Shown: one piece after another, positions 1 to 64,000 of the stretch
How positions within the stretch are numbered: position 1 is the stretch's first letter
Layout of the letters: every line of letters starts with the position of its first letter
Source of the DNA: a virus
Taxonomy: Duplodnaviria > Heunggongvirae > Uroviricota > Caudoviricetes
Direction: 5' to 3' (one strand)
Length of the DNA stretch: 64,000 nucleotides
IMG/VR virus record: IMGVR_UViG_3300038393_001148
Program-made: the position numbers and the translations under genes
The notes under the pieces: generated by a model
Seen by the model: the letters and a program-made list of their open reading frames with translations, nothing else
Databases searched by the model: none
What the model was told of the DNA's origin: nothing

Positions 1-134
1 GTAGGCATGTTGGTTGTGTTGAAGCCATAGACGCGCCTCATGTTCTCCCCACAGCCTCGGCAGACAATCGGAACGCTGACATAGCTTTCCTTCACTACGT
101 CGCAATGGTCACATTTGTATTCATAGGCAGGCAT
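1..134 (-). CDS. FmdB-like zinc-ribbon protein (3' end runs off the window)
   Basis: Manual translation MPAYEYKCDHCDVVKESYVSVPIVCRGCGENMRRVY; the MPxYEYxCxxC...CxxCG pattern is typical of this family. Confidence 0.7.
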   Translation of the reverse strand, partial: MPAYEYKCDHCDVVKESYVSVPIVCRGCGENMRRVYGFNTTNMP

Positions 135-596
135 CTAGCGGTACCACGAAGCGCCGTGCTTCTTCCTCGCGTGTTCGCTGTTGATCTTGCGGCCCTGAGG
201 GTGAGACCGGTTGTAGATCCCCGCCACGATGGACGGATCCGGGGTGCCGTTCACCGGGAAGATCTCCCGACGACGACGACTCTGCAAGTGCTCCTCGAAA
301 AGAATGGGATCTGCGCCTCCGATCCCCCTCGCCTCACCCTCTCCCTGATACCAGATATGGCCTTGCATGCAGGAGTATTCAACAAACTCCAAGACCAATT
401 CGTTACCGGCTTCGTCCTTGAGCCCCTGGCTTTCGGAGCGGACCTGGCCCGTATGTTTTCCCCTCCCCTTGCATTCGCGGCAGATCTCTGAACGCGCGTC
501 CTGACGCAGCCAATCGTCAGCCATAAGCTCTAGCTGACGATTGGTGTACGTCTTACCCTCCTCAAATTCAGGAGTCTCCTCTTCTTGTCGCCACAT
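135..596 (-). CDS. Hypothetical protein with CxxC
   Basis: 153 aa ORF packed in the minus-strand operon. Confidence 0.7.
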   Translation of the reverse strand: MWRQEEETPEFEEGKTYTNRQLELMADDWLRQDARSEICRECKGRGKHTGQVRSESQGLKDEAGNELVLEFVEYSCMQGHIWYQGEGEARGIGGADPILFEEHLQSRRRREIFPVNGTPDPSIVAGIYNRSHPQGRKINSEHARKKHGASWYR

Positions 597-1039
597 TAGA
601 TGATCAACCCTACTTCATCATCTACGAAAGCGGGCTTTGTGATCACTACGCCATTGAGAATGATCGTGTCATCGGCGAAGTAGCGCTCGCTTAGCTGCTT
701 CATCGCCTGCTCAACATATTGTCCGACTGACACGGTAGTGATTTTCATAAGCTTCGCCACGTCTCTCTGCTTCTGATCGAGTATGACATTATACCATACA
801 GCTTCACGCTTCCGTGGAGACAAATCCTTGAGACCATCCATCAGGTCCCAGAAGCTTATTGTCACGCTGATCTTCTGCTTGACTGTCCCATCATCATTAT
901 AGATGAAGTATCCGTGATCGATTACATGATGTCCGGTGTGTCCTACATATTCTCGGAACTCGATATAGTGCCGAAAGATCTCTCGAAGAATCCTGTGCTT
1001 GGGAATCTCCTCCGTAAGCTGTCCCTTAACTTGCGCCAT
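596..1039 (-). CDS. Sigma-70 family (ECF-like) RNA polymerase sigma factor
   Basis: Region-4-like HTH (LSPRKREAVWYNVILDQKQRDVAKLMKITTVSVGQYV); start reassigned to ATG 1039 after a GGAG SD. Confidence 0.65.
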   Translation of the reverse strand: MAQVKGQLTEEIPKHRILREIFRHYIEFREYVGHTGHHVIDHGYFIYNDDGTVKQKISVTISFWDLMDGLKDLSPRKREAVWYNVILDQKQRDVAKLMKITTVSVGQYVEQAMKQLSERYFADDTIILNGVVITKPAFVDDEVGLII

Positions 1040-1052
1040 AATCTCCAATATA

Positions 1053-1577
1053 TCATGGGGTACTGTTAGAGTACCCCAATGTAGTGAGACCAATAGCAAT
1101 AGCGTCTGACTCATCAAACACCTTGGTCCACTTGCTCTTCTTAGGCGCAAGTTCTGGTAGCAATTGTAATACCCCATTCCGCACCGCTACCTTAGTTGCT
1201 TTGGGACTCCCGCCGATGCGCTTCTTTACTGTCACAGCGGCCACCTGGGTCACCTGAGCGCCGAAAGCAAAAGCGATGCCCTGGACCGCAGCTAGGGCAG
1301 CATGAGCCAAGAATACTTGGGAGGAATTGGTGAAGCCCCGGACCGGAAGAACTTCGCAAGCGACCTGATCGGGCTCGTGAAACGCGAAGAGTTGCTCGGC
1401 GTTCTCGACCATCTCCTGAACGACGCGAAGCCGGTACTCCTGATACTTCATGGAGTCCGGCTTGTGCGTTTCCCAATAGGTCGAGTAGACATACTCGACC
1501 ACATTTGTCTTCTCGTCGTAATCGAGAATGGCTACGCCCATACGACCCGCGCCGGGGTCGATGGACGCCAACCTCAC
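1053..1577 (-). CDS. ruvC: RuvC-like Holliday junction resolvase
   Basis: SIDPG, VACE, VKKRIGGSPKATK and DESDAIAI motifs; GTG start overlaps the upstream TGA. Confidence 0.85.
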   Translation of the reverse strand: MRLASIDPGAGRMGVAILDYDEKTNVVEYVYSTYWETHKPDSMKYQEYRLRVVQEMVENAEQLFAFHEPDQVACEVLPVRGFTNSSQVFLAHAALAAVQGIAFAFGAQVTQVAAVTVKKRIGGSPKATKVAVRNGVLQLLPELAPKKSKWTKVFDESDAIAIGLTTLGYSNSTP

Positions 1578-2305
1578 AACTTTGGACCGACGAAGGGCAG
1601 TATCTCTTCTCGGTCCTCGGGCTCTTCGCCCGCTGCTATGCAATCACCTACGAACTTCCACTTTTCATAGATTGCGTCGATAAGCGGTTGGTTACGAACA
1701 TACTCATACTCTTTGAAATCATGAGGCGAATCTTTCGAGACGCACAGGATGATGGCCCGCTCTAGGTCAAACCAGTCCATGTAGATATTAACCTGGGCCT
1801 CGTACTTGGGAGCACACCAGGCCGGAAGGCTCATCTGCTTGAAATCAAACGAGCCCATCGTTTTGATATCGATGAGGTAGTCGCCGTGAACGGGGAGCTT
1901 GCACGGGGCGATGTCGGCTGATCCTGTGGCCCACCGAAAGGGTCCCGGATCCCAGCGGCGTTGTCCCTTAACCTCGATGGCGTCCCAGCCACAGAAACCG
2001 AGCTTTTCGACTACGATGTATTGAATGTAAGCATGCCAGAAATGACCAACCTGGAAAGTTTTCTTAAGGGATACGGGATGAGGCTTACCTTCAAGACGAG
2101 CAAGAGCATTAACTCCACGATGATATAGGTCTATCGCCTTCGGCGTACAGTCGCCACTCGGATGCCAGGCATCGTCGCCCAGTTTGGGACCGAACTCAGC
2201 CGACCACGTAAATTCATCTTGGGCGATAGCGCTGTCGATATGCTGAGCTAGCTTGTGGTTCTTGACAAGACCTCGAACGAAGTCGGTCTTCTTGAGCTTA
2301 ATCAC
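1574..2305 (-). CDS. PD-(D/E)XK exonuclease, Cas4/YqaJ-like
   Basis: GHFWH, GSAD, IDIKT and QVNIY motifs. Confidence 0.7.
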   Translation of the reverse strand: MIKLKKTDFVRGLVKNHKLAQHIDSAIAQDEFTWSAEFGPKLGDDAWHPSGDCTPKAIDLYHRGVNALARLEGKPHPVSLKKTFQVGHFWHAYIQYIVVEKLGFCGWDAIEVKGQRRWDPGPFRWATGSADIAPCKLPVHGDYLIDIKTMGSFDFKQMSLPAWCAPKYEAQVNIYMDWFDLERAIILCVSKDSPHDFKEYEYVRNQPLIDAIYEKWKFVGDCIAAGEEPEDREEILPFVGPKL

Positions 2306-2651
2306 GCAACTCTCTTTCGGCGTCGTCTCGTGTCGGCCGGACCGTGAGATCCACCCAGCCTTCGACTCCTGCCAGAGGAGACTCGGGACAGAAAAGACGT
2401 AGGCAGAGGGCCGCTCTTTTGCCCTCTGCCCAAGCCTCGTCCGATACCTTTTCTAACTGGGTCAGAATCGTTGAGCGCTTAGACCTCTCCCCTGGAATAC
2501 CAGTGGCCTTGCACTCAAAGATCGTCTCCAAGGTTTTGACACGTACATCGCCCTTGTCCGTATCCGAAGCGCCGCTGCTGCGAGAGCGAACACCTCCATA
2601 TGTCTTGGCGACCCAGTTCTCATGGGTCACCGAAACTTCCTTCTTAGTCAT
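2298..2651 (-). CDS. Hjc-like PD-(D/E)XK nuclease (resolvase type)
   Basis: HE...SSGA...GDV...FECKAT motif order. Confidence 0.6.
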   Translation of the reverse strand: MTKKEVSVTHENWVAKTYGGVRSRSSGASDTDKGDVRVKTLETIFECKATGIPGERSKRSTILTQLEKVSDEAWAEGKRAALCLRLFCPESPLAGVEGWVDLTVRPTRDDAERELRD

Positions 2652-2971
2652 TATTCGCGAGTCTTCCTTATCTGGTGAAAGATGTCCTCGCACAGGGTGC
2701 AGATCTCTCCTACTAGTCCGCCGAGGCCGTCGCCGTCTGAGCGAACGTATGGGATCTCCATCGTGCCGGTGAGGTTGCAGGCACCCGAAGACCAGACGTA
2801 ATCCGCCTCGATGTTTCCGGAGCCCTTAATCCGCACCTCCATGATGCGGAGGTTCGATGCCGGGCGACCGCTCTTGCGGGGGAGCGGGGACCGCGCGAAT
2901 GGACCCCCTATGTAGACTAGTTCGTCTGTGCATGGCAAATCCACCGCGTTACGCTTCATCTTACCCATCAC
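2651..2971 (-). CDS. Hypothetical protein
   Basis: 106 aa ORF overlapping both neighbours. Confidence 0.55.
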   Translation of the reverse strand: MMGKMKRNAVDLPCTDELVYIGGPFARSPLPRKSGRPASNLRIMEVRIKGSGNIEADYVWSSGACNLTGTMEIPYVRSDGDGLGGLVGEICTLCEDIFHQIRKTRE

Positions 2972-4025
2972 TATCCTCCTGTGGATCGGTCCGGAAAACC
3001 GGCTTTGTTACGTTGCGAACGTTAAGAACCTTTAGAACTTCATCTCGGATCGTATTTATGGCACCGGGGTTCCCTTCGAAGAAGGTCGTGGCGTCGGCGG
3101 ATCCTCGAATTTTCCCTCCGGGGAATACGTCGTGGTAATACCATCCGCCTCCTCCGGTCTTTAGAACACCGGTTCGCTTACCGGTGTTCAATATATCAGA
3201 TATCTTATCGACGCCGAATGGGAGATCATCGGTCTCCATCGAGTAGTGATCGAAGACCGCGCGCTTGTTAGTTCCCTCGTCCTTCTTGGTGCGCTTGATA
3301 ACGGCGACGATAGATCGACCCGCAATGACATCATCGCCATCGACCTTCACTGTGTAACGCTCTCGGCCCGGCTTTAGCTGGACTCGGATCTCAGCCGTAT
3401 GCTTGAGCGCGTGTCCACCGGGAGATTCCACCATGCCTGGAATACGGGCGTTCATGTCATCGCGGATTTGGTTTAACAGGATGATAGTCTTCTTACGCTT
3501 CCACGCAGGAGTTTGAATGCGCTTAATACCCCAAGTGATCAGCGCAGACTGACCACCCTGGGAAGGCCTCCCATTATCCCCCGCTTCAGAGGGGCGAAGG
3601 ATCGCCCCGATAGAGTCAAAGATAATAAACTGGATATCATCATCCATGACCATCTCGTATAACGCAGTGAAGGCTTGTTCTCCTTCATCCGGCCATACGA
3701 TGACGAGCTTATCGAGATCCACGCCATTCTTCTCGGCCCAGGCAGGATCGAAGCCTGGCTCTACGGCAACAAGGCCACACATCTTACCCATCTTCTGGGC
3801 TTCGACAATGGCATTGAAGCCGATGATGGATGACTTTCCAATGTCGGGCGGTCCGAAGACCTCAATGACTGTGCCGTCAGGCCAACCGCCTGTTCCCAGG
3901 GCATAGTCCAAAGAGAGAATACCCGTAGGGGTCACAGAAGTTACAGGAGTGAACCGTCCCGATGCCGCCGCCTTGTGCCCAAACTTACGCTCAAAGCGCT
4001 TAGCGATATCGTCAGCGCTTGTCAC
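2961..4025 (-). CDS. recA: RecA/UvsX recombinase
   Basis: TGILSLDYALGTGGWP, GPPDIGKS, FDSIGA, NQIRD and PGGHALKH motifs. Confidence 0.95.
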   Translation of the reverse strand: MTSADDIAKRFERKFGHKAAASGRFTPVTSVTPTGILSLDYALGTGGWPDGTVIEVFGPPDIGKSSIIGFNAIVEAQKMGKMCGLVAVEPGFDPAWAEKNGVDLDKLVIVWPDEGEQAFTALYEMVMDDDIQFIIFDSIGAILRPSEAGDNGRPSQGGQSALITWGIKRIQTPAWKRKKTIILLNQIRDDMNARIPGMVESPGGHALKHTAEIRVQLKPGRERYTVKVDGDDVIAGRSIVAVIKRTKKDEGTNKRAVFDHYSMETDDLPFGVDKISDILNTGKRTGVLKTGGGGWYYHDVFPGGKIRGSADATTFFEGNPGAINTIRDEVLKVLNVRNVTKPVFRTDPQEDSDG

Positions 4026-4037
4026 TATATCCCTTGT

Positions 4038-7000
4038 TCATGATAGTTTCATTCCATCCTCGAAGTGAATCCCTCGGTCCGTCTTCTTGAGCATAAAGAT
4101 TCCTGGCGTTCGTTCCTTCCACAAGAACTTGTATGCCATCCACTGCTGAGGGAACACAGCGAACTCTATGGTTTCTGAGCCCCACTCGATCTTGATGATG
4201 CCCATATCTTTTCCTGCCGCCTTGGTCTTGACAGGCCTTATATTTACAATAGTTCCTGGAAGTCTAGCAGCCGTTGCAGATACCGAATCTTGGAACCACT
4301 GGTACTCGTCGCACTCGTCTACCAAGTCCTGATTGTTGGCGAACGCTTCATCACTGTTATCCGTCAGGATAATGCCCAGAAGCTCCTTCTCAGCCTCTTG
4401 AATGACTGACATGGACACCGACCTCTCCACGTAAGCGTCAAAGGCTCCTACGCGATTTAGCGCTTCTATGAGGTTGGACTTGCAACGCATTTTGGGCGAT
4501 GGTTCTTTGAACTGGGCGGGGTTTCCACTTTCTTTGTGAGCCTTTTTCCGCGCCGTCCAATCCTCGCTCTCCAGGGCAAGGGCCTGCTGGAAATCCTCAA
4601 GGGACCAGACGTTATGACGCTCCGCTAGCTCCTTGATATATGCGGCAGCATTCTTTACGCCCTTGACATTCGAGAGTCCGAAATAAATGGCGTCGTCCTT
4701 TACCGCTACGTCCACCTCTGACTTGCGGATGTCGGGCGGGCGGACGGTGATCCCTAGGCGGCGACCCTCGGCAACGTAGAGCCCGGCATCATCCGGATTG
4801 GTTCGGATGCACGCCATAATGAACTCGGCGGGCGCGTAATACTTCGCGTACAGGGTCCTGAAGGCAATCGTTGCGTAGCAGAGCGAATGCGACTTGTTGA
4901 AGGAGTAGAGCGCGAACTCCTCCAACTTGCTCCAGATCGCGTCACTAGACGATCCTAAGAAATTTGGAGCGATGTCCGAGTAGCCCTTACCCTTCCATTC
5001 GCCCTTGCCGTTGCGCAAGGCCTTCATGTCTTCGGGCTTCTTCTTACCGAGAATCTTCCGGACGGCATCGGCGTCAGATTCCGAATACCCCATCTTCGAG
5101 AACAGAGAGATTACCTGCTCCTGATAGATGAATAGGCCGTAGGTGTCCTCTAGGATACTCTCTAGGAAGGGATGATCGTAATCCACCGGTTCATCGCCAC
5201 GGCGACGAGCTACGAATCGATCTACGGTTCCAGAGCGGATAGGACCAGGACGGTTCAAAGCAACAATGATCGATAGATCCTCTACCGACCGGGGCTTGAA
5301 GTCAATCGCTAGCTGACGGACGAAAGATTTATCTTCAATTTGGAAGATGCCCGTAGCCAAACCACGGTCAAGCATCTCCCACATTTCTACAGGATGATCC
5401 TTGGCTTCTAGACCGGACCACTTCACGTTTACACCTTGGCCCTCCTTGACTTGACGATGCCAATCCTGTAGGGTGTCAAGCGTTCGGAGACCAAGAATGT
5501 CCTGCTTGACGAATTGGCGCGTTTCCACTTCCGTCATCGGGAATACCGTTGCTTGACACTCCTGAGAGGCAGACCACATTGAAGGCAGTTCCGCATCTAG
5601 AGGAATATCTGACACAACCACTCCTGAGGCATGCACGCCGTATCCGGAGACACGAGAGGTCACAACCTCAAGAAAATTCATCCAACGAGAGAGAATCGTG
5701 CGCCGATCTTGAGGCTGTTGGTCAATCCATCGCTGAATATGACCACCCACATGATCCCACACGTAGATCTTCTTCCCCGATCCGTCATCCTTCCAGCCGA
5801 TAGAGTCGGACCCAAGGATCTCGATATCAGGGACGGTAGCAACGATCTTCTTTACCTGTTCCTTTTCGAGGAACGTAACGCCCATGGCGTTATAGGTCTT
5901 GTCCAGCGCTGCCTTGGGTTTCATGCGCGTGACCGTTCCGATGGAGCGCACGTTGTTCGAGCCCCATCGCTTTGCCAGGTACTCCTTGATCTTCTTGCGA
6001 TCACCCTGGGGAAAATCGTTATCGATATCAGGGAAGCCCTTGGCGCGGCCGGGGTTATAGAACCTCTCGAACGAAAGCTTGTAGCGAATCGGATCTACGT
6101 CTGTGATGCCTAGTGCGTATGACACCAGGGCTCCGGCTGCCGATCCTCGTCCTGGACCTCTAGTGATCTCTTCCTGATCACAGAACTGACAGAAGTCCCA
6201 TGCTTGAAGGAAGTAATGCTCTAGTCCACCTTCAAGGAAGACCGTCATTTCCTTCTCCGCACGATCCCAGATCGATTGATCGGGATTGTCTCCATAACGC
6301 TCATGGATCCCAGCCTCCACCAAGTCAATGAAGAGCTTGGCGGCCGACTCCTCCTCTTCTACCTCTAGGTAAGGACACTCACTAGGTATAAACGCTGGCA
6401 AGTGGCGACTTACCGCAGGAAGTTCTACATCGCAACGCTCAGCTATTTCGACGGTATTACGAAGGGCTTCATCAACGAGAGAAGCAGGAAGATAATGCAG
6501 AGCATCACGGATTTCGAACTCATCCATCATGTAAAGAGCCATCGGGTGCCACATCTTGCGATCCTGGATCGGCGTATCGACGGACTCACCTGTCTGCATC
6601 GCCACGTATGCGTCGTGGACGGGGTATTGATTGGGGAACGCGAAGTGAGCATCGTTGGCGTACACCACGGGGATCCCACGCTCTTGCGCTACTTGCGCAA
6701 GCATCAGGTTGAGTTTTTCTTGGTCGCTCCCAGGGTAGGTGTGGAGTTCAATGAAGAAATTGTCCTTGTAGATTTCAAGGTACTTATCCAGGGCCGTCAG
6801 GTCCCCATTCTCTAGACCCTGAGGGACCAACCCCTGAATGCAGGCTGAGGTAGCGAACAGCCCTTCGCTGTAGCGCTCCAGGTCGTCCCAGTGGACACGA
6901 CCGACATAGCGGAAGTTCTTAGAAGCACTATCTACGAGACGCCAAAGGTTCTTTAGACCTTCGCTCGTCATGGCACCCGCGACAAAATGCGCTTGATCGC

Positions 7001-7253
7001 GCTCGTTCCGGGTCCAGTTAGAGAATCCCTTCGGCTTTACGCCGTGATAAAGCTCCGAGCCGAAGATGGGCTTAATGCCTTTATCCTTCAAGGCACGAGC
7101 AAACTCTAGGTGCCCACTGACGGTACCGTGATCTGTGATACCGACAGCGGGGCACCCGAGTTCTTCTGCCCTCTGCACAATTTCGCGACAGGTGGATAGA
7201 CCGTCAAGTGCTGAGAACTCACTATGATTATGCAGAGGACAAAAGATACACAT
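4038..7253 (-). CDS. dnaE: DNA polymerase III alpha subunit
   Basis: PHP domain (LHNHSEFSALDG, ITDHG, NDAHF), GPGRGSAAG, FPDIDNDF, YSFNKSHS, C-terminal OB fold. Confidence 0.97.
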   Translation of the reverse strand: MCIFCPLHNHSEFSALDGLSTCREIVQRAEELGCPAVGITDHGTVSGHLEFARALKDKGIKPIFGSELYHGVKPKGFSNWTRNERDQAHFVAGAMTSEGLKNLWRLVDSASKNFRYVGRVHWDDLERYSEGLFATSACIQGLVPQGLENGDLTALDKYLEIYKDNFFIELHTYPGSDQEKLNLMLAQVAQERGIPVVYANDAHFAFPNQYPVHDAYVAMQTGESVDTPIQDRKMWHPMALYMMDEFEIRDALHYLPASLVDEALRNTVEIAERCDVELPAVSRHLPAFIPSECPYLEVEEEESAAKLFIDLVEAGIHERYGDNPDQSIWDRAEKEMTVFLEGGLEHYFLQAWDFCQFCDQEEITRGPGRGSAAGALVSYALGITDVDPIRYKLSFERFYNPGRAKGFPDIDNDFPQGDRKKIKEYLAKRWGSNNVRSIGTVTRMKPKAALDKTYNAMGVTFLEKEQVKKIVATVPDIEILGSDSIGWKDDGSGKKIYVWDHVGGHIQRWIDQQPQDRRTILSRWMNFLEVVTSRVSGYGVHASGVVVSDIPLDAELPSMWSASQECQATVFPMTEVETRQFVKQDILGLRTLDTLQDWHRQVKEGQGVNVKWSGLEAKDHPVEMWEMLDRGLATGIFQIEDKSFVRQLAIDFKPRSVEDLSIIVALNRPGPIRSGTVDRFVARRRGDEPVDYDHPFLESILEDTYGLFIYQEQVISLFSKMGYSESDADAVRKILGKKKPEDMKALRNGKGEWKGKGYSDIAPNFLGSSSDAIWSKLEEFALYSFNKSHSLCYATIAFRTLYAKYYAPAEFIMACIRTNPDDAGLYVAEGRRLGITVRPPDIRKSEVDVAVKDDAIYFGLSNVKGVKNAAAYIKELAERHNVWSLEDFQQALALESEDWTARKKAHKESGNPAQFKEPSPKMRCKSNLIEALNRVGAFDAYVERSVSMSVIQEAEKELLGIILTDNSDEAFANNQDLVDECDEYQWFQDSVSATAARLPGTIVNIRPVKTKAAGKDMGIIKIEWGSETIEFAVFPQQWMAYKFLWKERTPGIFMLKKTDRGIHFEDGMKLS

Positions 7254-7261
7254 ACACTTAC

Positions 7262-7477
7262 CTATCGCTTGATCTTGTATTCATAAGAACCCGTCTCGGG
7301 GTTCTTGCGGGAAATAATGTCAATTCCCTCAGCGCGAAGCTCGCGCAAACGACGCAAGCCCTCGGTTCCGCCGATCTCTGGCTTGGTTAGCTCGTATCCG
7401 GGAACGTACTTGCGCTGTGACTTGAGGTAGGAATAAACGCGCTCCTTCCTTGTCATCGTATTTGCAGTACTAGTCAT
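7262..7477 (-). CDS. Small winged-HTH-like protein
   Basis: 71 aa; GLRRLRELRAEGIDIISR...YEY pattern. Confidence 0.55.
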   Translation of the reverse strand: MTSTANTMTRKERVYSYLKSQRKYVPGYELTKPEIGGTEGLRRLRELRAEGIDIISRKNPETGSYEYKIKR

Positions 7478-7505
7478 TTCACCTCCTTCCTTCTATTGCC
7501 AAGAT

Positions 7506-7964
7506 TTACTTCCATCTGGCCTCCTTCCTTGCCTTAACGGCAAGCTTGTCTGCTTGCTCGTTGTACTTGACCCCTATATGACCACGTACATGTCGCCACT
7601 GAACCCAGTTATGAAGTAGGACGGCCTCGTCTAAGGCATCCCACAGATCTTGGTTTACGTTCCTAGCACGACTAGGGAACTGACAACCAAGCACTACGTA
7701 ACTTGAGTCAGAGACAATTTCGATTTCGCACGATCCGTACTCGTCATATAAGCTCTGCAAAGCCTCAACTTGGCTTTGCATCTCCATGCGGTTATTGGTC
7801 GTAGGGGGCGGGACGAATCCAGAGCCTTCAACTACTGCTCCAAATCCGTCAACCGCCACCCACGCCCAACCACCGGGTCCTTCCTTTGTTGAGAAGGACC
7901 CATCGGTATAACAAAGTATACCCTTAGATGGATTCAATTCCATGCTGGGCAGTCGCCATCCCAA
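7506..7964 (-). CDS. rnhA: Ribonuclease HI
   Basis: YTDGS, TNNRME, SDSSYV, HVRGH and NEQADKLA motifs. Confidence 0.95.
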   Translation of the reverse strand: MGWRLPSMELNPSKGILCYTDGSFSTKEGPGGWAWVAVDGFGAVVEGSGFVPPPTTNNRMEMQSQVEALQSLYDEYGSCEIEIVSDSSYVVLGCQFPSRARNVNQDLWDALDEAVLLHNWVQWRHVRGHIGVKYNEQADKLAVKARKEARWK

Positions 7965-8190
7965 TCAGGAAACCGATAATTACCCATGATCTTGCTGCTG
8001 CCCGTGAATCTGGAACAAAATCACCCACCCGTTCAATGAGATACGACTGAGCCGAATGATCTAATCCAAAGAATTCAGACAGAGCACTTATGGCCTCTGC
8101 ATACTCTCTAGAGTCCTTGCCATAATGCACCATGGCTATGGTTTCGAGATGCTCAAATCCTTTAGCGATATGATCATCCGTTACTTGCAT
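7924..8190 (-). CDS. Hypothetical protein
   Basis: 88 aa ORF in operon. Confidence 0.6.
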   Translation of the reverse strand: MQVTDDHIAKGFEHLETIAMVHYGKDSREYAEAISALSEFFGLDHSAQSYLIERVGDFVPDSRAAARSWVIIGFLIGMATAQHGIESI

Positions 8191-9122
8191 TAGCCCTCGT
8201 GCATCGCCCTAAGCGCCTGGAAATTGGCACCCGCGCGGCCAGCTTCGCGCTGCGAAGGGCGGGCCGGTGCCTTTGCGGGAGCAGGCGTGCTACCGCCTCC
8301 GAAGCGGTCCTCAATGTGATCGATCGGTCCGACAAGGCGCTCGTAGCGCTCGGCATCGGCAAGCTCATTGAGCCGCTTATCGAGCAGGCGGTCACCGATC
8401 TCTAGTGCTACATCCAGAGGCTCAGCGGTCAGGTCGAGGTCGTCAAGCTCCCCGCGCAGGTAGGCAACCCCGCCGATGTTCTCAAACAGATTGCCGTAAT
8501 CAATAGGCTGATCGAGATACGGCGTGAAATCGTACGCCGTGTTTGCATCCTTGCCCCGGCGAAGGATTTGTAGCGGCACTTCCTCAATCGGAGCCGTTGA
8601 CTCATTGAACGAGCCAACCCAACCGAAGAAGTTGTTGCTGGATTGGACGATGACTCCGATCAACGGAGCCTCGACCTCCTCGGTTCCCCCGTCTTCGGTC
8701 TTGCGGGTGAAGGTTTCCGTTTTGACCTCGAATCCCGTAGGACGCTTACGGCCATTCACCGTTGAGTAAGTTGGCTCAAGCTCCACCGCTGCTGCGATGG
8801 TTCGTAGCTGAGCCTTGCGGCCGAGGCGGTCGGTCAGATCATCTGCCGCCTCGCCGATGGCCGGATCAGTACGAGAAATGAACTGCTCATACTTGGTGTA
8901 GGTCTTACCAGCCTTGCTGGTTCCCGTTCCAACCGGAATAAAGCTGTGAAGCTCCACGGTTGGAATGTCCTCTGCGCGATTGAGAAAAGCGATGAACTTC
9001 TCTTCGCGGTCGTTGTTCCACTGGATCTGACGTACGAACGTCGGATAAGGATTGGTGCCCTGGCCCCGCTGAGCATCAGCGGCCTCCTGCATTGCGGTCA
9101 TTCCGCGCCGAAAATCCGGCAT
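8190..9122 (-). CDS. Putative single-stranded DNA-binding protein
   Basis: 310 aa, aromatic/beta-rich N-half and low-complexity tail, located between RNase H and primase; function inferred from context. Confidence 0.45.
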   Translation of the reverse strand: MPDFRRGMTAMQEAADAQRGQGTNPYPTFVRQIQWNNDREEKFIAFLNRAEDIPTVELHSFIPVGTGTSKAGKTYTKYEQFISRTDPAIGEAADDLTDRLGRKAQLRTIAAAVELEPTYSTVNGRKRPTGFEVKTETFTRKTEDGGTEEVEAPLIGVIVQSSNNFFGWVGSFNESTAPIEEVPLQILRRGKDANTAYDFTPYLDQPIDYGNLFENIGGVAYLRGELDDLDLTAEPLDVALEIGDRLLDKRLNELADAERYERLVGPIDHIEDRFGGGSTPAPAKAPARPSQREAGRAGANFQALRAMHEG

Positions 9123-9212
9123 TTGTTTTTCCTTTCGTTAGTTAGCGCTATTGAGCTACAAGAGCTACTTCGGTGCGCGTTTATTTCTACTGCGTAGTTT
9201 ACAGGGACGTGC

Positions 9213-9380
9213 TTACGAGTCCTCTTCGTCCAAACGGTCAGAGACAGTTGCTCTTTCCGAATCGGACATTTCGCCGACGCTGGTCTTGCCCGTCTTGCGA
9301 AGTTCATCGGCAATCGCCGCGTGGCCTTGCTTAGAAACCACCTCGGTCTTTTCGACTGATTGGTACTTCTTAAAACCCAT
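9213..9380 (-). CDS. Small hypothetical protein (55 aa)
   Basis: Manual translation MGFKKYQSVEKTEVVSKQG...EEDS; fills the operon gap. Confidence 0.6.
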   Translation of the reverse strand: MGFKKYQSVEKTEVVSKQGHAAIADELRKTGKTSVGEMSDSERATVSDRLDEEDS

Positions 9381-10374
9381 AAGTCACCCCCTTCAGGTGA
9401 ACCGATACCTCATCGGGACTCAAATCTCCGAGATCCGCCCCCTCTCCTTCTACGAGAGGGACGCGAAGGATCTTGACGTATCGATCTAACTCTTTCATGG
9501 CCGTATTCATCCAATTTGTACCAGCCAGGTCATTATCGGGAGCTAAGATCACGCCTTGGTAAACAAACACTCGCAGGAGGCGCAACTGCTCCCTTGTAAT
9601 CTGAGATCCGAAGGTCGAGACGGCCGAGTAGCCCTGCCCAATCAACATCAGCGCTGTGGGCACGGACTCTACGATGATGGGTGGCTGTTTCTGAGTCTTC
9701 GCCCTGTCATAGCCCCACAAGGTTGTCTCGCGCGGGAAGTCGGTTGTGTTGGTGTACTTGCCGAGCCACTTGGGACGGTCGGGATCAAGCCAGCGCGACT
9801 GCCAGCCGACTAGGCGTTCCTTCCAAAAGTGGGGAAGGATAATCGCTGGTCCCTCGTAGGAGCCGTCCTTGGTCATCCGCTTAGCGACGGCATCATAGCC
9901 GAGGCGGAACTCTTCACGGACATCCTCGTAGATATGGCGATCTACGAACCATGGGTGAAACTTATCAGTCCAGGACTCGATGACTCGCTCGTTGAAATGA
10001 GGAAGTGGCTTAATTTCCTCCTTCGGCCTCTCCATCATCTTGGCGACTCGCGAATAGAAGTCCTGCGGAGACTCCTTCGAGTACGCATCGACAAATTGGT
10101 AGAGGTACTCGGTCGCCAACGAATAGTCGATGCCCTTGACCTCCATCACCAGGCTTAGCATCGACCCGCCGCCGCAGACCCAGCAGTTATAGACACCCTT
10201 GCTCCGGTTGATTGCAAGCTTGCCCGTGGTGTCACCGTTCTTATGGTTCTGGGTCATGAGACAGTAACCCTTGTCCTCATCCCCCGACGAGAACGTCGGC
10301 TCCCATCCCAGATCCTCGTAGAGCTTGTCGTAATCCAAGCGGTCTACGAGATCCTGAAGGTTTAGGGTCTTCAT
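9370..10374 (-). CDS. dnaG: DNA primase (Zn finger + TOPRIM)
   Basis: YNCWVCGGG, IIVESVPTAL and LAPDNDLAG motifs. Confidence 0.9.
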   Translation of the reverse strand: MKTLNLQDLVDRLDYDKLYEDLGWEPTFSSGDEDKGYCLMTQNHKNGDTTGKLAINRSKGVYNCWVCGGGSMLSLVMEVKGIDYSLATEYLYQFVDAYSKESPQDFYSRVAKMMERPKEEIKPLPHFNERVIESWTDKFHPWFVDRHIYEDVREEFRLGYDAVAKRMTKDGSYEGPAIILPHFWKERLVGWQSRWLDPDRPKWLGKYTNTTDFPRETTLWGYDRAKTQKQPPIIVESVPTALMLIGQGYSAVSTFGSQITREQLRLLRVFVYQGVILAPDNDLAGTNWMNTAMKELDRYVKILRVPLVEGEGADLGDLSPDEVSVHLKGVTYGF

Positions 10375-11036
10375 GGGGCGATCCGGTTATTCCCGACAAA
10401 CGCCGCTGCGGTATCTGGCATCACGTCTCCCCACAATTGTTCAATGGCATCGGCGTACTCTTGAATTTCGTAAATAGCATTGTCTTCGTTGCGAAGGCTC
10501 AGGAAATTCATTAGGCTGCGAGCGTTGATCGAGAAAATAAATTCGATGTAAAGGTTCATCGGCATGAACAACCTAGCTTGCTCTCGTGCAATCCCTCGAT
10601 CTATGGCTTCACAGTAAAGCTTGTACCCCATATCAGAGTATGCCTTGAGGCGAGCTTGTAGCCACTCGGTTTGTTCAGGAAACTCCTCAAAGGTATAAGA
10701 TCCTGGTTTCCCGATTTGTTGTCTCGCGAACTCTGGAAGATAAAAGTCGGGTCGAAGATCAACGTATCGAGCCGACTCGACGTTGTATGAGGCGATCCGG
10801 TGTCTCTTCCAATCCCAGAATACGAAGATGGGCGCGCGGACCCGGAACTTCATATAGTTGTGCTCAAAAGGGGTGCCGTGACGCTCGCGCATCAGGAACC
10901 GGAGGAGTTTTCCCTCGTTCTCCCCGTACTCCTGCGCTTCCTTGGCGAAGCTGACCTTAGCCGCATTGATGACCGAAAGATCGTCTGCGCAAGACGCGAT
11001 CAACTCTACGGATCCATGTGGCGGAAATACAATCAC
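10371..11036 (-). CDS. thyX: FAD-dependent thymidylate synthase
   Basis: HGTPFEH, RHRIASYNVESARY, AREQARLFMP, NARSLMNFLSLR. Confidence 0.95.
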   Translation of the reverse strand: MIVFPPHGSVELIASCADDLSVINAAKVSFAKEAQEYGENEGKLLRFLMRERHGTPFEHNYMKFRVRAPIFVFWDWKRHRIASYNVESARYVDLRPDFYLPEFARQQIGKPGSYTFEEFPEQTEWLQARLKAYSDMGYKLYCEAIDRGIAREQARLFMPMNLYIEFIFSINARSLMNFLSLRNEDNAIYEIQEYADAIEQLWGDVMPDTAAAFVGNNRIAP

Positions 11037-11260
11037 TCAGGAAACCTCAACAATATTGTCTTGCTGTTCTCTTCCAACTGTTCCTTGCGCTCTTGCCTAA
11101 GCTCTTTCATCCTTGCGATAGCCCTAGCTTGAGCCACTTCTTGATTGGATTCACACCCGCTGGCGATACACACCGCAGTATCAGCCGTACATAAATGAAC
11201 TGTCCACGTTCCATCGCTCGCAGCCCTTATCTCATATTCGCTTCTCCTTAGCCATGACAT
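11033..11260 (-). CDS. Hypothetical protein
   Basis: ATG overlaps the helicase stop (TAATG). Confidence 0.55.
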   Translation of the reverse strand: MSWLRRSEYEIRAASDGTWTVHLCTADTAVCIASGCESNQEVAQARAIARMKELRQERKEQLEENSKTILLRFPE

Positions 11261-12501
11261 TACTCTTCTACCTTTCCATTTAGCTTGATGCCACATGTCG
11301 AACGCATCATAACTTGGGCCTCCCAAGTCATGTCTCCATAATTTCGCGAGGTCAGCGTTCCCAAGTGTACTATATTAGACTTACGCATCTCCTTATTTGC
11401 CCATAGTCCTAGGACAAGCGTTCCGCATTCCTCCACCGCCGAGGAGCCCTTGATCTGCTGCATGTCGGGAAGGCCTTCGGCGTTCATAACCGACCGGTTG
11501 AACTGATGGACAACCCAAACCGGGCCATCGTCGGAGTAGTCACGGAAGCGATTGATGACCTCGAAGTAGTCCTTGGTGTCGTTGGTCGCTCCGATGGCGA
11601 TTCCCCGTTTGTTCTCTACATACTGAAGCTGATCTACGAAGATGCAGTCGGCTCCCGCATCGCGGGCACGCTGAATGAGCACATCTACTCCTCGCTCACC
11701 GTCTTGAGGCTTCTCGACCACGAAGTTTCCCCAATCCCTGAGAAGTTCGGAGGCTTCCTCTAGGCTCTCTTGGTCCTGAGGAGAGAGTTGGTGCTGGAGA
11801 TATTTCCAGTACGGAATCTGCGCGGCCATGCATCGCAGGCGCATGTCGGTCTCTTCAGCAGGAAGCTCCAACGAGTAGAGATATGGGAATTTCCCGTCCT
11901 TGATGTTCTCTAGGACTGCTCGAACCGTGAACCACGACTTAAACGATTTGGGAGCGCCGACCATGAAAGTCAGGCCTCGTTGTCCATAAAAGTAGTCGTC
12001 TAGGTCTTGGAATCCAAGAGAGGGTCCGCGCCCTTTGACTACGCTGGCGTGATAGCGCGACATCGCTTTTGCGTAATCTTCTGAACCAAAAGTCTTACCT
12101 CTGGGCGTCAAAATTTGGTAGAGCCGACGACCCTCGCTGAGCATCGCCTTGGCAAGCCCTTCCGGATCACCTATGTGAGTCTGAGTAAGCTCTAGGATCG
12201 CCTCCCGGCCTTTGTTATCCGCGTATCGCTGCCGGAGGCGCTCAATGAGATCTCCGATAGCCGCCTGGGGCTCAGTGATGTGAACGCCTACATCTTGAAA
12301 CTCATGCTCCAAAACTGAACCGGTGGCAGGCTTGCCATGCTCGCGTTGATGGGTAAGCTGAAATTCGTATGCAGCCTTGACTACCTCGTCCTCTAAAAGT
12401 TCTGGAGCAAGACTTTCATCACGTATAACTTGCCAAGAATCCGGGACCGCTAGATGCATGAGGAAGTCCCAATCGATGTCCAAGGCGAATATCTCAGTCA
12501 T
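11260..12501 (-). CDS. dnaB: DnaB-like replicative helicase
   Basis: Walker A GAPKSFKS, SLELP, FVDQLQ, VHQFNR and GSSAVEE motifs. Confidence 0.9.
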   Translation of the reverse strand: MTEIFALDIDWDFLMHLAVPDSWQVIRDESLAPELLEDEVVKAAYEFQLTHQREHGKPATGSVLEHEFQDVGVHITEPQAAIGDLIERLRQRYADNKGREAILELTQTHIGDPEGLAKAMLSEGRRLYQILTPRGKTFGSEDYAKAMSRYHASVVKGRGPSLGFQDLDDYFYGQRGLTFMVGAPKSFKSWFTVRAVLENIKDGKFPYLYSLELPAEETDMRLRCMAAQIPYWKYLQHQLSPQDQESLEEASELLRDWGNFVVEKPQDGERGVDVLIQRARDAGADCIFVDQLQYVENKRGIAIGATNDTKDYFEVINRFRDYSDDGPVWVVHQFNRSVMNAEGLPDMQQIKGSSAVEECGTLVLGLWANKEMRKSNIVHLGTLTSRNYGDMTWEAQVMMRSTCGIKLNGKVEE

Positions 12502-12677
12502 CGCATACGCCCAAACTTGATCGACAGACTAGTCTCGGCTCCCAAGAACATGTTGAACCCGGTTCGGTATTCACCCGGCGCATTTACGCGCCAAAACCAA
12601 ACTTCAAACTTGAAGAACGAGTTCTCGATGATGAGCACCCGCTGATCTTTTTGGTCCCAATGATTACGGACTTTCAT
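12498..12677 (-). CDS. Small hypothetical protein (59 aa)
   Basis: Manual translation MKVRNHWDQKDQRVLIIENSFFKFEVWFW...; overlaps both neighbours by 4 nt. Confidence 0.55.
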   Translation of the reverse strand: MKVRNHWDQKDQRVLIIENSFFKFEVWFWRVNAPGEYRTGFNMFLGAETSLSIKFGRMR

Positions 12678-13465
12678 GTTATAGGCCTTCTCTCATCATT
12701 CATGATTAGCTCTAGATCTTTCTTAGCCATCCATTCTTGTCGGGCGTCGGCCCCAGTCATCTCGACGCGCATCTGCTTGGCACTCAGCAAGGAATAGATC
12801 CTCGGATAGTGCTCCTCTAGTTCCTCCTCAGAGAGATTGGTCGTGATGATCGTAATGGCATTGTAATTGGTGCGGTTACGAATCACGCTCTCCAAAGCAT
12901 GAGAGATCGGAGCAAAGCCTTTGTCGGAGAAGGGTATCTGAAGCTCATCGAGAATAAGCACCTTCACCGATTCCAGCTTGGCCTTAACAACCTCATCCTT
13001 CTGCATGAAAGCGTTGACCATCTGGTTGAACGGCAAGAAGAACACCGTCTCCCTGCGCTTGATCAACTCCTTGCCGATAGTGGTAGCGGCGAAGGTTTTC
13101 CCGACTCCCAGACTCTTGCCGCCGAACTCCAGGCCCATGCCGTACAGTTTCATCCCCTCCCACTTGTCGAGGTAGATGCGTACGGCATCCTTGGCCTCCT
13201 GGGATCCGGTGAAGTCCCGCTCCCAATCGATCCGCATGTACTGATCTGGGATATTGGCTAGTAAATAATGCTTACGCAGCATCACCTGCTGCGCGCAGTC
13301 GCAGACATGCTCTTGACCCCCGTAGCGATAGGTCCCGCTAGGAAAAACCCCGTCCTCATCCCGACTATTGCCACACGTTGGGCAGGTGTCAAGATCGATC
13401 CCTGAGGGAATTGCCCGCGCCTGAACCTCGTCTGCTTCTAGGTCATTCAGATGTCGTAGCTTCAC
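12674..13465 (-). CDS. DnaC/IstB-like helicase loader ATPase
   Basis: N-terminal CxxC/CxC, GVGKT, LILDEL, TIITTN and RIYS motifs. Confidence 0.85.
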   Translation of the reverse strand: MKLRHLNDLEADEVQARAIPSGIDLDTCPTCGNSRDEDGVFPSGTYRYGGQEHVCDCAQQVMLRKHYLLANIPDQYMRIDWERDFTGSQEAKDAVRIYLDKWEGMKLYGMGLEFGGKSLGVGKTFAATTIGKELIKRRETVFFLPFNQMVNAFMQKDEVVKAKLESVKVLILDELQIPFSDKGFAPISHALESVIRNRTNYNAITIITTNLSEEELEEHYPRIYSLLSAKQMRVEMTGADARQEWMAKKDLELIMNDERRPIT

Positions 13466-14048
13466 TAACCAATACCGTTTCTAATACCTTAGCCAACCTT
13501 TCATCCGGATCTTCCGGAAGGGCTATGTACTGGACGCCCAAGGCTTCGGCCGCCTCAGGAATGTGATCATCAACCGCCGCCTCCCACTTGACATCATCTT
13601 CATCCTTACGCTCTTCGCTAAGCGGTAGATAGAAAACGTGATCGTACTCGAAGGCATCATGACGCATGATACCCATGAAGGTCATTGATACACTCGCACG
13701 ACGATCATTTTGAAGCTCTCTTAGCGTCAAGGCTCCATCTTCAGACCGATGTTGTATAAGAGCTTGAATGGCGTTGTATACCGTGGATTCCACAATGGAG
13801 CCGCAGGTCACGAGAACGTCAGGCTTCTTCGCTAGAGCCAAACGCTCGAATTCCCAACGCCCGATGGCCGCTTGCACGTTGCCGAGATAGGAGGCAAAAT
13901 GACCCAACGTATTGTCGGATCGATTTTCGATCTCTTCAATGTAATTATCTACAACTTCAACTTGCTGCTCCGACAAGGCTCCCACCAGTTGATGGGCTAG
14001 CACCGTTTTGCCGGATGACGGTGCCCCGATGAGCGCGATTTTCTGCAT
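13443..14048 (-). CDS. P-loop NTPase/kinase (NadR-type AAA_28-like)
   Basis: KIALIGAPSSGKT; YDHVFYLP. Confidence 0.65.
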   Translation of the reverse strand: MQKIALIGAPSSGKTVLAHQLVGALSEQQVEVVDNYIEEIENRSDNTLGHFASYLGNVQAAIGRWEFERLALAKKPDVLVTCGSIVESTVYNAIQALIQHRSEDGALTLRELQNDRRASVSMTFMGIMRHDAFEYDHVFYLPLSEERKDEDDVKWEAAVDDHIPEAAEALGVQYIALPEDPDERLAKVLETVLVSEATTSE

Positions 14049-14322
14049 TGTTCCTTTGCTCCACCATTTCTAAGAGGGTTACTGTGGCCTCGACCAGATA
14101 AAGACGTTCATCACTGATGCGTCCTAGCTTCGAAGCGATGCGCGCCATGAGGCGAATCTCGCCCGTGGTCAGACGACGATCTCCGTTTCCGTCGCGGGGA
14201 AACGTAACCAACCCTTGGCGCTCCCAGTGACGCAGGGTCACCGGCGACTTCCCCAGGAACCGAGCCAGGTCGGTTACTGTGAAGGAAAAGACAAAATTTT
14301 GTGGGTCGGTTGTGGTTTTCAT
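13957..14322 (-). CDS. MerR-type HTH DNA-binding protein
   Basis: FTVTDLARFLGKSPVTLRHWERQGLV...RDGNGDRR. Confidence 0.8.
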   Translation of the reverse strand: MKTTTDPQNFVFSFTVTDLARFLGKSPVTLRHWERQGLVTFPRDGNGDRRLTTGEIRLMARIASKLGRISDERLYLVEATVTLLEMVEQRNNAENRAHRGTVIRQNGASPSTGGSLVGAAS

Positions 14323-14528
14323 AGTTTCTTCTGTTCCCACCAGTCAGACCAGTTTTCCGGGTCTTGACGATTAAGAACGTGCTGTTTCAAAAACGATTGA
14401 AGAACATGTATTGCTTGAACGACTTCATCCGTGTTATAGGTAAGACGCCCACGCGGGTCCATGTCGTAGATGGCGTCCATAGCCGCCAAAATGGCCTCGC
14501 TCGCCCGCTTTTCACGCTCAGTCAACAT
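14319..14528 (-). CDS. Hypothetical protein
   Basis: 69 aa ORF in operon. Confidence 0.55.
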   Translation of the reverse strand: MLTEREKRASEAILAAMDAIYDMDPRGRLTYNTDEVVQAIHVLQSFLKQHVLNRQDPENWSDWWEQKKL

Positions 14529-15072
14529 CCATTTCCTCCGGTTTCGCCTTGCGTGGAGCTATAAGCCGAGGCTGGGGTCGGGGCATCGTTAGATAAGGGC
14601 GAAGCGCCTGTACCTGCTCGGGCGTGAGATCTTCCAGAGGCCGTAGCTCGCGGCGAGTGATCTCGTGAGTGATCGCCTCCCATAGCTCCGGTTGCTCCTG
14701 GGCTAGCCCTTGATCGTCCAGGGAAGGAGCGCCCTCCGAAATGGATCGCTTGTACACGTAGCCATCAGACCTGTTGATGTAGGTGAATTCCCTTAGCTCG
14801 GGGTCCTCTTCAAGAATAACGTGCCAGCCTTCCTCGTCCTCACGCACATCCTTGACAAGATGGCGATGAAAGAGGCGTTGAGCGATGCGCAAGGCCTCCT
14901 CCTCGGTTTCAGCCTCCACATGCTCAACGGACTGTTCCGGTAACTCTGATCCTAATTCCGTCGTAGCCAGTTCGAAGAATTCTCGCTTAGCCGCATCCTT
15001 CTCCTTCTCCAGCCTCTTCCAGCTACGATAGGCCTCACCCAACTTAGAAGTGGCATCATCTAGATTACTCAT
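14518..15072 (-). CDS. Hypothetical protein
   Basis: ORF from MSNLDDATSK. Confidence 0.65.
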   Translation of the reverse strand: MSNLDDATSKLGEAYRSWKRLEKEKDAAKREFFELATTELGSELPEQSVEHVEAETEEEALRIAQRLFHRHLVKDVREDEEGWHVILEEDPELREFTYINRSDGYVYKRSISEGAPSLDDQGLAQEQPELWEAITHEITRRELRPLEDLTPEQVQALRPYLTMPRPQPRLIAPRKAKPEEMDVD

Positions 15073-15514
15073 CGTGGCTCTCCCACATGGACCACATGGA
15101 AGGCCCATTACAACGAGGACAAATGCGATCTCGTCGTTGCTCCTCAGTGGGCTCTTCGGGGCCCTCCATTTCGTTCCATCCGCAGTGTTCTAAATGTGCG
15201 GTCTTTTGGTGTTTGCATTGTCCTCGATAATGATAGGACATACATTCGCATACATGTTGCTCAGAGCGATTAGCCCATGGGTTTACATGTACGACATATT
15301 CCTTATCCGGATCCGAAGACGAGGTTACGAGCTTTGGATACCAGCCGTCCAAGCTGCAACACTGCATTGCGGGAACGATGTTCATTCGGGGCCTCCTGTA
15401 GCCATCGAAATAACTTAGCACCCGACGCTTCCGCGCGGCACTGCTAGGCAATCTGTCATAGAAAGACAAAAGCCCGGCTAGAAACCGGGCCTCTGCCTCA
15501 GGAGGAAATACCAC
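15065..15514 (-). CDS. SWIM zinc-finger protein
   Basis: CECMSYHYRGQCKH plus C-terminal CPRC. Confidence 0.7.
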   Translation of the reverse strand: MVFPPEAEARFLAGLLSFYDRLPSSAARKRRVLSYFDGYRRPRMNIVPAMQCCSLDGWYPKLVTSSSDPDKEYVVHVNPWANRSEQHVCECMSYHYRGQCKHQKTAHLEHCGWNEMEGPEEPTEEQRRDRICPRCNGPSMWSMWESHDE

Positions 15515-15532
15515 GCTATCAAGCGGTGCAGA

Positions 15533-15850
15533 TTATTCGCCCGGGACCGTGGCCTCCACCGCGCCGAGCTTTTCGTTGACCTTGGCAGGCTTCCAAAGCC
15601 AGTGGTGGGCGGCTAGCGCACCAACAACCGCCGTGAGCACTAGCTGGATCGTCGGGTCATTCCAGCCGAAGACGTTCGTGTCGAGCGCTGTAAACAGGGC
15701 TCCGACCACGGCCGCTACCAAGACCTGAACAAAACCCTTCACACTTTCGCTTACCCAAGGACCAACGTGGTTTAGTACGTACGATACCAAAGGTGTGAGA
15801 GATCCTAGAATTAGAACAATAAGTTGCTTGTTTGCAAGAAGTAGATTCAT
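15533..15850 (-). CDS. Holin-like membrane protein
   Basis: Three hydrophobic segments in 105 aa. Confidence 0.55.
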   Translation of the reverse strand: MNLLLANKQLIVLILGSLTPLVSYVLNHVGPWVSESVKGFVQVLVAAVVGALFTALDTNVFGWNDPTIQLVLTAVVGALAAHHWLWKPAKVNEKLGAVEATVPGE

Positions 15851-16174
15851 TTAGTAACCTCCTTTCCGCCTATTTACCTCGCGCCCGCATCTGTTTGCAA
15901 GTAGACTTAATCTGGTTTCTCTCCACATACACACGCATCAGATTTTTCTTCCTATTAGGCCTATATTGAGCCGACATGCGCGCGTAGCACAGAGCGCTTA
16001 CGGGATCTTCTAGACGCTCTAGCCCCTTGCTCTCCCTCGTTTGATTTCATGGTCTGCCAGCAAGCGAGCTTTCCACTTCTTGGCTCCTCTGGGCGAGCAC
16101 TGAAGAGATACGAAATCTTTAACCAATCGGGAGAGTAAGTGGCTGTTGTAACTAGGGACCCTGAGGTTCCTACT

Positions 16175-17803
16175 ATGTCTCAATTTGCGGAGACGATCTA
16201 TAAGCAAAAGTACGCCTTCAAGGATGAGGTAGGTAATGTTGTCGAAACTTGGGCGGATACCGCTGATCGAGTAGCAAGCAATGTGCTTGCTGCCCTGGGT
16301 TACTCCGAGGACTCGTCAGAATTTTTTGCTATTTCTAGGCTAATTCGTCAGCGGAAGTTCATGCCGGGAGGACGTTATCTTTACGCTTCCGGAAGAGACC
16401 TTCATCAAACTCAGAATTGTCTCCTACTCAAGGCAGAGGATTCTCGCGAAGGATGGTCAGAGCTTCTTTACAAGTCATCAATGGCGTTGATGACGGGCGC
16501 AGGAATCGGAATTGATTATTCCGATGTTCGTCCTGATGGTTCCCCTATCAATAAGACAGGTGGACTAGCATCAGGACCTATTTCGTTGATGCAAATGATC
16601 AACGAGTGTGGAAGACATATTATGCAGGGAGGATCGAGACGTTCCGCTATCTGGGCTGGACTCAAATGGAATCACCCTGACTGTCCTACCTTTATTCGTG
16701 CTAAGGACTGGTCAGACGTTATCCGTGCTGAAAAAGAGAAGGACTTCAACTTTCCTGCTCCTCTAGATATGACCAACATCTCGGTCATTCTGGACGATGA
16801 ATTCTTTACTGCGTTTGATGACCCAAGTCATGAACAACATGAGTTGTCACATACTATTTATGATTCTGTCGTTAGAAGGATGCTTAAGACGGCAGAGCCA
16901 GGATTCTCGGTTGATACAGGCGATAACTCAGGAGAGACGCTAAGGAACGCCTGTACAGAAGTAACATCATCCGATGACTCAGATATTTGTAACCTCGGCT
17001 CCATCAATATGGCGAGGATCGACTCGCTGGATGAGTTCAAGGAGGCGGTACGCCTAGGAACGCTCTTCCTATTGGCGGGCACGGTTTATTCTCACCTCCC
17101 CTATGAGCAGGTGGCCGACACGCGGGCCAAGAATCGGCGGCTAGGTCTCGGCCTGATGGGGATCCATGAGTGGCTTCTCAAGCGCGGCTATGGCTATGAA
17201 CCGAATCGAGAGCTTCAGACGTGGCTTGAAGAATATGCGAAATCGACGGAGCTTGCCCACGCATGGGCGGACGAGCATGGGCTATCACGGCCGGTCAAGA
17301 CTCGCGCCATCGCGCCTACGGGAACCATCGGGATCATCGCCGAGACGACCACTGGTATCGAGCCAATCTTCTGCGTGGCATATAAGCGCCGGTACCTCGC
17401 GGACGGCAAGGACTGGAAGTTTCAATATGTCATCGATCCCACGGCCAAGCGGCTGATCGAGGACTACCAGATCGAGCCCGAAAAGATCGAGGATGCCTAC
17501 TCGCTGGCGTACGATGTAGAGCGCCGCGTAGCCATGCAGGCGTTCGTTCAACGCTACGTCGATCACGGCATTTCTTCCACGATTAACTTGCCGTACGTCT
17601 ACGAAGATGAAGCCGAGATCGAGGACTTCGGCAAGATGCTCATCGACTACCTGCCGGGGCTTCGAGGGATTACTTGCTATCCCGATGGAGCCAGGGGCGG
17701 GCAGCCCTTGACGGCGGTGGGGTATCAGGTGGCCGCTGGGCAGGAAGGCGTGGTCTTCGAGGAGGTCGAAGAACGTTGCGTCGGCGGTTCGTGCGGCATA
17801 TAG
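16175..17803 (+). CDS. nrdJ: Class II (B12-dependent) ribonucleotide reductase
   Basis: PGGRYL, GAGIG, NACTE, CNLGSIN, TRAIAPTGT, ISSTIN and C-terminal CVGGSC. Confidence 0.9.
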   Translation: MSQFAETIYKQKYAFKDEVGNVVETWADTADRVASNVLAALGYSEDSSEFFAISRLIRQRKFMPGGRYLYASGRDLHQTQNCLLLKAEDSREGWSELLYKSSMALMTGAGIGIDYSDVRPDGSPINKTGGLASGPISLMQMINECGRHIMQGGSRRSAIWAGLKWNHPDCPTFIRAKDWSDVIRAEKEKDFNFPAPLDMTNISVILDDEFFTAFDDPSHEQHELSHTIYDSVVRRMLKTAEPGFSVDTGDNSGETLRNACTEVTSSDDSDICNLGSINMARIDSLDEFKEAVRLGTLFLLAGTVYSHLPYEQVADTRAKNRRLGLGLMGIHEWLLKRGYGYEPNRELQTWLEEYAKSTELAHAWADEHGLSRPVKTRAIAPTGTIGIIAETTTGIEPIFCVAYKRRYLADGKDWKFQYVIDPTAKRLIEDYQIEPEKIEDAYSLAYDVERRVAMQAFVQRYVDHGISSTINLPYVYEDEAEIEDFGKMLIDYLPGLRGITCYPDGARGGQPLTAVGYQVAAGQEGVVFEEVEERCVGGSCGI

Positions 17804-17816
17804 CTCGAAGCAACGT

Positions 17817-17846
17817 TTGACAGGCAATGTTGCGTGCTGCTATCGT
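17817..17846 (+). promoter_or_regulatory. SigA-like promoter
   Basis: TTGACA-N18-TATCGT, 8 nt before ATG 17855. Confidence 0.6.
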
Positions 17847-17854
17847 GCTCGCTC

Positions 17855-18727
17855 ATGTCGATCACCGAAACCCCGGTGGTCTCCACGAACGGACTGATTG
17901 GGGACGCGAAGATTACGTCCCAGGTCCAGATGCCGGTCGTGGAGATCACCCCCGCCGTTGCCAAGCGTCTGCTTCAGGGCAACATTAACAACCGCAACCT
18001 GCGCAAGCGCAAGATCGAGACGTACGCGACTGCGATGAAGGCAGGTCAGTGGCGTCCCACGCGCGAGCCCATCGAGTTCGCCGAGGATGGCACCCTACTG
18101 AACGGCCAGCACCGTCTGCACGCCGTCATCGAGTCGGGTGTCACGATTCTGAATCCCGTCAAGCTCGGCGTGGATCCTCGCGAGCAGCTTGTCATGGACA
18201 CCGGCATGAGCCGGATGGCCTCCGACGTGCTCGCGATGAACGGGTACGAGGATGCAACCCAGCTTGCCGCTGCGGCCAAGATCCTCTACCTGTGGCGAAA
18301 CGCCCCCGGCATGACGATGCTCCGCGCCGGGTCCTCTCGGATCAACAACGAGATCGTGGAGGAGTTCGTGGAGCAGAACGCGAGCCTCACCGATAGCGTG
18401 AAGCTGGCGAAGGAGGCCACGAAGTCCTTCAAGCTTCTCCCGGCTTCCGTGATGGCCGCGCTGCACTACGAGATCCGAGGCAAGCACGGGCAGACCAAGG
18501 CCGACGAGTTCTTCCGCCAGTTCGCGGAGGGGTTCAACCTCCAGCCGGGATCCCCGATCCTCGCGCTCCGCAATGTCCTGCTGAAGTCCACGACGGCCTA
18601 CACCAAGCCGCCGACCGAGCTTCGCATGGCTTGGACGATCCACGCCTACAACAAGTGGCAGTCGGGCGCGACGAACGTCAAGATCATCAAGCACAGCAAG
18701 GCGATGGAGTTCCCCACCATCGACTAG
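17855..18727 (+). CDS. ParB/Srx-like N-terminal domain protein (NGQHR motif)
   Basis: ITPAVAKRLL..NINNR...GTLLNGQHRLHAVIES. Confidence 0.65.
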   Translation: MSITETPVVSTNGLIGDAKITSQVQMPVVEITPAVAKRLLQGNINNRNLRKRKIETYATAMKAGQWRPTREPIEFAEDGTLLNGQHRLHAVIESGVTILNPVKLGVDPREQLVMDTGMSRMASDVLAMNGYEDATQLAAAAKILYLWRNAPGMTMLRAGSSRINNEIVEEFVEQNASLTDSVKLAKEATKSFKLLPASVMAALHYEIRGKHGQTKADEFFRQFAEGFNLQPGSPILALRNVLLKSTTAYTKPPTELRMAWTIHAYNKWQSGATNVKIIKHSKAMEFPTID

Positions 18728-18743
18728 CCGAATATATTTCGGC

Positions 18744-18772
18744 TTGACGTTTCAGCGGGGACCTGCTATGCT
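18744..18772 (+). promoter_or_regulatory. SigA-like promoter at the head of the RNA island
   Basis: TTGACG-N17-TATGCT. Confidence 0.7.
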
Positions 18773-18977
18773 CCGTCGAGCGGAGTGGACCCCGTGCGTT
18801 GGGCGGGTCACTTATTTTGGGTGGCCCGCCTAGCATTAACCCTTAGAAAGAACTATGAGTACGACGTATAGAAATCAGCCTAAGCCGGAATGGATCGCAT
18901 CAGCGATGCACTTCGTGCTGCGCGGAGGCGATACCATCTAACCCGTCTTGTATTTCCATAGGCAAGGAAGCAAGACG

Positions 18978-19003
18978 GGACCGGCCACAAGCCGGTCCTT
19001 TTT
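18978..19003 (+). terminator. Rho-independent terminator
   Basis: GGACCGGC-CACAA-GCCGGTCC followed by TTTTT. Confidence 0.7.
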
Positions 19004-19007
19004 GTTG

Positions 19008-19081
19008 GCCCTGGTAGCTCAGTTGGATAGAGCAGCAGACTTCTAATCTGCCGGTCACTGGTTCGAGTCCAGTTCAGGGCG
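19008..19081 (+). tRNA. tRNA-Arg(TCT)
   Basis: Full cloverleaf, loop CTTCTAA. Confidence 0.92.
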
Positions 19082-19110
19082 TTGACGGGCGAATATTCTC
19101 GTGATATAGT
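19082..19110 (+). promoter_or_regulatory. SigA-like promoter
   Basis: TTGACG-N17-TATAGT. Confidence 0.75.
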
Positions 19111-19118
19111 CCGTCGAG

Positions 19119-19254
19119 ACATAGACAGTAGCCCAATGGGCCACTGGCGCAGCCGTCAATACGGCAGAAGGTGGCGTGGATCCAGGCATATATACCCTGG
19201 CTCTGCACGGCATCGAGTTGCTAAAGGGTCGCACCCGAGGCAGTGTGTCTATGT
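19119..19254 (+). ncRNA. Unclassified structured RNA A (136 nt)
   Basis: Closing stem ACATAGACA/TGTCTATGT, internal hairpins, own promoter. Confidence 0.6.
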
Positions 19255-19262
19255 AAGTCTTA

Positions 19263-19344
19263 GGCGGGATAGCGAAGCGGTCAAACGCAGCGGACTGTAA
19301 ATCCGTCCTCTCCGAGTTCGAAGGTTCGAATCCTTCTCCCGCCA
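19263..19344 (+). tRNA. tRNA-Tyr(GTA)
   Basis: Cloverleaf with long variable arm, loop CTGTAAA. Confidence 0.92.
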
Positions 19345-19348
19345 CTTT

Positions 19349-19608
19349 AAGCGAAGTCATACGGCGTGCCCCAAAGATGTTATTAGACGTGGCCCTATAC
19401 GGGCGAAGGACTGGGTGACTACCTTCACATTGAGTAAGGATACCCACGACCGAAAGGTAAGCGCTCTCGTCCCTGGCTCTCAACCAGGAGATTATCGGGA
19501 GTATTCAGTGGTGAAATTGGTATACACGCCAGCCCTATAAGCTGGTGCCTACGGGCGTACGGGTTCGAATCCCGTCTGAATGCAGCTAACGAACGTATGA
19601 CTTCGCTT
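19349..19608 (+). ncRNA. 260-nt structured RNA enclosing a tRNA-Leu-like body with a TAT anticodon (19501-19584)
   Basis: Perfect 15-bp closing stem AAGCGAAGTCATACG/CGTATGACTTCGCTT; embedded cloverleaf with loop CCTATAA. Confidence 0.65.
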
Positions 19609-19661
19609 TATCTTGCAAGAGGCTGGGAGCTTGCCTAGCGTGTTCACGGAAAAGCTCCAAT

Positions 19662-19747
19662 GCGGTTGTGGCGGAATGGTAGACGCGCTTGGTTGAGGGC
19701 CAAGTGGGATTTATAGTCCCGTGGAAGTTCGAATCTTCTCAACCGCA
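19662..19747 (+). tRNA. tRNA-Leu(GAG)
   Basis: Cloverleaf, long V arm, loop TTGAGGG. Confidence 0.92.
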
Positions 19748-19759
19748 CTTATAGTCTTA

Positions 19760-19834
19760 GGAAGTGGCGTGAACGCACGGGGAAGTAAGGGCGAGCAGTG
19801 GGCTCGTACCTGCTTTTACACAAAGAACGCTTCC
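19760..19834 (+). ncRNA. Small structured RNA candidate
   Basis: Ends GGAAG..GCGT/ACGCTTCC pair; nested hairpin GCGAGC/GCTCGT. Confidence 0.35.
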
Positions 19835-19839
19835 GCTCT

Positions 19840-19921
19840 GCGCCCTTGGTGGAATTGGCAGACACGTCAGGTTTAGGTCCTGATGCCGCGAGGTGTGAAG
19901 GTTCGAGTCCTTCAGGGCGTA
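19840..19921 (+). tRNA. tRNA-Leu(TAG)
   Basis: Cloverleaf, loop TTTAGGT. Confidence 0.92.
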
Positions 19922-19923
19922 CT

Positions 19924-20099
19924 AGGTCAAGGACGGTTAAATTCCGCCCAGCAGCATGCGCTGGGATAAGAAGTGACTACCTTAGTTCTCTACTGACAAC
20001 GTTTGCTACGTCTAGGAATATGCGTTAGGGCCAGAGGGTTAGGCAAGCCCGCCCGTTAACGTGAGAGCAGAGAAACAGAGCTTCCCATATACTTGACCT
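19924..20099 (+). ncRNA. Unclassified structured RNA C (176 nt)
   Basis: Closing stem AGGTCAAG/CTTGACCT begins 2 nt after tRNA-Leu; hairpin CCCAGC/GCTGGG. Confidence 0.5.
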
Positions 20100-20106
20100 T
20101 ACTCTT

Positions 20107-20225
20107 GTCGTCCTGCCCAATACATGGGCCGGTGTGAAGCGCGACCGATGTAGTGGACCTGCGCGTAGGTATACATGCGCGCATAACAATTCTTACTAGG
20201 TCAAACAGGGCGTGGCAGTGACGAC
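20107..20225 (+). ncRNA. Unclassified structured RNA D (119 nt)
   Basis: Closing stem GTCGTC-CTGCC/GGCAG-T-GACGAC; internal GCCC/GGGC and GCGCG hairpins. Confidence 0.45.
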
Positions 20226-20472
20226 TGTTGGAGGCAACTCTACGGATAAGGGTGTCCCGTTGTTTAGCGATGATATCTGACCGGACCGGGCCACATTGGC
20301 ATATATAACCAATGTGGCATCTTCTGCTGATTAGAATTCAGCCGGGAAAGTTGAACTAGAGCCTAACTCCGATACATATCCCCCGAGGGTGCAGTTGCGC
20401 GGTATCCCTTTCGGCCCACCTCTTCTGTGGAACCCCCGTGCCACATAAAACAAAGACCGGGAAAGATTTATT

Positions 20473-20548
20473 GGGCGAATGGTGTTAATGGCTAACATGG
20501 GAGTCTCCAAAACTCTTGCTCTAGGTTCGAATCCTAGTTCGCCCGCCA
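20473..20548 (+). tRNA. tRNA-Trp(CCA)
   Basis: Cloverleaf, loop CTCCAAA; the only tRNA here with an encoded 3' CCA. Confidence 0.92.
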
Positions 20549-20622
20549 CGGGGAGTGGCGCAGTCTGGTAGCGCGCTTGCTTTGGGAGCAAGATGTCGCA
20601 GGTTCGAATCCTGTCTCCCCGA
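20549..20622 (+). tRNA. tRNA-Pro(TGG)
   Basis: Cloverleaf, loop TTTGGGA. Confidence 0.93.
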
Positions 20623-20624
20623 CT

Positions 20625-21008
20625 ATGAGTAACGTAATCAAGTACAAGGGAAATGATCGAGTTAAGGTCATAGTCGATATCGACCGATATCAGCTAGACG
20701 GAACGCTAGATAGCGTAGTCGGCTATCTTGCGGGTCTAGGCGTAGGCCTTGAGGATCCTACCCTCGATCTCTCTGTACACGAGGGACCCTACTACGATCC
20801 TATCGTAGTTGAGTTTACGCTGACGGGTTATCGTGAGCCAACTGAGGAAGAACTTACGGCTCACGAGAAGAAGAAGGTTCGTGACGCCGAAGCAGCCAAG
20901 AAGCGAGCAGAGAAGGAGAAGGCGGAACGTGTTGTAAAGCGTCAGAAGGACGCTGAGAAGGCACTCAAACTCGCCAGGAAGGAATTTCCGGAGCTATTCA
21001 AGGAATAG
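20625..21008 (+). CDS. Hypothetical protein with a basic coiled-coil tail
   Basis: ATG 2 nt after tRNA-Pro; no SD. Confidence 0.7.
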   Translation: MSNVIKYKGNDRVKVIVDIDRYQLDGTLDSVVGYLAGLGVGLEDPTLDLSVHEGPYYDPIVVEFTLTGYREPTEEELTAHEKKKVRDAEAAKKRAEKEKAERVVKRQKDAEKALKLARKEFPELFKE

Positions 21009-21017
21009 CTCCATTTA

Positions 21018-21090
<73 letters not shown>

Positions 21091-21116
21091 CTTGACGTGT
21101 GCGCCTGTAAGTCAAT

Positions 21117-21240
21117 ACATACAGGCATTGTCTAAACGTTACTGTTGGGCGGGAACCCAACAGAGCGGTCCCAAGGATGTAATTCCCTTGGAAGCGTGTT
21201 ACGTGACAAGAGGCGCACCTTGGAGGCGGTGCCTGTATGT
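21117..21240 (+). ncRNA. Unclassified structured RNA E (124 nt), related to RNA A
   Basis: 11-bp closing stem ACATACAGGCA/TGCCTGTATGT; hairpins CTGTTGGG/CCCAACAG and CCAAGG/CCTTGG. Confidence 0.6.
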
Positions 21241-21251
21241 CTCGTTCCCGA

Positions 21252-21323
21252 GCCCGGATAGCTGAGTGGTGTTAGCACCTGCCTTACAAGCAGGAGACGT
21301 AGGTTCGATTCCTACTCTGGGCA
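21252..21323 (+). tRNA. tRNA-Val(TAC)
   Basis: Cloverleaf, loop CTTACAA. Confidence 0.9.
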
Positions 21324-21324
21324 T

Positions 21325-21516
21325 ATGGCAAAGAAAAAGCAGGGATACGGAACCAAGTGCGATAAGTGCGAGGCCAAGCTCGGCGATGTCGAGATGAAGC
21401 GGGGCAAGCCGGTGCTGATTGATGGGAAACCGGTCAAGATCCCGATCTTCTCGTATGCCCGCGAAATCGGCGGAAAGTGCGAGACTCGCTGCCTCAAGCA
21501 CTTGACATCCAAGTGA
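21325..21516 (+). CDS. Small basic Cys-rich protein
   Basis: ATG 1 nt after tRNA-Val; CDKC...CETRC. Confidence 0.65.
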   Translation: MAKKKQGYGTKCDKCEAKLGDVEMKRGKPVLIDGKPVKIPIFSYAREIGGKCETRCLKHLTSK

Positions 21517-21535
21517 GCCTTGCTAGGCTACGCAT

Positions 21536-21757
21536 ATGAGTCATCCCGTGTTCATCTCTATCGGCCCCAAGAAGGTTGATACGGAGATCATCAAGAAGGC
21601 GATTAGCCTGAAGGAGAAGGATCTAGGTCGCCATCTCACTTCGACCGAGATTCTTCAGACGATGGGCGAGGTCTACGAGCCGGATGCGTCAAAGCGCACC
21701 TTCATCTCCTCCCGACCGCCCTCAAAGATGCCCAAGCTACACCTGCCGAGGTCTTAG
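21536..21757 (+). CDS. Hypothetical protein
   Basis: 73 aa ORF. Confidence 0.55.
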   Translation: MSHPVFISIGPKKVDTEIIKKAISLKEKDLGRHLTSTEILQTMGEVYEPDASKRTFISSRPPSKMPKLHLPRS

Positions 21758-22007
21758 TATGTGGAAAACTGTTTGGAATGTCATTTCGCTGCTCGCGTTC
21801 GCGCTGAGGTGGTGCGCGGACACGCTGGGCGAGGCCCAGTACTGGGCCTGGGAAAAGGCGGGCAGCCCTGGTGCCCAGGAATCATAACTCACTCTTCCGG
21901 ACCTACATGAGCCATCAGAAACGGGAGGATCTGTACACGTACTACAGATCATGGGGTCATAGTCGCCTCTTCTCCTGGTGGATGTCTCGCAGGTACGGAC
22001 AAGATTA

Positions 22008-22080
22008 GGGCCACTAACTCAGTTGGTAGAGTATTCGCTCGACACGCGAAAAGTCACTGGTTCGAGTCCAGTGTGGCCCA
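22008..22080 (+). tRNA. tRNA-Val(GAC), atypical C33
   Basis: Cloverleaf, loop TCGACAC. Confidence 0.8.
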
Positions 22081-22083
22081 CTA

Positions 22084-22186
22084 GGGAAGTCTATCTACAA
22101 CCGGTTGAACATATTCCTCCACTGGAAATAGTTACCGTGGTACGCCGCGAGGCGGTCAGACTGGAATCTGGCAGGTAGAACTTCCC
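22084..22186 (+). ncRNA. Structured RNA candidate (103 nt)
   Basis: Closing stem GGGAAGT/ACTTCCC, 3 nt after tRNA-Val. Confidence 0.45.
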
Positions 22187-22195
22187 AACCTTGTC

Positions 22196-22380
22196 ACAAT
22201 CACCATAACAAGCCCCAAAGGCGAGATGCATACTTTGTAAGGCCACATTGTGAGAGGCTAATGCAGACAAAGTATGCATCTCTGATCTTTGTACGGTCAA
22301 CATTAGTTGCGACGCTTCTTTGGAGCAAAGTTGTGTGTGGTGAGTACGCATAAGCGGTCAGGCGGGAACCTGGCGATTGT
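22196..22380 (+). ncRNA. Structured RNA candidate (185 nt)
   Basis: Closing stem ACAATCACCA/TGGCGATTGT (9 of 10 pairs); internal perfect 16-bp helix 22223-22238/22267-22282. Confidence 0.5.
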
Positions 22381-22387
22381 AGTACAT

Positions 22388-22935
22388 GGGGAGGACAGGC
22401 ATCGATTCGGTTCGACAACCTATCCACCTAGTTGTAGCGGTATGAGCACACCTACAGGCTCAAAGCCATAACTGGCGCTGATACTCATCAGTTCGCTCTC
22501 GCTGCCTAACCGGTAGCGAAAAAGCCGGGCCGCTGGAAGCCTGGGAACAGAACACCAGCGAGGTTAGAATCCTCCTGTGATCCGCAGAAGATCTAAGGTC
22601 CTCGACGCTGCCGCACTGGCGGCAGCGTAGGTGACTGAGCGCTCATAACGCTCGATTCGAATGGATAGCGACCAAGGTTTGGTGCCGACGCCTACTTTTA
22701 CCGGAGGGCCATCCTTGCAAGCAGAATTCTTCCGGTGTAGCCGGGAGTGGGTTGCTGAGACCTTAGGTAAATAGAATTCAGACAGTGCTAAGCGGACTCG
22801 CGATGTAAAGGCCCTTCCAGAAGGGAACGACCACCTCTCCGGCACGCACAGATAGCGAATTAGCACAGCAGTACAAGCTACTAGAAGACTAGAGATAGTG
22901 AACTGAAGACGAGGGTTCGAATCCCTCCCTCTCCA
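22388..22935 (+). ncRNA. ssrA: tmRNA, 548 nt, with an inserted domain
   Basis: Acceptor GGGGAGG/CCTCTCC-A with G3.U70, TPsiC arm, pk1, tag frame 22474-22509 (GADTHQFALAA*) after ATAACT. Confidence 0.93.
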
Positions 22936-22937
22936 CT

Positions 22938-23043
22938 TGGGATAGATGACACCGACTCCACGGTAGATAAGGGAGCACGGCTCTATGGCCGGTCAGGCAT
23001 TAGGTGATGCCGCACCTTTCGCAAACCCCGCCTCACTATCCCA
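22938..23043 (+). ncRNA. Structured RNA candidate (106 nt)
   Basis: Closing stem TGGGATAG/CTATCCCA, 2 nt after tmRNA. Confidence 0.5.
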
Positions 23044-23051
23044 TTCACTTG

Positions 23052-23267
23052 GAAGGACGGCCTGCGACACATTCTGTGGTTGAATTCCACAAGCGAAGTG
23101 TCGATACCCAGACCCGGCTTGAAAACCGGGAGCAAAGGCGGAAGACCCAGTGACAGAGCACCAGGCCTGCAACCTGGAGGTCGCCGGTTAGAGTCCGGCC
23201 GAGGGCTGGCCCTCGTAGCTCAGTGGTCCGTGACTAGCTGACTTTTATGCCCGACGAACGTCCTTCA
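23052..23267 (+). ncRNA. Structured RNA containing a circularly permuted tRNA-like domain
   Basis: Closing stem GAAGGACG/CGTCCTTC; order is D-3' strand, anticodon arm, T arm, acceptor hairpin, D-5' strand. Confidence 0.65.
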
Positions 23268-23283
23268 AATTTTGCCGCAGGAT

Positions 23284-23358
23284 GCCCGAATAGCTTCAAC
23301 TGGATAGAGCGCTTCCCTCGTAAGGAAGAGGTTATGGGTTCGAGTCCCATTTCGGGCT
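23284..23358 (+). tRNA. tRNA-Thr(CGT)
   Basis: Cloverleaf, loop CTCGTAA. Confidence 0.9.
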
Positions 23359-23373
23359 TACGCCCTACTGCTG

Positions 23374-23446
23374 GGCCCCATAGCTCAACGGTCAGAGCGC
23401 TTGTCTTATACGCAAGTGGTTCTAGGTTCGAATCCTAGTGGGGCTA
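23374..23446 (+). tRNA. tRNA-Ile(TAT)
   Basis: Cloverleaf, loop CTTATAC, acceptor GGCCCCA resembling Ile2. Confidence 0.85.
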
Positions 23447-23453
23447 CCTACTT

Positions 23454-23526
23454 GCCCTTATAGTGAAGATGGATATCACGAGTCCCTCCTAAGGACTAGT
23501 CACGGGTTCGAGTCCTGTTGAGGGCG
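23454..23526 (+). tRNA. tRNA-Arg(CCT)
   Basis: Cloverleaf, loop CTCCTAA. Confidence 0.9.
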
Positions 23527-23534
23527 CTAAATCT

Positions 23535-23902
23535 TAACGCAGCACGAATGGAAGCTAAGTTCCTCTTAGCAGGTGCAGGACTGCGAAGCATCGGACCTTG
23601 GAATCGATGTGGAGTCACTGTTTCTCAAAGTCTGGTTAGAATCCGGCTGCTTTGAAGGGAAGGTGAGTAGGCTCAAATACTCTCACTTTCCCGAAGGTGA
23701 TCTGTGACCATTAAAAGGTGAGCGGAATCCCAGATCGCATGCAATCTGTCCGCAAAGGAGTAGGGAGAGGTGAATAAAGGCGCTAGTAGGGTCGGTTTAC
23801 CGACTGCCGAACGGTCTTTACGACCCTGTAGTACTCGACCGAAACCCGGAATCCGAGCTAGGGAATTTGCTACTCCCTTGACTGACTCGGCGCGCTGCGT
23901 TA
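23535..23902 (+). ncRNA. Large unclassified structured RNA (368 nt)
   Basis: Closing stem TAACGCAGC/GCTGCGTTA; several long helices; T-loop-like hairpin; no convincing ORF. Confidence 0.6.
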
Positions 23903-23912
23903 CTCTTGCAAT

Positions 23913-24341
23913 ATGCTGCTACGACGCATTCATCGCAATGCGCTCTCGTGGGTCAACGAAGAGCGGGCCTTGGCTGGACTGGACCCGATAGGCGACTTCC
24001 CAACGGGATTTCGCGGGGGTGATGCCAACCCCATCACGAACGCCTTGGGATCTCATGAGCGCGAGGTCGCCCCGAAGTTAGACGAGGCCATAAAGGAAGC
24101 GGAGGCGGACCCGCTCGGAGCGGCGTTAGAGGCTGCGGTTATTCCTAGCCCCATGTCGGCCTTCTTTTGGTTTGCGCTCTTTACGGTTGGGTTCTATCCC
24201 AAGTACGACCAGGCCAAGATGTATGAGAGGCTTCCGCCAAAGCGCCGTGCCCTTGTAGCAAGGAGGCTGCGGAACCTACCAAGCGATGCGCGAGAGCGGT
24301 ATTACCGCGTAGAGCAAGTGGTAAAAATGCTGAAGGAATAA
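23913..24341 (+). CDS. Hypothetical protein
   Basis: 142 aa ORF ending at the 5' end of tRNA-Ser. Confidence 0.65.
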   Translation: MLLRRIHRNALSWVNEERALAGLDPIGDFPTGFRGGDANPITNALGSHEREVAPKLDEAIKEAEADPLGAALEAAVIPSPMSAFFWFALFTVGFYPKYDQAKMYERLPPKRRALVARRLRNLPSDARERYYRVEQVVKMLKE

Positions 24342-24427
24342 GGAGAGGTGCCTGAGTGGTCGAAAGGGCTCGCCTGCTAAGCGAGTGTAGTTAATACCTA
24401 CCAGGGGTTCGAATCCCCTTCTCTCCG
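24342..24427 (+). tRNA. tRNA-Ser(GCT)
   Basis: Cloverleaf, long V arm, loop CTGCTAA. Confidence 0.92.
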
Positions 24428-24428
24428 C

Positions 24429-24457
24429 TTGACACCTGAAACGAAGTACGATAGGCT
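24429..24457 (+). promoter_or_regulatory. SigA-like promoter, near-leaderless
   Basis: TTGACA-N17-TAGGCT, ATG 6 nt later. Confidence 0.7.
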
Positions 24458-24463
24458 GAAGAT

Positions 24464-24925
24464 ATGAAGCTCGGAGAAGCACTAACATTACGAAGCGACC
24501 TAGTGTCGCGCTTGGGTGAGGTACGCAACCGTATCTCTTCCAACGTCCTGGTCCAGGACCAGGAGCGGCCAGCGGAGGACCCGAACGCCCTCATCGAGGA
24601 GCACGGAAACCTCTGCGATGAGCTTGAGAGCTTGGTCACCAAGATCAACCTCACCAACTCCCAGACGCGCCTTCCCTCCGGGGAGACGCTGACGGAGGCC
24701 CTCGTCAAGCGAGACGTGTTCGCCCAGCGTCTCAACGGCCTGCGGCAGGCGGCGCAAGCTGCCGATGTCACCCACGCCCGTCGCTACTCCCTCTCGGAGA
24801 TCAAGATGGTTCCGACCATCAAGGTTGCCGATCTCAATGAGGAGATCGATGGCTTGGCGAAGCAGCGCCGTCAGCTTGACACGGCGATCCAGGCCCATAA
24901 CTGGACCACGGATCTAGTAGAGTAA
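24464..24925 (+). CDS. DIP1984 family protein
   Basis: MKLGEALTLRSDL...VQDQERPAEDP...TLTEALVKRD...RYSLSEIK...IQAHNWTTDL matches the family pattern as I recall it. Confidence 0.8.
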   Translation: MKLGEALTLRSDLVSRLGEVRNRISSNVLVQDQERPAEDPNALIEEHGNLCDELESLVTKINLTNSQTRLPSGETLTEALVKRDVFAQRLNGLRQAAQAADVTHARRYSLSEIKMVPTIKVADLNEEIDGLAKQRRQLDTAIQAHNWTTDLVE

Positions 24926-25158
24926 GTTAGTTGGTAGTCGTAAAGTAGCGAATGTCAGGGCTGACTATGCGCCTTAAGCTAGTCCCATCGGAGACCCGAA
25001 ATCTCGCCTCCCCGCTGCGCGAAGGGAATAAGTTACCGTTCCGCGCCAACCGGGTACAGATGATCGTCACCGTTCATAAGTTACTACCAGACATTGAACT
25101 TTGCGATGAGGGATGGCATTACCCTGTAGGTAATGCCGGGTTCGGGGACTTAACTTAC
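24922..25158 (+). ncRNA. Structured RNA overlapping the DIP1984 stop codon (237 nt)
   Basis: Closing stem GTAAGTTA/TAACTTAC; TGGTAGT/ACTACCA; AATGTC/GACATT; 9-bp hairpin GGCATTACC/GGTAATGCC. Confidence 0.55.
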
Positions 25159-25163
25159 AACGA

Positions 25164-25237
25164 CGCGGGATAGTGGAAGCATGGCGCCACGCTAGCCTCA
25201 TAAGCTAGAGATCTGGGTTCGAATCCCGGTCCCGCTA
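25164..25237 (+). tRNA. tRNA-Met(CAT), initiator-like acceptor
   Basis: Cloverleaf, loop CTCATAA, C1:U72 mismatch, no 3GC anticodon stem. Confidence 0.85.
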
Positions 25238-25238
25238 C

Positions 25239-25311
25239 GCCTTCTTAACTCAATTGGCAGAGTAACTGACTCTTAATCAGGAGGTTCTGGGTTCGAGTCC
25301 CAGAGAAGGCA
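25239..25311 (+). tRNA. tRNA-Lys(CTT)
   Basis: Cloverleaf, loop CTCTTAA. Confidence 0.9.
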
Positions 25312-25313
25312 CT

Positions 25314-25485
25314 TAGACGGTACGAAAGAGTTGCCCGTTACAAAACGGCTGGAAACAACGGGACATCCAACCTCAGAGCGGTTAGAATCCGCCATTCTAG
25401 GGCTTAGCGGCCCTACGTGCCTTAGCGGGCATAAGAATAAGGGAAATCGAGAGGTGCGAGCCGAAACACCCTCGCGCACCGTCTA
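25314..25485 (+). ncRNA. Structured RNA candidate (172 nt)
   Basis: Closing stem TAGACGGT/ACCGTCTA, 2 nt after tRNA-Lys; GCGG-TTAGAAT-CCGC and TAGGGC/GCCCTA hairpins. Confidence 0.55.
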
Positions 25486-25549
25486 TCTATAATAACTTCG
25501 GAGCCGAGATCGAAGCGGCCAACTCTGACCCGGAGTCTAAATGGGTAAT

Positions 25550-25623
25550 GGGTGATTAGCTCAGTTGGTGAGAGCGCTCGTCTGATAAGCGAGAGGTCCC
25601 TGGTTCAAGTCCAGGATTGCCCA
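25550..25623 (+). tRNA. tRNA-Ile(GAT)
   Basis: Cloverleaf, loop CTGATAA. Confidence 0.93.
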
Positions 25624-25625
25624 CT

Positions 25626-25720
25626 AGAGGACCGGTCGATGGATAAGTTCGAACTATTCCATCCCTCAGACACAAGCGGCCATGCTGTTGTCTGCGTATG
25701 AACTGGCGACCGCATCCTCT
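25626..25720 (+). ncRNA. Structured RNA candidate (95 nt)
   Basis: AGAGGA-CGGTCG/CGACCG-TCCTCT closing helix, 2 nt after tRNA-Ile; two internal hairpins. Confidence 0.5.
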
Positions 25721-25728
25721 TAATCTAC

Positions 25729-25901
25729 TGATCCCATGGGTCAGCCTGTTCTCGCCAGGGAAATTGCCTACAACTGTGTGGCGATATGTTTGTAGGAAGC
25801 CGCCCTCCCACGCCAGGGGCCAGAATAGCGGCAGCGAGAAACTTAACTCACCAAGCCCAACCTCTATTGGTAAGAATAGAGTAGTATCCCTTACCGGATC
25901 A
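25729..25901 (+). ncRNA. Structured RNA candidate (173 nt)
   Basis: TGATCC/GGATCA ends; TTCTCGC/GCGAGAA internal helix. Confidence 0.4.
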
Positions 25902-25966
25902 ATGCGAAAATCCTCCATGTTGGCATGGTCGCGGGAGCAAGGATTGGAATCCGAGGCTCCCACCAA

Positions 25967-26038
25967 TGGTGGGTGCTCGATAGGCAAGAGAACGGACTGT
26001 TAATCCGCTGCATGTGGGTTCGAATCCCACCCCACCAG
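25967..26038 (+). tRNA. tRNA-Asn(GTT)
   Basis: Cloverleaf with short D stem, loop CTGTTAA. Confidence 0.8.
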
Positions 26039-26046
26039 CTAATGGT

Positions 26047-26124
26047 TTCACAGTTGTCAGCACAGGTTGACTCCCTGTCAGGAGAAATTTGGCCCTCCGT
26101 CTGACTCAAAGACCTGACTGTGAA
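26047..26124 (+). ncRNA. Small structured RNA candidate (78 nt)
   Basis: TTCACAGT/ACTGTGAA closing stem. Confidence 0.35.
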
Positions 26125-26194
26125 CTTATCTCATAGATATTCGGTAATCTGACAAGGAGGTAGTGGTTAAGTTCGAACTGTAGCGAAGTAACTT

Positions 26195-26266
26195 GGCGGG
26201 GTGGCGGAATGGCTTACGCACGGGTCTGCAAAACCTGTTATACGGGTTCGATTCCCGTCCTCGCCT
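26195..26266 (+). tRNA. tRNA-Cys(GCA)
   Basis: Cloverleaf, loop CTGCAAA, U73. Confidence 0.9.
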
Positions 26267-26268
26267 CT

Positions 26269-26460
26269 ATGCAGTTGCTTACTATCGAAGAATTTCATGC
26301 ACTACCCGAAGGTACCGAGCTAATCTCAATTCTTGATGAGGTCAAGATCAAGGGCAGGGATTATATCGATCTTGACACCCGCGCCGGGTTGATAGCTTGG
26401 TATGTTCGAAAGCTACCTGAGCCTACGCTTGCGGACAGTGAATGGATCGATAATAGTTGA
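26269..26460 (+). CDS. Hypothetical protein (63 aa)
   Basis: ATG 2 nt after tRNA-Cys. Confidence 0.6.
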   Translation: MQLLTIEEFHALPEGTELISILDEVKIKGRDYIDLDTRAGLIAWYVRKLPEPTLADSEWIDNS

Positions 26461-26463
26461 CTT

Positions 26464-26550
26464 GGAGGGTTGGCAGAGTCCGGTTTAATGCAACGGTCTT
26501 GAAAACCGTCAGGTGTCACAGCCTCCTGGGTTCGAATCCCAGACCCTCCG
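26464..26550 (+). tRNA. tRNA-Ser(TGA)
   Basis: Cloverleaf, long V arm, loop CTTGAAA. Confidence 0.92.
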
Positions 26551-26553
26551 CTT

Positions 26554-26674
26554 GGGGCGAATGGTAAGGTAGCCCGTCAATTCGTGGCGTCCGGTGTCGT
26601 TCGAGCCGACGTTAAACATATGGATGCAAATAGGGTAGTTCCCGCCTACTTGGGTTCGAATCCCAAGCGCCCCA
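26554..26674 (+). ncRNA. tRNA-like RNA with an expanded anticodon arm (121 nt)
   Basis: GGGGCG/CGCCCC-A acceptor, TTGGG-TTCGAAT-CCCAA T arm, GCGTCC/GGATGC stem with a 29-nt loop. Confidence 0.55.
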
Positions 26675-26707
26675 TCTGCGGAGTCAAGGTTCCGTACCTT
26701 AATATGT

Positions 26708-27253
26708 ATGAACCTCCGCTGGGCCGCTTTCCTTGATGCGCTAGAAATTATCGTTCGGTACAGTTCGGTTCTCCTTGCTGTAGGATTATTGACCTGGGCC
26801 GTTTCTTCTATCACGGTTAACAAGAAGACACAAGAGATAAATCGCATTGTTCGCACTATCCAGGAAGCCAAGCGTGGACCTCGGGGTGAACGTGGTCCGT
26901 CTGGACCTCAAGGATTGCGAGGCCGCGAAGGTGCGGTTGGACCGAGAGGCGTTCAGGGTCGGACGGGCGCTAGCGGCCCTAGAGGACAGAGGGGTCCACA
27001 GGGCGCACAGGGCCAGCGAGGTGCCGAAGGGCTTCGGGGACCCCAGGGTGTACAGGGCGCTACAGGAAAAACTGGAGCAACTGGTCCCGAAGGCCCTCGC
27101 GGTGAGCGAGGCCCAACTGGCGCTCAAGGAGCTACGGGGCTACGCGGCCCTCAAGGAATCCCTGGAGTCCAGGGCCCGTTGGGACCTGAAGGGCCGATTG
27201 GCCCACGAGGACCAATCGGTTCGGTCACTTGTCAGGTTTTACAAAGCTGCTGA
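26708..27253 (+). CDS. Membrane-anchored collagen-like protein
   Basis: N-terminal TM helix followed by about 38 Gly-X-Y triplets. Confidence 0.85.
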   Translation: MNLRWAAFLDALEIIVRYSSVLLAVGLLTWAVSSITVNKKTQEINRIVRTIQEAKRGPRGERGPSGPQGLRGREGAVGPRGVQGRTGASGPRGQRGPQGAQGQRGAEGLRGPQGVQGATGKTGATGPEGPRGERGPTGAQGATGLRGPQGIPGVQGPLGPEGPIGPRGPIGSVTCQVLQSC

Positions 27254-27303
27254 AGGCGGTGTAGTAAAGCTGGAGTTAAGTGGATGGATTATCCAACGCT
27301 GAG

Positions 27304-27376
27304 GGCAACTTAGCTCAGTTGGTAGAGCGGCAGACTGAAAATTTGCGCGTCACTGGTTCGAGTCCAGTAGTTGCCA
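27304..27376 (+). tRNA. tRNA-Phe(GAA)
   Basis: Cloverleaf, loop CTGAAAA. Confidence 0.92.
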
Positions 27377-27389
27377 TCGACTTACACAT

Positions 27390-27462
27390 GCCGGGTTGGT
27401 CTAGCGGTTAGGACGCCTGTCTTTCACACAGGAAATCACGGGTTCGAACCCCGTACCCGGTA
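27390..27462 (+). tRNA. tRNA-Glu(TTC)
   Basis: Cloverleaf, loop CTTTCAC. Confidence 0.92.
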
Positions 27463-27564
27463 CTTACTCCCAACAGTGAAAGTCGCCTTGCCCGGCTTGT
27501 CCTAGGAAAGCTCCGGGCGAACAAGAAGTAGCAAAGCCCTGATTGTGGGCAGTTTCCGATCTAC

Positions 27565-27649
27565 GCCGAAGTGACGGAACCGGTAGACGTAGCGGACTCA
27601 AAATCCGCCGCCCCATAAAGGCGTGAGGGTTCGAGTCCCTCCTTCGGCA
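27565..27649 (+). tRNA. tRNA-Leu(CAA)
   Basis: Cloverleaf, loop CTCAAAA. Confidence 0.92.
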
Positions 27650-27664
27650 TTGAGTAGAACCCAC

Positions 27665-27736
27665 TGCGGAGTGGTGTAATTGGCAACACATGGGTTTCTG
27701 GTACCTAGATTCGGGGTTCAAGTCCCTGCTCCGCAT
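27665..27736 (+). tRNA. tRNA-Gln(CTG)
   Basis: Cloverleaf, loop TTCTGGT. Confidence 0.88.
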
Positions 27737-27745
27737 TATTGATTT

Positions 27746-27829
27746 GGCGGCGTGCTGGAATTGGAGATACAGGGCAAGCTTAAACCTTGCTGCCTTCGGG
27801 GATTGTGGGTTCGAGTCCCACCGCCGCTA
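27746..27829 (+). tRNA. tRNA-Leu(TAA)
   Basis: Cloverleaf, loop CTTAAAC. Confidence 0.9.
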
Positions 27830-27891
27830 CTGTGAGATACGGGGTGAGCCCGCCTGCGCGATGAGCGTAAAGAGGAGGAAGATATTGTGTG

Positions 27892-27964
27892 GGTCCGGTA
27901 GCTCAGGGGAAGAGCGCCAGCCGTTATAAGCTGGAAGTCGTTGGTTCGAATCCAACCTGGATCA
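27892..27964 (+). tRNA. tRNA with an 8-nt anticodon loop (CGTTATAA; Ile(TAT)-like)
   Basis: Acceptor GGTCCGG/CTGGATC, D arm, CCAGC/GCTGG stem, canonical T arm. Confidence 0.7.
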
Positions 27965-28022
27965 CGGTCTACTCGACCTTAAGGAGTGGCACATCATCCG
28001 AATCCCATGAACGTATCTTGTC

Positions 28023-28051
28023 TTGACTGTCCGTAGATGGACTGGTATCAT
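28023..28051 (+). promoter_or_regulatory. SigA-like promoter
   Basis: TTGACT-N17-TATCAT, ATG 6 nt later. Confidence 0.7.
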
Positions 28052-28057
28052 GGATCT

Positions 28058-28207
28058 ATGACTCAATATTACGTAGGAGCGGTTATCGGGGCCATCCTAG
28101 CCGTCATCGGTTACCTCGGCCCCGAGGATGGAGGGACGCTAGAGCTTATTGGCCTTGCGATTCTCGCTGTTGCCCTCTATAAGCTTTTCGACCTGAACTG
28201 GTTCTGA
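28058..28207 (+). CDS. Small two-TM membrane protein (49 aa)
   Basis: Manual translation MTQYYVGAVIGAILAVIGYLGPEDGGTLELIGLAILAVALYKLFDLNWF. Confidence 0.65.
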   Translation: MTQYYVGAVIGAILAVIGYLGPEDGGTLELIGLAILAVALYKLFDLNWF

Positions 28208-28208
28208 G

Positions 28209-28601
28209 ATGGCCTTCAAGTTCTGCAACACAGAAACCCTGATCCGGCTCAATAACGAGTGCATCGATAATCCTCACTGCAATCGAGCTATTGATGAGAA
28301 GGCCTATGAGTTGCTTGACCCTGAGGGCACGCACCTTTTTGACTCGTCGCACATCGTCTTCCGGATGGCCGGTCATGGATTCGTCCGCCCGATGGTCAGC
28401 ATGAAGATGAAGGACACTATGGAGCCGGTGCAGGTCACCATGGATCTCTCCGATGAACAGTGGAATTCCCTTCGTACGTTCACGAAGGAGATGGACGATA
28501 TGTTGAAGTCGGGCAAGGAATGTGTGGACTGTGGATACGTCCGCCCGCACCAACCCGGCGACTACATTTGTCTGATCTGTAGGACCAGCGGTAAGAAGTA
28601 A
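28209..28601 (+). CDS. Protein with C-terminal DYxC Zn-ribbon tag (member 1)
   Basis: CVDC-x9-DYICLICR. Confidence 0.75.
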   Translation: MAFKFCNTETLIRLNNECIDNPHCNRAIDEKAYELLDPEGTHLFDSSHIVFRMAGHGFVRPMVSMKMKDTMEPVQVTMDLSDEQWNSLRTFTKEMDDMLKSGKECVDCGYVRPHQPGDYICLICRTSGKK

Positions 28602-28606
28602 ATAGT

Positions 28607-28680
28607 GTGGGGATAGCATAATTGGTTAATGCCCTTGGTTGTGGACCAAGACAATGTGGGTTCGAGTCCCACTCCTCACC
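28607..28680 (+). tRNA. tRNA-His(GTG)
   Basis: Cloverleaf, loop TTGTGGA, C73; T rather than G at -1. Confidence 0.9.
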
Positions 28681-28686
28681 CCTCAA

Positions 28687-28759
28687 GCCTCCGTAACTCA
28701 ATTGGCAGAGTGGCTGACTTTTAATCAGAACGTTGCAGGTTCGAGTCCTGCCGGGGGCA
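28687..28759 (+). tRNA. tRNA-Lys(TTT)
   Basis: Cloverleaf, loop CTTTTAA. Confidence 0.92.
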
Positions 28760-28761
28760 CT

Positions 28762-29109
28762 ATGTTCCAGGTTGGTGATGTACTCAAATATGCCAAATCT
28801 GAACTTGACCCTCCGATGATTTGCCAGCACGGAGAATACGTTGGCACAGTGCTGGCTATCGAGGAGGGTGGCCGGATGCGTGTTATGTGGCACTGGGATC
28901 CCGTAGAATATTGTCGCATCCATGGTTCCTCGATCTCTCGGATCCAAGAAACTTGGAAAGGGCAGTCGGGGGTTAGGGGTTATTGTGCCTCGGTTTCGGC
29001 CTTCTTTTATTTCTCCAATGATTGCGCAGTATGCGGCAGGACGATTGGGCACGTTTTGGATTACATCTGTAGTGAATGTCGTAACATGGCCGATTCGTCC
29101 AGTGGTTAG
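28762..29109 (+). CDS. Zn-ribbon tag protein (member 2)
   Basis: ATG 2 nt after tRNA-Lys; CAVC-x8-DYICSECR; stop codon lies inside tRNA-Glu. Confidence 0.7.
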   Translation: MFQVGDVLKYAKSELDPPMICQHGEYVGTVLAIEEGGRMRVMWHWDPVEYCRIHGSSISRIQETWKGQSGVRGYCASVSAFFYFSNDCAVCGRTIGHVLDYICSECRNMADSSSG

Positions 29110-29159
29110 GACGCCAGCCTCTCACGTTGGAAACACGGGTTCGAATCCCGTATCGGCTA
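29088..29159 (+). tRNA. tRNA-Glu(CTC)
   Basis: Cloverleaf, loop CTCTCAC. Confidence 0.92.
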
Positions 29160-29197
29160 CTCTTGATCCATTCTCCCGCGTTTGGTAGTATCTTCTC

Positions 29198-29533
29198 ATG
29201 AGAGTCCGCGCTGTATACACCCTCAAGTCCTTTGCCGAACTAAAGGATGCTCTTGAGTACGCCAAGAGCATCAAGGCGGGAGCGGGAAGCCATGCGGACG
29301 CTGAGCTAGAGATTGAGTTCGATAAGAAATCAAAGAAGCTCGGATCCCTCGGCGGCAAAGGACTCACAGCGATCTTGCCCACCTCACCTCCAGAGGAAGA
29401 GGAGTCAGCGCTTCCCTGGAAGGTGGTCGTGGTCAACGAGGATCCGGTGCCCGGAGGAAGTCCCTGCGCCGAGTGTGACCAGCCCCATTTCGAGGAAGAC
29501 TTCCTCTGCTCTGATTGTCGAGCCGCCGCATGA
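29198..29533 (+). CDS. Zn-ribbon tag protein (member 3)
   Basis: CAEC-x7-DFLCSDCR. Confidence 0.75.
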   Translation: MRVRAVYTLKSFAELKDALEYAKSIKAGAGSHADAELEIEFDKKSKKLGSLGGKGLTAILPTSPPEEEESALPWKVVVVNEDPVPGGSPCAECDQPHFEEDFLCSDCRAAA

Positions 29534-29820
29534 TCTTCTACAAGACCCGTACGGTGCAAAAGGGTAAAGAGCTTCACGACATCGAAGCTGTGAAGAAACG
29601 TTTGAAGGAAATTCACGACCATCCTAAGTCGGCTTATCACAAGGCGCTCAAGGAAAATCGTATTATGGTGTGCTACGACCAGAATCGCGCCACGCGGGGC
29701 AAATATGACATCATCGAATTCACCGAGGTCGAGCCTCCGGGCTCCTCGGTTTGCGGAGGTTGTCAGAAGAGGTTCTTTAGCCTAGAAGAAGACTATCTAT
29801 GTCCGAAGTGCCGCTCCTGA
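29530..29820 (+). CDS. Zn-ribbon tag protein (member 4)
   Basis: CGGC-x9-DYLCPKCR; ATGA overlap with member 3. Confidence 0.75.
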   Translation: MIFYKTRTVQKGKELHDIEAVKKRLKEIHDHPKSAYHKALKENRIMVCYDQNRATRGKYDIIEFTEVEPPGSSVCGGCQKRFFSLEEDYLCPKCRS

Positions 29821-30071
29821 ATCCAGAACTCCTGCGCCCCGGATTGGTTATGAAGGATTCTCGATGGACTGATTGGTACACCGTTGCCGAAGTCCATGGG
29901 CGCGAATTCATCTTTGATGGCTATCCCAATGCAGTGTATGATTTCTTTAGTCCGATAAGCGGTGGTACTTGGGTTATTCCTAACGCTAGTTGGTGTGCAT
30001 CTTGCGAAGAACCCGCACTAATAAATGACTACCTATGCCATCATTGTAGAAAGGAGGAGAATAATGGCTAG
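29799..30071 (+). CDS. Zn-ribbon tag protein (member 5)
   Basis: CASC-x7-DYLCHHCR. Confidence 0.7.
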   Translation: MSEVPLLNPELLRPGLVMKDSRWTDWYTVAEVHGREFIFDGYPNAVYDFFSPISGGTWVIPNASWCASCEEPALINDYLCHHCRKEENNG

Positions 30072-30711
30072 CCGCGCCCGTAGCGTCTCAATTAACGACC
30101 AGACTTTGTGGTTCGACATGAAGCTGGCTCATCTCAAGGCCACCGACAAGCAGATAGAGCTTTTGGCGACTATCGAAGATCTTGAGATGGATGATCTGCT
30201 AGAGTCGAACGTGACGCAGGGCGACGTGCTCAAGCGCCTCCGCGAGGCATTAGGCCAGGCTCCAATCCCTCCAGATGTTCTGCTCAAGAGGCAGAAGTGG
30301 AGACGGGAACGTCAGACGCAGCCGCCCTGCCGTCTCTGCCACAAGATTGGCGACAGTACACGTCACCACTTCGTGAATAAGTGGATTCTGAAGGAATTGT
30401 CAGGATACGGGCGCGAGTGGTCTAACAGACAAGAGAACTGTATTCCACTGTGTATTGATTGCCACCGGGATCTGCACGATAGAAGCGGCCCGTCGAAATC
30501 AATTGCGCATGTCCTCACGGCGCGCGAGAAGGATTTCGCCAATCGCGCTATCGAACGGCTCTCGGAAGAGCGTCCTAAGCTTCTTATCCTCATTGCCAAG
30601 GGTTCCGATACGGTATATGAGGCTCGACTGATCAAAGACTGGTTCGAAGGTCTGTTCGAGGTGGAAGCTGCTGAACTCGCTGAGGATGAGCCTCTCGCGG
30701 CGGTTGCGTAA
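30064..30711 (+). CDS. HNH-like endonuclease domain protein
   Basis: CRLC...RHH...NCIPLCIDCHRDLH. Confidence 0.7.
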   Translation: MASRARSVSINDQTLWFDMKLAHLKATDKQIELLATIEDLEMDDLLESNVTQGDVLKRLREALGQAPIPPDVLLKRQKWRRERQTQPPCRLCHKIGDSTRHHFVNKWILKELSGYGREWSNRQENCIPLCIDCHRDLHDRSGPSKSIAHVLTAREKDFANRAIERLSEERPKLLILIAKGSDTVYEARLIKDWFEGLFEVEAAELAEDEPLAAVA

Positions 30712-30725
30712 AGGCCGCCACACTT

Positions 30726-30798
30726 GCGCCTGTAGCTCAGTGGATAGAGCGCATCCCTGCGGAGGATGAGGTCACTGGTTCAAATCCAGTCAGGCGCG
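30726..30798 (+). tRNA. tRNA-Arg(GCG)
   Basis: Cloverleaf, loop CTGCGGA. Confidence 0.88.
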
Positions 30799-30800
30799 CT

Positions 30801-31103
30801 ATGGCCGAATGTGCTAATTGTGAAATGCGGCAGGCCCCGGAGGAAGATTTCCTCTGCCAATCCTGTCGGGACTGGGAGAACGGGGAGATCAGCTTGGAGA
30901 GTATCTTCGTCGCCGAGTCTCATGATAAATTTGCTCCACCAGAGGCCGCCATGGAGATGGCGAGATGCGATAACGTCGTTTACTTCACGATGTGCAAGTA
31001 CGAGGAAGGTACTTTCCACCGCAAGGCTGATGTCAAGGCTACGTTCTCCATGGACATCAAGACGTTGCTCAAGGCCCTTCGAGCATTGGATGTGGTAGAG
31101 TAA
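30801..31103 (+). CDS. Zn-ribbon tag protein (member 6, N-terminal tag)
   Basis: ATG 2 nt after tRNA-Arg; CANC-x8-DFLCQSCR. Confidence 0.75.
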   Translation: MAECANCEMRQAPEEDFLCQSCRDWENGEISLESIFVAESHDKFAPPEAAMEMARCDNVVYFTMCKYEEGTFHRKADVKATFSMDIKTLLKALRALDVVE

Positions 31104-31107
31104 ACTC

Positions 31108-31302
31108 ATGGCTCCTAAGAAGAAAGCGGCCTTCGTGCCGCAAGAAAAAGATGATGGCACTCGTTGGCGCGTCATGCGCTACACTGAGAAGGGTGTCACT
31201 GAGGTCTACCCGGCACGGTCGGGCCTCATGAAGCGCGAGGCTCAGCGACTAGCCGAAGGATTGGCGCTAGGGGGAGCCTTCATCGAGCAGGTCGAAGAAT
31301 AA
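31108..31302 (+). CDS. Hypothetical protein
   Basis: 64 aa ORF. Confidence 0.6.
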   Translation: MAPKKKAAFVPQEKDDGTRWRVMRYTEKGVTEVYPARSGLMKREAQRLAEGLALGGAFIEQVEE

Positions 31303-31304
31303 CT

Positions 31305-31378
31305 GCCCTTGTCGCCTAACGGATATGGCACTTGACTTCGGATCAAGAATAATGCGGGTTCGAATCCTGCCGGGGGCG
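31305..31378 (+). tRNA. tRNA-Arg(TCG)
   Basis: Cloverleaf, loop CTTCGGA. Confidence 0.88.
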
Positions 31379-31386
31379 CTCGTCTA

Positions 31387-32469
31387 ATGGACAACAATAT
31401 GCTGATCACACAACAGGAGCACAACGCCTACTCCTATCCGGCTCAGAGGTTTAATGAGACGGTAGAAGAGCTAAACCTCCCGCATCAGAGATACGCTCAG
31501 TGGAGCACTGATGCAGAAAACGCCGATCTTCAGGTGTATGTGGAGAGAGGCTTTTCGAGTCGTTACAACGACGACAATAGTCTCTACGTTGCCTTTACGG
31601 AGAGCGATAGCAAGGCTGCGGGTTGGATCCAGCTTCAAAGCGGTTTGGTATACGTCACCGTTGCGGCGCAAACGGCTGAGCGAGCGGAGTCCCTGCTAGC
31701 GGACATTGAGAATGTCATTCCTCGCTCCGAGGAGACGGACACGGAGTCCGAGGTTTCCATCGGCTTTTGGTCGCTCGGTCCGCAAGGTCCGAGCCGCATG
31801 AACCGGCGTATTGCGGTCCCAGTTTGGGACGAGATCAAGAATAATTACACCAAGGATGTCAAGGAGTCGCTTGAGTCCTTGATGGAGATTAAGAGCGGCA
31901 AGGATCTTGGCGACGGTCAGCTTATTCTCTGGCAGGGAGAGCCCGGCACGGGCAAGACCTATGCCCTGAGATCGCTAGCCTCGGCATGGCACAAGTGGTG
32001 TGAGTTTCATTACATCACCGATCCAGAGCAGTTCTTTGGAAGTCATTCCAACTACATGTTGAATGTCATCCTCCACGACAGCAACCCATATGGGGTGGAG
32101 GAGGAGCCAAGGTGGAAACTCCTCATTCTGGAGGATTCCGGCGAGCTATTGCGCGCCGATGCCAAGCAGGTCGTCGGTCAGGCGCTTTCTCGCTTGCTCA
32201 ACACGGTTGATGGTCTGATCGGTCAGGGCCTCCGTCTCTTGGTTCTCGTCACCACTAACGAGGAGATGGAAAAGCTCCATCCCGCTGTGTCCCGTCATGG
32301 GCGCTGCCTCCAGCAGGCAGAGTTTGGCCCCTTGACAAGGGACGAGGTTCGCGCTTGGATGGACGAGAATGACATCGAAGGCGATGTCGTCCCGATGTCG
32401 GCAGCTAACCTCTACGCCTTGAAGAACGGCAAGAAGGCTGAGGAAAAGCGCCTCGTAGGCTTCCACTAG
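31387..32469 (+). CDS. AAA+ ATPase (DUF5925-like N-terminus)
   Basis: GEPGTGKT, LILED, RLLNTVDGLIGQG, TTNE and PAVSRHGRC motifs. Confidence 0.85.
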   Translation: MDNNMLITQQEHNAYSYPAQRFNETVEELNLPHQRYAQWSTDAENADLQVYVERGFSSRYNDDNSLYVAFTESDSKAAGWIQLQSGLVYVTVAAQTAERAESLLADIENVIPRSEETDTESEVSIGFWSLGPQGPSRMNRRIAVPVWDEIKNNYTKDVKESLESLMEIKSGKDLGDGQLILWQGEPGTGKTYALRSLASAWHKWCEFHYITDPEQFFGSHSNYMLNVILHDSNPYGVEEEPRWKLLILEDSGELLRADAKQVVGQALSRLLNTVDGLIGQGLRLLVLVTTNEEMEKLHPAVSRHGRCLQQAEFGPLTRDEVRAWMDENDIEGDVVPMSAANLYALKNGKKAEEKRLVGFH

Positions 32470-32475
32470 CAGTTT

Positions 32476-32549
32476 GCGGCTGTAGCTCAGTTGGCTAGAG
32501 CGTCTCCTTGCCATGGAGAAGGTCGAGGGTTCGAATCCCTTCAGCCGCT
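32476..32549 (+). tRNA. tRNA-Gly(GCC)
   Basis: Cloverleaf, loop TTGCCAT. Confidence 0.93.
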
Positions 32550-32606
32550 TTGTTTGGCATCTTTTGGGAAGGGTATTCCTAGTACAAACCCTTTTCGAAA
32601 GGATTT

Positions 32607-32765
32607 ATGTCAGTCTTACTTTGGATACTCGGTATTATCCTCGTCATATTTGGCTTCTTCTGGATTCTCGGAGGATCGCTGCTATATGGCATCATCGCCA
32701 TTGTGATAGGCCTACTCCTAATGGGCTATCTCGGCGGTGGGTTTGGATATACCCGACGATTGTAA
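32607..32765 (+). CDS. Small two-TM membrane protein (52 aa), resembling actinobacterial GPGG-motif proteins
   Basis: Manual translation MSVLLWILGIILVIFGFFWILGGSLLYGIIAIVIGLLLMGYLGGGFGYTRRL; GAAAGGA SD. Confidence 0.65.
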   Translation: MSVLLWILGIILVIFGFFWILGGSLLYGIIAIVIGLLLMGYLGGGFGYTRRL

Positions 32766-33260
32766 TCATCAGGGCAACCGTATGCAGTAACTTGGGCTCC
32801 CGAGAGGGAGCCCTTGTTATTGAGGAAAGTCCGGACACTGCGCGAGCCACTGAGGCTGGAACCTCAGCAGGGACGGGTAACAATGGAGGGAGATCGCTGT
32901 CGTCCGTACCCCTTAAGTGGGACGACTTAATGCTCATGTGGGAGCGGCGTCACTTGTACCTCAGCCGACAGTCAAGCGGTGCAACCTCAAGCTGGTCAAG
33001 GGCATGACCTAGGTAGAGGGCAGTCCTTCGGGACCAACGCATTGGTAGTAGAAGATACGATCCACAAATTAGCTACACGTCATTGGCTGCGAACGGCCAC
33101 TCCGGTTACTAAGAGTGGGATGACGGGGCCAGGGTGGAGAATCGGGAATCCCTGGATGCGTTGAGATGGATATACGGATCGCAGGTAGTAATAGGTAGAG
33201 GCAGGCATCACGTCGCTACCTAGCGTGTAGAACAGAATCCGGCTTAAAGCCAGATGATTA
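32763..33260 (+). ncRNA. rnpB: RNase P RNA (divergent, about 498 nt)
   Basis: P4 strands GAGGAAAGTCCGG (32822) and ACAGAATCCGGCTTA (33232); P1 TAATCATC/GATGATTA; P2 CCGTAT/ATACGG. Confidence 0.88.
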
Positions 33261-33276
33261 CTGACACGTAAGTGTC

Positions 33277-33564
33277 GTGAAGTCCCTATGGGCGACCATT
33301 CAGGACAATCCTGTCTTATTCAGGAGGATAAACGGGTGGCTCACCGTGGTTTGGTTCATTGGGGCCATTCCAATTTGTTTGTTCTTAGCAAACTCGGTTC
33401 CATTCTTGGTGTTCATCTCCGTTTATGCCGTAGTGACGGGCCACCTTTCTACTTGGCAGGCCGCGAACGTAGAGGTACGCCAAGAGGAAGAGTCTCAAAA
33501 GCGAGACGATGAAGCTCCTGAGCGTATCGAGAAGAAGGTCGAGCAATTGAACAAGCAGGTGTAA
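33277..33564 (+). CDS. Membrane protein, two TM helices plus an acidic/basic tail
   Basis: 95 aa, GTG start. Confidence 0.6.
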   Translation: MKSLWATIQDNPVLFRRINGWLTVVWFIGAIPICLFLANSVPFLVFISVYAVVTGHLSTWQAANVEVRQEEESQKRDDEAPERIEKKVEQLNKQV

Positions 33565-33569
33565 CACTT

Positions 33570-33640
33570 TGGGGAATGAGGTAACGGCAGCCTGCGAGGT
33601 TTTGGCCCTCGTCGTCCTGGTTCGAATCCAGGTTCCCCAG
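33570..33640 (+). tRNA. tRNA-Gln(TTG)
   Basis: Cloverleaf, loop TTTTGGC. Confidence 0.88.
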
Positions 33641-33682
33641 CTTTCAGCTAGATAATCAAGAAGTCCGAGAGGTAACCTATGA

Positions 33683-34294
33683 ATGGGTTACCTTAACGGC
33701 CGACTTCCATCAGCAGTTCTTGCGTCCATCCCTGGTGGACGCCTGCGTAGGGATGCGGCCAAGGCATTCAACGCTATGAATGCTGAGTCCGAAGCCCGCT
33801 TCGGAGTCACGCTGCGGCCTACGGGTAGGATGTCGTCCTACAGGACGTTGAATGAGCAGCGTTATCTCTACAACCTGTACCTCCAGGGTAGAGGGAACCT
33901 AGCCGCCGTTCCTGGCACATCCAACCACGGTCTGGGCCTTGCCGTTGACTTGGCAACGCATCAGATGCGTGATATAGTAGACCAAATAGGCGCAAAATAC
34001 GGCTGGGCCAAGAGATGGTCAGACGCGCCTTCTGAATGGTGGCACATTAAGTGGAGGAGCGGAGTTTGGAACGGAAAGGTACCAGATAAATACAAAACCC
34101 TAAAGCGGGGACAGACTGGGCCTTCGGTTCTACGAATGAAGAAGGCGATGAGGAAACACGGACTTCAGCAATTCAATGCCTACACTCCGTTTTTCGATAA
34201 GCGGACGGAGGCTGCACTAAAGCGGCTTCAGCATCGTCATGGGTTGAAGGCAGACGGGATCTGTGGACCTAAAACATGGTCTCTGATCACCTAG
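33683..34294 (+). CDS. Peptidase M15 (D,D-carboxypeptidase-like) with a PG-binding domain; endolysin-like
   Basis: SYR..EQ, PGTSNHGLGLAVD and EWWH motifs; C-terminal LKADGICGPKTW. Confidence 0.88.
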   Translation: MGYLNGRLPSAVLASIPGGRLRRDAAKAFNAMNAESEARFGVTLRPTGRMSSYRTLNEQRYLYNLYLQGRGNLAAVPGTSNHGLGLAVDLATHQMRDIVDQIGAKYGWAKRWSDAPSEWWHIKWRSGVWNGKVPDKYKTLKRGQTGPSVLRMKKAMRKHGLQQFNAYTPFFDKRTEAALKRLQHRHGLKADGICGPKTWSLIT

Positions 34295-34366
34295 CCTGTC
34301 TAGCTCAATTGGTAGAGCGCCAACCTTGTAAGTTGGGGGTTATCGGTTCGAGTCCGATGGCAGGCT
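34294..34366 (+). tRNA. tRNA-Thr(TGT)
   Basis: Cloverleaf, loop CTTGTAA. Confidence 0.92.
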
Positions 34367-34369
34367 CTT

Positions 34370-34579
34370 ATGCTTGATCGCAGTGCAAGACTTCTTACTG
34401 AGTACCAGTATGAAATTGCTTTGAAGAAAGAGCAAGAGTGGTTTAATCGTGTATCGCTTGAATGTCCAGAATGTGGGGTTAGGACCATCCTCCCTAGGGA
34501 GGACTATCTCTGCGCGGAATGTCGCCTATCCTATGGCGACAACGGCGAAATGGGCTATACCATGCCCGACTTGCGATGA
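34370..34579 (+). CDS. Zn-ribbon tag protein (member 7)
   Basis: ATG 3 nt after tRNA-Thr; CPEC-x9-DYLCAECR. Confidence 0.7.
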   Translation: MLDRSARLLTEYQYEIALKKEQEWFNRVSLECPECGVRTILPREDYLCAECRLSYGDNGEMGYTMPDLR

Positions 34580-34844
34580 AATTCCGCGTCTCCAGCAGTG
34601 GTGTCCTGACTGTCGTGATCGTGGCGTAGCCACGAAGGGCCTAGGCCGCAACCGCAGTGGTAACGTCATGCTTGAGCAGATGAAGCTTGAGCGGCAGAAA
34701 ATGGAGATGGAGGCTGCTCAGGAAGCTGAGCAAGCTCGTATCGAAAGTCGTACCATGATGTGCCCAGAGTGTGATACACTGGGCTTCGTGGAAGAGAACG
34801 ACTATATTTGTACGAAATGCCGTAATGATGTCTCGGGGGTGTAG
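34533..34844 (+). CDS. Zn-ribbon tag protein (member 8)
   Basis: N-terminal CPTC/CPDC and C-terminal CPEC-x9-DYICTKCR. Confidence 0.7.
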   Translation: MATTAKWAIPCPTCDEIPRLQQWCPDCRDRGVATKGLGRNRSGNVMLEQMKLERQKMEMEAAQEAEQARIESRTMMCPECDTLGFVEENDYICTKCRNDVSGV

Positions 34845-34907
34845 CTCAGTTGGTAGAGCGCCTGCTTTGCAAGCAGGATGTCAGGGGTTCGAGTCCCCTC
34901 TCCTCCA
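34835..34907 (+). tRNA. tRNA-Ala(TGC)
   Basis: Cloverleaf, loop TTTGCAA, G3.U70. Confidence 0.9.
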
Positions 34908-34962
34908 TGAAACAAACTTGGCGACGAGCCAGGGCAACGCGATAGCGCGACTACGGTCGATA

Positions 34963-35039
34963 ATGAGACGGGCGGCTGGTGCGGCTAAGGGAGTCATGTC
35001 CCTCTATGCTGAGGTTCGAATCCTCGAAGCTCGTCTCAT
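34963..35039 (+). ncRNA. Degenerate tRNA-like RNA
   Basis: 11-bp ATGAGACGGGC/GCTCGTCTCAT stem, GAGG-TTCGAAT-CCTC arm, AGGGA/TCCCT arm with a 6-nt GTCATG loop. Confidence 0.45.
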
Positions 35040-35041
35040 AC

Positions 35042-35113
35042 GCGGGTAAGGTGTTACTGGCTGCACGGGAGCCTTCCAAGCTCTAAGAACGGGTTCGAGT
35101 CCCGTTACCCGCT
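35042..35113 (+). tRNA. tRNA-Gly(TCC)
   Basis: Cloverleaf, loop CTTCCAA. Confidence 0.88.
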
Positions 35114-35116
35114 TAA

Positions 35117-35255
35117 GTAACCTATCCTAGGGGCCGGAACCCTGATGATGGTCGGGTTGCTGCCTGAGTAGCTCAGAAATTGTCACCAGACGGAGCGAGC
35201 CGGAACTCGCATTGATGTCTGTAATGAGAGCGGCAGAACTTATCCTGTAGGTCAC
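35117..35255 (+). ncRNA. Structured RNA candidate (139 nt)
   Basis: GTAACCTA/TAGGTCAC ends (7 of 8 pairs); two CCGGAA hexaloop hairpins. Confidence 0.45.
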
Positions 35256-35284
35256 GGTCTGACGAACCGTCTCGGGCGACACTT

Positions 35285-35569
35285 ATGTTGAACGATTTCG
35301 GAGTTCCCACTTCGGCTTCCAAGAGGAAATGTCGCAAGCCAAAGTACCTGAAGGGTTACAAGGCCTGGTGCGGGGTGCATCAGGAGACCCGGAAGATGGC
35401 GGCTCGCGCTAGCAGGAAGAATAATCGGATCGAGATGACAATCGACCCGGCGAAGATGAAGCGCACGCCCGATCAGGGCAAACGGCAGGTCGCGGCTAAT
35501 CGCTGCGGCAACGGTTGCGGCCGTCGTGCTGTAATGAAGGATTATCTTTGCCCGCGCTGTCGCGGGTGA
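35285..35569 (+). CDS. Zn-ribbon tag protein (member 9)
   Basis: CGNGC-x7-DYLCPRCR. Confidence 0.7.
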   Translation: MLNDFGVPTSASKRKCRKPKYLKGYKAWCGVHQETRKMAARASRKNNRIEMTIDPAKMKRTPDQGKRQVAANRCGNGCGRRAVMKDYLCPRCRG

Positions 35570-35572
35570 TCT

Positions 35573-35646
35573 GGAGACGTAGCTCAGTTGGTTAGAGCGC
35601 TGCCCTGTCACGGCAGAGGTCGCGGGTTCGAGCCCCGTCGTTTCCG
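35573..35646 (+). tRNA. tRNA-Asp(GTC)
   Basis: Cloverleaf, loop CTGTCAC. Confidence 0.93.
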
Positions 35647-35669
35647 CTTAGTATATTTAGTCAATTGCT

Positions 35670-36059
35670 ATGCCTAACATATACTATTCCCCAGAGAAGT
35701 TCGGCCTCAAGGTCGTCGCGGAGCTAGAGTACTCAGACATGAACTATGTGTTTGACACACTGGTTGTGTGGGCCGATGAGAATGGAGTTCTCTATTCTGC
35801 ACGCGATGCAGGTTGTTCATGTCCTACTCCGTTTGAGGATTATGGATCCATCGCTGAGCTAGATCGCGTTCACTATTCCTCTCTGAGGGATGAGGTGCAG
35901 GCATCTAGGGGCGATGGGAACCCAGATTTTGATCGGGATCGGCGAGTCTTCTTGCTCGACGTGAAGAATTTCACGGGTTGGGATACCAACCCATGCGCTG
36001 ATTGCAGACAGCCAGCACTCTTGGGTGACTACCTCTGCAAGGCCTGCCGGGAGGCCTAA
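35670..36059 (+). CDS. Zn-ribbon tag protein (member 10)
   Basis: CADC-x7-DYLCKACR; N-terminal domain with DAGCSCPTPF. Confidence 0.75.
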   Translation: MPNIYYSPEKFGLKVVAELEYSDMNYVFDTLVVWADENGVLYSARDAGCSCPTPFEDYGSIAELDRVHYSSLRDEVQASRGDGNPDFDRDRRVFLLDVKNFTGWDTNPCADCRQPALLGDYLCKACREA

Positions 36060-36069
36060 TCCCGGTCCC

Positions 36070-36144
36070 GGCTCTATAGCTCAGTTGGTTCAGAGCGCAC
36101 GACTCATAATCGTGAGGTCGAGAGTTCAAGTCTCTCTAGAGCCA
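36070..36144 (+). tRNA. tRNA-Met(CAT), elongator type
   Basis: Cloverleaf, loop CTCATAA, G1-C72. Confidence 0.9.
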
Positions 36145-36187
36145 TACTTAATACAAAAGCCTCGGGTGCGACTGGATAACAAGTGCT

Positions 36188-36961
36188 ATGGCACTTCCAT
36201 CCACCCCTCCTCGTGGGCTTGTCTATTCCGTGTCATTAGGCGACACAGGATGGCCGGTTTATGCTGCGCAATGCGCGCTAGATAGTATTCGTTTCGCGAC
36301 CAAGGAAACTTGGCCGAACCTCACCCCTGACGGTGATTTTGGGCAGTTCACAGATGAGGCCGCCCGAGCATTTCAGTTGAAGTATGGGCTGACGGTCGAT
36401 GGCAAACTTGGCCCGGCATCAGCCCGCAAGCTCGTGGAGCTTCTGGACCACAGGGTCCATACCCTACTCCCCGCCGTTCCCGATGGACTAATTCGCGGAA
36501 TGGCCGAGGGTGAGGGAGGAGACATCCTCGCCGCCGTCAACTGGTCCATCCCTGGTGGCGTCGATTGCGGCATCATGCAATATCGCGTCTATGGCCCGCC
36601 GTACGATCTCGAAGCCATGAGATCTGCGTTCAATCCGGTTCAGGCGATGCTTAGAGCAGGAACCGATTTCTTAGCTCGTACCGAGGCTTTTACGGCCTAC
36701 GCGGCGGTTCGGAACCACGCCAAGCCGCAGGAGTTCGCCAAGCGCCTCGCCGTCCTGGCCCACAACTGGCCCGCAGGCGCTCTGGACCTCGCCAAGGACG
36801 GCCTTCTCTCACGGCCGAATGATCTCGCCACTTGGGTCCCTTCCGGAGCCAAGTTCCCCGATGGCACAGCGGTGAAAACCCGTCTGCAATGGGCACAGTT
36901 CTACGCCTTGGGCGGAATCCATGGCGAAGCGGTGATCGCAAAATACGTAAAGGAGTGGTAG
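36188..36961 (+). CDS. PG-binding domain plus putative lysozyme-like domain (endolysin-like)
   Basis: DGDFG..TDEAARAFQLKYGLTVDGKLGP; E...GIMQ motif downstream. Confidence 0.7.
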   Translation: MALPSTPPRGLVYSVSLGDTGWPVYAAQCALDSIRFATKETWPNLTPDGDFGQFTDEAARAFQLKYGLTVDGKLGPASARKLVELLDHRVHTLLPAVPDGLIRGMAEGEGGDILAAVNWSIPGGVDCGIMQYRVYGPPYDLEAMRSAFNPVQAMLRAGTDFLARTEAFTAYAAVRNHAKPQEFAKRLAVLAHNWPAGALDLAKDGLLSRPNDLATWVPSGAKFPDGTAVKTRLQWAQFYALGGIHGEAVIAKYVKEW

Positions 36962-36963
36962 GC

Positions 36964-37725
36964 ATGAATTTTAAACTGGGTAAGAAGCTTGGCGTTGTTG
37001 AAGATCCTCGGACCTTCAAACTGAAGGATATTGTGTCGTCGGATATAATTCCGCCTGATAAATATCACATCGATCATAATCAGACGGAGTTTCCGCTGTT
37101 TGCTAATGATCAGTATGGCGACTGTACTTGTGCATCCCAGGGCCACCGAATCGTTGCTCAGGAGCGCAACGCCAGTCAAAAGGAGCTAGCGCTAACCGAT
37201 GAAGACGTTCTTGAAGTTTATTCTGCTGTTACTGGTTTTCGTCCTGACGACCCAAATACTGACAATGGTGCTTATTGCCTTGACGTTCTTAACTATATGC
37301 GCCGTGTGGGGATGGGACAGGAAAAGGACGGAACCTCCCATACCATCTACGCCTATGCTAAGGTAAATCACAAGGACCATAACGAGGTTAAGCTTGCCTC
37401 CTATATCTTTGGAGGGGTATACACCGGAGTGGCCCTACCGATTAGTGCGCAGTCCCAAGTGGGTGATGTCTGGGAGATCGTCCCCGGATCCGACTCGGCC
37501 TACGGAAGCTGGGGAGGTCACGCGATGTCCACGGTCGGCTACGACGAGACGGGGCCGATTTTTATTACCTGGGGAGCCCTCCAGCATGCGACCTGGGACT
37601 GGTGGCACAAGTACGTCGATGAGTCGTACGCGGTGATCAGCGAGGATCTGATCCGTTCGCGCGGAACGACTCGTTTGGGCTTCAACCTAAACCAGCTTCA
37701 GGCCGAGCTTGCCAATCTCCGCTGA
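36964..37725 (+). CDS. Papain-like cysteine peptidase
   Basis: NDQYGDCTCAS, GGHAM..VGYD and ITWG motifs. Confidence 0.8.
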   Translation: MNFKLGKKLGVVEDPRTFKLKDIVSSDIIPPDKYHIDHNQTEFPLFANDQYGDCTCASQGHRIVAQERNASQKELALTDEDVLEVYSAVTGFRPDDPNTDNGAYCLDVLNYMRRVGMGQEKDGTSHTIYAYAKVNHKDHNEVKLASYIFGGVYTGVALPISAQSQVGDVWEIVPGSDSAYGSWGGHAMSTVGYDETGPIFITWGALQHATWDWWHKYVDESYAVISEDLIRSRGTTRLGFNLNQLQAELANLR

Positions 37726-37766
37726 TCTGCTAGCGTATAGAGCGTCAATAGACCACGTAGTAAGCG

Positions 37767-37786
37767 AGGCCCGGAAACGGGCCTTG
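37767..37786 (+). terminator. Terminator-like hairpin
   Basis: AGGCCCG-GAAA-CGGGCCT with a short T tail. Confidence 0.55.
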
Positions 37787-37894
37787 TTCTGTAATCCAAC
37801 GAAAGGAGTTGTTCCACCGGCTTGCGCCGCCGCCCCGTGCGATGGGGCTATTTGAAGTCACGTAATGAAGTGGCGCGCAAGACGAGGGTAAGTT

Positions 37895-38302
37895 ATGCAC
37901 GTCTCACTAGTGACTGCGGCCATTGTGGTAGCCGCAGCCGCTCCGCATGGAGCGAAGTCCCACAACGGCTGCAATACGCAGGCCTGCACGGCTCGTGTAT
38001 GTCAGACCGTAAGCTGTAAGACGCGCGTTCAGTCCAAGAAATGGATTAAGCTACAGCGCGCCCTCCCCGCGTCCACTAAGGCGATGCTCGCCCGACTGCG
38101 GGGCTGTGAAACACGAGGGATTCCATTCCCTACAAACTATCGTTATGACGGGCATCATGACGGGGCCTATCAGTACGATGGGCCTACCTGGCATGAGGCC
38201 GGTGGCTGGGGATATGCCTATCAGGCGAGTCCTGCGGAACAGGATGTACGGACCGCTTGGTTCTACCCATCCCACCGTGGCCGTTGGGAGTGTGTGGCTT
38301 GA
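37895..38302 (+). CDS. Secreted Rpf-like (resuscitation-promoting factor) transglycosylase
   Basis: Signal peptide; LRGCE...GAYQYDGPTW...ASPAEQD...W motif of the Rpf domain. Confidence 0.75.
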   Translation: MHVSLVTAAIVVAAAAPHGAKSHNGCNTQACTARVCQTVSCKTRVQSKKWIKLQRALPASTKAMLARLRGCETRGIPFPTNYRYDGHHDGAYQYDGPTWHEAGGWGYAYQASPAEQDVRTAWFYPSHRGRWECVA

Positions 38303-38327
38303 CAAAGTGACTAGCACCTGATAAGGT
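38299..38327 (+). promoter_or_regulatory. SigA-like promoter
   Basis: TTGACA-N17-TAAGGT. Confidence 0.7.
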
Positions 38328-38577
38328 TCCCCATAGAGCAAGAGGTAGCAATCGAACGATGTCCCTCACGCAGCGGCGGTCGTTGGCCTGGTACCGGGTC
38401 GCTTAAATGCTTACGACGACACCGGCTGAAGATACAAAGCGGTTTCGCCTGCCCGCCGAGATATACGGTTCGGCCCTCTCACCTAGTAACGCCCATTCCG
38501 TCACTTGGCGGGAACCAAGGATAGACGAATTAGTCTGGGCCTGAAGAGTAACCGAGAAGGAGTCCAGCGATATCAAG

Positions 38578-38603
38578 AGGCCCGCCTAGTGCGGGCCTTT
38601 TTC
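38578..38603 (+). terminator. Rho-independent terminator
   Basis: AGGCCCGC-CTAGT-GCGGGCCT followed by TTTTT. Confidence 0.8.
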
Positions 38604-38630
38604 TTTGCCTGATCGGGCTGATAAGAGGCG

Positions 38631-39371
38631 ATGGCCTTTGTGAGTCCGAACATGTCTTTGAAAGTATGGAATTCGTCCCAGGATTCATACGATCACGAGC
38701 AGTTAGCAGATAATTTCCTCAAGCTCGACCAGCATAACCACACGATGGGCCAGGGAGCCCAGATTCCTACGGGTGGTATCGCCGATGGATCGATCACGGT
38801 AGCTAAGCTCGCCGGGGATACCCTTTCCGCCATCGGGACTGGTATCCCTACGGTGACCTCCCTGCCGGGCTCTCCCGTTGATGGACAACAGGTTTACTTC
38901 ATAGCCGACAACACCAAGGGTGTAATTTGGCACTTGAGGTATCGAGCGGCTAGCTCTTCTGCGTTCAAATGGGAGTTTGTTGGCGGGCCTCCGATTCGTA
39001 ACGGACTCGGAAGTGTAGTCAAGGTGGCGACTACCGCCTATGCCCAGATGTCCCTAGCAATCTCGCTAGTTGCCCCGTTGTCCGGCGACTATGAAGTCCA
39101 ATTAACGGGGAACAGAATTCAGAATAACGCTGTTGGCGTGGCAGTATATGCATACCTAGTTTCTACGGGAGCGGGGGACGCCACGGGTGACAATGACATG
39201 GCGTACGCCTTGATCGGCCAGTTTCAGTCGGCTCCGTTAGCGGTACGAAGCGCATTAACTGGTGTGACGGGAGGAAACACCATCGATGCGAACGTTGCCC
39301 ACGGGGATATTACCTCCAGCGTGTCGTATAAGGGTCTACGTTTGACCGCTACTCCCGTGAGGGTCGGATAA
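38631..39371 (+). CDS. Virion fiber/tail-associated protein, paralog 1
   Basis: N-terminal ~60 aa shared with the next two genes; beta-rich C-terminal domain. Confidence 0.65.
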   Translation: MAFVSPNMSLKVWNSSQDSYDHEQLADNFLKLDQHNHTMGQGAQIPTGGIADGSITVAKLAGDTLSAIGTGIPTVTSLPGSPVDGQQVYFIADNTKGVIWHLRYRAASSSAFKWEFVGGPPIRNGLGSVVKVATTAYAQMSLAISLVAPLSGDYEVQLTGNRIQNNAVGVAVYAYLVSTGAGDATGDNDMAYALIGQFQSAPLAVRSALTGVTGGNTIDANVAHGDITSSVSYKGLRLTATPVRVG

Positions 39372-40366
39372 TGCAGACCTCCGTCAACATGTCCTTAACC
39401 ATCTGGAATAATCCTGATGATGCTTACGATCATAACGAGCTAGCTGCAAACTGGCAGGCCCTAGATTCCCACAACCATACCAGCGGGAAGGGCGTCCAGA
39501 TCCCTTCTGGCGGTATCGCTGACGGCGCGATCACCACCAACAAACTTGGTGCAAATGCCGTTACGACAACTCAGATTGCTAATCAAACGATCCTTGGTAC
39601 CGATATCGCCAATGGGGCCATTGGTGCCCAGCAGCTAGACAATACATTATTCTCCAAGCTGGTTCCTTTGGGAGCGGTAACGGCGTGGTTCCGTCCTTCC
39701 ACTTCGGTTGCCGTTCCTGCCGGGTGGGTTATCGCAGTAGGACAGACCTTGACGACGGGCCAGCACGGTTGGACGAGCTTTACCAACGTGACCCTACCGG
39801 ACCTACGAAACGCCTTCATCTTGGGCGCGGCTACCTCGGGTACCGGAACAGGCCCGTCGCAGCCACCGGCTGAAAATGCTACGGGAGGGGCAAACACCCG
39901 CACTTGGAACCACTCCCACACGGTCCCTGGGCACTCGCATACTGTGAATGCTCACTCTCACACGGTGAACGATCACTCGCACAGTATGCCCTCTCACTCC
40001 CATTCTATTAGCGGCGATGGGGACCACAACCATGGGATGCATTCTCGTTTAAACGCTTTTATTCAGAACATCCAAGTAAAGGATATTGCTAATAATGTCC
40101 GCTCAAATAGCTTGCAGTCGCTTTATGTAGCTGGCTTCAATCAGGGATCCGACGATGTCGCAGCGCCTAATTCGGGCTCGCACTCGCACGGAGGAGCCAC
40201 GGGGGCGGCTTCTGGAACTACGGGCGGCGCTACTCCCGGAACCTCAAACGCCTCTCCCGGAACGTCGTCGGTTGGCCTTACGACCGACGCAGCCACGGCG
40301 GGGGGAGATATCCGCCCGACCTTTGTGGGGCTTCTTTACATTATGAAAGTTTTGGATCCAAGTTAA
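39371..40366 (+). CDS. Tail fiber/collar-like protein, paralog 2
   Basis: Collar-like VPLGAVTAW..LPDLRNAFILGA; HSH repeats. Confidence 0.75.
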   Translation: MQTSVNMSLTIWNNPDDAYDHNELAANWQALDSHNHTSGKGVQIPSGGIADGAITTNKLGANAVTTTQIANQTILGTDIANGAIGAQQLDNTLFSKLVPLGAVTAWFRPSTSVAVPAGWVIAVGQTLTTGQHGWTSFTNVTLPDLRNAFILGAATSGTGTGPSQPPAENATGGANTRTWNHSHTVPGHSHTVNAHSHTVNDHSHSMPSHSHSISGDGDHNHGMHSRLNAFIQNIQVKDIANNVRSNSLQSLYVAGFNQGSDDVAAPNSGSHSHGGATGAASGTTGGATPGTSNASPGTSSVGLTTDAATAGGDIRPTFVGLLYIMKVLDPS

Positions 40367-41076
40367 TGGCTCGTACCACTACGAATATCGCTCTCAAAGT
40401 TTGGGACCTGATCACCGATAAGTTCAATCACAGTGATCTCGCTGGAAATTGGGATAAAATGGATGCCCATGACCATACCTCGGGAAAGGGTGTTGCTATC
40501 CCGTCAGGAGGTTTGGCCCCCAATTCTGTGATCACGCCTAAGGTGCTCGATGGCGCTATCACGACGCCCAAGATTGGAGACAACCAAGTCACCTATCAAA
40601 AGATGGCTAAGGACGGTCTTGGTCCAAGCGTGGGAGCGTTTTATGTATATCGCAGTACTGGCAATACCGCGTCGGTGGCTCATTCGGCGCAGGTTCCATT
40701 TAATGCTTGGGCATTTGACCTATCCAGTGTTTACAATCTCGGCACGAACCGCTTCCAGCCCACAGTAAAGGGCTACTATCGTCTGAGTTGGCAAGTTGCG
40801 TTATATGCTGCGCTGGCCGCCGATACCTACTTCTACACAAGCCTCTACAAGCCTACAGGTGTAGGTGCAGGTCATGTAAATTACGGTACCACAATCTTCC
40901 AGCGCGGTAGCACCCCCATGAGCAATGGTGGCTCAGCGCTAGTTCTAGCCAATGGCACCACTGACGCATATCAAATTTTGAATTGGTATGGAGATTCTGC
41001 GTCTCACGCGATCAATGGATCGCCAGAGGGATCATTGACTTGGTTCTGTGGTGAGTTCGTTGGTCCGGTCACCTAA
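40366..41076 (+). CDS. Fiber protein with a C1q/TNF-like C-terminal domain, paralog 3
   Basis: VPFN..FD...YN..TNRFQPTVKGYYRLSWQV pattern. Confidence 0.65.
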   Translation: MARTTTNIALKVWDLITDKFNHSDLAGNWDKMDAHDHTSGKGVAIPSGGLAPNSVITPKVLDGAITTPKIGDNQVTYQKMAKDGLGPSVGAFYVYRSTGNTASVAHSAQVPFNAWAFDLSSVYNLGTNRFQPTVKGYYRLSWQVALYAALAADTYFYTSLYKPTGVGAGHVNYGTTIFQRGSTPMSNGGSALVLANGTTDAYQILNWYGDSASHAINGSPEGSLTWFCGEFVGPVT

Positions 41077-41168
41077 CTTCTTCTTTGTTTCCCTGTAGTA
41101 AGGGGTGAATCCAAGGTGCGTACCACTGCGGCTGGCGCACCGAGAAACCCGAGGAGGGTAAACAGATT

Positions 41169-41678
41169 ATGGCAGAACTAGTTGAAGTACGCGGGTTGAA
41201 CCGTCGCGGAGTACGCATTGGTACTAAGACGGTCACCAATAAGTCGTCAAGTGTTATCGATCTCGATGACGCGGTAACGCGCCGCGACGTATCGAAGCAC
41301 ACGACGATTGGGGCCCTAGCAATTTTGGGCTCTGTTCCTGTAGCAGTTGCTTCAGGCGCAGTGGTTTCAAACGGAACAACTACCACGATTTCTACCACTG
41401 CCGGTTCGCTTCTGCGAAACGACGGTCAGGTAGTCACGGTAGCTGCGGTTAACAATGCAGCGTTGGCATCGGCTCCCGATGCGACGAACCCGCGCATCGA
41501 TCTTGTCGTGGTTGACAACGCATCGGGCGCGGTAACGAACGTGGCAGGAACGGCAGCGGCAACGCCTGTCATTCCGGTGCCAGCGGCAGGCAAGACGGTG
41601 CTGGCAACGGTCCGTGTAGCGGCAAACGCCTCTACATCTGCGGGTGTGGTAATCACAGACGTAGCTCCACGTCTGTAG
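41169..41678 (+). CDS. Putative virion protein
   Basis: Ala/Thr/Val-rich; APDATNPRIDLVVVD motif; structural context. Confidence 0.55.
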   Translation: MAELVEVRGLNRRGVRIGTKTVTNKSSSVIDLDDAVTRRDVSKHTTIGALAILGSVPVAVASGAVVSNGTTTTISTTAGSLLRNDGQVVTVAAVNNAALASAPDATNPRIDLVVVDNASGAVTNVAGTAAATPVIPVPAAGKTVLATVRVAANASTSAGVVITDVAPRL

Positions 41679-41784
41679 CTTGTTGTTAGTCTCATAGTTG
41701 TAGGAGGTGACCCTATCTCGCATTGTGCCCGCTATTTGGCGGGCACTTTGTGTTTAACACTTGCCCTCGTGTTAATATAGGACT

Positions 41785-42198
41785 ATGAATCGTAAAGCTT
41801 TACGCGACGACCGTATGGATATTGGCAAGGAGTTTGCTCATGCAGCGGGCGACCTTACCGATACCGAGGTCACGCAAATCTTCAAAGTGGTGGAACAGGT
41901 TCGACTCCGCTACGCGGGGAAAAAGAACACTCCGGACAATTTGGAACATCTCCGCGACGAGGTGCTGACCCGCCTTATGGAGATTGGGATCCTCGCTACG
42001 CTTGACCCCACTCCTTGCTATTACGGCGAGCCTCCAACGCTAGAGATTATCGGAAAGATCACTGGCGACTCCATTCACAAACATGGCTTTGACCATGAGA
42101 AGAAAATGTATGAGGTTCGAAAGGCCGTTGAGCGCAATGAGGAATGGCTCGGCGAGAAGGAAGGCGTCAATAAGCGCAAGGACGGCGACAAGAGATGA
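41785..42198 (+). CDS. Hypothetical protein (position suits a small terminase)
   Basis: 137 aa, directly upstream of the large terminase. Confidence 0.5.
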   Translation: MNRKALRDDRMDIGKEFAHAAGDLTDTEVTQIFKVVEQVRLRYAGKKNTPDNLEHLRDEVLTRLMEIGILATLDPTPCYYGEPPTLEIIGKITGDSIHKHGFDHEKKMYEVRKAVERNEEWLGEKEGVNKRKDGDKR

Positions 42199-42204
42199 TG
42201 TTCC

Positions 42205-45036
42205 GTGGACTTCTTTGATGAAATCCAAAAGGGACTGGCAAGTAAGCGGGTAGGGATAGAGGAATTCTGCGAGAGCACCGATTTCTGCGGCAAGCGCCTT
42301 TATCCCCGTCAGAAGCTCCTCCTTAAGTTGATGTTCTTGGAGGAGTTGACGGGCAAGGAGGAAGACATCCTCAACTACTGGATTAAGGGTGGCCGTAGCG
42401 GCAAAGAGATCCTGATCTCGCCGCTGATCCGGGAGCGCGTCCAAACCCTCCGCGACATGGGCTACTCCCATTTCCGCGAAATAGTGCTGGTCGGAGGGCG
42501 ACGATCATCCAAGGGCTTCGTCACCGGGATGGCCCTAGCCAAGAAGATGTATGACACGCTCCAGTTGCAGGACCCTGGAACGTATTACGGCATCGACCCG
42601 GACAAGGAAATCTATTTCACCTGCCTAGCGTCTTCGCAGGATCAGGCCAAGAAGTACCAGTACGCCGACTTTTCTTCCACGATTGCTCGTTGTCGCAATA
42701 TGGAAGACAGCATCACGAAGATCCAGGAGCTTGAGTTCTCGGTCGCCACCGAGGCCGACAAGCAGATGATGGGGCGTCACAAGCGCGCTGCCGGTCGCAT
42801 GGGCCGCGATATCTCGAAGCTTCGCGGACAGGCCCTCGCCGCCAACGCTTCCACCCTCCGTGGTTCGGCCACCATCGCCATCTGCTTTGACGAGATGGCG
42901 CACATGCAGCAGGAGGGCGAGTCTGCTCAGACCGCCTCATCGGTGTACGAGGCCGCGATGCCGTCGCTCGCGCAGTTCGGTAAGGACGCCATGGTCTTTT
43001 GTAACCCACCGGAGGCTCCAATGTGGATGGCGGATCTTTCATTTAAGCCGATTGGAGATGTGCAAGTCGGAGATCGCGTAATTGGATGGCATAAACCAGA
43101 GGGTAAGGTTCACCGCGAGCTTTGCGACTCGGAAGTTTTAAACGTAATACGCAGAGAGTCTGCGATGGTGAAAATCACCATGGAGTCCGGTCGAGTGTTT
43201 CGCTGTACTCCTGATCATAGATGGTTAACCTTATCTAGCGGAGGTAACAAGGAAACCCACGGGGGAGAGTGGTATGCGCCGCCAAAGGTCGGACGCAAGC
43301 TTGCTCATGTCGTAGATCCAACTCCTGAGCTAAGCCATGATCTGATTAGGGATGCCGCCTGGTTAGGCGGAATGTTTGACGGGGAAGGTTATGCTGCGCG
43401 AGCCAAACAACTTACTATTTGCCAGTCACGTTCCGTAAACCCCCTTGTATGTGGAAGAATTGAAAAAACGTTAGATCGACTAGGGTTTCAGTGGGTATAT
43501 CATCCTATCAATGGTAAGTTAGGAGAGGGTGGCGCGTATCATATTCTGGGGGGTAAACAGACATTAATTGATTTCGCAAATTGGACTCGACCTGCTCAGC
43601 TTCATAAACTCCAAGATAAGGCGCTTACGGGTCGCTGGCGTACAGAGGATAAAATTGCCTCTATCGAAGACGGTGGTTACGGAGAGGTAGTCGCGCTCAC
43701 CACGACAACTGGTAATTATATTTGCAATGGATACGCATCTAAGAACTGCAACTCCTCGCCGTACACCAAGATCGGCAAGTTCTACGAGCGCTACGAGGAC
43801 GGTCTACGAGTCAAAGACGGTAAGCCTCTCGCCCCCTTGATGTTTACCTTCCAGTTCCCATCGTGGGCGCTCTTTGAGGGCTGGCAGGACGATCCCGAGC
43901 GCCGCTTCCGCAAGGCGATTACCGTCTCCCCGGACTGGGACCCGGAGGAGAAGGTCCCCGAGACGGATAAGTACTACCACTCGCCCGAGGACCGCGATGC
44001 CATCATCATCGCCCGCGACGAGGAGCGCCAGGATCCCGACACCTACAAGGTCGAGCGCCGGGCAGAGTTTGCCGAGATCGTGGACGCCTTCCTACGCCCC
44101 GAGATGGTAGACCGCGCCTATCTGGGACGCCCGACGCGAGACGGCGGCTTCATCGGCCTGAAGAACAACTTTAACAACTCGTCGTTCATGTACAAGTACA
44201 AGGCCCATCTAGACCCGTCGTCCACCACGGCGGGGTTCGGCTTTGCCATGGGTCATGTCGAACAACTTGAAGAGGACGATGGTCGTCTGCGTGACCATGT
44301 GGTCATCGACATCGTTCAGCGCTGGACTCCGGATCGATTCCCCGAGGGCGTTGTTGACTGGCAGGTCGTGCTCAAGGATATTGTCAGGTACATTAACTTG
44401 TTCGAGCCGTACGAGATCACCTTCGACCAGTTCCAGTCGCAGGCTCCGATTCAGTGGCTCAACAAATGGCTGCGCGAGAACAACATGAGCAATATCATGG
44501 TGTATGAGAAGACAGCCACCGCCCAGTACAACTGGAACCGCGCTGAGGTGTTTCGTACCGCGTTGTATCAGGGCCTAGTCCATATCCCTAATGACACCAG
44601 GGATGCGGAATATTCGGCTCAGGAACTCAAGCACCTCCAGCAGGTCAATACAGCCGGGCGCTTCCCTCGCGTGGACAAGCAGGAGATCGGCCCCGTCCAG
44701 ACCAAGGACATGGCCGACTGCATCATGGAGGTCACCGAGGCGCTGATTGGTAATGTCATTGCCAACGAGACACGTACTAACCTAGGTGAGCTATCACCCC
44801 AGGTTGGTGCTCAGGGCGGATATCAAATTGGTGGACGCAATGAGCAGATGGACAACTTCTATCACTCACGTAAGGGCACGAATACCTTCAGGGAACAGAA
44901 GTCTAGCGCAGCCGAAGCTACCAACCAATTTGACAAGGTTCGTAATAATCTTGATCGTCTAACAGCCTCTCGATCCGGGTCTTGGAATGCCCGTGGCCGA
45001 CGTGGTGGCGGTGGAGGAAGAGGACGAGGTTACTAA
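42205..45036 (+). CDS. terL: Terminase large subunit with an intein
   Basis: VLVGGRRSSKG, CFDEMAH, NSSP, HLDPS, TFDQFQS and KDMADC motifs. Confidence 0.85.
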   Translation: MDFFDEIQKGLASKRVGIEEFCESTDFCGKRLYPRQKLLLKLMFLEELTGKEEDILNYWIKGGRSGKEILISPLIRERVQTLRDMGYSHFREIVLVGGRRSSKGFVTGMALAKKMYDTLQLQDPGTYYGIDPDKEIYFTCLASSQDQAKKYQYADFSSTIARCRNMEDSITKIQELEFSVATEADKQMMGRHKRAAGRMGRDISKLRGQALAANASTLRGSATIAICFDEMAHMQQEGESAQTASSVYEAAMPSLAQFGKDAMVFCNPPEAPMWMADLSFKPIGDVQVGDRVIGWHKPEGKVHRELCDSEVLNVIRRESAMVKITMESGRVFRCTPDHRWLTLSSGGNKETHGGEWYAPPKVGRKLAHVVDPTPELSHDLIRDAAWLGGMFDGEGYAARAKQLTICQSRSVNPLVCGRIEKTLDRLGFQWVYHPINGKLGEGGAYHILGGKQTLIDFANWTRPAQLHKLQDKALTGRWRTEDKIASIEDGGYGEVVALTTTTGNYICNGYASKNCNSSPYTKIGKFYERYEDGLRVKDGKPLAPLMFTFQFPSWALFEGWQDDPERRFRKAITVSPDWDPEEKVPETDKYYHSPEDRDAIIIARDEERQDPDTYKVERRAEFAEIVDAFLRPEMVDRAYLGRPTRDGGFIGLKNNFNNSSFMYKYKAHLDPSSTTAGFGFAMGHVEQLEEDDGRLRDHVVIDIVQRWTPDRFPEGVVDWQVVLKDIVRYINLFEPYEITFDQFQSQAPIQWLNKWLRENNMSNIMVYEKTATAQYNWNRAEVFRTALYQGLVHIPNDTRDAEYSAQELKHLQQVNTAGRFPRVDKQEIGPVQTKDMADCIMEVTEALIGNVIANETRTNLGELSPQVGAQGGYQIGGRNEQMDNFYHSRKGTNTFREQKSSAAEATNQFDKVRNNLDRLTASRSGSWNARGRRGGGGGRGRGY
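43000..43746 (+). mobile_element. Intein with a LAGLIDADG homing endonuclease (249 aa)
   Basis: Starts C(NPPEAP), block A/B-like IGDVQVGD and CTPDHRW, WLGGMFDGEG, ends TGNYICNGYASKN before +1 Cys; AT-richer codons than the exteins. Confidence 0.85.
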
Positions 45037-45081
45037 TTCACTTGAAAAGTTCCTCGTGCAACATTGTAATGAACGAAACCC

Positions 45082-46134
45082 ATGCCTGCTACACCTACTT
45101 ACGTATTCGATGATGATGGTAAGGCCTACGCCTACCTCGCTGGCAAGATAGTCGCGTCCGCAGATGACATTGACGAGCTTGAAGAAAAACTAGCTGGCGG
45201 TCATGCCTCTGATTGCGGTTGCGGATTTTGCCTAAACAAGGGCAACATCGGCCAGTCTAAGGACTCTGAGGAGGAGTCAGAGACTCCGGACGACGAGGAA
45301 GAGGTAAAGGAGGCGAAGGTCACCCTTGCCAATGCCACGCACATTCAAACTCCGAATGGGCTCAAGGGCACCATCTTGGGCAAGCAGCGCGGCCTCTGGG
45401 GTGATCAGGTCACCATCCGCTTGGAGAATGGGCGCATCGCAAAGTTCGATGTCGCCCCGGATTCCAAGGTGAGCTACCTCAAGGAGGAGACTCCGCAGAA
45501 GGTCTCCGCGATTCCGACATTGCAGGAGCGTCTAGCTAAGACTCCTGACGGAACTCGCCGGTCTCTACTGGACCGCCTCGAAGAACTTAAGTCCATCAAG
45601 AAGGATGCGGCACAGCTAGTCACCTCTGCGCCATACACCGATGGCGAGACCTTGGACAATATGATCGTCCAGGCCGACTACGAGATGCGCGAGATCGGGG
45701 AGGCGCTTGACGCCCTTGAGGGCGCGCAGGCGTTCGAAGCCCCCGCGCCATTTTCTACCGGGGTAGCGGAGCAGGCCTCTCTCGGCGGGAACGACACAAG
45801 CTGGCTGGAGCGCACCGTCGAGGACATGGTTTCGGAGAATGAAGCACAGGACTTCGACCAACTGATGGATGAAGGTCCCGACGAGTTTGTCTCCGAGCTA
45901 GAGACCCCGGTTCTTCAAGATGATGATCTTGTAACCGAGTACGCCAGCGAGTACGTCTCATCCAAGACCGCTGGCCTAGATGCTGAGGTCGTGCATAACT
46001 TCCGTCAGGCCTTTGTCGCCCGCGCGCTGACCGCGCGAGATCGTGAGCTAGAGGCACGCGAGGTTGAAGAGGGCCAGCAGAAGGAAGCGTCAACCGACAC
46101 CTATGATGGCCCAGACGAGGCGATCTTCTTTTAA
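45082..46134 (+). CDS. Acidic hypothetical protein (head-associated?)
   Basis: 350 aa between terminase and portal. Confidence 0.6.
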   Translation: MPATPTYVFDDDGKAYAYLAGKIVASADDIDELEEKLAGGHASDCGCGFCLNKGNIGQSKDSEEESETPDDEEEVKEAKVTLANATHIQTPNGLKGTILGKQRGLWGDQVTIRLENGRIAKFDVAPDSKVSYLKEETPQKVSAIPTLQERLAKTPDGTRRSLLDRLEELKSIKKDAAQLVTSAPYTDGETLDNMIVQADYEMREIGEALDALEGAQAFEAPAPFSTGVAEQASLGGNDTSWLERTVEDMVSENEAQDFDQLMDEGPDEFVSELETPVLQDDDLVTEYASEYVSSKTAGLDAEVVHNFRQAFVARALTARDRELEAREVEEGQQKEASTDTYDGPDEAIFF

Positions 46135-46136
46135 TT

Positions 46137-47795
46137 ATGTCCTTTGGAATTTTTGAACATCTAGCGGCAAATGATGACTCAAAGCGACTAGCCTCTCGTA
46201 AGGCGCTCGCCGTGGCTCGTGCTAGGGCCAACAAGCGCTTCGCGCGTTTCCTTGATGCGTCTCAGAACGCGCAGGAGCGCGAGGTGCGTCTAGCGCTGGT
46301 AGCGGGGGATCTCACGGAGACGGTGCGCCAGGCATGCGCCGACTGCGAACACGAGGACTGGGAGCCGGTCCTAGAGGCCGTCCAGAGCCATCTCGGCATG
46401 ATCGTGGAGGCTCGCCGCCCGAAGATGTGCCCCTTCCATCGTGAGGTCACAGACATCTCTCTTCAGGCTGGCGATCCACAGGCGGGCTTCACCGCCATGG
46501 GCCAGCACGCCTTCGGCGAGAAGTCTTGCCGTGGGGCCTATGAAGGAAATTGTAACTTCAAGCCCGAGATGACCACCCAGTCGTACTGGGATAAGAAGAC
46601 TGAGGAGGCCGATTCGCGCCGCCAGCAGCGCGAAGTCCAGCCCGAGGTTGCCAGCCCGGTTGACGATCTTACTGATATTACTGAGCTAAGAATCGAAGAT
46701 CTAGACGACTCGGGCATCGATTTCGCTAACGAGCCATCGGCGGTTGGCGACTTCTCCGAAGTTCCAGCGGGGGAGCCCGAGATGGCAATGGCGGCACACG
46801 TTGCGGCGGTTGTGCCGAGCCCTTTAGTTCATGGCGGATCGTTAGCGCCACTTTCGATGATCGCCCAGAAGAAGCCGGGGCTGATGATCAACGGGATGCC
46901 CTTTGAGCAATTCCAGCAGCAGGCTGCGTCTTCGGGGATGGCTCCAGACGCCTACGAAGCCTTAGAGGTATCTCACCCTCATCCTACCTGGGAAGGTATT
47001 GCTTCAGACATCCTTCGTGTAGGACATGACGGCCCTTTGCGTGATCACATGAAGCGCATGAAGGAACGTCGCGACCAACAGCAGCAGGCCGAGATGGCTC
47101 CCCCTCCGGTGCAGCAGCCTCCGATGGGTGGCGGCCCGGCGCTGGCTTCGCATACGGCTGAAGCATTAGAGACCGTAGATGTAACCCAGGGATCTGACAC
47201 CGCGCTTCCTAAGATGGATAAGCGAAAGTGGACTCCTCAGAACGTCAAGTTGGTTGATACGGAGATGAGCGGATCTCCGCATCCGACCGAGCATCAAGAT
47301 ATCGCACAACCGGCTTCGTACACGGATGAGTCATGGAACCCTCGCGATGAGAGCGCCGTCCTCAAGCACCAGGACATTGATAAGTCCATTGCTCCGTTCA
47401 ACGGCCAGGGCGGTTCCTTCGGGAAGGGTAATCAGGCAAAGCCTGTAACATCTCGTCAGGCTGATATCACCTCTCCCCAAGATGATCGTCGTCTAAGACA
47501 GCAGATTCGTCAGGATTACGACATCCATCATGATGAGCTTAATCAGCCAGCAAACGTCCCATGTCCGGTTTGTGGTGACCCTGGGGACAAGAGCGCAGGC
47601 GTATGCCAGGCTTGCGGTGCTCCCTTCGATGCAAGCGAGGGCATGAATAAAGCAACGCCTACGATGGATGACACGTATGACATGGCGGCTGGGCTGGATC
47701 CGGTAAATCGCTACGCAGCACAAGACGCTGAGAAGAATCCAATTCGTGAAGCGCTAGAGGCAGATGAGGAGGGTGAAGATGCCTTGTCCGTGTAA
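46137..47795 (+). CDS. Modular hypothetical protein with a C-terminal Zn ribbon
   Basis: 552 aa; CPVC..CQAC; low-complexity linkers. Confidence 0.65.
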   Translation: MSFGIFEHLAANDDSKRLASRKALAVARARANKRFARFLDASQNAQEREVRLALVAGDLTETVRQACADCEHEDWEPVLEAVQSHLGMIVEARRPKMCPFHREVTDISLQAGDPQAGFTAMGQHAFGEKSCRGAYEGNCNFKPEMTTQSYWDKKTEEADSRRQQREVQPEVASPVDDLTDITELRIEDLDDSGIDFANEPSAVGDFSEVPAGEPEMAMAAHVAAVVPSPLVHGGSLAPLSMIAQKKPGLMINGMPFEQFQQQAASSGMAPDAYEALEVSHPHPTWEGIASDILRVGHDGPLRDHMKRMKERRDQQQQAEMAPPPVQQPPMGGGPALASHTAEALETVDVTQGSDTALPKMDKRKWTPQNVKLVDTEMSGSPHPTEHQDIAQPASYTDESWNPRDESAVLKHQDIDKSIAPFNGQGGSFGKGNQAKPVTSRQADITSPQDDRRLRQQIRQDYDIHHDELNQPANVPCPVCGDPGDKSAGVCQACGAPFDASEGMNKATPTMDDTYDMAAGLDPVNRYAAQDAEKNPIREALEADEEGEDALSV

Positions 47796-47847
47796 CGGCG
47801 ATTGTGTTTGTGGCAAGTAAACTTGCCTCTGCTGTATATTAAGTCTT

Positions 47848-50172
47848 GTGGATACAAGTAAGCTCGATCAGCAAGTAGCAAATCTTGCGAAACGCGGTGT
47901 AGTTCTGCCTAAGCACCCATTGCGGGCCAGGCAGGACGCGCAGGCGATGCACCAGATGGCTCGTAATCCAGGGGATCTACGGGCCACCATCGCCTCCACC
48001 ATTAAGCCGGGAGATCCTAATGCCGCGACCCTGCGGCAGATGGATGGTAACAACGCTCTAGCTCGCCGCATGCGGACCAGCCGGATGAATAAGACGGGGG
48101 CCTCCGATACGTGGGCCGCGATGCCGCGCTTCTACGATCCCATGGAGTACTGGGATCTCTCGGGCCTGCCGTGGAATATGGCCGACGAAGGCCATCGCCA
48201 CAAGCTTCATAAGTGGCTGCGTCTGTTCTATTCAACGCACTACTTGATACCTATCCTGATTGACATCTTCACCCGCTTCCCGCTGGTGGGTATGGAGATG
48301 TACTGCAAGGATCAGGCGCTCGCCAACTTCTACGAAGAGTTGTTCATGAACAAGCTCGACTACCCCAACTTCCTCGTGTCGTTGGGGCGAGAGTTCTGGA
48401 CGGTCGGCGAGGCCTTCCCGCTGGGTTCGTTCGATGAGGATCTTGGAGTCTGGGAGCGCGAGGAGCTAATCAACCCCGAAGACGTGGTGATTAAGAACTT
48501 CCCGATGTTGGGGTCCAAGCAGATGTTGATCACCCCTCCGGACTACCTCAAGAAGTTGGTCCAGGAGAAGTCGCCCGCACGCGAGTATCGCCAGCTAGAG
48601 CTAAATTTCCCAGAGTTAATCCCGTATCTGCGCCGTAATGAGCACATCCCGGTTTCGGGCGTCTTGCTCAAGCAGGTCGCCAATAAGCTCACGGACTGGG
48701 ACGATCACGGCACGCCGATCCTCTTGCGAGGCCTGAGGACGCTCATGCACGAGGAGAAGCTGATGGCCTCTCAGGATGCTATTGCCGAGCGCCTGTACTC
48801 GCCGTTTATTTTGGCGAAGCTTGGAATTCAGGATCTTGGAGATGGTCAGCCACCATGGGTGCCGGATGAAGATCAGCTAGAGATGGTCCGAGATGACATT
48901 GACATTGCGTTGTCCTCGGACTTCCGTCTCATGGTCCATCACTTCGGCTTGGACATTGAGAACGTCTTCGGCCGCGAGCAGATGCCTCGACTGGGAGACG
49001 ACTTCGACCGCATCGAGCGTCGGCTCATGCAGATCTTCGGCGTCAACCCGAGCCTCCTATCGGCCGGTGCCGCCACCCAACCGTACGCCTCCAGCGCACT
49101 CCAGGCCGAGTTCCTCAACCAGATCCTCCGTACCTTCCAGGATTATCTCAAGGCACACTTCGAGTCGCGCGCCCTTGTCGTAGCAGAAGCCCAAGAGCAT
49201 TATGACTATGAAATGCGTGGATCCACCAAGGTTCCGCTTTACGAGGAAGTTGTAGAGTATGACAAGGACGGTAACAAGACGATCCAGACTCGTCCGAAGC
49301 TACTTATACCAGAACTACAGTTTCAGACGTTGGATCTACGTGATGAGGCTACTGAACGCCAATTTATGCAGAGCCTTCGTGCTATGGGCGTTCCTTTGTC
49401 TGACAAGCGACTCATGGTCGGTGTTTCGTTTGATGTCGCGGATGAGATCGATGACTACAACGAGGAGCTAGTCAAGAAGACGGTCAAGCAGCAGGAAGCC
49501 AAGATGAAGACCTACACCATCTTGCGCGAGCGCAACCTGCCGATTCCTCCAGACCTCAAGGCCGAGGTCGAGTCCGTCCTCCAGGCTCCGGGTTCGCCAT
49601 CGGCGCTGCCTCCAGCAGCCACAGGCGGCGGCGGACCAGCGGGCCCAGGCGGGGGAGCCGGTCCCTCAGGTGGCCCCGGAGAGGCGATTGTTATGCCGTC
49701 GCCTCCGCAGGGCCTCATGGGGCCGGGCGGCATCGGCAATGACATGTCCATGGGCGGTGCTCCCGCCGCCACTCCGCAGGGCGCTATGGGACCAGGAGGA
49801 GGCTCTACCGCGCCTCCGGTCTCTATGGAGCGTCGAAAGGGGATGCCACAGATGGCGAGCGTCGAAGCGCAAGGGAAGGACGCCTCGCATACAGAACCGG
49901 AAGCACAGGACGATAAAGTTTCAGAGCGTGAAGTGGTGCTGCTGCCTCGCAGCGCCAAGACCAAGGAAAACCGTAAGAAATACTCCATTGTTGATGATGA
50001 GGAAATAAATGACGAAGCCGATGCTGACAGTGGCAGAGGTAGCGGAGATGACGGGCCTGACGAAGAAGGCAATCCGTCGTCGCTGCGAGAAGGGCCAGAT
50101 CAAGTGCCAGGTGGAGGGTCCGGGTCTTCCTCGGATGATTCCGAGGGAAGAGGCAAACCGCCTACTAGCTGA
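47848..50172 (+). CDS. Probable portal protein
   Basis: Follows terminase; helical ~550-aa core plus a Gly/Pro-rich tail; assignment by context and overall pattern. Confidence 0.6.
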   Translation: MDTSKLDQQVANLAKRGVVLPKHPLRARQDAQAMHQMARNPGDLRATIASTIKPGDPNAATLRQMDGNNALARRMRTSRMNKTGASDTWAAMPRFYDPMEYWDLSGLPWNMADEGHRHKLHKWLRLFYSTHYLIPILIDIFTRFPLVGMEMYCKDQALANFYEELFMNKLDYPNFLVSLGREFWTVGEAFPLGSFDEDLGVWEREELINPEDVVIKNFPMLGSKQMLITPPDYLKKLVQEKSPAREYRQLELNFPELIPYLRRNEHIPVSGVLLKQVANKLTDWDDHGTPILLRGLRTLMHEEKLMASQDAIAERLYSPFILAKLGIQDLGDGQPPWVPDEDQLEMVRDDIDIALSSDFRLMVHHFGLDIENVFGREQMPRLGDDFDRIERRLMQIFGVNPSLLSAGAATQPYASSALQAEFLNQILRTFQDYLKAHFESRALVVAEAQEHYDYEMRGSTKVPLYEEVVEYDKDGNKTIQTRPKLLIPELQFQTLDLRDEATERQFMQSLRAMGVPLSDKRLMVGVSFDVADEIDDYNEELVKKTVKQQEAKMKTYTILRERNLPIPPDLKAEVESVLQAPGSPSALPPAATGGGGPAGPGGGAGPSGGPGEAIVMPSPPQGLMGPGGIGNDMSMGGAPAATPQGAMGPGGGSTAPPVSMERRKGMPQMASVEAQGKDASHTEPEAQDDKVSEREVVLLPRSAKTKENRKKYSIVDDEEINDEADADSGRGSGDDGPDEEGNPSSLREGPDQVPGGGSGSSSDDSEGRGKPPTS

Positions 50173-51274
50173 CCTTCAGGGGCGAGGCATAACCGCTCCC
50201 GTTCATTCTGGTGTAAAAATTGACGAGGACAAGGCCGAGGTTACCTCTGGGGTAACCTCAGTGCTTTCTGACCCTGACACGCTCCTGCGCGAACGAGGCT
50301 TGGATCCTGCGGACTGGGAGGTCACCCATCTAAAGGTCAACGAGTGGGACGGACCGAATGGTGAACCGCTCAAGCAGCTAACGGTCAACGTCCGGAAGTT
50401 GGCCCATAGCTTCTTCCTCCAACCAGCCTTCGTTCCAGATGATTATGTTGCTCCTCCGAAGTCCGAGCCAACTGATCAGGAGTCGGAGTTGGTGGTATTG
50501 GTTGGAGATCAACAGGCTCCTTACCACGACCATGACCTACACAGGGTCTTTTGTGATTGGCTAGCTGAGAATACTCCGAATCGCGGAGTACTCATGGGAG
50601 ATACGGTAGATTTCCCCGATATCTCTCGCCATCCCAAGAATCCTGATCATGACCGGACAGTCCAAGAGTGTCTGAATTCTGGCTATCTCCTATTGCGGGA
50701 TTATGTCCAGAGATCCGAGAACACACGTTGGACCAAAATCATGGGCAACCATGACGAGCGAATCCGAACGCATTTGTTGCAATATGCTCCAGGATTGCAT
50801 AATATACGCCGGGCGGACGACGGAGCGCCAGAAGCTCCCGCGCTCAGCCTCCAGCACTTGCTTCGGCTGGACGCTCTGGACATCGAATTCATCGACCCGG
50901 AAGGCCCCTACACCAATGCGCAGACCAAGATATCGGACAAGCTCGCCGCTCGCCACGGTTGGCTTACCCGCAAGGGTTCGGGAGCATCGGCCCTAGGAAC
51001 CCTGGAGCACCTTGGCTATTCCGTTGTCGTAGGCCATACTCACAGACAGTCATTGGTTCATAAGACAACGCATGATATTGATGGCACGACAGCCACCTTG
51101 GCTGCGGCCGAAACAGGCTGTATGTGTCGTAACGATGGCTTGGGCTACGCCGTAGCCCCAGATTGGCAACAGGGTTTTGCTACCGCGACCGTTTACCCAG
51201 ACGGAACCTTTAAGCTAGACCTAGCAACGTTTGTAAATGGAATCCTCTATTGGAGAGATCAGCGCTATGAGTGA
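50009..51274 (+). CDS. HTH domain fused to a calcineurin-like metallophosphoesterase
   Basis: N-terminal LTVAEVAEMTG HTH; GDQQ, GDTVD, GNHD, RHG and GHTHR motifs. Confidence 0.85.
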   Translation: MTKPMLTVAEVAEMTGLTKKAIRRRCEKGQIKCQVEGPGLPRMIPREEANRLLADLQGRGITAPVHSGVKIDEDKAEVTSGVTSVLSDPDTLLRERGLDPADWEVTHLKVNEWDGPNGEPLKQLTVNVRKLAHSFFLQPAFVPDDYVAPPKSEPTDQESELVVLVGDQQAPYHDHDLHRVFCDWLAENTPNRGVLMGDTVDFPDISRHPKNPDHDRTVQECLNSGYLLLRDYVQRSENTRWTKIMGNHDERIRTHLLQYAPGLHNIRRADDGAPEAPALSLQHLLRLDALDIEFIDPEGPYTNAQTKISDKLAARHGWLTRKGSGASALGTLEHLGYSVVVGHTHRQSLVHKTTHDIDGTTATLAAAETGCMCRNDGLGYAVAPDWQQGFATATVYPDGTFKLDLATFVNGILYWRDQRYE

Positions 51275-51683
51275 TAAAGAAGAACTTCTCATAGAGAAGT
51301 TTAAGGCGGCTAATGAGAATGAGAAGAATGTGTGGTCTAATACAGTAACCAGTAGTCATAGTTATTCGGTACCGATGACTGGGGCATCTCCTTACACAGT
51401 GCCCCCCTCGACTTACACCCCGACTTACACGACGCCGCCAACTTACACGACCTTTCCCAACCCCGCTACCAACCCGACCACCTCCATCATTCAGTGTGGG
51501 GAAGAGCTGGGGACGCTTCTCTACATTCTTGATGTAGAGCCCACCGAGCCACCCCTCCTTCCGGGCGGCATTTACTTCACCTACGAGGGCAAGTACTATG
51601 GGTTGGTTCCTCTATTGAAGCAGCATGTTATACTAATGGCAAAGGCCGCAGTGATGGCTAACGAATTACTGGAGAGCAAGTGA
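51267..51683 (+). CDS. Hypothetical protein with a Thr/Pro/Tyr-rich segment
   Basis: ORF from MSDKEELL. Confidence 0.55.
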   Translation: MSDKEELLIEKFKAANENEKNVWSNTVTSSHSYSVPMTGASPYTVPPSTYTPTYTTPPTYTTFPNPATNPTTSIIQCGEELGTLLYILDVEPTEPPLLPGGIYFTYEGKYYGLVPLLKQHVILMAKAAVMANELLESK

Positions 51684-51820
51684 AGACCAACGCAGTGTCA
51701 GTAACAGTCTACGATCTCACAGGGTCGCCAATAAATCCGAAGGCGATCAAGGAGCTAGAGAAGTTCGTGGAGAAACTCGTCAAGCAGGAAGGTTTGGTTT
51801 ACAGTGTCGCAACAGCCTGA
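51680..51820 (+). CDS. Small hypothetical protein (46 aa)
   Basis: GTG overlaps the upstream TGA; MKTNAVSVTVYDLTG... Confidence 0.45.
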   Translation: MKTNAVSVTVYDLTGSPINPKAIKELEKFVEKLVKQEGLVYSVATA

Positions 51821-52076
51821 AGATAAGCCAGTACTAATCGAGTGTGGAGCTTCGGTTTCCACAGGAGGAAAGGTTCAACTCAAGAAGTACGAACTATCCT
51901 CGGACTACCATTTTCATCTTTCGGGAAAATGGGCTATGCCTCCCGGTATGACCGAAGAGGACGCCGAGACCTTCCGCTACGAGCAAGTCCTACGTCTTCG
52001 CCGAGAGCTTGAGCCGCTTGCTCAGGCAGAGGTGGACGATCTTATGGAGCAGAAGTCAAACCTCGAAGGGTATTAA
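51804..52076 (+). CDS. Hypothetical protein
   Basis: 90 aa ORF. Confidence 0.6.
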   Translation: MSQQPEDKPVLIECGASVSTGGKVQLKKYELSSDYHFHLSGKWAMPPGMTEEDAETFRYEQVLRLRRELEPLAQAEVDDLMEQKSNLEGY

Positions 52077-52343
52077 ATGACTACGCAAGAGCAGATTGCT
52101 GCCGTCTGTGACGACATCAAGGATTTGCTTTTGGCGAAAAACAAACAGTATGGAGATTCCGCCCTCAATCCGGTGCGGATCTTCTCCAAGGCCGACGTGG
52201 ACGAGCAGATCAAGGTTCGGATAGACGACAAGCTCTCTCGCCTCGTGCGCGGCAATGCCGACCTAGAACCCGATGATGAAATCATTCTAGACCTCATCGG
52301 ATACCTGACCATTTTGTTAGTGAATCGGAGAAATAATGCCTGA
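52077..52343 (+). CDS. DUF1599 / nucleotide-modification-associated domain 1 protein
   Basis: KNKQYGDS...RIDDKLSRL...DLIGY. Confidence 0.8.
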   Translation: MTTQEQIAAVCDDIKDLLLAKNKQYGDSALNPVRIFSKADVDEQIKVRIDDKLSRLVRGNADLEPDDEIILDLIGYLTILLVNRRNNA

Positions 52344-52581
52344 TCCCGTTGATGAGGTACTTAAGCCTATCGAAGTATACGAAGAGGATTTGGAGACGGT
52401 CCTTAACGTACTAAATAGTGTTTATCATTTCTGTCTCTCCAATGACCTGTTCAACCAGTATAAGAACCTCTCCAACACGGTTCAGCTTTCCCCGCTGACC
52501 AAGGAAGTTCGTAAGGCGAGTAACCGTGTTAAGGGCCTACTGGACGACTATCGAAATTCGCTGGAGGAGATTGATGAGTGA
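52336..52581 (+). CDS. Hypothetical protein
   Basis: 81 aa ORF. Confidence 0.55.
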   Translation: MPDPVDEVLKPIEVYEEDLETVLNVLNSVYHFCLSNDLFNQYKNLSNTVQLSPLTKEVRKASNRVKGLLDDYRNSLEEIDE

Positions 52582-52822
52582 GTTTAAGGATCATTCTGCC
52601 TTCACTCGCACTCCGGAGCAAGAGGAGCACCTAGAAAGCCTGCGTAAGCAGGCTCTTGCTCCTACGCCCAGGGCACACGAGAAGGAGAAACGCGCAATGG
52701 AACGCAACGCCGCTATCGACATGCTGGAGGCGGCTGCCAACCTGCTGGACGAAAAGGAATTCGAGCGCGCCATTGATCTTATCCATCAAGCGCGTGACCT
52801 AATGAACGATGAGACCGTGTAA
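52574..52822 (+). CDS. Hypothetical protein
   Basis: ORF from MSEFKDH, GGAGGAG SD. Confidence 0.55.
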   Translation: MSEFKDHSAFTRTPEQEEHLESLRKQALAPTPRAHEKEKRAMERNAAIDMLEAAANLLDEKEFERAIDLIHQARDLMNDETV

Positions 52823-52932
52823 TATGCTAAAATCATTGCTTCGTTGGGGTAGCGATAAAGTACTCGATCTTCTTTTGGGAGAGAAAGAAGAGTTCGATTA
52901 CGTCTCAACTACCGCGCCGCCTCCCATTCCTA

Positions 52933-53193
52933 ATGAACTATAAGCGTATTCTCTATTTTCCACGTCTTGTTTTTCAGATTTTTAGCCAGATTGTTTACTA
53001 CACCCTAACGGAGGCTGACACTTTCCTGTTGGCGTTGGTAAGCGTGTTATGGGGCCTCCAGGAGGGTTGGTTATGGGGTCTTATCGTGTTTTTCTCCGTC
53101 TACCTCGCGATAAGATTGGCGGGCATGTATATTGGACTACTAGCTTCCAAATTACATCGTCTCTCAGAGGTAATGGATAAGGAGAACCAATGA
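52933..53193 (+). CDS. Small membrane protein
   Basis: Hydrophobic 86 aa ORF. Confidence 0.6.
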   Translation: MNYKRILYFPRLVFQIFSQIVYYTLTEADTFLLALVSVLWGLQEGWLWGLIVFFSVYLAIRLAGMYIGLLASKLHRLSEVMDKENQ

Positions 53194-53750
53194 CTAATCT
53201 TCCAATGAATTGTCGTGTCGCTCTGCGTGATGGGGCGGACAATGTGTACATTTACGCCATGGCGGGGACCGAGGGATGGGTCCGAGCCCACAAGCTTGAC
53301 GATGAGGGTTTTGATCTTGTCAAGATCGAGTGGGATAAGCAACATTGGAGATATAACGGCCAACCCGATGGTTGGACCTACGCTGACCACTTCTACATTG
53401 TCGGGCCTCCCACCCCTCCCAAGCAAGAGGAAGAAGAGGGCGAGGTCCAGCTTCCCGAGATGCCCGCCTCCGAGAGTGAGCTAGACGAATATGTCGATGT
53501 CTTGACGCAGGCCATGGATGCGGCATCCGAATCCGAGGGCTTTATCATGTTGGCCGTCAAGCGGGCTCCGAATCCAGAGAAGCCCGACGAGATCATGTTC
53601 ATTCCCCAGATCTATCAGCACGCGGTCTCAAAGGAGGCCGCGCTCCTGTTGGACATGCAGATCGCCGAGGTGGCTGCTTCGAGCTATCAGGAGTTGGTCT
53701 TCAACATGATGCAGGCCATGAAGTCGGACGAGGGCGACGATGAATCCTGA
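53190..53750 (+). CDS. Hypothetical protein
   Basis: 186 aa ORF. Confidence 0.65.
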   Translation: MTNLPMNCRVALRDGADNVYIYAMAGTEGWVRAHKLDDEGFDLVKIEWDKQHWRYNGQPDGWTYADHFYIVGPPTPPKQEEEEGEVQLPEMPASESELDEYVDVLTQAMDAASESEGFIMLAVKRAPNPEKPDEIMFIPQIYQHAVSKEAALLLDMQIAEVAASSYQELVFNMMQAMKSDEGDDES

Positions 53751-53949
53751 CGAATCGGTCAAGCCCGATGATGTCGAGGAGTGCCGCTGTTGCAAGAACG
53801 CCAGGATCAACGAGGGCAAGCCTGCCCGTCTCCTCTTCGCGGTCAGCATGAAGGGCCTTCCTGATTATCTTCTCTGCGATTTTTGCGACGGAGACGCCCT
53901 GCGCATGGCGAAGGACAAAGAAGCAAAGCGCATGGCTTCGGGCGAGTAA
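53740..53949 (+). CDS. Small Cys-rich protein
   Basis: CRCC...CDFC. Confidence 0.55.
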   Translation: MNPDESVKPDDVEECRCCKNARINEGKPARLLFAVSMKGLPDYLLCDFCDGDALRMAKDKEAKRMASGE

Positions 53950-53956
53950 ATAATGA

Positions 53957-56305
53957 ATGTTGCCCGAAGTTCACGAAGTTGCCGGTAGGGGAGAACACAG
54001 TCGCCCAGGGCGACCCATTCTCTACTATCCTCACGCGCGCCAGGTCTACCTAGGACCGGAGGGTTGGTATCACCAACAGATGATGCTGGCTCATACGTAT
54101 AACCACGGCAAGTCCCTCCCTCCGGGGGAGCCTATGCGTGCGGTCTTGCATCAGGATGGCTATCTCGACACGTACGATGAGGTGCCCGAGGAGGTCTCTA
54201 CGGTGCTAGAGCAGCATACCGGCCTTCCCGTCAACGCCACGCCGCCTCAGTGGCGCACCGACAACAACTTGTGGAAGGAAGCCGATCTCGTTGGTGACGC
54301 TTTCCCCGGCCAGGAGCCTCAGGCTATCGCCGATCAGGCTGTAGCGCCGGATCGACACCGCGACTGGAATCCGACCCAGGAATACAAGTTCGTATATGCC
54401 AACGGCCAGCTTCATGTCTCAGAAGAGCATGAACATGAAGAGCTATTCGGTCATGCTGGCGTTCCCGACCTGACTCAGCACGCCGGTCCTATGGCGGTTG
54501 GACATATCCACGTAGACATGGGCAAGGCCACCTTCGAGATGGACTCCAACATCGGAGCCCAGGCCATCGCCCGTGTGCTCAAGGACTATGCCAAGCAACA
54601 GGGCTGGCGCTGGGGTGGGATGACGGACGCGAGCGGAGAGCCGGTTGGCACCGGATCGGAGTTCGCCCCGGTTAAGAGCTACTACTTCTCCTGCGTAAAT
54701 CAAGGACCTGCCACCGAACAGGAGCTAAGAATTGCAAGTAAGCGTCTTAATTCGTCCTTCAATGGCGTTGTCCACGTCGATCCTCCCTACGCGGACGCTC
54801 GTCCGCTTACGCGCGAGAACTACGCTGCGCTGAAGGAGTTCGCCGACGACCGTGGCTTACAGTTGGTGGCCGGTAATGATAATGTCCTTAAGAAGATCGA
54901 AGACCTAGAACAGGGCAATACATACAGCCCAGAGTGGAATGACGAGGATGACCATTTCACGATGCAGAGCCCCAAGGACGAGCGCCAGCCTGGCGGCGTC
55001 TACAAGTGCCCTCACTGCGGTCAGATCTTCCACTCATGGGGAATTTATCTACGCCATCGTTCCGAGGAAGAGCCTCCAGGAGACGAGTCCCCCGAGACCC
55101 ATGTAGACGAGTTTAGGAACATGGATGTTCCGATGCCTCCGCATTTCCATGACCAGCCCTCGTTTACCGAGGCGAAGCTGGCTCAAGATCTCCCACGGGT
55201 CGTTGATCTGCAAGAGGACGACTTCAACGTTCCTCCTACCAAGGATTTCAAAAACTATGGTTGGCGTAGGCCGGTAATTTATTACCCTGAGCATAACGTG
55301 GTTGGGCTTGGCCCTCATGGTTCTTATCATTGGGACGTGCATGACACCATGCGCAACTTGCATCACGACTTAGGGCGCGATTATCGTGGGTGGGTTTCCG
55401 TCGAGCCTCATGAATATACGCATCCAAGTGAGATGGATCGTCCGAGAGGATTTCATATGAGACAGGGAGACAACGCCATGATTCATGGTGTCCAACAGGC
55501 TCTCATTCCTCATGTGCCTGAGGCGCAGACCTATATTGCCAACCCTCACGGTGGAGATTCTGAGTGGATCACCGGCAAGGTGGCAATGGAGATCCCGAAG
55601 GTGATTAACATTACCGACGCTGACGGAGGGATGCAGAATGATCAGGCTAACTACGGTTGGCGTCGTCCCGTGCTGTACCACCCGGCAACAGATACTCTAG
55701 CCATCGGACCTACTGGGGCCTATCACTATAACCTCGTACATGCTTTGCAGGATCAAGGCTATCGTGGACAGGGCCTACAGCATTTCGATGAGGGATGGGT
55801 CTCTGTGGCGGAACCCCATCCTGAAGCGTATGATCAGGATCGTCCGCGAGGCTTTCATATGAGGTATACCGAGGCCACTACGGGACGACTCCAACAGGCG
55901 CTTATTCCTCACGCCCCGGAAGCTGCAAATTACATCGAAGACCCTCACGATGAGGATAGTATGTGGATGACCGGCAAGGTTGCAGTGTCGGCTCCCCAGG
56001 CCAAGGATCTCATACAAGCCGCGATCCCGTTCATCTATGACATCGACAAGGACACCATAGATGTAGGACAACCGGGAATGCGTACCTCCGACATCCCCGG
56101 ACAGTTCACCCCCGGAGGCATCGTGGAAGGACGTTATGAGCCAGGCGGCAAGGTATTCATCACGACGATGACCAATATGCCTTGGACGGCTCGCCATCTT
56201 CTAGAGTTATGGTACTACCAGTTTCCTCACATGGAAGTCCGCAGTCTTAATCTAGAGGATTCTGAGGGCAAGCGCACGAAGTTGGCAGAGTGGCAAGATG
56301 CTTGA
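53957..56305 (+). CDS. Modular protein: repeated PxxY-G-H domains plus a C2H2 zinc finger
   Basis: At least four copies of the repeat; YKCPHCGQIF...H. Confidence 0.7.
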   Translation: MLPEVHEVAGRGEHSRPGRPILYYPHARQVYLGPEGWYHQQMMLAHTYNHGKSLPPGEPMRAVLHQDGYLDTYDEVPEEVSTVLEQHTGLPVNATPPQWRTDNNLWKEADLVGDAFPGQEPQAIADQAVAPDRHRDWNPTQEYKFVYANGQLHVSEEHEHEELFGHAGVPDLTQHAGPMAVGHIHVDMGKATFEMDSNIGAQAIARVLKDYAKQQGWRWGGMTDASGEPVGTGSEFAPVKSYYFSCVNQGPATEQELRIASKRLNSSFNGVVHVDPPYADARPLTRENYAALKEFADDRGLQLVAGNDNVLKKIEDLEQGNTYSPEWNDEDDHFTMQSPKDERQPGGVYKCPHCGQIFHSWGIYLRHRSEEEPPGDESPETHVDEFRNMDVPMPPHFHDQPSFTEAKLAQDLPRVVDLQEDDFNVPPTKDFKNYGWRRPVIYYPEHNVVGLGPHGSYHWDVHDTMRNLHHDLGRDYRGWVSVEPHEYTHPSEMDRPRGFHMRQGDNAMIHGVQQALIPHVPEAQTYIANPHGGDSEWITGKVAMEIPKVINITDADGGMQNDQANYGWRRPVLYHPATDTLAIGPTGAYHYNLVHALQDQGYRGQGLQHFDEGWVSVAEPHPEAYDQDRPRGFHMRYTEATTGRLQQALIPHAPEAANYIEDPHDEDSMWMTGKVAVSAPQAKDLIQAAIPFIYDIDKDTIDVGQPGMRTSDIPGQFTPGGIVEGRYEPGGKVFITTMTNMPWTARHLLELWYYQFPHMEVRSLNLEDSEGKRTKLAEWQDA

Positions 56306-59171
56306 GATCAAACCGGTACAGGACCATGGGAACTTTGACTATTCCCATGGGACGAACGACTTCCCGTTCATCTATGATCAGAAGACGCACGAGGTCCATG
56401 TCGGCCCACGCAATACATATCATACACATGTCTTTCCACAATACAAGTATGGGGATCCAGATGTGTACATGGGCCGAGCCGATGACGGTGCCACTGGTGG
56501 CCCCAGCGCTCGGGCAGCGGATGGCAGCGAACCCCACATCTACTGGTATAGATCGCCTCACCCCAGCGAGCAAGGAGAAGTAGAACACGTCCTTGGTCAG
56601 CATCTTGGGGTCGAAACGTTTCACAACCCTTGGGCTTCAGTAGATGAAGGCCTTTGGGCTGAGGCCAAGGTGTCTACCGACCTAGCACAAATTGAAGAGG
56701 TAAACACGGACCTCTATCCTGAGAAGATAGAGGATCAATGGACGCCTGATCGCAGGGCGCTCATCTACGATCACGGTCTCAACCGTCTGTTTGTCGGAGG
56801 TCCGGGAAGCTCCCATAGACAGGTATACGAGCATTTTGATAAGGTGCATCCGGACTGGGATCCCGACCACATTCTTGAGGGCAGCATCGACAAGAATGGA
56901 TCTCGATTCTGGGATGATGGTTATGTGGGCGTCCATCCCGCAAGGGCGTATGCCGCCATTAAGGAGCGATACGGGGTGAATCCCGATCCTTCTGCTGATC
57001 AATGGAGCGACGAGAGCCTTTGGTCTGAGGCTTCGGCCGCTAACCGGGTTGACGAAACAACGCCCGCTAATGGGCATTATGTAGATTCAAAGGTCGCAGC
57101 GGGTTGGCAGGATTGGGAGGAGGGTTGGGACCACCCGGATCTCAAGGATTACCCCGCTGACGGGATGCCGGATTTTAATGTCACCCCCGGCAACCCCAAT
57201 CTCCCTCTTTACCGATACGTCCACGTAGAGCACAACGACCCAGAGATTGATCGCCTCATGGAACAGGGTCAGCATTCGGATGCGTTTGAACGAATGATGC
57301 CCTACATCGCGGGAGATAGAAATCCTGACTGGGCAGGACACTCTTTAAAGAATCTAGGCATGCATTGGACTCATGATCCCTCATTGCCGCGTTTCATAAG
57401 TAACCAGAATAGTAATGGCGCAGGATCGCACGGAGTAATCCTCCGCGCTGAGCATCCCGGTCTTGAGCACACGATGAGTTGGGATAACCCTCAGGACGCC
57501 AAGCTTCTGCATAGCACGGTTTTTGGAGGCCCTGATGCGGGGGTTCATCCGGAAGTCGCGGTTCGTCCCAACGCCCCGATGAACATCAATTCCGCTTATG
57601 TTATGGACGATCAGGATAAGTGGAATAAGGTCCCGATCCGTTGGGGCCATTTCGCCAATAGACATGCAAACATTCTGGATCCTGTCCACGATACGCTTCC
57701 TCCCCTTGTATGGGACGAAGCGGGAAGTCCTACACCTAAGCTCAAGCCCCATCACAACGAGTGGATCACTCGCGAGATTCACGCGCTATGTAAGCAATTC
57801 CACCCGGACCCAGAAAAGTGGCTACGCCTCGTCCTCACGGGATCGCTGACCACCTACCAGTACAGCAACACGTCCGACTGCGATGTCTCGCTGTTTATCG
57901 ATCCGCACTTCCTCCCCGAATGGAGCCGAGGCAAGTTAATCGGGTTGATGATCAAGGGCCTTGACGGGATCAAGCTTCCTGGCACCCCATACGAGATGCA
58001 GGGCTTCGTCGTGGCGAAGACCATCTCCGCTGCCGATCTTTATCAGCCCGGCCTTCGGGCGGGCTACGACTTGAGCACCGACGAGTGGCTCGTTCCTCCG
58101 GACAAGAGCCGCTCCCACGATGTGGCCCGCGAATATAACTTGGACTACATCTACGCCCTGGAGTCCGCCGACAAGATGGAGCGGCTGCTCCGCTACGACC
58201 CGGACACGGCGGTCCGCTTCTGGCACCAGATCCACCACCGCCGCATGAGGGATCAGACCGCTGGCAAGGGCGACTTCTCGCAGGCCAACATCGTCTACAA
58301 GATGCTTAACAATCGGGGCCTCTTCCCGGCGATTGAGCAAGCCTCCGGGGAACATATTGCGGCGCTTGATCATCAAGCCGTTCTGCTCCAAAACCAGGGT
58401 CAAAATCTTCAGGGACTTCCCGGACAGATCAACATGCCCGGTTATGGCCCACTCCAATTCCATAGCCACAGCGGCATCCAGAACGTTGCTAGTAGCTATG
58501 CCCAGTCTCGCGGGTTGCCGTACAACCGCCCTACGGACTATCGTAGGGTCGATCCCGCCATGGCGGCTGCGGTTGCCTCTGAATACGACAGGATGCCTCA
58601 TAACCCGAACGACCCCCAGGTGAAGGCGTCCTACGATGCGCTCAAGCGGGAGACCCTCGACCAGTACAATCATGCGGTGCAACACGGATACAACTTTGAA
58701 TTCTATCCACAAGGACATGATCCTTATCCAGATTCTCCCCGCCAGGCCGTCCTAGACTTACACCATAACAAGCACATGTATGTATACCCGACGCATGACG
58801 GGTTTGGATCGAGCGATGACGTACCCACCGACCATCCTCTTCTAGAAGACACGGGCCTCAAATGGGGTGGAAGGCCTGTCACCTACAATGATGCCTTCCG
58901 TGCCATCCATGATTTTTATGGACACGCCAAGGAGGGTCTAGGATTCCGCGCTGATGGCGAAGATAACGCCTGGCAGCAGCATGCTGCGATGTTCTCACCA
59001 TTGGCTCGCCCGGCGATGACGACTGAGACACGAGGCCAAAATTCATGGGTAAACTTCGGCCCCCATGGGGACCATAATCGCACGGCGACACAGGACACGA
59101 CGGTCTACGCTCCTCAGAAAGCTGGTATCATGCCTGAGTGGACGATGGACCCTAACTTGCATACATCATGA
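56298..59171 (+). CDS. Polyvalent-type protein: two repeat domains, ART-like, nucleotidyltransferase and HDxxGH domains
   Basis: LYRY..GMHWTHD..PEV; LTGS..SDCDVSL; AIHDFYGH..GEDNAW..TETRGQNSWVNFGP. Confidence 0.7.
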   Translation: MLEIKPVQDHGNFDYSHGTNDFPFIYDQKTHEVHVGPRNTYHTHVFPQYKYGDPDVYMGRADDGATGGPSARAADGSEPHIYWYRSPHPSEQGEVEHVLGQHLGVETFHNPWASVDEGLWAEAKVSTDLAQIEEVNTDLYPEKIEDQWTPDRRALIYDHGLNRLFVGGPGSSHRQVYEHFDKVHPDWDPDHILEGSIDKNGSRFWDDGYVGVHPARAYAAIKERYGVNPDPSADQWSDESLWSEASAANRVDETTPANGHYVDSKVAAGWQDWEEGWDHPDLKDYPADGMPDFNVTPGNPNLPLYRYVHVEHNDPEIDRLMEQGQHSDAFERMMPYIAGDRNPDWAGHSLKNLGMHWTHDPSLPRFISNQNSNGAGSHGVILRAEHPGLEHTMSWDNPQDAKLLHSTVFGGPDAGVHPEVAVRPNAPMNINSAYVMDDQDKWNKVPIRWGHFANRHANILDPVHDTLPPLVWDEAGSPTPKLKPHHNEWITREIHALCKQFHPDPEKWLRLVLTGSLTTYQYSNTSDCDVSLFIDPHFLPEWSRGKLIGLMIKGLDGIKLPGTPYEMQGFVVAKTISAADLYQPGLRAGYDLSTDEWLVPPDKSRSHDVAREYNLDYIYALESADKMERLLRYDPDTAVRFWHQIHHRRMRDQTAGKGDFSQANIVYKMLNNRGLFPAIEQASGEHIAALDHQAVLLQNQGQNLQGLPGQINMPGYGPLQFHSHSGIQNVASSYAQSRGLPYNRPTDYRRVDPAMAAAVASEYDRMPHNPNDPQVKASYDALKRETLDQYNHAVQHGYNFEFYPQGHDPYPDSPRQAVLDLHHNKHMYVYPTHDGFGSSDDVPTDHPLLEDTGLKWGGRPVTYNDAFRAIHDFYGHAKEGLGFRADGEDNAWQQHAAMFSPLARPAMTTETRGQNSWVNFGPHGDHNRTATQDTTVYAPQKAGIMPEWTMDPNLHTS

Positions 59172-59629
59172 CTCACTGGGAAGAAGATAATCTAGAAGAG
59201 CCTCTAGTCGAGGTTAATACGCATGCGCGAAGGAAGACGAAGACTCCTCCGCACACGGGCTCGTATAAGCCGCGCGTGTTGTTCAATAAGTTTCGGCCCG
59301 AGAGTATGCATCCTAAGGGTCCGGACGGATCGGAGATGCCGTTTATCTACGATCCCGCAGATGGCATAGTCCATCTTGGCCCTCCCGAGGCTTACCATCA
59401 CGAACTTATCGCGCGTACGCCCGAGCTAAAGACCCAGTATCCGCCGCTCACCAAAGCGCCCTTCCTGGAACGCCCCGAGCATGTCCACGGCCGGATGACG
59501 TGGCCGGGCAAGCAAACCGTGGTCTTCGGGGACCATACCCCCGAGCGCATCGCGGAGCTAAATGCGGCCCTGGGCTCCACGCCTAAGGAAAATCCTGCGC
59601 TGGCCGACGACGACCTCTGGCAAGATTAG
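59168..59629 (+). CDS. Single-copy PxxY-G-H repeat-domain protein
   Basis: PFIYDPADGIVHLGPPEAYH. Confidence 0.7.
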   Translation: MTHWEEDNLEEPLVEVNTHARRKTKTPPHTGSYKPRVLFNKFRPESMHPKGPDGSEMPFIYDPADGIVHLGPPEAYHHELIARTPELKTQYPPLTKAPFLERPEHVHGRMTWPGKQTVVFGDHTPERIAELNAALGSTPKENPALADDDLWQD

Positions 59630-59631
59630 CC

Positions 59632-59660
59632 TTGACATCCTAAGCTGAGCCTGCTAAGGT
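59632..59660 (+). promoter_or_regulatory. SigA-like promoter
   Basis: TTGACA-N17-TAAGGT. Confidence 0.7.
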
Positions 59661-59664
59661 GGTC

Positions 59665-59950
59665 GCCGTCGCAGATCTCTGCGATATTCACTTATGCGGA
59701 TCTTCCTGACAACCGGCCCGTTCAGACTTTCCTGGATCGAAACTACAGTTTGGTTTCTCCAGCAGGAGTCGGAACGGAGAGGCGGGAACCTCGTTGAAGT
59801 TCAACGGGCCTCTAACCTAATTGGGCCATGGGTGCCCGTAAGAGGCTCGCCGGGTCAGTCTGACCTAGCTTTGATTTTGAGTGACTATTGTGTATTCTTT
59901 GGGGTTAGGATAGTGCAGGGCGGGAACCCTGCGGCCCTCGTATTTGATGA
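59665..59950 (+). ncRNA. Structured RNA candidate (~290 nt)
   Basis: Follows a promoter; GGCCCGTT/AACGGGCC helix; two GGCGGGAACC hairpins; no credible ORF. Confidence 0.45.
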
Positions 59951-59961
59951 TAACGAAGTAC

Positions 59962-60010
59962 CCTGTGGTTTATCTGTTTGTCGCTATCCACTTGACAGAT
60001 AAACCACAGG
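59962..60010. repeat. Perfect 16-bp inverted repeat overlapping a promoter
   Basis: CCTGTGGTTTATCTGT-N17-ACAGATAAACCACAGG. Confidence 0.85.
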
Positions 60011-60020
60011 CTGGTATCTT
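59992..60020 (+). promoter_or_regulatory. SigA-like promoter
   Basis: TTGACA-N17-TATCTT. Confidence 0.65.
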
Positions 60021-60247
60021 GAAGGAAGGTCGGCCTACCTTAACAGCCCTCATGTCCTAGCTCATGAGTATATATTACGTTCCGGGTACTAGGTGCCGGT
60101 GTCTGAGACGAGAGGGGCGGGAACCCCGTAACGTTTGGTTCCTTATATGAGTCATTCGTTAGACCGCTCAGGCTAAGGGTGAGACCATACTGAGCCTCAA
60201 GCTCTGCCACTAAATTAGGCATCTGGAGAAGTATGGTACATAGCCGA

Positions 60248-60343
60248 GAAGGGTCCGCTGGATCAGGGTTTGAATCCCTCAGCGGGGTGGAAGCAGATTT
60301 GCTTGCCTGCTCAGCCTCCGCGATCACATAAGGCGGACCCTTT
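60248..60343 (+). ncRNA. Structured RNA with a T-loop hairpin
   Basis: 11-bp GAAGGGTCCGC/GCGGACCCTTT stem; AGGG-TTTGAAT-CCCT. Confidence 0.45.
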
Positions 60344-60351
60344 CTAGTTCC

Positions 60352-60380
60352 TTGACAAATCTTACCTGAGACGTTATCAT
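60352..60380 (+). promoter_or_regulatory. SigA-like promoter, near-leaderless
   Basis: TTGACA-N17-TATCAT, ATG 7 nt later. Confidence 0.7.
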
Positions 60381-60387
60381 AGTCCCC

Positions 60388-60927
60388 ATGAGCCGGGTAA
60401 GATTTGGCCTCCTAAGCCTCCTCCTGTTCTTCGTCCTCTCGGCCTCAGCCTCGGCTGACCGAGTGTACTTCGACGCCTGGAAGGTCGGCCAGCAGGCTGC
60501 AATCACCCACTGGGGAGGAAATCCTCCCTGCGGCGAGCCCGTCTTCGAGCGCATCCCGGACGACAAATGGCTCGACACCATCGGGCTGGCCGCGCCGATC
60601 ACGGTGGAAGACCACCCGGCCGCAGCCTACAAGGACACCTGTCGAGTTATTTACAACTCGACAATGTTCCGCTACGACCCGCTGACCCTCTGCACCATCA
60701 TCGTCCATGAGTACGGGCACCTATGGGGTCACGCGCACACGCAGGATCCCAAAGACATTATGTACGAGGGACCTGAGCAGCCGGATTGGGCGTGTCGCCG
60801 TCTCATGAAGCGCGCCCCTTACGCAGAGTATTGCAAACGGGCTCCCATTTCTGAACCCGGTCTACGGCTGACTGACTGTCGCACCATGTATGCTTGGAAA
60901 CTCCGCGCTCCGCTGCTAAATATGTGA
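60388..60927 (+). CDS. Secreted matrixin-like metallopeptidase
   Basis: Signal peptide; HEYGHLWGHAH and Met-turn DIMY. Confidence 0.8.
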   Translation: MSRVRFGLLSLLLFFVLSASASADRVYFDAWKVGQQAAITHWGGNPPCGEPVFERIPDDKWLDTIGLAAPITVEDHPAAAYKDTCRVIYNSTMFRYDPLTLCTIIVHEYGHLWGHAHTQDPKDIMYEGPEQPDWACRRLMKRAPYAEYCKRAPISEPGLRLTDCRTMYAWKLRAPLLNM

Positions 60928-61296
60928 GTGCCGAAGCGCGATAAGCGATACAGGGCAGCGGGCTCCAGGAAGGCTAAGGTCCGAGGAGTCTTTGTCGAGC
61001 ACGTCCGTCGAGATAAGCTACTGGCGCTATACTCCGGACGCTGTGGAATATGCGGCGATCACGTCAATCCCTACACCTTTACGGTTGACCATATCGTCCC
61101 CGCCTCGCGCGGAGGCGAGCACTCCTACGACAACTGCCAGCCCAGCCATCCGCTTTGCAATGCGCGCAAAGCGGACATGTCGCTAGAGGAATATGACCGC
61201 TTCTGGCCGGTTAAAGGGAAGAGGTATAAAAATCCCTATGTCAACCATGTGGACCGTCGAAAGCGCCGAAAAAAGTCATCCTCCCGTTCTTCCTGA
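60928..61296 (+). CDS. HNH endonuclease
   Basis: CGICG, VDHIVP.SRGG, NCQPSHPLCNARK. Confidence 0.9.
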   Translation: MPKRDKRYRAAGSRKAKVRGVFVEHVRRDKLLALYSGRCGICGDHVNPYTFTVDHIVPASRGGEHSYDNCQPSHPLCNARKADMSLEEYDRFWPVKGKRYKNPYVNHVDRRKRRKKSSSRSS

Positions 61297-63238
61297 GCGG
61301 GTTTATAAGTTGGGCTCCACCATTGCCGAGTGGTTCTTCTCAGAACCGGGCGTAGCGGTGATCCGGACCCTGGGCGGATCCGTCGATGACCGCTTCCTGG
61401 CCGAGACCATTGTGCGAGAACAACTCGCGGCCTGCGGCATACGCCAAGCGAGGTTCACGATTGCTCAGCAGGAGCAACTATTCGATCCTAGCGAGTATGG
61501 CAGGTCCCTCCCGGAAGTTATCAATGTCGATGGGGATCCGGAGTATGCCTACGAAGAGGGAAGGCCGTGGATCTACCATCCCCAATCAGACAAGCTCTAT
61601 GTAGGACAGCCCGAATGGCTCCATTGGGACCTGATTTTTAATCACCCTGATCTAGACGCGACTTATGTGCAGCAGGGCGGTCCTCCACAGCATAATGATT
61701 ACACGCATGGCCGTCTACGTGGAAATGAGAATCAATTTTACCATCGAGACTACGCCCATCTAGGTGGCCCTAAGTTAACTCCTGATCAGGAGGAGCGGAT
61801 CAATGCTGCGCTGGCTGCGCAGACGCGAGAAGAATATGGCGACGACATGTGGCATGACTCTAGGGTTGCCAACGGTGGGGAGTCCGGAGAAGATCAATTC
61901 ACTTGGACCCCAGGTCAGTACGGGAAGGGCATCCTCACGCAAGATGGTGTCCTACATGCTTGGGGCGTTGGTAGTTATAACGATGGGGACCCCATCCACT
62001 CTGACTATCAGCGAGCGCAGGGTATTGAGGATGGGCATACCCGCTTCTGGTTGCATCGCAATGGAGACGTTAATCTCTACACGTTGCCTAGATTCGTCAA
62101 TCATGAGCCCGAGGAGGTCATGCACTATGTACGTCAACATGTGCCTGAATCTCAATACAAGGGAAGAGGATACCCTGACGCTGAGAAGATGCTGAACGAT
62201 GAGGGTTGGGATTCTGAGCCAGAGCCGTCGTCCCGCTGGTCAAAAACTTCTCACTGGAACGACATCATGGCGAAGGCCAAGCGCCTCGTCCAGTCGGGCA
62301 ATGTCCAGTTGCTCCGCAACGGAGCCAACATCATCGTCGCCCATGTTATTGGAGATCACGGCGAGTACACCTGCGAGATCTCACGCGACGACCCTAACTC
62401 GCAGGCCATCACCCAGTGGACTTGTGAATGTCCTTGGGATCAGTACGCCTTCCAGCGCACCCGCAAATGGAAGAAATACGAGGGCCGTCCCTGTGCCCAC
62501 GTCCTCGCCGCCTACTGGAAGAGCCTTGGCACCCCGCTAGACGAGCAATCCCAGCCCGGACAGGAACCTGTCCCCACGGCGACCTCGCCCGAGGCTCCGA
62601 TGGGCAACGGGGGAATTGCTACACCCGATGGTGGCTTCCAGCCTTCGCCCAGCCCCGAAGGATTCGACCAGCCGTTTCCGCCCGCGCCGTCGATGGGGCC
62701 GCAGGCGGTCCCGATGCAGGCTCCCGGCCAGCTTCCCCCCGTAGGCCTCCCGCAAGGGCCGCAGGGCGCTCCCATGCCTCCAGGCTTCGCCCCTCCCGCC
62801 GACAACGCCATCATCCCGCCCTATCCGATGGATCCGGCGATGTACCAGCTTCCCGTCTCGGTTCCGGGAGGACGGCCAGGGCCTTATCCTGCTAACCCGA
62901 TTCAGCAGGGCGGCACGTTTTCCAAGACCTTAGTGGGAACTTATATGGCTGGAGCCAAGGACGAATTCATTCCAAACACCCGAGCCCGGCTAGAGGAAGC
63001 CACCTTGGGAAAGACGGTCGGTCGCGAGGGCGCGACTGATGCCGGACAGTGGTACGAGATCCCCAAGGGCTCCAACGTCGAGGTGGTCTATCAGGATCCT
63101 GCGACGGGATGGGTCGAGGTACATTTCCCGCTCAAGGGCGGGCCGATGACCTCATACCACGTTGAATGCTTTGTCGAGCCAGCTAAGCTTACGCCCCTCA
63201 TGGGAGACTCTCCGATGGCCCCACGTAGACGCCTCTAA
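61238..63238 (+). CDS. Modular protein: repeat domain, SWIM finger, Pro-rich linker, SH3-like C-terminus
   Basis: PWIYHPQSDKLYVGQPEWLH; CECPW...CAHV; IPKGSNVEVVYQDPATGWVEV; start uncertain. Confidence 0.65.
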   Translation: MSTMWTVESAEKSHPPVLPERVYKLGSTIAEWFFSEPGVAVIRTLGGSVDDRFLAETIVREQLAACGIRQARFTIAQQEQLFDPSEYGRSLPEVINVDGDPEYAYEEGRPWIYHPQSDKLYVGQPEWLHWDLIFNHPDLDATYVQQGGPPQHNDYTHGRLRGNENQFYHRDYAHLGGPKLTPDQEERINAALAAQTREEYGDDMWHDSRVANGGESGEDQFTWTPGQYGKGILTQDGVLHAWGVGSYNDGDPIHSDYQRAQGIEDGHTRFWLHRNGDVNLYTLPRFVNHEPEEVMHYVRQHVPESQYKGRGYPDAEKMLNDEGWDSEPEPSSRWSKTSHWNDIMAKAKRLVQSGNVQLLRNGANIIVAHVIGDHGEYTCEISRDDPNSQAITQWTCECPWDQYAFQRTRKWKKYEGRPCAHVLAAYWKSLGTPLDEQSQPGQEPVPTATSPEAPMGNGGIATPDGGFQPSPSPEGFDQPFPPAPSMGPQAVPMQAPGQLPPVGLPQGPQGAPMPPGFAPPADNAIIPPYPMDPAMYQLPVSVPGGRPGPYPANPIQQGGTFSKTLVGTYMAGAKDEFIPNTRARLEEATLGKTVGREGATDAGQWYEIPKGSNVEVVYQDPATGWVEVHFPLKGGPMTSYHVECFVEPAKLTPLMGDSPMAPRRRL

Positions 63239-63257
63239 AGAAGTTTGCAAGATTCCC

Positions 63258-63286
63258 TTGACAAACCTTCCATAGGCTGTTACCTT
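63258..63286 (+). promoter_or_regulatory. SigA-like promoter
   Basis: TTGACA-N17-TACCTT. Confidence 0.6.
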
Positions 63287-63341
63287 TCTCTCATCAAGTC
63301 AACCGGCCCACACAAACGGGCCACGAACTAGGAGAGATTCC

Positions 63342-63614
63342 ATGTCCGCCATCACGAAGCCGAAGACCACGCCGACGCTTCTCGCTCATCTGACCCGCCT
63401 GCACCAGGCCGGTCCGTCCGCCACCGCCCAGCAGGTCGACTCCAACGCCATCTACATGGGTCGCCTGGTCGAGCAGGGCCTCGTGGAGGTGATCGCCACC
63501 GTCAAGCACACCGACGAGCACGGCAACGCCCGTCGCGGTCGCCCGATGAACATCTACCGCCCGACCGCCAAGGGTCGCGCCCGCGCCCGCCGCGCGCTCG
63601 CGAAGCAGGCGTAA
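63342..63614 (+). CDS. Winged-HTH-like small protein
   Basis: RLVEQGLVE...GRPMNIYRPTAKGR; AGGAGA SD. Confidence 0.7.
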   Translation: MSAITKPKTTPTLLAHLTRLHQAGPSATAQQVDSNAIYMGRLVEQGLVEVIATVKHTDEHGNARRGRPMNIYRPTAKGRARARRALAKQA

Positions 63615-63623
63615 GCTCTCACC

Positions 63624-63854
63624 ATGTCCAACGACACCCCTCAGCAGAAGGCGATCTTGCGGCAGTGCAAGAGCGCGCGGAAGGTCCGCGCTACCTTCCC
63701 GGCAGGAACGCGCGTTGTCGTGGACGTGAGTGGCGTCGAAGGAACGGTGCGCCGTCACGTCCCAGGCACGGATGCCCAAGGAGGTTACTTGGTCGTTGAG
63801 TGGGACAGCGGCGTAACGGGGCGCATCACGCCGATTAACGTACGCCCTGAGTAG
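63624..63854 (+). CDS. Small SH3-like hypothetical protein
   Basis: FPAGTRVVV..GTV...VVEWDSG. Confidence 0.6.
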   Translation: MSNDTPQQKAILRQCKSARKVRATFPAGTRVVVDVSGVEGTVRRHVPGTDAQGGYLVVEWDSGVTGRITPINVRPE

Positions 63855-63860
63855 ATCCCG

Positions 63861-63885
63861 AGGCCCGTCTAACGACGGGCCTTTT
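63861..63885 (+). terminator. Rho-independent terminator
   Basis: AGGCCCGTC-TAAC-GACGGGCCT followed by TTT. Confidence 0.75.
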
Positions 63886-64000
63886 GGGGTTTACCACCTT
63901 GCTTGAAGATCGAGTCCTTGGGCGTCGAGATGATTTCGAACTTATAGTCGTGCTTGAGGCTTTCTTTTCTTCGGTGCATAGTTAGCTCCTGTCGAAGCTG

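Follow-up and report, generated by a model that had tools for sequence, protein, structure and literature searches.

In a 64,000-nt stretch of DNA from a large, uncultured phage (hereafter the window) and in its relatives, small predicted ORFs adjacent to tRNA genes are a common feature. On balance, we lean toward a reading in which excision of the tRNA would free a ready-to-translate leaderless message from the adjacent ORF, besides a route through promoters. Co-transcription of tRNA and ORF, the position of the cleavage and translation of the cleaved product are what we infer from the arrangement of these genes. In the literature, we found no published description of tRNA-adjacent leaderless phage ORFs.

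The junctions lie in a tRNA island at 19008..36144 (this and all features below are on the + strand), annotated with ARAGORN and Rfam. We used the T-loop rule to set the position of the discriminator (N73), with the same result as Rfam in 37/37 cases. In the island, 38 credible tRNA genes are interspersed with small ORFs and structured spacers, along with a tmRNA and an RNase P-like RNA. ARAGORN reports 39 tRNAs versus 38 for Rfam, and the extra call, tRNA-Ser(cga) at 26624-26710, is doubtful, having a D stem of 3 bp and lacking the T-loop motif. An earlier reading made from the sequence only had counted 36 tRNAs; the number is corrected here to 38, and its observation that a single tRNA encodes CCA is borne out. 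This is tRNA-Trp (20473-20545), with CCA at 20546..20548 and tRNA-Pro beginning at the next base; the other 37 of 38 tRNAs carry no CCA. Trailers of 35 of the 38 do not begin with CC, and RNase Z is inhibited by trailers beginning with CC or CCA (PMC7479834). As sequences, the island tRNAs have the CCA-less form suited to maturation by an endonuclease and CCA addition. A scan of 20 large window ORFs turned up no CCA-adding enzyme, and giant ORFs in two related phage records contain a PolyA_pol domain, indicative of a CCA-adding-type enzyme.

Six ORFs of 63-127 aa in the window begin at +1 to +3 nt after a tRNA, at exactly the start codons proposed previously. Four follow a CT: ATG 20625 behind tRNA-Pro (N73 20622; 127-aa ORF; 20549..21008), ATG 26269 behind tRNA-Cys (N73 26266; 63-aa ORF with a weak PHROG match; 26195..26460), ATG 28762 behind tRNA-Lys(ttt) (N73 28759; 115-aa ORF with a Zn-ribbon tag; 28687..29109) and ATG 30801 behind tRNA-Arg(gcg) (N73 30798; 100-aa ORF; 30726..31103). 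ATG 34370 follows CTT behind tRNA-Thr(tgt) (N73 34366; 69-aa Zn-ribbon ORF; 34294..34579), and ATG 21325 follows a single T behind tRNA-Val(tac) (N73 21323; 63-aa ORF; 21252..21516). An 8-nt spacer separates tRNA-Arg(tcg) (N73 31378) from ATG 31387 of a DUF5925-AAA ATPase (31305..32469). We consider the tRNA-adjacent ORFs to be real genes because three of the six carry the D[YF][LI]CxxCR Zn-ribbon tag of the phage, the first CxxC of the 30801 ORF lies upstream of its next in-frame ATG, and the window and L012 homologues of the 34370 ORF align from M1. Several junctions are conserved in related phages: homologues of the 34370 ORF are found behind tRNA-Thr(tgt), with an offset of +2 in L001 and of +4 in both L012 and L013, the tRNA-Arg(gcg) junction of the 30801 ORF is kept in L001 and L004, and the tRNA-Val(tac) junction at 21325 is also present in L004. 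ORF stops fall between -14 and +22 with respect to the following tRNA; that of the 28762 ORF lies 22 nt into tRNA-Glu(ctc) (start at 29088).

We then examined tRNA-to-ORF distances in six phages of the clade, taking the 87 tRNAs with at least 140 nt of spacer downstream and ATG-initiated ORFs of at least 45 aa. An ORF begins at +1 to +4 behind 20 of these tRNAs (eight at +1, eight at +2, two at +3 and two at +4). The other 4-nt bins average 2.1 ORF starts, making this an approximately tenfold enrichment (Poisson p about 2e-13). Adjacency is thus clade-wide and far beyond chance by distance statistics of the kind that the sequence-only reading had proposed. The partner tRNAs vary among phages (for example Arg-gcg, Thr-tgt, Val-tac, Glu-ctc, Asn and Ala), suggesting that selection acts on proximity and not on any one sequence. 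Alternatively, the adjacent ORFs could be decaying or spurious frames that are not usefully expressed, the pattern arising from trailer composition (T or CT, then A/T-rich sequence). Most of them have no Pfam or PHROG family, and a chance TATG does occur at a tRNA-tRNA spacer (L004 Glu-ttc). We give this explanation almost no credence, given that several ORFs have a Zn-ribbon signature or homologues in related phages and that long ORFs alone were counted for the tenfold enrichment. Furthermore, an ORF start at 0 to +8 is seen behind 0 of the 88 tRNAs of two Thermoleophilia genomes (Fisher p 3e-4), despite the abundance of chance ORFs in these high-GC genomes.

CT directly follows N73 in 22 of the 38 island tRNAs, with a background CT frequency of 0.063 (binomial p 4e-17); T directly follows N73 in 10 more and CCT in two. 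The sequence-only reading had reported 22 such tRNAs plus the tmRNA, and both hold, with 38 instead of 36 as denominator. Its interpretation of the CT trailer as a punctuation signal of the phage is refuted. An N73-(C)-T rule applies to 156/166 tRNAs of six related phages and to 51/53 scattered chromosomal tRNAs of the two Thermoleophilia genomes, and N73-(C)-U is also found at tRNA-tRNA junctions. The trailer is therefore not specific to the phage, and the comparison with host-type tRNAs that had been set in advance as decisive goes against this element. The trailer is host-type, and the phage tRNA genes would copy the N73-(C)-U of their host lineage, which is probably Thermoleophilia. This indirect assignment weighs against the mechanism we propose, as does the difference in GC content (~68% for the presumed host, 54% for the phage).

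We propose that the island is a dense mosaic in which most protein genes would be expressed as leaderless or near-leaderless mRNAs. In one route, a sigma-70-type promoter would have the ATG 6 nt after its -10 box, with the -35 box often against the preceding tRNA. In the other, an ORF located 1-3 nt past the discriminator would be co-transcribed with the tRNA; RNase P, then the host tRNA 3' endonuclease (RNase Z or equivalent), would excise the tRNA and leave a 5'-monophosphate end 0-2 nt ahead of the AUG. Since the adjacent starts leave no room for a promoter or a Shine-Dalgarno (SD) sequence, these ORFs are presumably co-transcribed with the tRNA, and a free 5' end would need 3' processing. 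An RNase Z model matches both Thermoleophilia genomes, above the family cut-off in one (G005) and as two adjacent sub-cut-off pieces in the other (G004). In the actinobacterium P. acnes, downstream cleavage products have 5'-monophosphate ends that map to tRNA 3' ends, and cuts within CCA always fall between the two Cs (PMC3848588). The ATG would lie at the minimum distance that an obligatory (C)U trailer allows, because each extra 5' nucleotide costs leaderless initiation: a 1-nt leader retains ~45% activity in Caulobacter and a 2-nt leader ~24% (PMC8459731). It speaks against the proposal that a cut at N73 would leave a leader of 1-3 nt, not 0, when mycobacteria need the start codon at the very 5' end (PMC4633059), and that a 5'-monophosphate end invites attack by RNase J or RNase E.

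The same proximity could result from compaction with no role for processing, either in a squeezed island or through small mobile genes that prefer tRNA ends. The ORFs would then be translated by SD-independent internal initiation on unprocessed polycistronic RNA, and tRNA excision would merely compete with or end their expression. As compaction would have it, tRNA borders are in contact with promoters, neighbouring tRNAs and ORF stops alike, and SDs are weakly used throughout the window. Moreover, 13 ORFs of the clade end within the downstream tRNA, 10 at U8-A9-G10 and three at TA|G1. In the window, the G of the TAG stop of a VanY/PG-binding lysin gene (33683..34294) is base 1 of tRNA-Thr(tgt), and a Zn-ribbon ORF (34449..34844) takes its stop from U8-A9-G10 of tRNA-Ala, a 10-nt overlap also present in L001, L004 and L012. 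An RNase P cut would strip the stop codon from these 13 ORFs, so that either some translation takes place on RNA still bearing the next tRNA or non-stop products are tolerated. These stops therefore count against tRNA excision as proposed and suggest that unprocessed RNA is translatable at least at 3' junctions. Pure compaction, however, does not predict the asymmetry whereby ends often overlap a tRNA and starts avoid doing so (one at -1, none at 0 in the clade), and only four ORF starts fall between +5 and +16. A start codon 1-2 nt past a stable 7-bp acceptor stem and lacking an SD would also be a poor 30S loading site. Finally, in the 20 adjacent ORFs the 30 nt that follow N73 show selection for accessibility, with a mean MFE of -1.9 versus -4.8 kcal/mol in internal windows (Wilcoxon p 4e-5) and a GC content of 42% versus 51%. 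We thus regard compaction without processing as unlikely.

Even less probable, in our view, is that the tRNA stays joined to the mRNA as a 5' cap, similar to a proposal for plant tRNA-mRNA dicistrons, with the folded tRNA guarding against 5'-end-dependent decay or recruiting factors and translation beginning just behind it. Bacterial mRNAs are indeed protected by stable 5' structures, and dicistronic tRNA-mRNA transcripts occur in plants. Yet the island tRNAs look functional and cover nearly all codon families, and together with the CCA-adding-type enzyme of the relatives this implies that they must be released. Retention of the host-type (C)U trailer at ORF junctions likewise points to a 3' cut at these positions.

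Leaderless expression appears clearly to be used in the same island, judging by a geometry in which the -10 box lies 6 nt before the ATG or the ATG lies 1-3 nt after N73. At least six promoter-like sites within the island or at its edge have a -10 box 6-8 nt ahead of an ATG; seven full promoter matches occur in the window, five of which place the ATG 6 nt (four) or 8 nt (one) after the -10 box. One site abutting tRNA-Ser(gct) reads TTGACA, 17 nt, TAGGCT, 6 nt, ATG 24464 (DUF6847 gene; 24429..24925) and would yield a leaderless mRNA through transcription. Comparable promoter-like sites are TTGACA, 16 nt, TAGGCT, 6 nt, ATG 21536 (21502..21757); TTGACT, 17 nt, TACTCT, 6 nt, ATG 23913 (23878..24341), whose ORF has a TAA adjoining tRNA-Ser(gct) at 24342; TTGACT, 17 nt, TATCAT, 6 nt, ATG 28058 (28023..28207); and, just upstream of the island, TTGACA, 18 nt, TATCGT, 8 nt, ATG 17855 (17817..18727). 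Direct reading of the sequence adds TTGATC, 17 nt, TAGTAT, 6 nt, ATG 29198 (29163..29533), 3 nt behind tRNA-Glu(ctc). Across the clade, ORF offsets show a second peak at +35 to +38 because promoters abut the tRNA, pointing to two routes to leaderless mRNA. Terminators on the + strand are few. The single long transcript that had been envisaged is contradicted by these sites, whose spacing corresponds to transcription start at the ATG.

The island also encodes a tmRNA and an RNase P-like RNA. The tmRNA at 22388..22938 aligns to Rfam RF00023 with 36.2 bits (E 1e-12), below the gathering score of 47, and was missed by ARAGORN. Its ends pair as GGGGAGG / CCUCUCC-A with a T arm, its tag frame ends in FALAA followed by UAA, and the RNA ends at A73 (22935), followed by CUU. 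The RNase P RNA previously suggested for this island is present as a putative class A RNase P-like gene with large insertions (32766..33261), in the same slot in three members of the clade (the window, L001 and the L012 record). The CR-I motif GAGGAAAGTCCGG is exact at 32822, the CR-V motif ACAGAATCCGGCTTA is present at 33232 and the P1 pairing aligns; the two P4-forming motifs of RF00010 are likewise both found in L001. Scores of 25.4 bits in the window and 40.2 bits in the L012 record miss the RF00010 gathering score of 100, and in the window ~280 nt of inserted sequence is unaligned to the model. This RNA plausibly adds 5'-processing capacity for the tRNA load. Seven junctions had further been read as tRNAs followed by the closing stem of a structured RNA. 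At 19924, 22084, 25313, 25626 and 35116 the MFE fold does start 2-4 nt behind the tRNA, but not all spacers fold more stably than mononucleotide shuffles: 22081..22387, which follows tRNA-Val(gac) and folds from 3 nt past N73 (z -3.2), and 25624-25966 (z -2.3) do, and 19922-20472 (z -0.3), 25312-25549 (z -0.5) and 19345-19500 (z -0.3) do not. Another structured spacer (34908..35041; z -2.6) ends in a tRNA-like element (~34963-35039) with a T arm (GAGGTTCGAATCCTC) and a long acceptor-like stem, ending 2 nt before tRNA-Gly(tcc).

The arrangement resembles mitochondrial tRNA punctuation, reportedly described by Ojala, Montoya and Attardi in 1981; PMC4633059 cites Montoya et al. 1981, on human mitochondrial mRNA 5' ends, as well as a paper about the punctuation model. 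As in that model, phage protein genes are flanked directly by tRNAs, with gaps of 0-3 nt and starts at +1 to +3, excision by RNase P and RNase Z would set the ends of leaderless mRNAs, and a few stops straddle the tRNA border. The three TA|G1 junctions could fit the incomplete stops of mitochondria, whereas the 10 stops at tRNA positions 8-10 could not be completed by added As. Unlike mitochondria, with one or very few promoters and a genome-length precursor, the island has several internal promoter-like sites and no single transcript. Only about a quarter of its tRNA-to-gene junctions are of the punctuation type, its ORFs often extend 10-22 nt into the next tRNA, and the phage, known here from sequence alone, would depend on host enzymes.

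In E. coli, the tRNAs and protein gene of thrU-tyrU-glyT-thrT-tufB share one transcript that is split by tRNA processing, as the phage tRNAs and ORFs probably do; tufB, however, retains a normal leader with an SD, and the tRNA cut does not make its translation start. Similar to plant mitochondrial t-elements, the tRNA-like fold at ~34963-35039 may mark processing, whereas the phage junctions use complete, functional-looking tRNAs. Two other large actinophages, Mycobacterium phage Spud (cluster C) and Streptomyces phage Jay2Jay (cultured), also have tRNA islands in which dozens of CCA-less tRNAs and a tmRNA share a strand and small ORFs occupy the gaps. Every Spud tRNA has C74, mostly followed by G, and no tRNA-adjacent starts were seen, CDSs beginning ~70-80 nt behind the tRNAs. 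Jay2Jay has C74 in 40/41 tRNAs and N73-C-ATG/GTG at seven, three of which are GenBank-annotated CDS starts, as opposed to N73-(C)-U then ATG in the present clade. Lastly, the phage shares with leaderless mRNAs of Actinomycetota (PMC4633059 for mycobacteria, PMC3848588 for P. acnes) the lack of an SD, a promoter geometry with ATG at +1 and the dominance of AUG, but its second class of messages would acquire the 5' end through processing, with a monophosphate and 0-2 extra nt, rather than through initiation.

The phage represented by the window is large and uncultured, the record that carries the AAA protein of its tRNA island (19008-36144, plus strand) being 165,085 bp long. Its GC content is about 54%, and its terminase shares only about 29% identity with those of Mycobacterium cluster C phages. 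Up to about 15 kb the minus strand carries the replication genes; after these come, on the plus strand, ribonucleotide reductase, the island itself, and the genes for lysis and structure. We found five relatives with syntenic tRNA islands: L001 and L004, retrieved via homologues of the AAA protein, and L012, L013 and L014, retrieved from IMG/VR with an alignment of a 228-aa island protein. Together with the window these constitute the clade analyzed here. No tRNA island lies close to the AAA gene in four other relatives retrieved with this protein (L006-L009), and the L002 locus has zero tRNAs. Megablast of the island against GenBank phages gave matches limited to single tRNAs, blastn with a five-tRNA block gave generic tRNA matches only, and tblastn with the 228-aa protein gave no match. 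Single-sequence scans of viral and genome contig sets with the AAA protein also gave no match, whereas alignment-based scans did.

ARAGORN called 39 tRNAs in the island and Rfam 38. The extra ARAGORN call, a tRNA-Ser(cga) at 26624-26710, was left out as doubtful, having a D stem of 3 bp and lacking the T-loop motif. Its 3' end is overlapped by the ATG of a collagen-like ORF (26708-27253; 181 aa, Gly-X-Y repeats) with an N-terminal hydrophobic segment. We placed the discriminator base (N73) at T54 + 19, which agrees with the end of the Rfam model in 37 of 37 cases. As the sequence-only reading had stated for the 36 tRNAs it counted, a single tRNA encodes CCA: tRNA-Trp, one of the 38. The bases following N73 are CT in 22 tRNAs, T directly in 10, CCT in two and other bases in three; CT makes up 6.3% of window positions, and its presence after 22 of 38 discriminators corresponds to p = 4e-17. 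The tmRNA (22388-22935; 36 bits, E 1e-12) likewise has A73 followed by CUU. Across the six clade phages, 156 of 166 tRNAs carry N73-T or N73-CT, tRNA-tRNA junctions included, with CT prevailing in the window and L013 and T in the other members.

The sequence-only reading had made this conserved CT trailer part of a proposed phage processing system, and had named a trailer no commoner than in CCA-less tRNAs of the host as a refuting outcome. We made this comparison with the scattered chromosomal tRNAs of two Thermoleophilia genomes. N73-(C)-T is found in 25/25 tRNAs of the first, G004 (12 CT, 13 T), and in 26/28 of the second, G005 (23 T, two CT, one CCT), where the remaining two encode CCA. 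Thus the trailer is real, in 22 of 38 tRNAs and the tmRNA, but on sequence grounds it is the host-lineage type of pre-tRNA 3' trailer and not a phage signal; on this point the comparison overturns the earlier interpretation. The shared N73-(C)-U trailer points to Thermoleophilia as the probable host lineage of the window phage. The tag of its tmRNA (...ADTHQFALAA) resembles actinobacterial tags. Unlike the clade, Mycobacterium phage Spud has C74 in 23/23 tRNAs with mostly G as the next base, and Streptomyces phage Jay2Jay (KM652554) has C74 in 40/41 with a variable next base. The bases after N73 could therefore serve as a practical, lineage-specific host marker, with (C)U in the clade and Thermoleophilia and C74 plus a variable base in mycobacterial and Streptomyces phages.

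Cellular homologues of the AAA protein are nearly all from Thermoleophilia (Gaiellales, Solirubrobacterales), and G004 and G005 represent this group here. The DUF5925-AAA ATPase gene (31387-32469) adjoins or sits within dense tRNA arrays in the window phage, L001 and L004, and the same pairing is chromosomal in both Thermoleophilia (G004 contig C3, about 158.5-164.4 kb, loci L128 and L129; G005 contig C8, about 500.5-506.5 kb, loci L157 and L159). In G004, the gene ends 55 nt upstream of a tight run of about 20 tRNAs with host-like GC. This recurrent neighborhood in phages and Thermoleophilia suggests that the gene either has a function related to tRNAs or belongs to a mobile unit carrying a tRNA array.

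The six ATGs that the earlier reading had located just after tRNAs (20625, 21325, 26269, 28762, 30801 and 34370) are all present and open ORFs of 63-127 aa. To place them in a clade-wide context, we counted ATG-initiated ORFs of at least 45 aa after the 87 tRNAs of the six phages that are followed by at least 140 nt, taking as offset the number of bases between N73 and the ATG. Starts number eight at +1, eight at +2, two at +3 and two at +4, compared with a mean of 2.1 and a maximum of 6 in other 4-nt bins (Poisson p 2e-13 for +1 to +4). Offsets +5 to +16 are nearly vacant. The clade has one ATG at -1 and none at 0, so the starts respect the tRNA and its 1-2-base trailer. In the Thermoleophilia control (G004 and G005), an ORF start at 0 to +8 was found after 0/88 tRNAs (Fisher p 3e-4). 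The tRNA preceding the ATG is Thr-tgt in four phages, Arg-gcg in three and Val-tac in two, while each of the junctions with Glu-ctc, Asn, Ala, Lys and Leu is found in one phage only. This variation in junction partners suggests that selection acts on proximity and not on a given sequence. The 30 nt after N73 are also much less structured in the 20 adjacent ORFs than in internal windows (-1.9 vs -4.8 kcal/mol, p 4e-5).

Judged by their coding content, the adjacent ORFs are real genes. The Zn-ribbon tag of the phage, D[YF][LI]CxxCR, is present in the ORFs at 28762, 30801 and 34370. In the 30801 ORF the first CxxC lies upstream of the next in-frame ATG, so the ATG at +2 is the true start. For the 34370 ORF, the alignment of the window and L012 homologues starts at M1, and the L001 homologue has no alternative ATG.

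We searched the region from 17 to 38 kb for promoters with the pattern TTGACN, 16-18 nt, TANNNT and obtained seven full matches. An ATG lies exactly 6 nt past the -10 box at four of them (21536, 23913, 24464 and 28058) and 8 nt past it at one (17855); an eighth promoter-like site, with TTGATC, precedes the ATG at 29198. This spacing clearly points to the use of leaderless mRNAs by the phage. TANNNT alone was dropped as a spacing test in favor of the full matches, being too degenerate and giving a weak peak at 6 nt only. The -35 boxes of the sites for ATG 24464 and ATG 29198 begin 1 nt and 3 nt past a tRNA, and promoters abutting tRNAs partly account for a further maximum of ORF starts that the clade shows at +35 to +38. 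With several internal promoter-like sites and few plus-strand terminators, the island does not bear out the single long transcript envisaged earlier. TTGACG directly follows tRNA-Arg(tct) (19082-19110) and tRNA-Thr(ggt) (21092-21120), as either a -35 box or the 5' arm of a hairpin (TTGAC/GTCAA pairing); both motifs may be hairpin arms, and the one at 21092 was excluded from the promoter count. CTTGAC also occurs immediately after three tRNAs in L012 and L014. A strong bidirectional terminator-like hairpin (18977-18999; 9 bp, 7 GC, then a T run) precedes the island, its end being 8 nt from the first tRNA, and a promoter-like site lies about 200 nt upstream of it, at 18744.

For the adjacent ORFs, an ATG 1-3 nt past a 7-bp acceptor stem leaves no space for a promoter or Shine-Dalgarno sequence, so the ORF must be co-transcribed with the tRNA. 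A promoter hidden inside the tRNA was considered and rejected, as its -10 box would land in GC-rich acceptor or T-stem bases. Excision of the tRNA would then create the translatable 5' end of the ORF, a model that several observations fit, among them the weak structure of the 30 nt after N73. A point that sits uneasily with it is that monophosphate 5' ends attract RNase J and RNase E. The RNase Z model is matched in both Thermoleophilia, above the family cut-off in G005 and as two adjacent pieces, each below it, in G004; no Lactamase_B_2 (RNase Z-type) gene was found in the related phages. RNase Z cleaves CCA-less precursors 3' of the discriminator, most efficiently once long 5' leaders have been taken off by RNase P, and trailers of CC or CCA inhibit it (PMC1874595; PMC7479834). 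In the actinobacterium P. acnes, which is without an obvious RNase Z homologue, downstream fragments have 5'-monophosphate ends at tRNA 3' ends, and cuts within CCA always fall between the two Cs, after C74 (PMC3848588). In the clade, a cut behind N73 or C74 would give an RNA that begins with U-AUG or CU-AUG, and in Jay2Jay one with a perfect 5' AUG. By analogy with other bacteria, activity may suffer from a leader of 1-3 nt: leaderless initiation is roughly halved per added 5' nucleotide in Caulobacter (PMC8459731), and mycobacteria need the start codon at the very 5' end (PMC4633059). Such a cost would explain why the ATG lies as near the tRNA as the obligatory trailer permits. Taken together, we infer that the island combines mitochondrial-type punctuation with actinobacterial leaderless translation.

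At their other end, 13 clade ORFs (window, L001, L004 and L012) run into the tRNA that follows: for ten the stop codon is U8-A9-G10, and for three it is TA|G1, where the G of TAG is tRNA base 1. In the window these stops belong to the lysin gene (34292-34294), a Zn-ribbon ORF (34842-34844) and a doubtful ORF at 24952-25173. The 28762 ORF, whose stop (29107-29109) lies 22 nt inside the next tRNA, falls outside this count. RNase P cleavage would strip such stop codons and yield non-stop mRNAs, so translation must be faster than 5' processing of the downstream tRNA, or else the non-stop products are dealt with. The tmRNA tag of the phage is of the normal degradation type with a canonical ALAA end, and we therefore rejected a harmless tag sparing non-stop products in the window phage. 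A bolder reading makes the island a self-contained processing-driven unit. Here tRNA maturation, boosted by the phage RNase P RNA, would switch on small early proteins via leaderless 5' ends and limit them by cutting off stops in the next tRNA, with the ALAA-tagging tmRNA clearing the non-stop products. We consider this unlikely; if it were true, protein output would be kinetically coupled to the tRNA-processing capacity of the infected cell.

With class A, the RNase P-like RNA (32766-33261) gives an end-to-end alignment at a score of just 25 bits, and its CR-I and CR-V strands are exact. An RNase P-clan match occupies the same slot, tRNA-Gly(gcc)/tRNA-Gln(ttg), in L001 and, at 40 bits and E 2e-12, in the L012 record, and none was seen in L004 or L013. 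CCA-adding/poly(A) polymerase (PolyA_pol) domains occur in giant ORFs of 1198 and 1560 aa in the records behind L012 and L013 (loci L015 and L016), and in the more distant relative L009 a 1000-aa protein joins PolyA_pol to an acetyltransferase and an HD domain. The tmRNA stretch (22388-22938) was missed by ARAGORN and falls short of the Rfam cut-off; its tRNA-like ends are clean, and its tag frame terminates in ...FALAA. The tags that ARAGORN reads in the L004 and L012 tmRNAs are odd and non-canonical. The structured RNAs proposed earlier at tRNA ends hold up weakly: some of the spacers fold significantly better than shuffles, with folds beginning 2-4 nt past the tRNA. A tRNA-like element at 34963-35039, called by neither ARAGORN nor Rfam, ends 2 nt before tRNA-Gly(tcc); it combines a canonical T arm with a long acceptor-like stem and a hairpin whose 7-nt loop contains CAT. 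The segment 23144-23270, located between the tmRNA and tRNA-Thr(cgt), matches both tRNA (24.6 bits) and the Y RNA-like family YrlA (23.9 bits, E 0.02) below threshold, and may encode a Y RNA that includes a tRNA-like module.

Our literature search turned up no account of tRNA punctuation in phages, of leaderless mRNAs arising by processing at tRNA ends, or of an RNase P RNA encoded by a phage. Among known phages, Spud differs from the clade in that its CDSs begin about 70-80 nt past tRNAs, not at +1 to +4. The cultured phage Jay2Jay has C and then ATG or GTG right behind seven tRNAs, three of these codons being already CDS starts in GenBank. In the Jay2Jay stretch examined (72-107.5 kb), N73-C-ATG/GTG codons that begin ORFs of 109, 65 and 66 aa lie upstream of, respectively, the GenBank CDS starts behind tRNA-Phe (95781) and tRNA-Leu(gag) (105445) and the start of the first annotated CDS behind tRNA-Ser(gct) (106812); these three genes may be annotated too short. 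If our interpretation is true, gene calling in such islands would change, starts 1-2 nt past a tRNA being often missed or moved as in Jay2Jay, and the abundance of small genes in large actinophage tRNA islands would be explained. Jay2Jay grown on Streptomyces lividans offers a cultured system in which the idea can be tested. If true, the idea would provide bacteria with a second, post-transcriptional route to leaderless mRNAs, and would represent the first counterpart in a bacterial virus of mitochondrial tRNA punctuation.

Follow-up and report, generated by a model that had tools for sequence, protein, structure and literature searches.

Structured non-coding units between the tRNA genes of a soil actinophage, some of them Y RNA-like

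What fills the gaps between the tRNA genes of a phage RNA-gene island, and could the fillings be RNAs in their own right? The question is raised by positions 19119-26124 of the window, by which is meant the whole 64,000-nucleotide stretch of DNA analysed here. Its source is a soil actinophage of roughly 165 kb, a distant kin of the Mycobacterium cluster C (Bxz1-type) phages. These positions cover the 5' half of an RNA-gene island of 17 kb, which comprises 39 tRNAs together with a tmRNA and an RNase P-like RNA. Along one strand of the island the tRNAs and tmRNA follow each other head-to-tail, interspersed with a few small ORFs and about sixteen stem-closed non-coding units. The gaps are tiled, with linkers of 0-11 nt between each unit and the adjacent tRNA or unit, and the tmRNA lies outside the 16 intervals yet is part of their tiling (Table 1). 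Syntenic arrays of conserved order, with tRNA order kept, occur in relatives found via the 228-aa array protein, terminase and RNR; the tmRNAs at the equivalent place in these relatives score 62-69 bits.

Folding of the stem-closed intervals

A sequence-only reading had described the gaps as bracketed by terminal stems and filled with hairpins, and this observation is confirmed. Each of the 16 intervals forms the claimed terminal helix when folded, the first and last 6-17 nt being paired, for example in the perfect 15 bp of 19349/19608, the 17 bp (including G-U) of 21117/21240 and the 9 bp of both 19119/19254 and 23535/23902. A blind junction scan, in which the 5' arm could begin no more than 12 nt past the end of a tRNA, tmRNA or CDS or past a predicted transcription start while the 3' arm was free anywhere in the gap, chose exactly the same helix at 11 of 12 junctions. 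Against 500 dinucleotide shuffles the terminal stems stand out as a set (Fisher combined p 1e-5) but mostly not singly: two are strong (p 0.002), most fall at p 0.04-0.33 and one at p 0.52, stems of 6-7 bp alone being within chance and most stems of 6-8 bp individually non-significant. For the five single-unit gaps, where the helix was obliged to close the entire gap, p was 0.0005-0.05 each (Fisher 5e-7).

In folding, too, the units far surpass both shuffled and coding sequence, with a mean MFE z-score of -2.78 versus -0.12 for 30 length-matched coding segments from the same window (Mann-Whitney p 1.4e-7). By energy alone the reverse strand folds about equally well, and support for the + strand comes from G-U pairing within the stems and from the direction in which all the tRNAs run. 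The strongest fold of the set belongs to unit E, whose TTGACG-box promoter was missed by the promoter scan, and unit G carries an internal hairpin of perfect 16 bp (inverted repeat I4).

Table 1. Positions and local properties of the units, tmRNA and first promoter (z, MFE z-score)
Feature	Positions	Strand	Length	Structure and setting	Statistics
Promoter	19082..19110	+		sigma-70-type; TTGACG, 17 nt, TATAGT, with TG	
Unit A	19119..19254	+	~135 nt	promoter-proximal RNA; homologues in relatives	gap-closing helix p 0.01
Unit B	19349..19608	+		15-bp terminal clamp	z -4.0; helix p 0.002
Unit C	19760..19834	+	75 nt	7-bp terminal stem; GAA precedes 3' strand (AAAGAACGCUUCC)	z -2.6 (reverse strand -0.35); gap-closing p 0.05
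Unit D	19924..20099	+	176 nt	conserved RNA; begins 1 nt past tRNA-Leu(tag)	
Unit E2	20107..20225	+	119 nt	12-bp terminal helix, then CAAUACAUG	
Unit E	21117..21240	+	124 nt	17-bp terminal helix; 25 nt past tRNA-Thr, behind TTGACG box	z -7.6; helix p 0.002 and 0.0005
Unit F	22084..22186	+	103 nt	7-bp stem; begins 2 nt past tRNA-Val(gac)	z -3.4; stem p 0.33, non-significant alone
Unit G	22196..22380	+	185 nt	ends 7 nt 5' of tmRNA	z -3.8
tmRNA	22388..22937	+		large insert	Rfam tmRNA 36.2 bits, under gathering score 47
Unit H	22938..23043	+	106 nt	8-bp stem; abuts tmRNA 3' end	z -2.2; stem p 0.21
Unit I	23052..23267	+		putative YrlA-type Y RNA-like tRNA mimic; module aligned	Rfam YrlA 23.9 bits, gathering score 69
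Unit J	23535..23902	+	~370 nt	conserved RNA; five phages, no Rfam family	
Unit K	24922..25158	+	237 nt	starts at stop codon of DUF6847 gene; ends 5 nt before tRNA-Met	z -1.7; gap-closing helix p 0.017
Unit L	25314..25485	+	172 nt	begins 1 nt past tRNA-Lys	z -2.3
Unit M	25626..25720	+	95 nt	outer 6-bp stem; begins 1 nt past tRNA-Ile(gat)	z -2.9; stem p 0.52, non-significant
Unit N	25729..25901	+	173 nt	6-bp stem	z -1.1, weakest fold
Unit O	26047..26124	+	78 nt	10-bp helix including G-U pairs; begins 7 nt past tRNA-Asn	z -1.6; helix p 0.04

Units with counterparts in other phages

At gathering score Rfam returned tRNAs only, and none of the 16 units reached the gathering score of any family or matched GOLLD or ROOL; at E up to 1, a weak YrlA match, the tmRNA and the RNase P-like RNA of the same island were added. 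The wider interpretation, an uncharacterised repertoire of phage ncRNAs, is partly supported: the gaps do carry non-coding structured elements, several of them conserved RNA genes, but 23052-23267 can be placed in the known Y RNA-like (YrlA) class and the set is therefore not wholly uncharacterised. The homologue search likewise divided the units, six of the 16 (A, B, D, E2, I and J) having homologues or analogues with compensatory base changes while for the other ten none was detected in relatives whose proteins are 57-70% identical. Since these six are found again in related phages, the set appears to be, at least in part, a real RNA toolkit rather than spacer; for the ten orphan units, folding statistics are the one line of evidence for a function.

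Unit A follows the promoter with the best match in the stretch (10/12), whose predicted transcription start at ~19117-19119 coincides with the first base of the unit, and a TTGAC[AG] box occupies the equivalent site upstream of its homologues in L013, L014, L017, L022 and L025. Homologues of the unit lie in the Arg(tct)-Tyr gap of six relatives, two of them nearly identical. The unit is built from P1 (ACAUAGACA/UGUCUAUGU), P2 (CACUG/CAGUG), a CAGCCGU..ACGGC hairpin and a GGGUCGCACCC hairpin; among six phages the sequences of P1 and P2 vary with complementarity kept, and the internal hairpins are conserved. Similarly, the homologue of unit D in L013 lies at a different place in the array, between tRNA-Thr(cgt) and tRNA-Ile(tat), with 19 of 44 predicted pairs compensatory and six of the eight terminal pairs changed on both sides. 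Unit E2 has syntenic homologues in the Leu(tag)-Trp gap of L013 and L014, where the terminal helix is kept with two compensatory pairs.

The clamp of unit B (..CAUACG-G / ..ACGAA-CGUAUG..) encloses hairpins and a tRNA-like cloverleaf at 19501-19584, called a tRNA by ARAGORN/Rfam (48.5 bits), with the anticodon UAU and a long variable arm. Its analogue at 2689-2842 of L014 has a matching ACGG...ACGAACGU clamp, inside which lies an unusual tRNA-like element.

Comparative analysis shows unit J to be a predicted conserved RNA of ~370 nt without a known family, as even at E up to 10 Rfam yielded nothing but noise. In each of five phages it lies 3' of tRNA-Arg(cct) and 5' of tRNA-Ser(gct), and besides a terminal stem with ACGAA past the 5' strand it has two sequence motifs, AGUGAGGCUCRAAUACUC and CCGAAACCCGRAAU, and a hairpin with a T-loop (CUGGUUAGAAUCCGG). 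Compensatory changes affect 37 of its 62 predicted pairs, whereas shuffling of columns gave 10.5 on average and never more than 27; the alifold z is -5.6. Motifs read directly show that unit L shares with J the ACGAA after the 5' strand, the T-loop (GGUUAGAAUCC in L) and CCGAAAC; its weak similarity to T-loop RNAs of L013 and L014 is non-significant in nhmmer. Like GOLLD and ROOL, unit J is large, multi-helical, conserved and located between phage tRNA genes, but it is at most half their size and has a T-loop hairpin and motifs of its own. Units A, D, E2 and J are separate families without tRNA parts.

Small non-tRNA RNAs are also found inside the tRNA cluster of phage T4, which encodes the stable RNAs species 1 and 2 (rnaC/rnaD), which are transcribed together with the tRNAs and freed by the enzymes that process them. 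We know of no function for them to date. T4 has two such RNAs versus about sixteen in several families here, and no sequence relation is expected.

Unit I and the Y RNA-like class

Y RNA-like RNAs are known from mycobacteriophages (Chen et al., 2014, PMC4201824), and their hallmark is a terminal stem with a CGAA bulge (PMC12135203; PMC4201824). The modules of unit I and their covariation show it to be a candidate YrlA-type Y RNA-like tRNA mimic. Its terminal stem (GAAGGACG/CGUCCUUC) has CGAA immediately 5' of the 3' strand and is accompanied by a T arm, a closed acceptor hairpin and the start of a D arm (UAGCUCAGUGG), a permuted but ordered design common to seven RNAs. The covariance model R1, made from relatives only with the window left out, detects unit I at 44.1 bits (E 2e-6) with ends identical to those first read from the sequence, and relative L014b gives 41.3 bits (E 3e-8) as evidence for the YrlA module. 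The family numbers seven RNAs from five phages and covaries in both its terminal stem and its T arm (alifold z -8.9). Furthermore, R1 matches 27834-28018 at 47.9 bits, within a unit at 27832-28021 beyond the stretch that is probably of the same class; unit B, which R1 fails to detect, probably belongs there too.

Compared with the known YrlA-type RNAs (Rfam RF02553; Chen et al., 2014; Yrl1/Yrl2 of Thermus phage phiLo, PMC12135203), the likeness lies in the 5'-3' terminal stem with an adjacent CGAA-type bulge, the tRNA-like module of unit I and the location among phage tRNA genes, together with a Ro60 (TROVE) gene inside the array of L017 and the build of the Ro-adjacent RNA of Mycobacterium phage Breeniome, which matches that of unit I yet scores only 36 bits. 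The differences are that scores here are far under the Rfam gathering score, that the 64-kb window holds no Ro60 gene, and that (C/U)GAA (UGAA in most relatives) precedes the 3' strand of an extra outer stem (GGACG/CGUCC) rather than following the 5' strand as in Rfam YrlA. Moreover, B and 27832-28021 enclose a whole cloverleaf, and there are several such RNAs per phage here versus one or two. The short handle of the RNAs here reads ACGG...(C/U)GAACGU.

Proposed release of the units and competing explanations

The explanation we favour, with a probability of about 0.6, is that the island encodes co-transcribed RNAs that are released by tRNA enzymes and protected by their helices, some of them being Ro60-type partners or decoys. 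From the gene layout, excision by tRNA-processing enzymes with protection by the terminal helix would be the most likely route. Most array tRNAs lack an encoded CCA, their trailers begin with T, and the following unit or ORF starts 1-3 nt on. A few sigma-70-type promoters would drive the island, one beginning exactly at unit A; an RNase Z-type cut after the discriminator of the upstream, mostly CCA-less tRNA would create the 5' end of a unit, and the RNase P cut at the next tRNA its 3' side. The terminal helix would then block exonucleases, so that each unit could accumulate as a stable small RNA.

Several units are probably Ro60-type partners or tRNA decoys, judging by analogy. A terminal stem beside a CGAA or UGAA bulge is present in B, I and 27832-28021, and possibly in J, L and M, and the proposed partner of such units is a Ro60-type ring protein; L017 encodes one, but none is seen in the window, so that here it may come from the host. 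As in the analogous cases of Rsr-YrlA-PNPase and Thermus phage phiLo, bound units could redirect or blunt host RNA decay; alternatively, they may draw off tRNA-binding enzymes as decoys. As for the ten orphans, they may be lineage-specific RNAs of this sort, or mere spacers.

It seems unlikely that most of the units are structured spacers with no function in trans, whose leader-trailer helices and hairpins would merely insulate neighbouring tRNAs as these fold or, much as rRNA operon stalks do, guide RNase III, E or P in processing the long precursor. Ten units without homologues despite conserved tRNA order would fit weak sequence constraint, the short stems are mostly non-significant one by one, and duplexes as long as those of B and E (15-17 bp) would be apt substrates for RNase III, but in six units conservation between phages extends past a terminal stalk to internal motifs and several helices. 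The structure of unit D is also kept at its different place in L013, and the many tRNA pairs that abut with merely 0-15 nt argue that a spacer is unnecessary.

It is still less probable that the units are decaying tRNA genes or array cargo, pseudo-tRNAs and fragments left over from a fast turnover of array genes, that fold well merely through tRNA descent. The T-loop hairpins and tRNA-like fragments that units B, I, J and L contain, and the strongly variable array content among relatives, would agree with this, but most units have no tRNA-like part, the permuted tRNA parts of unit I are conserved in order, and compensatory changes in the non-tRNA helices of J, A and D point to selection on structure.

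Miniature mobile elements hopping within or between tRNA arrays are very improbable. Every unit does terminate in an inverted repeat, and the array positions of D and the Y-like RNAs vary among phages. However, the terminal repeats of homologous units (A, D) differ wholly in sequence and are still complementary, which is predicted by RNA pairing and not by transposase recognition, and neither target-site duplications nor a common terminal sequence were seen, nor does the array contain a transposase.

The idea that some units are small protein-coding genes, overlooked by gene finders or called only in part, is scarcely credible: ORFs of 30-100 codons overlap several units, including one of 101 aa over N and a 68-aa gene called over K in the JGI copy, and genuine small ORFs do interleave with the tRNAs, but no unit-overlapping ORF has a conserved peptide in any relative, whereas the true small ORFs at 21536-21757 and 23913-24341 do, and homologous units conserve pairing rather than reading frames.

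Stem-closed units between the tRNA genes

The tRNA arrays of phages are commonly interpreted as codon-usage or anti-defence cargo, with no attention paid to the DNA between the tRNAs. In the array studied here stem-closed non-coding RNA makes up 2.6 kb of 7 kb, or more than one third of the stretch. The sequence-only reading had divided it into some 14 to 16 units, each bracketed by a terminal stem (A to O and E2, see table), and in the folds of all 16 intervals the ends do pair. A blind scan was also run without these coordinates, requiring the 5′ arm to begin at most 12 nt from the preceding tRNA, tmRNA or CDS end or from a predicted start and leaving the 3′ arm free; the same helix came out as the best one at 11 of 12 junctions.

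Structured RNAs and related features of the tRNA island
Feature	Position	Strand	Remarks
Unit A	19119-19254	+	
Unit B	19349-19608	+	
Unit C	19760-19834	+	
Unit D	19924-20099	+	
Unit E2	20107-20225	+	
Unit E	21117-21240	+	
Unit F	22084-22186	+	
Unit G	22196-22380	+	
tmRNA	22388-22938		Rfam match at E up to 1
Unit H	22938-23043	+	
Unit I	23052-23267	+	
YrlA, weak	23151-23270		Rfam match at E up to 1
Unit J	23535-23902	+	
Unit K	24922-25158	+	
Unit L	25314-25485	+	
Unit M	25626-25720	+	
Unit N	25729-25901	+	
Unit O	26047-26124	+	
Further Y-like RNA	27832-28021	+	Clamp GUGAGAUACGG...CCCAUGAACGUAUCUUGU around odd tRNA 27892-27965; 47.9 bits with model R1
RNase P-like RNA	32766-33261	+	~500 nt, inside array; Rfam match at E up to 1; end-to-end alignment to bacterial class A RNase P, 25.4 bits, below gathering score

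Compared with dinucleotide shuffles, the set as a whole is significant (Fisher p 1e-5), as are the stems of B (15 bp) and E (17 bp), both at p 0.002, but the stems of 6-8 bp do not stand out singly (p 0.04-0.5). For gaps that hold a single unit, where only helices closing off the whole gap were allowed, p is 0.0005-0.05 each and 5e-7 combined. Furthermore, the mean MFE z-score of the units is -2.78 against -0.12 for length-matched coding segments (p 1.4e-7), and the linkers from a unit to the neighbouring tRNA or unit are mostly 0-11 nt long. Taken as a whole the pattern is real, while a single stem of 6-7 bp is no proof.

Between 19008 and 36144 the island has 39 tRNA genes, every one on the + strand. 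Phage genes for DNA polymerase, DnaB, RNR, RecA, terminase and portal surround it, and the portal is ~40% identical to its counterparts in Mycobacterium cluster C (Bxz1-type) phages and in Gordonia phage Pupper. Metagenome contigs of up to 165 kb from soil and rhizosphere carry this protein set too, and the sequencing runs found for the stretch are likewise DNA runs from soil and rhizosphere, with no RNA run among them; among known phages, 19000-26200 gave only tRNA matches to INPHARED with megablast and blastn. A 228-aa array protein (30025-30711) has many metagenomic relatives, and the contigs around these, together with a terminase relative from IMG/VR, carry tRNA arrays in nearly identical gene order. 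Array-bearing relatives include the contigs L013 (in reverse complement), L014-L018, L022, L023, L025 and L044. Other routes to relatives were less productive: the 297-aa upstream protein led to L006-L009 (55% identity), which have no tRNA array nearby; the JGI copies L002-L005 differ by only 1-2 bases and show no covariation; most RNR-anchored loci lack arrays; the Pupper record from 8,000 to 36,000, upstream of the portal gene, has one tRNA gene and no array; and 8-mer seed chaining for hidden homologues returned only noise.

Among the relatives, the proposed repertoire of phage RNAs is supported by homologues for A, D, E2, I and J and by an analogue for B, in families of 2-7 sequences, with the homologues of A and B picked out by eye. 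Structure is under selection in at least six units. For C, E, F, G, H, K, L, M, N and O, an nhmmer search found no homologue in the relatives, and it is plausible that these ten orphan units are pure spacers. Descent from decayed tRNAs, an origin as MITE-like elements and a coding role as small ORFs are all disfavoured by covarying helices that are not those of tRNA, by termini that are unlike in sequence and yet complementary, and by the failure to find a conserved peptide overlapping any unit. Most small ORFs between 19 and 27 kb are absent from the relatives, though the RNA units still allowed a comparison.

Candidate new RNA families

The sequence-only reading had matched none of the units to a known family, and at curated thresholds an Rfam scan agrees, returning tRNAs only; relaxing the limit to E up to 1 adds three further matches, including a weak one to YrlA, the Y RNA-like class RF02553. 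The large ornate RNAs such as GOLLD and ROOL, which had been brought up for comparison, have no match in 18500-37000, whether at the gathering score or with the limit relaxed to E 1, and unit J finds no Rfam family even at E up to 10.

The covariation of J is extensive. Four other phages have a homologue, in each case between tRNA-Arg(cct) and tRNA-Ser(gct), and compensatory changes occur in 37 of the 62 RNAalifold pairs, whereas column-shuffled alignments average 10.5 and never exceed 27. The consensus energy z is -5.6, both the terminal stem and a T-loop hairpin covary, and there are invariant motifs besides. The motifs AAGUCNGG and CCGAAACCCG led us to consider J as an RNase P RNA, to be judged by the P4 helix motifs GAGGAAAGUCCGG and ACAGAANCCGGCUUA and a match to RF00010. 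This was rejected, as no RF00010 match was found and the AAGUCUGG of J forms the covarying T-loop hairpin instead.

D has one homologue, in L013 at another array position, with 19 of 44 pairs compensated, and for E2 both L013 and L014 carry a syntenic homologue. The best promoter match of the stretch places its predicted +1 at the first base of A, and six relatives repeat the promoter box together with two hairpins, CAGCCGU..ACGGC and GGGUCGCRCCC. Its two enclosing helices (P1 and P2), which were read by hand because MAFFT failed to align the termini, are unrelated in sequence between relatives with the pairing kept. A pattern scan of IMG/VR for the A motifs gave 15 false matches on GC-rich contigs and one true match already in the set. 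The J, A, D and E2 families are candidate additions to Rfam.

Y-like RNAs and Ro60

The hallmark of Y RNA-like molecules is a 5′-3′ stem beside a CGAA bulge, to which YrlA adds a tRNA-like domain (PMC4201824, PMC12135203). The Ro60-binding motif was looked for as a CGAA bulge, GNCGAAN0-1G, next to the terminal stem. Unit I shares the tRNA-like module of YrlA, with a T arm (GCCGGUUAGAGUCCGGC), a closed acceptor-like hairpin (CGAGGGCUGGCCCUCG) and the start of a D arm (UAGCUCAGUGG) aligned to the Rfam model, and this module is conserved in seven RNAs of five phages. Iterative nhmmer found relatives of I in L014, L015 and L044; all family members end in 5′ GGACGG and 3′ CCCAUGAACGUCC, and the terminal stem is present and covarying. 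Unit B differs in holding a full cloverleaf (19502-19583; Rfam tRNA 48.5 bits against a cut-off of 29; an 84-nt Ile(tat) according to ARAGORN), which is locked within the 15-bp clamp. It has an analogue in L014, both being ACGG...ACGAACGU clamps around an odd tRNA-like element. Similarly, the tRNA inside the further Y-like RNA is odd, with a four-base anticodon call, 'ttat'.

Directly 5′ of the 3′ strand lie GACGAACG in I and AACGAACG in B, whereas the Rfam consensus has the motif on the other strand; in the majority of relatives the sequence reads AUGAACG. I, B and 27832-28021 appear to fit the Y RNA-like hallmark, but they have an additional outer stem, and their (C/U)GAA precedes its 3′ strand. 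R1, a covariance model for Y-like RNAs built from six relatives with the window excluded, detects 23052-23265 at 44.1 bits (E 2e-6) and 27834-28018 (E 4e-7); on the window it leaves B, C, D, J and L undetected. J and L have ACGAA right 3′ of the 5′ strand plus a T-loop hairpin, which makes them leads only as Y-like RNAs. A loose clamp scan ('GAAC + 7-bp stem') was dominated by chance matches, so only tRNA-adjacent ones were used. A possible clamp at 34964-35274 (+), UGAGACGG...CUGACGAACCGUCUCG, takes in a stray T-loop hairpin (35011) together with tRNA-Gly(tcc) (35042-35113), and may equally be chance.

Scores for YrlA itself stay below the gathering score of 69 bits, at 23.9 bits for I and 41.3 bits for L014b, and nothing in eight related arrays reaches it. 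In the Mycobacterium phage Breeniome, an RNA of the same architecture lies directly upstream of the annotated Ro gene and is taken to be the published phage YrlA type. As this RNA also reaches only 36 bits, the RF02553 cut-off seems too strict for phage members. Searches of the 64-kb window turned up no TROVE domain and no similarity to Ro60, where YrlA would be expected to have a Ro60/Rsr gene within ~4 kb; among the 120 best Ro60 relatives, none is on a contig as long as that of this phage. L017 has such a gene, encoding a TROVE/Ro60 protein, inside its array. Just upstream of this gene (8347-9771), at 8042-8346, two units begin with a stem and then CAGUGA (GGUCAG-CAGUGAAG and CCGGAG-CAGUGAUG). 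To our knowledge, the function of Y-like RNAs in bacteria and phages is still unsettled, and the many natural variants of this clade, with and without a phage Ro60 gene, make Ro60 dependence testable.

Probable RNA processing and a possible phage RNA toolkit

Most island tRNAs (19008-36144) have no encoded CCA and are followed by T, and the units and leaderless-looking ORFs start 1-3 nt later. Several ORFs have their ATG 1-2 nt downstream of a tRNA, among them those behind tRNA-Pro, Val(tac), Cys, Lys(ttt), Arg(gcg) and Thr(tgt), so tRNA processing may create leaderless mRNAs. Precursors of CCA-less tRNAs are cut by RNase Z after the discriminator, and tRNA 5′ ends by RNase P. Cuts of both kinds at the flanking tRNAs would free each unit with short overhangs, and the terminal helix would block 3′ exonucleases. 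The freed RNAs could possibly modulate Ro60 or PNPase or act as decoys for tRNA enzymes, and unit A may have a promoter-proximal role.

The RNase P-like RNA has the universal motifs GAGGAAAGUCCGGAC, AGAUGGAU and AACAGAAUCCGGCUUA intact, P4 motifs included, and blastn finds it conserved in L016, L015 and L013; a 164-aa ORF overlapping it (32513-33007) is probably spurious. Its intact P4 motifs fit a phage that invests in processing, and its place in the island suggests that large actinophages bring their own RNA-processing capacity. The tmRNA at 22388-22937 (+), ~550 nt long with an insert carrying a T-loop-like hairpin (GAGGUUAGAAUCCUC at 22560), was missed by ARAGORN and lies below the Rfam gathering score; in relatives the tmRNA measures 280-450 nt and reaches 62-69 bits.

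Our broadest reading, to which we give roughly one chance in four, is that the clade carries a self-contained RNA toolkit, made up of its own RNase P-like RNA and tmRNA, several Y-like tRNA mimics that function independently of a phage Ro60, and four or more RNA families (A, D, E2 and J) that would be new. Within this toolkit the Y-like RNAs might be decoys for host tRNA-cleaving defence nucleases or brakes on PNPase. J would then be a large structured RNA of a new type, its ~370 nt being enough for a ribozyme or a protein scaffold.

Some features of the wider locus were also observed. In L013 (reverse complement) a suppressor-type tRNA with anticodon UUA, reading the UAA stop, lies at 4744-4814 between tRNA-Val(gac) and the tmRNA. 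Downstream of the array end in L013 (reverse complement, ~17210) and L015 (~10848), an intrinsic terminator comes after a T-loop hairpin of the GGUUAGAAUCC type. The terminase ORF of the window (42205-45036, +) has 943 codons and the relatives' matches cover only ~2060 nt of it, so the gene may hold an insertion such as an intein.

Follow-up and report, generated by a model that had tools for sequence, protein, structure and literature searches.

A CNGGAA hairpin loop recurs on the non-coding RNAs of one clade of large phages and is a putative protein-binding site

Why should one and the same six-base loop cap different stems on different RNAs of a phage? The tRNA islands of phages are rich in unexplained structured RNAs, and the loop described here links unrelated RNA families across a whole clade. 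The stretch of DNA that was analysed (the window, 64,000 nucleotides) is a portion of a large uncultured phage whose longest contig, from JGI sample 3300037419, measures 165,085 bp; it contains 39 tRNA genes together with a tmRNA-like and an RNase P-like RNA, both of which score under the Rfam gathering thresholds. Its DnaE is nearest (~30%) to those of large actinophages, and from the sequence we infer an actinobacterial host.

A first-pass annotation of the window had drawn attention to the 10-mer GGCGGGAACC, a word much rarer by chance than it is in fact. The six exact copies that it listed are all present (21148, 22361, 38507, 59781, 59919 and 60116); all of them are on the + strand and the count on the - strand is zero. 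Dinucleotide shuffles of the window give an expectation of 0.19 and never reached six copies, and on the + strand Markov models of orders 1–5 predict 0.09–0.31, so that the comparison of both strands with a Markov background, which the annotation had proposed, finds the word on one strand only and far above expectation. Once the words of the tRNA D- and T-arms are set aside, GGCGGGAACC is the most frequent 10-mer of the window. The stems beneath the six copies measure, in positional order, 8, 6, 5, 4, 7 and 4 bp, exactly the range of 4–8 bp that had been claimed. The copies were also said to lie outside confident coding sequences, and this holds: the 102-codon open reading frame (59694-60002) that surrounds those at 59781 and 59919 has no homologue in the syntenic relative. 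As for the variants of the word, the positions 32854 and 35198 were right and one given as 35131 starts at 35132.

What did not stand was the choice of the 10-mer as the motif. The true unit is the CNGGAA hexaloop, whatever stem it caps, and the longer word had missed a tenth hairpin, closed by an A-U pair, with its loop at 22161. All ten CNGGAA hairpins of the window are inside non-coding RNAs (ncRNAs): six in the tRNA island, one in a small RNA (sRNA) ahead of the tail genes, and the remaining three in a second island (59.6–60.4 kb) that has two sigma-70-type promoters. They occur in 8 of the 23 candidate ncRNA segments of the window, with at most two sites per RNA. The hairpins and their carriers are as follows.

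about 21117-21240, + strand: structured RNA between tRNA-Thr and tRNA-Val, carrier of the hairpin at 21142-21163
21142..21163, + strand: hairpin, 8-bp stem, loop CGGGAA, closing-pair probability 0.99
22155..22172, + strand: hairpin, loop CUGGAA, A-U closed, the final hairpin of the closed-stem RNA 22084-22186
22357..22374, + strand: hairpin, loop CGGGAA, at the 3' end of the RNA 22196-22380 directly upstream of the tmRNA
32763..33262, + strand: RNase P-like carrier RNA (Rfam RF00010, 25.4 bits, E 4.4e-4; the gathering score of 100 is far above this)
32850..32867, + strand: hairpin, loop CUGGAA, within the RNase P-like RNA
35130..35143, + strand: hairpin, loop CCGGAA, 4-bp stem atop a longer interrupted helix just past tRNA-Gly, weak in folding
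35161..35277, + strand: tRNA-mimic carrier, a cloverleaf whose D-loop is expanded, anticodon loop 8 nt long and T-loop aberrant, called by neither ARAGORN nor Rfam
35195..35210, + strand: hairpin, loop CCGGAA, tipping an arm in the D-loop of the tRNA mimic, its constrained fold at most 1.1 kcal/mol above the free one
38299..38606, + strand: promoter TTGACA-17-TAAGGT and predicted sRNA of ~270 nt with intrinsic terminator, kept in five relatives
38504..38519, + strand: hairpin, loop CGGGAA, within a segment of the pre-tail sRNA that varies, disfavoured in the long-context fold
59632..59990, + strand: promoter TTGACA-17-TAAGGT and candidate sRNA with two hairpins
59779..59792, + strand: hairpin, loop CGGGAA, 4-bp stem, closing-pair probability 0.89
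59914..59933, + strand: hairpin, loop CGGGAA, 7-bp stem, with a competing long-context fold
59992..60345, + strand: promoter TTGACA-17-TATCTT with the island's second candidate sRNA; a separate promoter at 60352 serves the next gene
60114..60127, + strand: hairpin, loop CGGGAA, 4-bp stem, with a competing long-context fold

The syntenic islands of 15 related phages were retrieved via two marker proteins; eight of these phages have the hairpin, in 22 copies, and with the ten of the window this makes 32. In every one of the 32 the bases C1, G3, G4, A5 and A6 are invariant; position 2 is G in 20, U in eight, C in three and A in one, and the closing pair is G-C in 25, C-G in five and A-U in two. 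As a non-circular test, each CNGGAA in the tRNA islands was counted and then scored for stem capping. In the islands of the clade 28 of 150 sense occurrences cap a stem, as against 2 of 100 antisense; the outgroup islands have 0 of 54, and the rate for all hexamers is about 0.8%. CNGGAA comes out at the top of all hexaloop classes for sense-strand stem capping (p ~1e-30). None of its 15 single-base variants, with 0–3 stem-capping cases per 72–159 each, rises above background, and CNGGN pentaloops (9 sense, 9 antisense) are without enrichment. A scan of ~43 kb of mostly coding sequence for stems of at least 4 bp with at least 3 Watson-Crick pairs found no stem-capping CNGGAA on either strand; since chance would give no more than about one, this does not amount to depletion. 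On the transcribed strand the CNGGAA loop is subject to sequence-specific selection; a stem is needed and its sequence is free.

Three further matches were rejected: one at 15370, antisense within a gene and on a wobble-rich stem; one in a relative (L134:13857) that has a competing GAAA hairpin; and the loop at 22531 in a tmRNA hairpin (22525-22561) that contains CUGGAA, where the loop has 8 nt and is complementary to a segment ~25 nt downstream, a probable pseudoknot. No CNGGAA hairpin was seen within tmRNA or a decoding tRNA.

The stems pair in the register of a hexaloop, and position 2, often C or U, cannot close GGAA as a tetraloop; C1 and G4, both being invariant, show no covariation with each other. 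Folding in long context gives closing-pair probabilities of 0.86–0.99 for five of the window hairpins, and disfavours those at 35134, 35200, 38509, 59921 and 60118 (0.00–0.17). These latter have competing folds, and their formation thus rests on the local stems and on analogy with the others.

The RNAs that carry the hairpin are of several kinds, namely the RNase P RNA (the phage's own tRNA-trimming ribozyme), the arms of tRNA mimics, stand-alone sRNAs and simple rod hairpins, and an Rfam search returned no family for them beyond weak tmRNA, RNase P and YrlA matches. In the RNase P RNA it is borne by the helix that follows the P4 5' strand, in the window and in relatives L134, L135 and L149, on four unrelated stems that are all paired beneath the same loop, which bears out the earlier observation that the stems differ yet stay paired. 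The corresponding hairpin of L133 (6802) and L147 (11862) has a different loop of 10 nt (C...AAGA), of which the islands of these two phages have no convincing second copy; L123 has the CNGGAA hairpin in a P3 insertion instead, and the RNase P RNA of L121 is without it. There are in fact two types of RNase P RNA in this one clade: those of L121 (5493-5845) and L123 (1469-1956) retain recognisable specificity-domain strings, and those of the window, L133, L134, L135, L147 and L149 have a remodelled region in their place.

Most of the tRNA mimics with the hairpin have aberrant T-loops. The hairpin tips an arm inserted in the D-loop in mimics of the window (35200), L132, L134 and L121, occupies an anticodon-arm position in a mimic of L121, and lies in an expanded internal domain in one of L149. 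The D-loop-expanded mimics that resemble the one at 35161-35277 are L132:6805-6917, L134:10787-10920 and L121:264-404. In four phages it forms the final hairpin of a closed-stem RNA located upstream of the tmRNA; L126 and L134 have a counterpart of the hairpin at 22357..22374 upstream of the tmRNA, as does L147 in the related RNA, and the hairpins with loops at 22161 and 22363 are paralogues. The closed-stem family between tRNA-Val and the tmRNA (window 22084-22186, L126:575-856, L147:4148-4415) has a terminal helix in common and variable interiors. The pre-tail sRNA (window 38335-38606, L121:8140-8350, L123:4705-4925 and equivalents in L133, L134 and L135) has a terminator, core words common to the relatives and no Rfam family; a clear CNGGAA hairpin is present in one of the six, that of the window, and the five relatives conserve the sRNA without one. 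In these comparisons the position of the hairpin is interchangeable, and its carriage patchy, between orthologous RNAs.

In the marker tree all the phages with the hairpin fall within a single clade (support 100/98), and this implies a single origin, the relatives not being independent gains. Within this clade L133 has no hairpin in the examined part of its island, and G001 (107 kb) has seven in ncRNAs and one weak match elsewhere; six of the seven are in its tRNA island and the other is in a promoter-driven sRNA, syntenic to window 59632..59990 and different in sequence. The near-complete outgroup phage G003 has three scattered matches, consistent with the control rate of 0.11 hairpins per 10 kb per strand. 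This rate was derived from 115 loci that a loose pattern of RNase P plus loop picked up in viral contigs and that were judged to be chance. There is no CNGGAA hairpin in the six outgroup islands, nor in the ncRNA regions of phages Colt and Jay2Jay. An RNase P pattern specific to the clade brought up G001 as the sole viral contig and had no match in prokaryote genomes; of the 65 loci that matched an 18-mer hairpin pattern, none had an ARAGORN tRNA, and nearly all look like chance. The sequence comparisons thus strongly support an RNA-level, sequence-specific hairpin loop common to many ncRNAs, and this clade-wide motif is real and apparently undescribed: a search of titles and abstracts found no relevant paper on a CNGGAA or CGGGAA RNA loop. 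To our knowledge, CNGG-type loops are known only as eukaryotic SAM targets.

The family concerned, that of the Smaug recognition element or CNGG(N)n loops, is bound by the SAM domains of Vts1, Smaug and ZCCHC14 and includes HBV SL-alpha and HAV stem-loop Vb (PMC2275152, PMC9282228). In its fold C1 pairs with G4 over a G-C closure (PMC2275152), and animal viruses recruit ZCCHC14 via loops of this type (PMC9282228). Like these loops the phage one starts with CNGG, has extra 3' bases and a stem of free sequence, and it prefers the G-C closure of their CUNG-like fold; a recruitment role of the kind considered below would resemble the way in which animal viruses bring a host protein to their RNA. 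It differs from them in being borne by phages, in a bacterial setting, and on ncRNAs rather than in mRNA UTRs. Moreover, CNGG(N)n loops tolerate different 3' bases and work as pentaloops, whereas the phage loop is strictly a hexaloop with A5 and A6 invariant and its variants at background, and no SAM-domain partner was found for it (the family is absent from the listed Pfam matches of the window proteins). We regard the CNGGAA hairpin as a candidate protein-binding hairpin of the CNGG class, with a mechanism modelled on that class: C1 would pair with G4 above the preferred G-C closing pair, and N2 would be left free, with G3, A5 and A6 available for read-out by a reader presumed to act in trans.

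On balance we think that the CNGGAA hexaloop is probably a binding site for one RNA-binding protein, displayed on the stable ncRNAs of the clade. A fixed loop on a free stem, an interchangeable position, patchy carriage and a range of one clade make up the pattern that would be expected of a trans site read by a protein. The first-pass annotation had left the choice open between such a site and a tertiary docking loop. We favour the former because neither a complement in cis nor a shared receptor was found and because the position shifts between orthologous RNAs: complements to the loop occur in cis in 3 of 31 cases against 3.0 in the control, so that a pseudoknot partner is rejected, and no receptor word is common to the flanks of the hairpins, a test to which helical receptors are invisible. 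The idea that the loop marks an RNA regulon found no support, every copy being at least 85 nt from the nearest start codon.

The most serious competitor, which we consider less likely, is an element made of RNA only, in which the 3' adenines pack as a docking loop into G-C helices, whether of the same molecule or of another RNA, or the loop serves as an unusually stable cap, and which was spread by module shuffling. A-minor docking into G-C helices requires no conserved receptor word, CNGG loops closed by a G-C pair are similar to the thermostable CUUG fold (PMC2275152), and the paralogous copies at 22161 and 22363 fit with module shuffling. The rules of folding are universal, however, and yet the loop is missing from the six outgroup islands and from Colt and Jay2Jay; the plain CNGGN pentaloops are as frequent antisense as sense; and the hairpin tops simple rods and long arms that offer little docking surface in cis. 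GNRA tetraloops are likewise recurrent on unrelated structured RNAs, and the phage loop ends in AA as do the GNRA docking loops, their purine-A ending being shared; unlike them it is forced by its register into six bases, has an invariant C1 and no receptor that we could find, and is confined to one clade. The hairpin of RNase P sits on a fixed helix where other RNase P types have docking loops, but RNase P tolerates a different loop there, or none.

A site of the CsrA/Rsm family with shifted specificity, the RNAs being a dispersed sponge for a host or phage variant of CsrA, would be a special case of the protein-read site, and an improbable one. The CsrA/RsmE hairpin and the sponge sRNAs RsmZ and RsmX (PMC4005645) share with the phage loop GGA at positions 3–5 of a stem-borne hexaloop (32/32), a free second base, which is the ANGGAX geometry, and several copies on ncRNAs, and some phages encode CsrA alleles (PMC7366521). 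The high-affinity site A(N)GGAX, however, requires A at position 1 and accepts no substitution in its core bases (PMC4005645), and C stands there in 32 of 32 phage hairpins. Position 6, variable for CsrA, is a fixed A; the closure is mostly G-C and not C-G; ANGGAA caps a stem in merely 2 of 155 cases; and the 1–2 sites per RNA are spread over many RNA families, with no mRNA ribosome-binding site as a target or anywhere near. The phage sequence covered by the search yielded no csrA, either above cut-off in relatives G001-G004 or among the strong Pfam matches of 75 window proteins. By its position 1 the hairpin falls outside the CsrA/Rsm family, though by analogy it may work in the manner of a dispersed sponge. 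We give equally little credit to a co-transcriptional signal, whether an antitermination site or a processing mark, that would help the transcription or cutting of the tRNA operon, which is long and poorly translated. Six copies are spread along this operon of 17 kb and several lie 21–31 nt from the end of a tRNA or tmRNA, and like Lambda nut boxB they are phage RNA hairpins defined by the sequence of the loop on a variable stem; unlike boxB they have no fixed promoter-proximal position, the distance to the nearest -35 box ranging from 58 to 7177 nt, and are embedded in mature stable RNAs. Four copies are on short stand-alone candidate RNAs with their own promoters, the gene that follows the 59.6–60.4 kb island is likewise served by a promoter of its own, and other copies are buried within RNase P RNA. 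An operator or extruded hairpin at the level of DNA, suggested by the repeated 10-mer and by some copies at 58–290 nt from promoters, is largely refuted. An abundance on the minus strand or DNA-operator behaviour, named in the annotation as what would speak against an RNA motif, did not appear: the hairpins keep to the sense strand, with free and compensated stem sequences, in eight relatives, and within folded RNA genes they occupy structurally sensible sites. Outside the Watson-Crick core of the stems G-U exceeds A-C (14 versus 6), which leans to a fold of the + strand RNA and is weak evidence if taken alone.

If the loop is read by a protein, whose protein is it? That the loop acts as a decoy for a host protein, or recruits one, seems to us possible and a little more likely than a tag role with a phage protein as its reader, a more tentative proposal, the split between them being weak. 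Patchy carriage and a copy number that varies from phage to phage suggest that the total dose matters, and favour the decoy or recruitment role, in which the summed number of copies would count for more than the identity of the carrier RNA; sites at 1–2 per RNA are few for a sponge, and this counts against the protein-read site as we picture it. A host reader would mean a new bacterial RNA-binding specificity, possibly that of a defence or regulatory factor titrated by phages. A phage reader would instead protect, gather or package the RNAs, and the hairpin would then be a natural counterpart of the laboratory tag in which a hairpin is added to a tRNA scaffold. We also mention, as a rather speculative version, that the loop may serve as an address label for a protein encoded by the phage, perhaps a clade-restricted zinc-ribbon miniprotein: a multivalent reader might bring sRNAs, tRNA mimics and RNase P together in a single RNP system, and protein tethering could take over part of the RNA-based substrate recognition of RNase P. 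Zinc-ribbon miniproteins are present in all the clade islands examined and in none of the six outgroup islands, a co-occurrence with the loop that is confounded because it follows ancestry. Two of the conserved ones (29198-29533 and 29530-29820), modelled with pLDDT 76–77, gave only generic small folds (best Z 5.6 and 3.9).

Several minor observations concern the same islands. The window has ten zinc-ribbon miniproteins between 28209 and 36059. The untagged outgroup phage L136 has a Ro60 (TROVE) protein in its tRNA island (8347-9771), with none listed in the tagged islands. In an unrelated GC-rich phage (L210:5264-5356, IMGVR_UViG_3300044256_000027) a CNGGAA hairpin abuts a tRNA-like gene in a promoter-driven non-coding stretch; as one among the 65 pattern matches it may be chance. 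In L135 a tRNA-like gene with a UUA (stop-reading) anticodon (2945-3015) lies 22 nt downstream of a CNGGAA loop. Finally, right after the terminator of the pre-tail sRNA, the window (38607-38633) and its relatives have a conserved A/T-rich box 5–8 nt ahead of the tail gene's start codon; it may be a late promoter from which a leaderless mRNA is made.

Follow-up and report, generated by a model that had tools for sequence, protein, structure and literature searches.

The window, meaning the whole stretch of 64,000 nucleotides that was analysed, comes from a large phage encoding a DnaE-type polymerase, DnaB, a ribonucleotide reductase, a terminase and 39 tRNAs. The longest contig carrying proteins of this phage measures 165 kb. 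The nearest cultured matches of its DnaB, with 25-27% identity, are found in phages of Rhodococcus and Gordonia and in Bxz1-like Mycobacterium phages. The 39 tRNA genes called by ARAGORN extend from 19008 to 36144 and include two tRNA-Ile(TAT); one has an 8-nt anticodon loop (27892-27965). The order of the tRNAs is largely conserved among related phages. A tmRNA gene lies inside this array. Promoter and terminator scans around it gave no hit on the + strand.

The tmRNA gene occupies 22388..22935 (+) and is in one piece. Its length is 548 nt, counted to the discriminator A at 22935. The CCA end is only partly encoded, the first C alone being present. These coordinates and this length had been given in a preliminary description of the DNA, together with the tag GADTHQFALAA and both arms of a helix in the pseudoknot region; all are confirmed here. 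The features are as follows.

22388..22413, +, 5' half of the tRNA-like domain: acceptor strand with G3, D-like loop, 5' strand of helix 2a
22439..22462, +, pk1, identified from sequence and homologous to pk1 in 10 related phage tmRNAs (p<=0.007)
22474..22509, +, tag frame GADTHQFALAA-stop, called by ARAGORN on deletion forms
22499..22519, +, helix 5 enclosing the stop codon (P 0.9-1.0, constrained fold)
22525..22560, +, pk2 with the conserved loop motif AACAGAA (H-type scan)
22560..22574, +, T-loop-like hairpin, loop TTAGAAT, directly 3' of pk2 (P 0.88)
22591..22768, +, 178-nt multibranched domain at the pk3 position (the block), closed by the 10-bp helix 22591-22600/22759-22768
22606..22627, +, stable GC-rich hairpin within the block (P 1.0 in all folds)
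22627..22695, +, predicted four-way junction (MFE)
22637-22653, +, anticodon-loop-like hairpin, loop CTCATAA, inside the four-way junction (MFE)
22656-22662, +, TTCGAAT motif inside the predicted four-way junction
22720..22756, +, long irregular hairpin on the 3' side of the block (P 0.5-0.6)
22785..22866, +, second domain of 82 nt at the pk4 position, weakly structured (z -0.23, P ~0.28)
22875..22935, +, 3' strand of helix 2, GAC before the T arm, T arm, acceptor 3' strand with U70, discriminator A
32766-33261, +, RNase P RNA gene of ~496 nt with both terminal conserved motifs (RF00010, 25.4 bits, E 7e-6)

The tRNA-like domain has a 7-bp acceptor stem with G3-U70, the discriminator A and a T arm (22911-22927) that is uninterrupted. 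Helix 2 joins the 5' and 3' parts; its duplex reaches -25.2 kcal/mol and is seen in the constrained fold. A resume context is followed by an open tag frame that ends with LAA and a stop codon. Judged from its sequence, the gene is a one-piece tmRNA that has all the required features and lacks the optional pk3 and pk4.

The Rfam model RF00023 matches 22388-22938 with 36.2 bits (E 6.6e-13), below the cut-off of 47 because of the penalty from the inserted length; an ortholog of 450 nt scores 68.8 bits. The permuted two-piece model RF04321 yields only 16.5 bits, the gene order is standard and the 3' part of the tRNA is not found upstream. ARAGORN calls no tmRNA on the native 548-nt sequence and calls one after each of 5 test deletions of 158-221 nt. 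As any of the 5 restores the call, this rescue is a length effect and tells nothing about the boundaries of the block. Among the checks recommended in the preliminary description, the RF00023 alignment located the excess, leaving ~193 nt unaligned 3' of helix 5; the ARAGORN result is not specific to any boundary. Genes of this kind escape ARAGORN and score below the Rfam cut-off, so phage tmRNAs are undercounted. The 701 bases around the tmRNA gene are identical in 3 Logan assemblies, which argues against misassembly.

The closing helix of the block comprises 9 Watson-Crick pairs and one G-U. It had been reported to enclose 178 nt; the helix exists, but this figure counts both arms and 158 nt lie between them. 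Taken alone the helix is borderline with respect to chance, since such a helix appears in 6.7% of 150 shuffles. It is missing from the unconstrained full-length fold and reaches P ~0.66-0.72 once the fold is barred from using pk1, the tag region and pk2. The block as a whole folds with z -3.03 and -3.73 in two runs against shuffles. The variable regions of relatives give z +0.1 to -2.3, against -3.7 for the block, a comparison to be read with the block having been chosen for its helix. Inside the block, the irregular hairpin 22720..22756 has a competing alternative pairing with 22701-22708. Shuffles produce the anticodon-like hairpin at a rate of 2.8%, which makes it a weak sign. A hairpin that seemed common to the block and the 450-nt ortholog was rejected on shuffling (p 0.52).

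No convincing H-type pseudoknot corresponding to pk3 or pk4 was found after pk2, with or without the block, the candidates overlapping stronger hairpins. None was found in the domain 22785..22866 either. Deletion of the block leaves a region of 139 nt after pk2 that contains neither pk3 nor pk4, and the resulting 370-nt product is shorter than the tmRNAs of all four closest relatives. The closeness of this remainder to the usual tmRNA length is therefore a numerical coincidence, and the remainder is not a canonical tmRNA.

Related loci were gathered with the reductase and the helicase as anchors and with two DNA patterns; in the metagenome scan, the T-arm pattern matched mostly tRNA genes. Orthologous tmRNAs of 346-461 nt were found in 15 related phages at the same array site, 3' of tRNA-Val and 5' of tRNA-Thr/Arg. 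The four closest, from phages whose reductases are 72-76% identical to that of the window, measure 461, 450, 434 and 409 nt. The others measure 438, 423, 423, 406, 399, 382, 382, 381, 370, 361 and 346 nt; the 438-nt ortholog and one of 382 nt were found by pattern and are absent from the trees. Among the 16 family members found, the window tmRNA has the greatest length. The DnaB tree unites the window with the carriers of the 409-, 450- and 461-nt tmRNAs at a support of 95/93 and places the 461-nt carrier next to it as sister. These phages also cluster in the reductase tree, where support is lower (87/84) and no internal order emerges. From the DnaB grouping, the ancestor of the closest group probably already had a tmRNA of more than 400 nt.

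Two segments keep a constant length across the family: the one that runs from the 5' end to the resume codon (76-86 nt) and the 3' tail (61-65 nt). Between the pk2 loop and helix 2 lie 328 nt in the window, 195-247 nt in the closest group and 85-184 nt in the other relatives. The extra length of the window tmRNA is thus located wholly 3' of pk2. Because the closest orthologs already reach 409-461 nt, with 195-247 nt after pk2, the excess of the window tmRNA over its kin is 81-133 nt rather than 178. The preliminary description had seen a discrete insert in a tmRNA of 370 nt. This does not agree with the lengths of the closest kin or with the missing pk3 and pk4 of the deletion product, and the flanks of the block align to relatives no better than the block does. 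Relatives with ~78% to 100% protein identity yielded no tmRNA, so part of the block may still stem from one recent insertion.

Tags have 9-11 codons in the closest group and 24-38 codons in the other relatives. Those encoded by relatives include ADTHTFALAA, AESHDYALAA, GAHNYALAA and GNTNEFPLVA. The unusually long tags, of 24-38 codons, occur in the eleven more distant relatives (loci L403, L405, L406, L407, L465, L466, L467, L468, L474, L491 and L591), and several of them share a LAIPASF motif. In these distant relatives (L403-L591), the region after pk2 is short and consists mostly of one compact pseudoknot.

The boundary of conservation in the family falls exactly after pk2. Both pk1 and pk2 align significantly to many relatives (p down to 0.003). 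Neither the block nor the 31 nt that precede it nor the 107 nt that follow show significant alignment to the four closest relatives, and the block compared with each of them gives p 0.19-0.67. A MAFFT alignment of five orthologs was unreliable 3' of pk2. In nearly all members pk2 is an H-type pseudoknot, with differing stem sequences and a fixed loop motif; its stem 1 is paired at 83% across 13 sequences. In all four closest relatives a T-loop-like hairpin follows pk2 or, in L372, a second pk2-like element, the 434-nt tmRNA of that locus (7034-7467) having two pk2-like pseudoknots in tandem. After the T-loop-like hairpin, the closest group carries two or more hairpin domains of variable size in place of pk3 and pk4. 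Most tmRNAs of the distant group instead keep one compact pseudoknot after pk2; that of L491 has extra hairpins. In L375, a perfect T-arm-like hairpin in the variable region (17216-17230) misleads ARAGORN into a false permuted call.

About 280 tmRNAs sampled from Actinomycetota (Thermoleophilia and others) measure 317-400 nt, in a search that under-detects oversized genes just as it under-scores the window gene. The sample includes four unpublished genomes (G216, G260, G298 and G327), which do not set the quoted range. A match of 459 nt in Thermoleophilia was rejected since it contains an assembly gap of 100 N. The longest tmRNA in a 2005 survey had 425 nt (PMC1168896), and the longer genes named for the 2025 tmRNA database are intron or permuted forms (PMC11915505). 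By its sequence, the size of the window tmRNA is beyond ordinary variation. Ordinary pk2-pk4 expansions of actinobacterial tmRNAs, which had been named as the finding that would speak against an added domain, do not account for it, as it lies beyond the sampled range of Actinomycetota. The earlier idea of an added domain in the pseudoknot region holds as far as added structure is concerned, with 328 nt after pk2 against 117-122 nt in Solirubrobacterales.

The window tmRNA shares with the standard SsrA described by RF00023 an unpermuted order, a tRNA-like domain with G3-U70, helix 2, pk1, a tag ending in LAA, helix 5 and pk2. It differs by its 548 nt instead of ~360, by the lack of recognisable pk3 and pk4 and by the 328 nt after pk2. 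The tmRNA of the Bxz1-like (cluster C) mycobacteriophage ScottMcG (NC_011269.2) is likewise phage-borne, placed in a tRNA array and longer than the host tmRNA. However, it is annotated with 437 nt, 111 nt less than in the window, part of its excess is made by a 25-codon tag, and only 152 nt follow pk2. Streptomyces phage Sushi23 (MF358542.1) has a pk2 with the AACAGAA loop (p 0.003) and a short tag ending in FALAA, but its tmRNA is the opposite extreme, with 281 nt and only 63 nt after pk2. Intron-form tmRNAs (PMC11915505) also have genes of more than 500 nt with extra structured sequence. In those genes a group I intron lies in the T-loop, whereas in the window the T-loop is intact and the extra sequence, without group I core, lies in the pseudoknot region. 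Finally, the chromosomal tmRNAs of Solirubrobacterales (Thermoleophilia) have the same 5' loop motif and carry a similar tag, ADHEFALAA. Unlike the window tmRNA, they measure 358-361 nt and have canonical pk2-pk4. The likeness of the 5' loop motif and of the tag to Solirubrobacterales tmRNAs suggests a Thermoleophilia host. One relative, L383 (IMG/VR provirus record, G044), is classed as a provirus and has a 381-nt tmRNA and a compact tRNA array; its source genome could reveal the host.

We think it fairly probable that the added RNA is a retained and tolerated expansion after pk2 in a working phage one-piece tmRNA. If expressed, the tmRNA would be cut from the transcript of the tRNA array, completed by CCA addition, charged with alanine and bound by host SmpB and EF-Tu. 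It would then tag stalled proteins with (A)GADTHQFALAA. A host SmpB is assumed because none was found in 5 relatives. The parts gripped by the ribosome, namely the tRNA-like domain, helix 2, pk1, the tag frame, helix 5 and pk2, are conserved. Between pk2 and helix 2, the phage clade would have lost the canonical pk3 and pk4 and acquired hairpin domains, each closed on itself, one step at a time; none of those found is larger than the 178-nt block. The block would be kept in the mature RNA and bulge towards the solvent from the ring around the 30S head, and any role would be limited to folding or stability. In agreement with such tolerance, tagging requires pk1 and not pk2-pk4, which serve folding and maturation (PMC3968760). 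Also, at the mRNA entrance of the ribosome tmRNA is held in place by pk2 and helix 5, and its other pseudoknots move (PMC8012679). The results of pseudoknot replacement in E. coli may not hold at +190 nt. The family forms a natural size series, from 346 to 548 nt (281 nt in Streptomyces phage Sushi23), which separates the parts that are kept (tRNA-like domain, pk1, tag, helix 5 and pk2) from those free to vary. It extends the tolerated size of tmRNA well past 425 nt and opens a direct test of the payload that the ring around the 30S head can bear.

The stronger folding of the block compared with the variable regions of relatives counts against a plain tolerated expansion. It would fit a retained block that is a selected module, for example a protein-binding platform. 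Other candidates are a tertiary brace that stands in for pk3 and pk4 and docks onto the T-loop-like hairpin 3' of pk2, or a decoy that mimics a tRNA and draws host anticodon nucleases to its CAU anticodon-like loop. The T-loop-like hairpin after pk2 is common to the five closest tmRNAs, T-loop hairpins are enriched in the non-tRNA RNA of the array (7 observed, the T arm of the tmRNA included, where 0.1 would be expected), and the loop of the anticodon-like hairpin is that of the two CAU tRNAs of the phage. However, the block sequence is common to no relative, Rfam family (best E 1.8), or collection of cultured phages or plasmids, where BLASTN of the gene and of its variable region gave only T-arm or chance matches. 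As evidence the anticodon-like hairpin is weak: its p of 0.03 belongs to one among several motifs tried, and 3 of the 4 closest relatives lack it, the match in L372 being unrelated. A selected module thus seems unlikely to us. We consider it rather unlikely, too, that the RNA after pk2 is a second functional unit, either a tRNA-like decoy or ribosome docking site, or a processing signal giving a two-piece tmRNA. Such a signal would possibly be read by the phage's own remodelled RNase P. To our knowledge, neither a decoy or docking site of this kind nor a signal converting an unpermuted tmRNA into two pieces has been described so far.

The acceptor stem with G3-U70, helix 2, pk1, the resume context, the LAA tag, helix 5 and pk2 are intact and conserved in the family. 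This makes it improbable that the gene no longer tags, whether because it is decaying or because it soaks up SmpB as the truncated tmRNA of phage DS6A does, in spite of the low Rfam score, the loss of pk3 and pk4 and the precedent of a DS6A-like molecule that inhibits host tmRNA (PMC4131195). The preliminary description had also envisaged a new kind of excised element. The block would then be spliced out or nicked, like an intron or an rRNA-type intervening sequence, to give an RNA of ~370 nt or a two-piece tmRNA. The long-range helix joining the ends of the block, as in intervening sequences, and the remainder close to 360 nt would fit this idea. The 883 tmRNA introns known so far all interrupt the T-loop, with averages of 293-414 nt, but the authors of that census point out that their search may systematically have overlooked introns at other sites (PMC11915505). 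In the window the T-loop is intact. The absence of group I core motifs from the block, already pointed out in that description, was borne out by searches for P7 and neighbouring motifs and for Rfam intron matches, which could overlook a strongly diverged core; group II motifs were not found either. Searches of the block for self-cleaving ribozymes revealed no hammerhead, HDV-like core or Rfam match, and no ORF with start and stop spans it. The arms of the helix are inverted repeats, as in a MITE or IS remnant, but the flanks are not duplicated and show no target-site duplication. No second copy of the block was found in the window, in the fetched loci, or in cultured phages and plasmids. A search for RtcB in five relatives gave no intact gene, only one short match with stops. 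Finally, the closing helix has just 10 bp and recurs in shuffles at the rate given above, and the deletion product lacks pk3 and pk4 and is shorter than the four closest tmRNAs. The sequence does not support an excised intron or a mobile element, and we regard excision as improbable.

A tendency to expansion appears in other RNAs of this phage, namely the RNase P RNA and the array spacers. The RNase P RNA has 425 nt between its two terminal conserved motifs, more than the copies of three related phages (214, 301 and 342 nt). Of 12 array spacers tested, 11 fold better than shuffles (z -1.2 to -7), and many fold about as well as the 178-nt block. In the family, tRNA spacing does not track tmRNA length. 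One spacer RNA, between tRNA-Thr and tRNA-Val (21117-21240, +), is exceptionally stable (z -7.1). In the arrays of L366, L375 and L371, the tRNA called by ARAGORN in third or fourth place has a TTA (stop) or otherwise odd anticodon. A T-loop variant hairpin, with a stem of 4-5 bp and the loop TTAGA[AG]T, recurs five times in the non-tRNA RNA of the array (20326, 22560, 23183, 23632 and 25378), with all copies on the + strand. Similar hairpins are present in L365, L372 and L378. From its recurrence, this element could be a shared docking or processing signal. Just 3' of the tmRNA gene, a tRNA-like or YrlA-like RNA (23144-23270, +) matches the Rfam models of tRNA (24.6 bits) and YrlA (23.9 bits), both below cut-off. 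It has a weak counterpart in L372.
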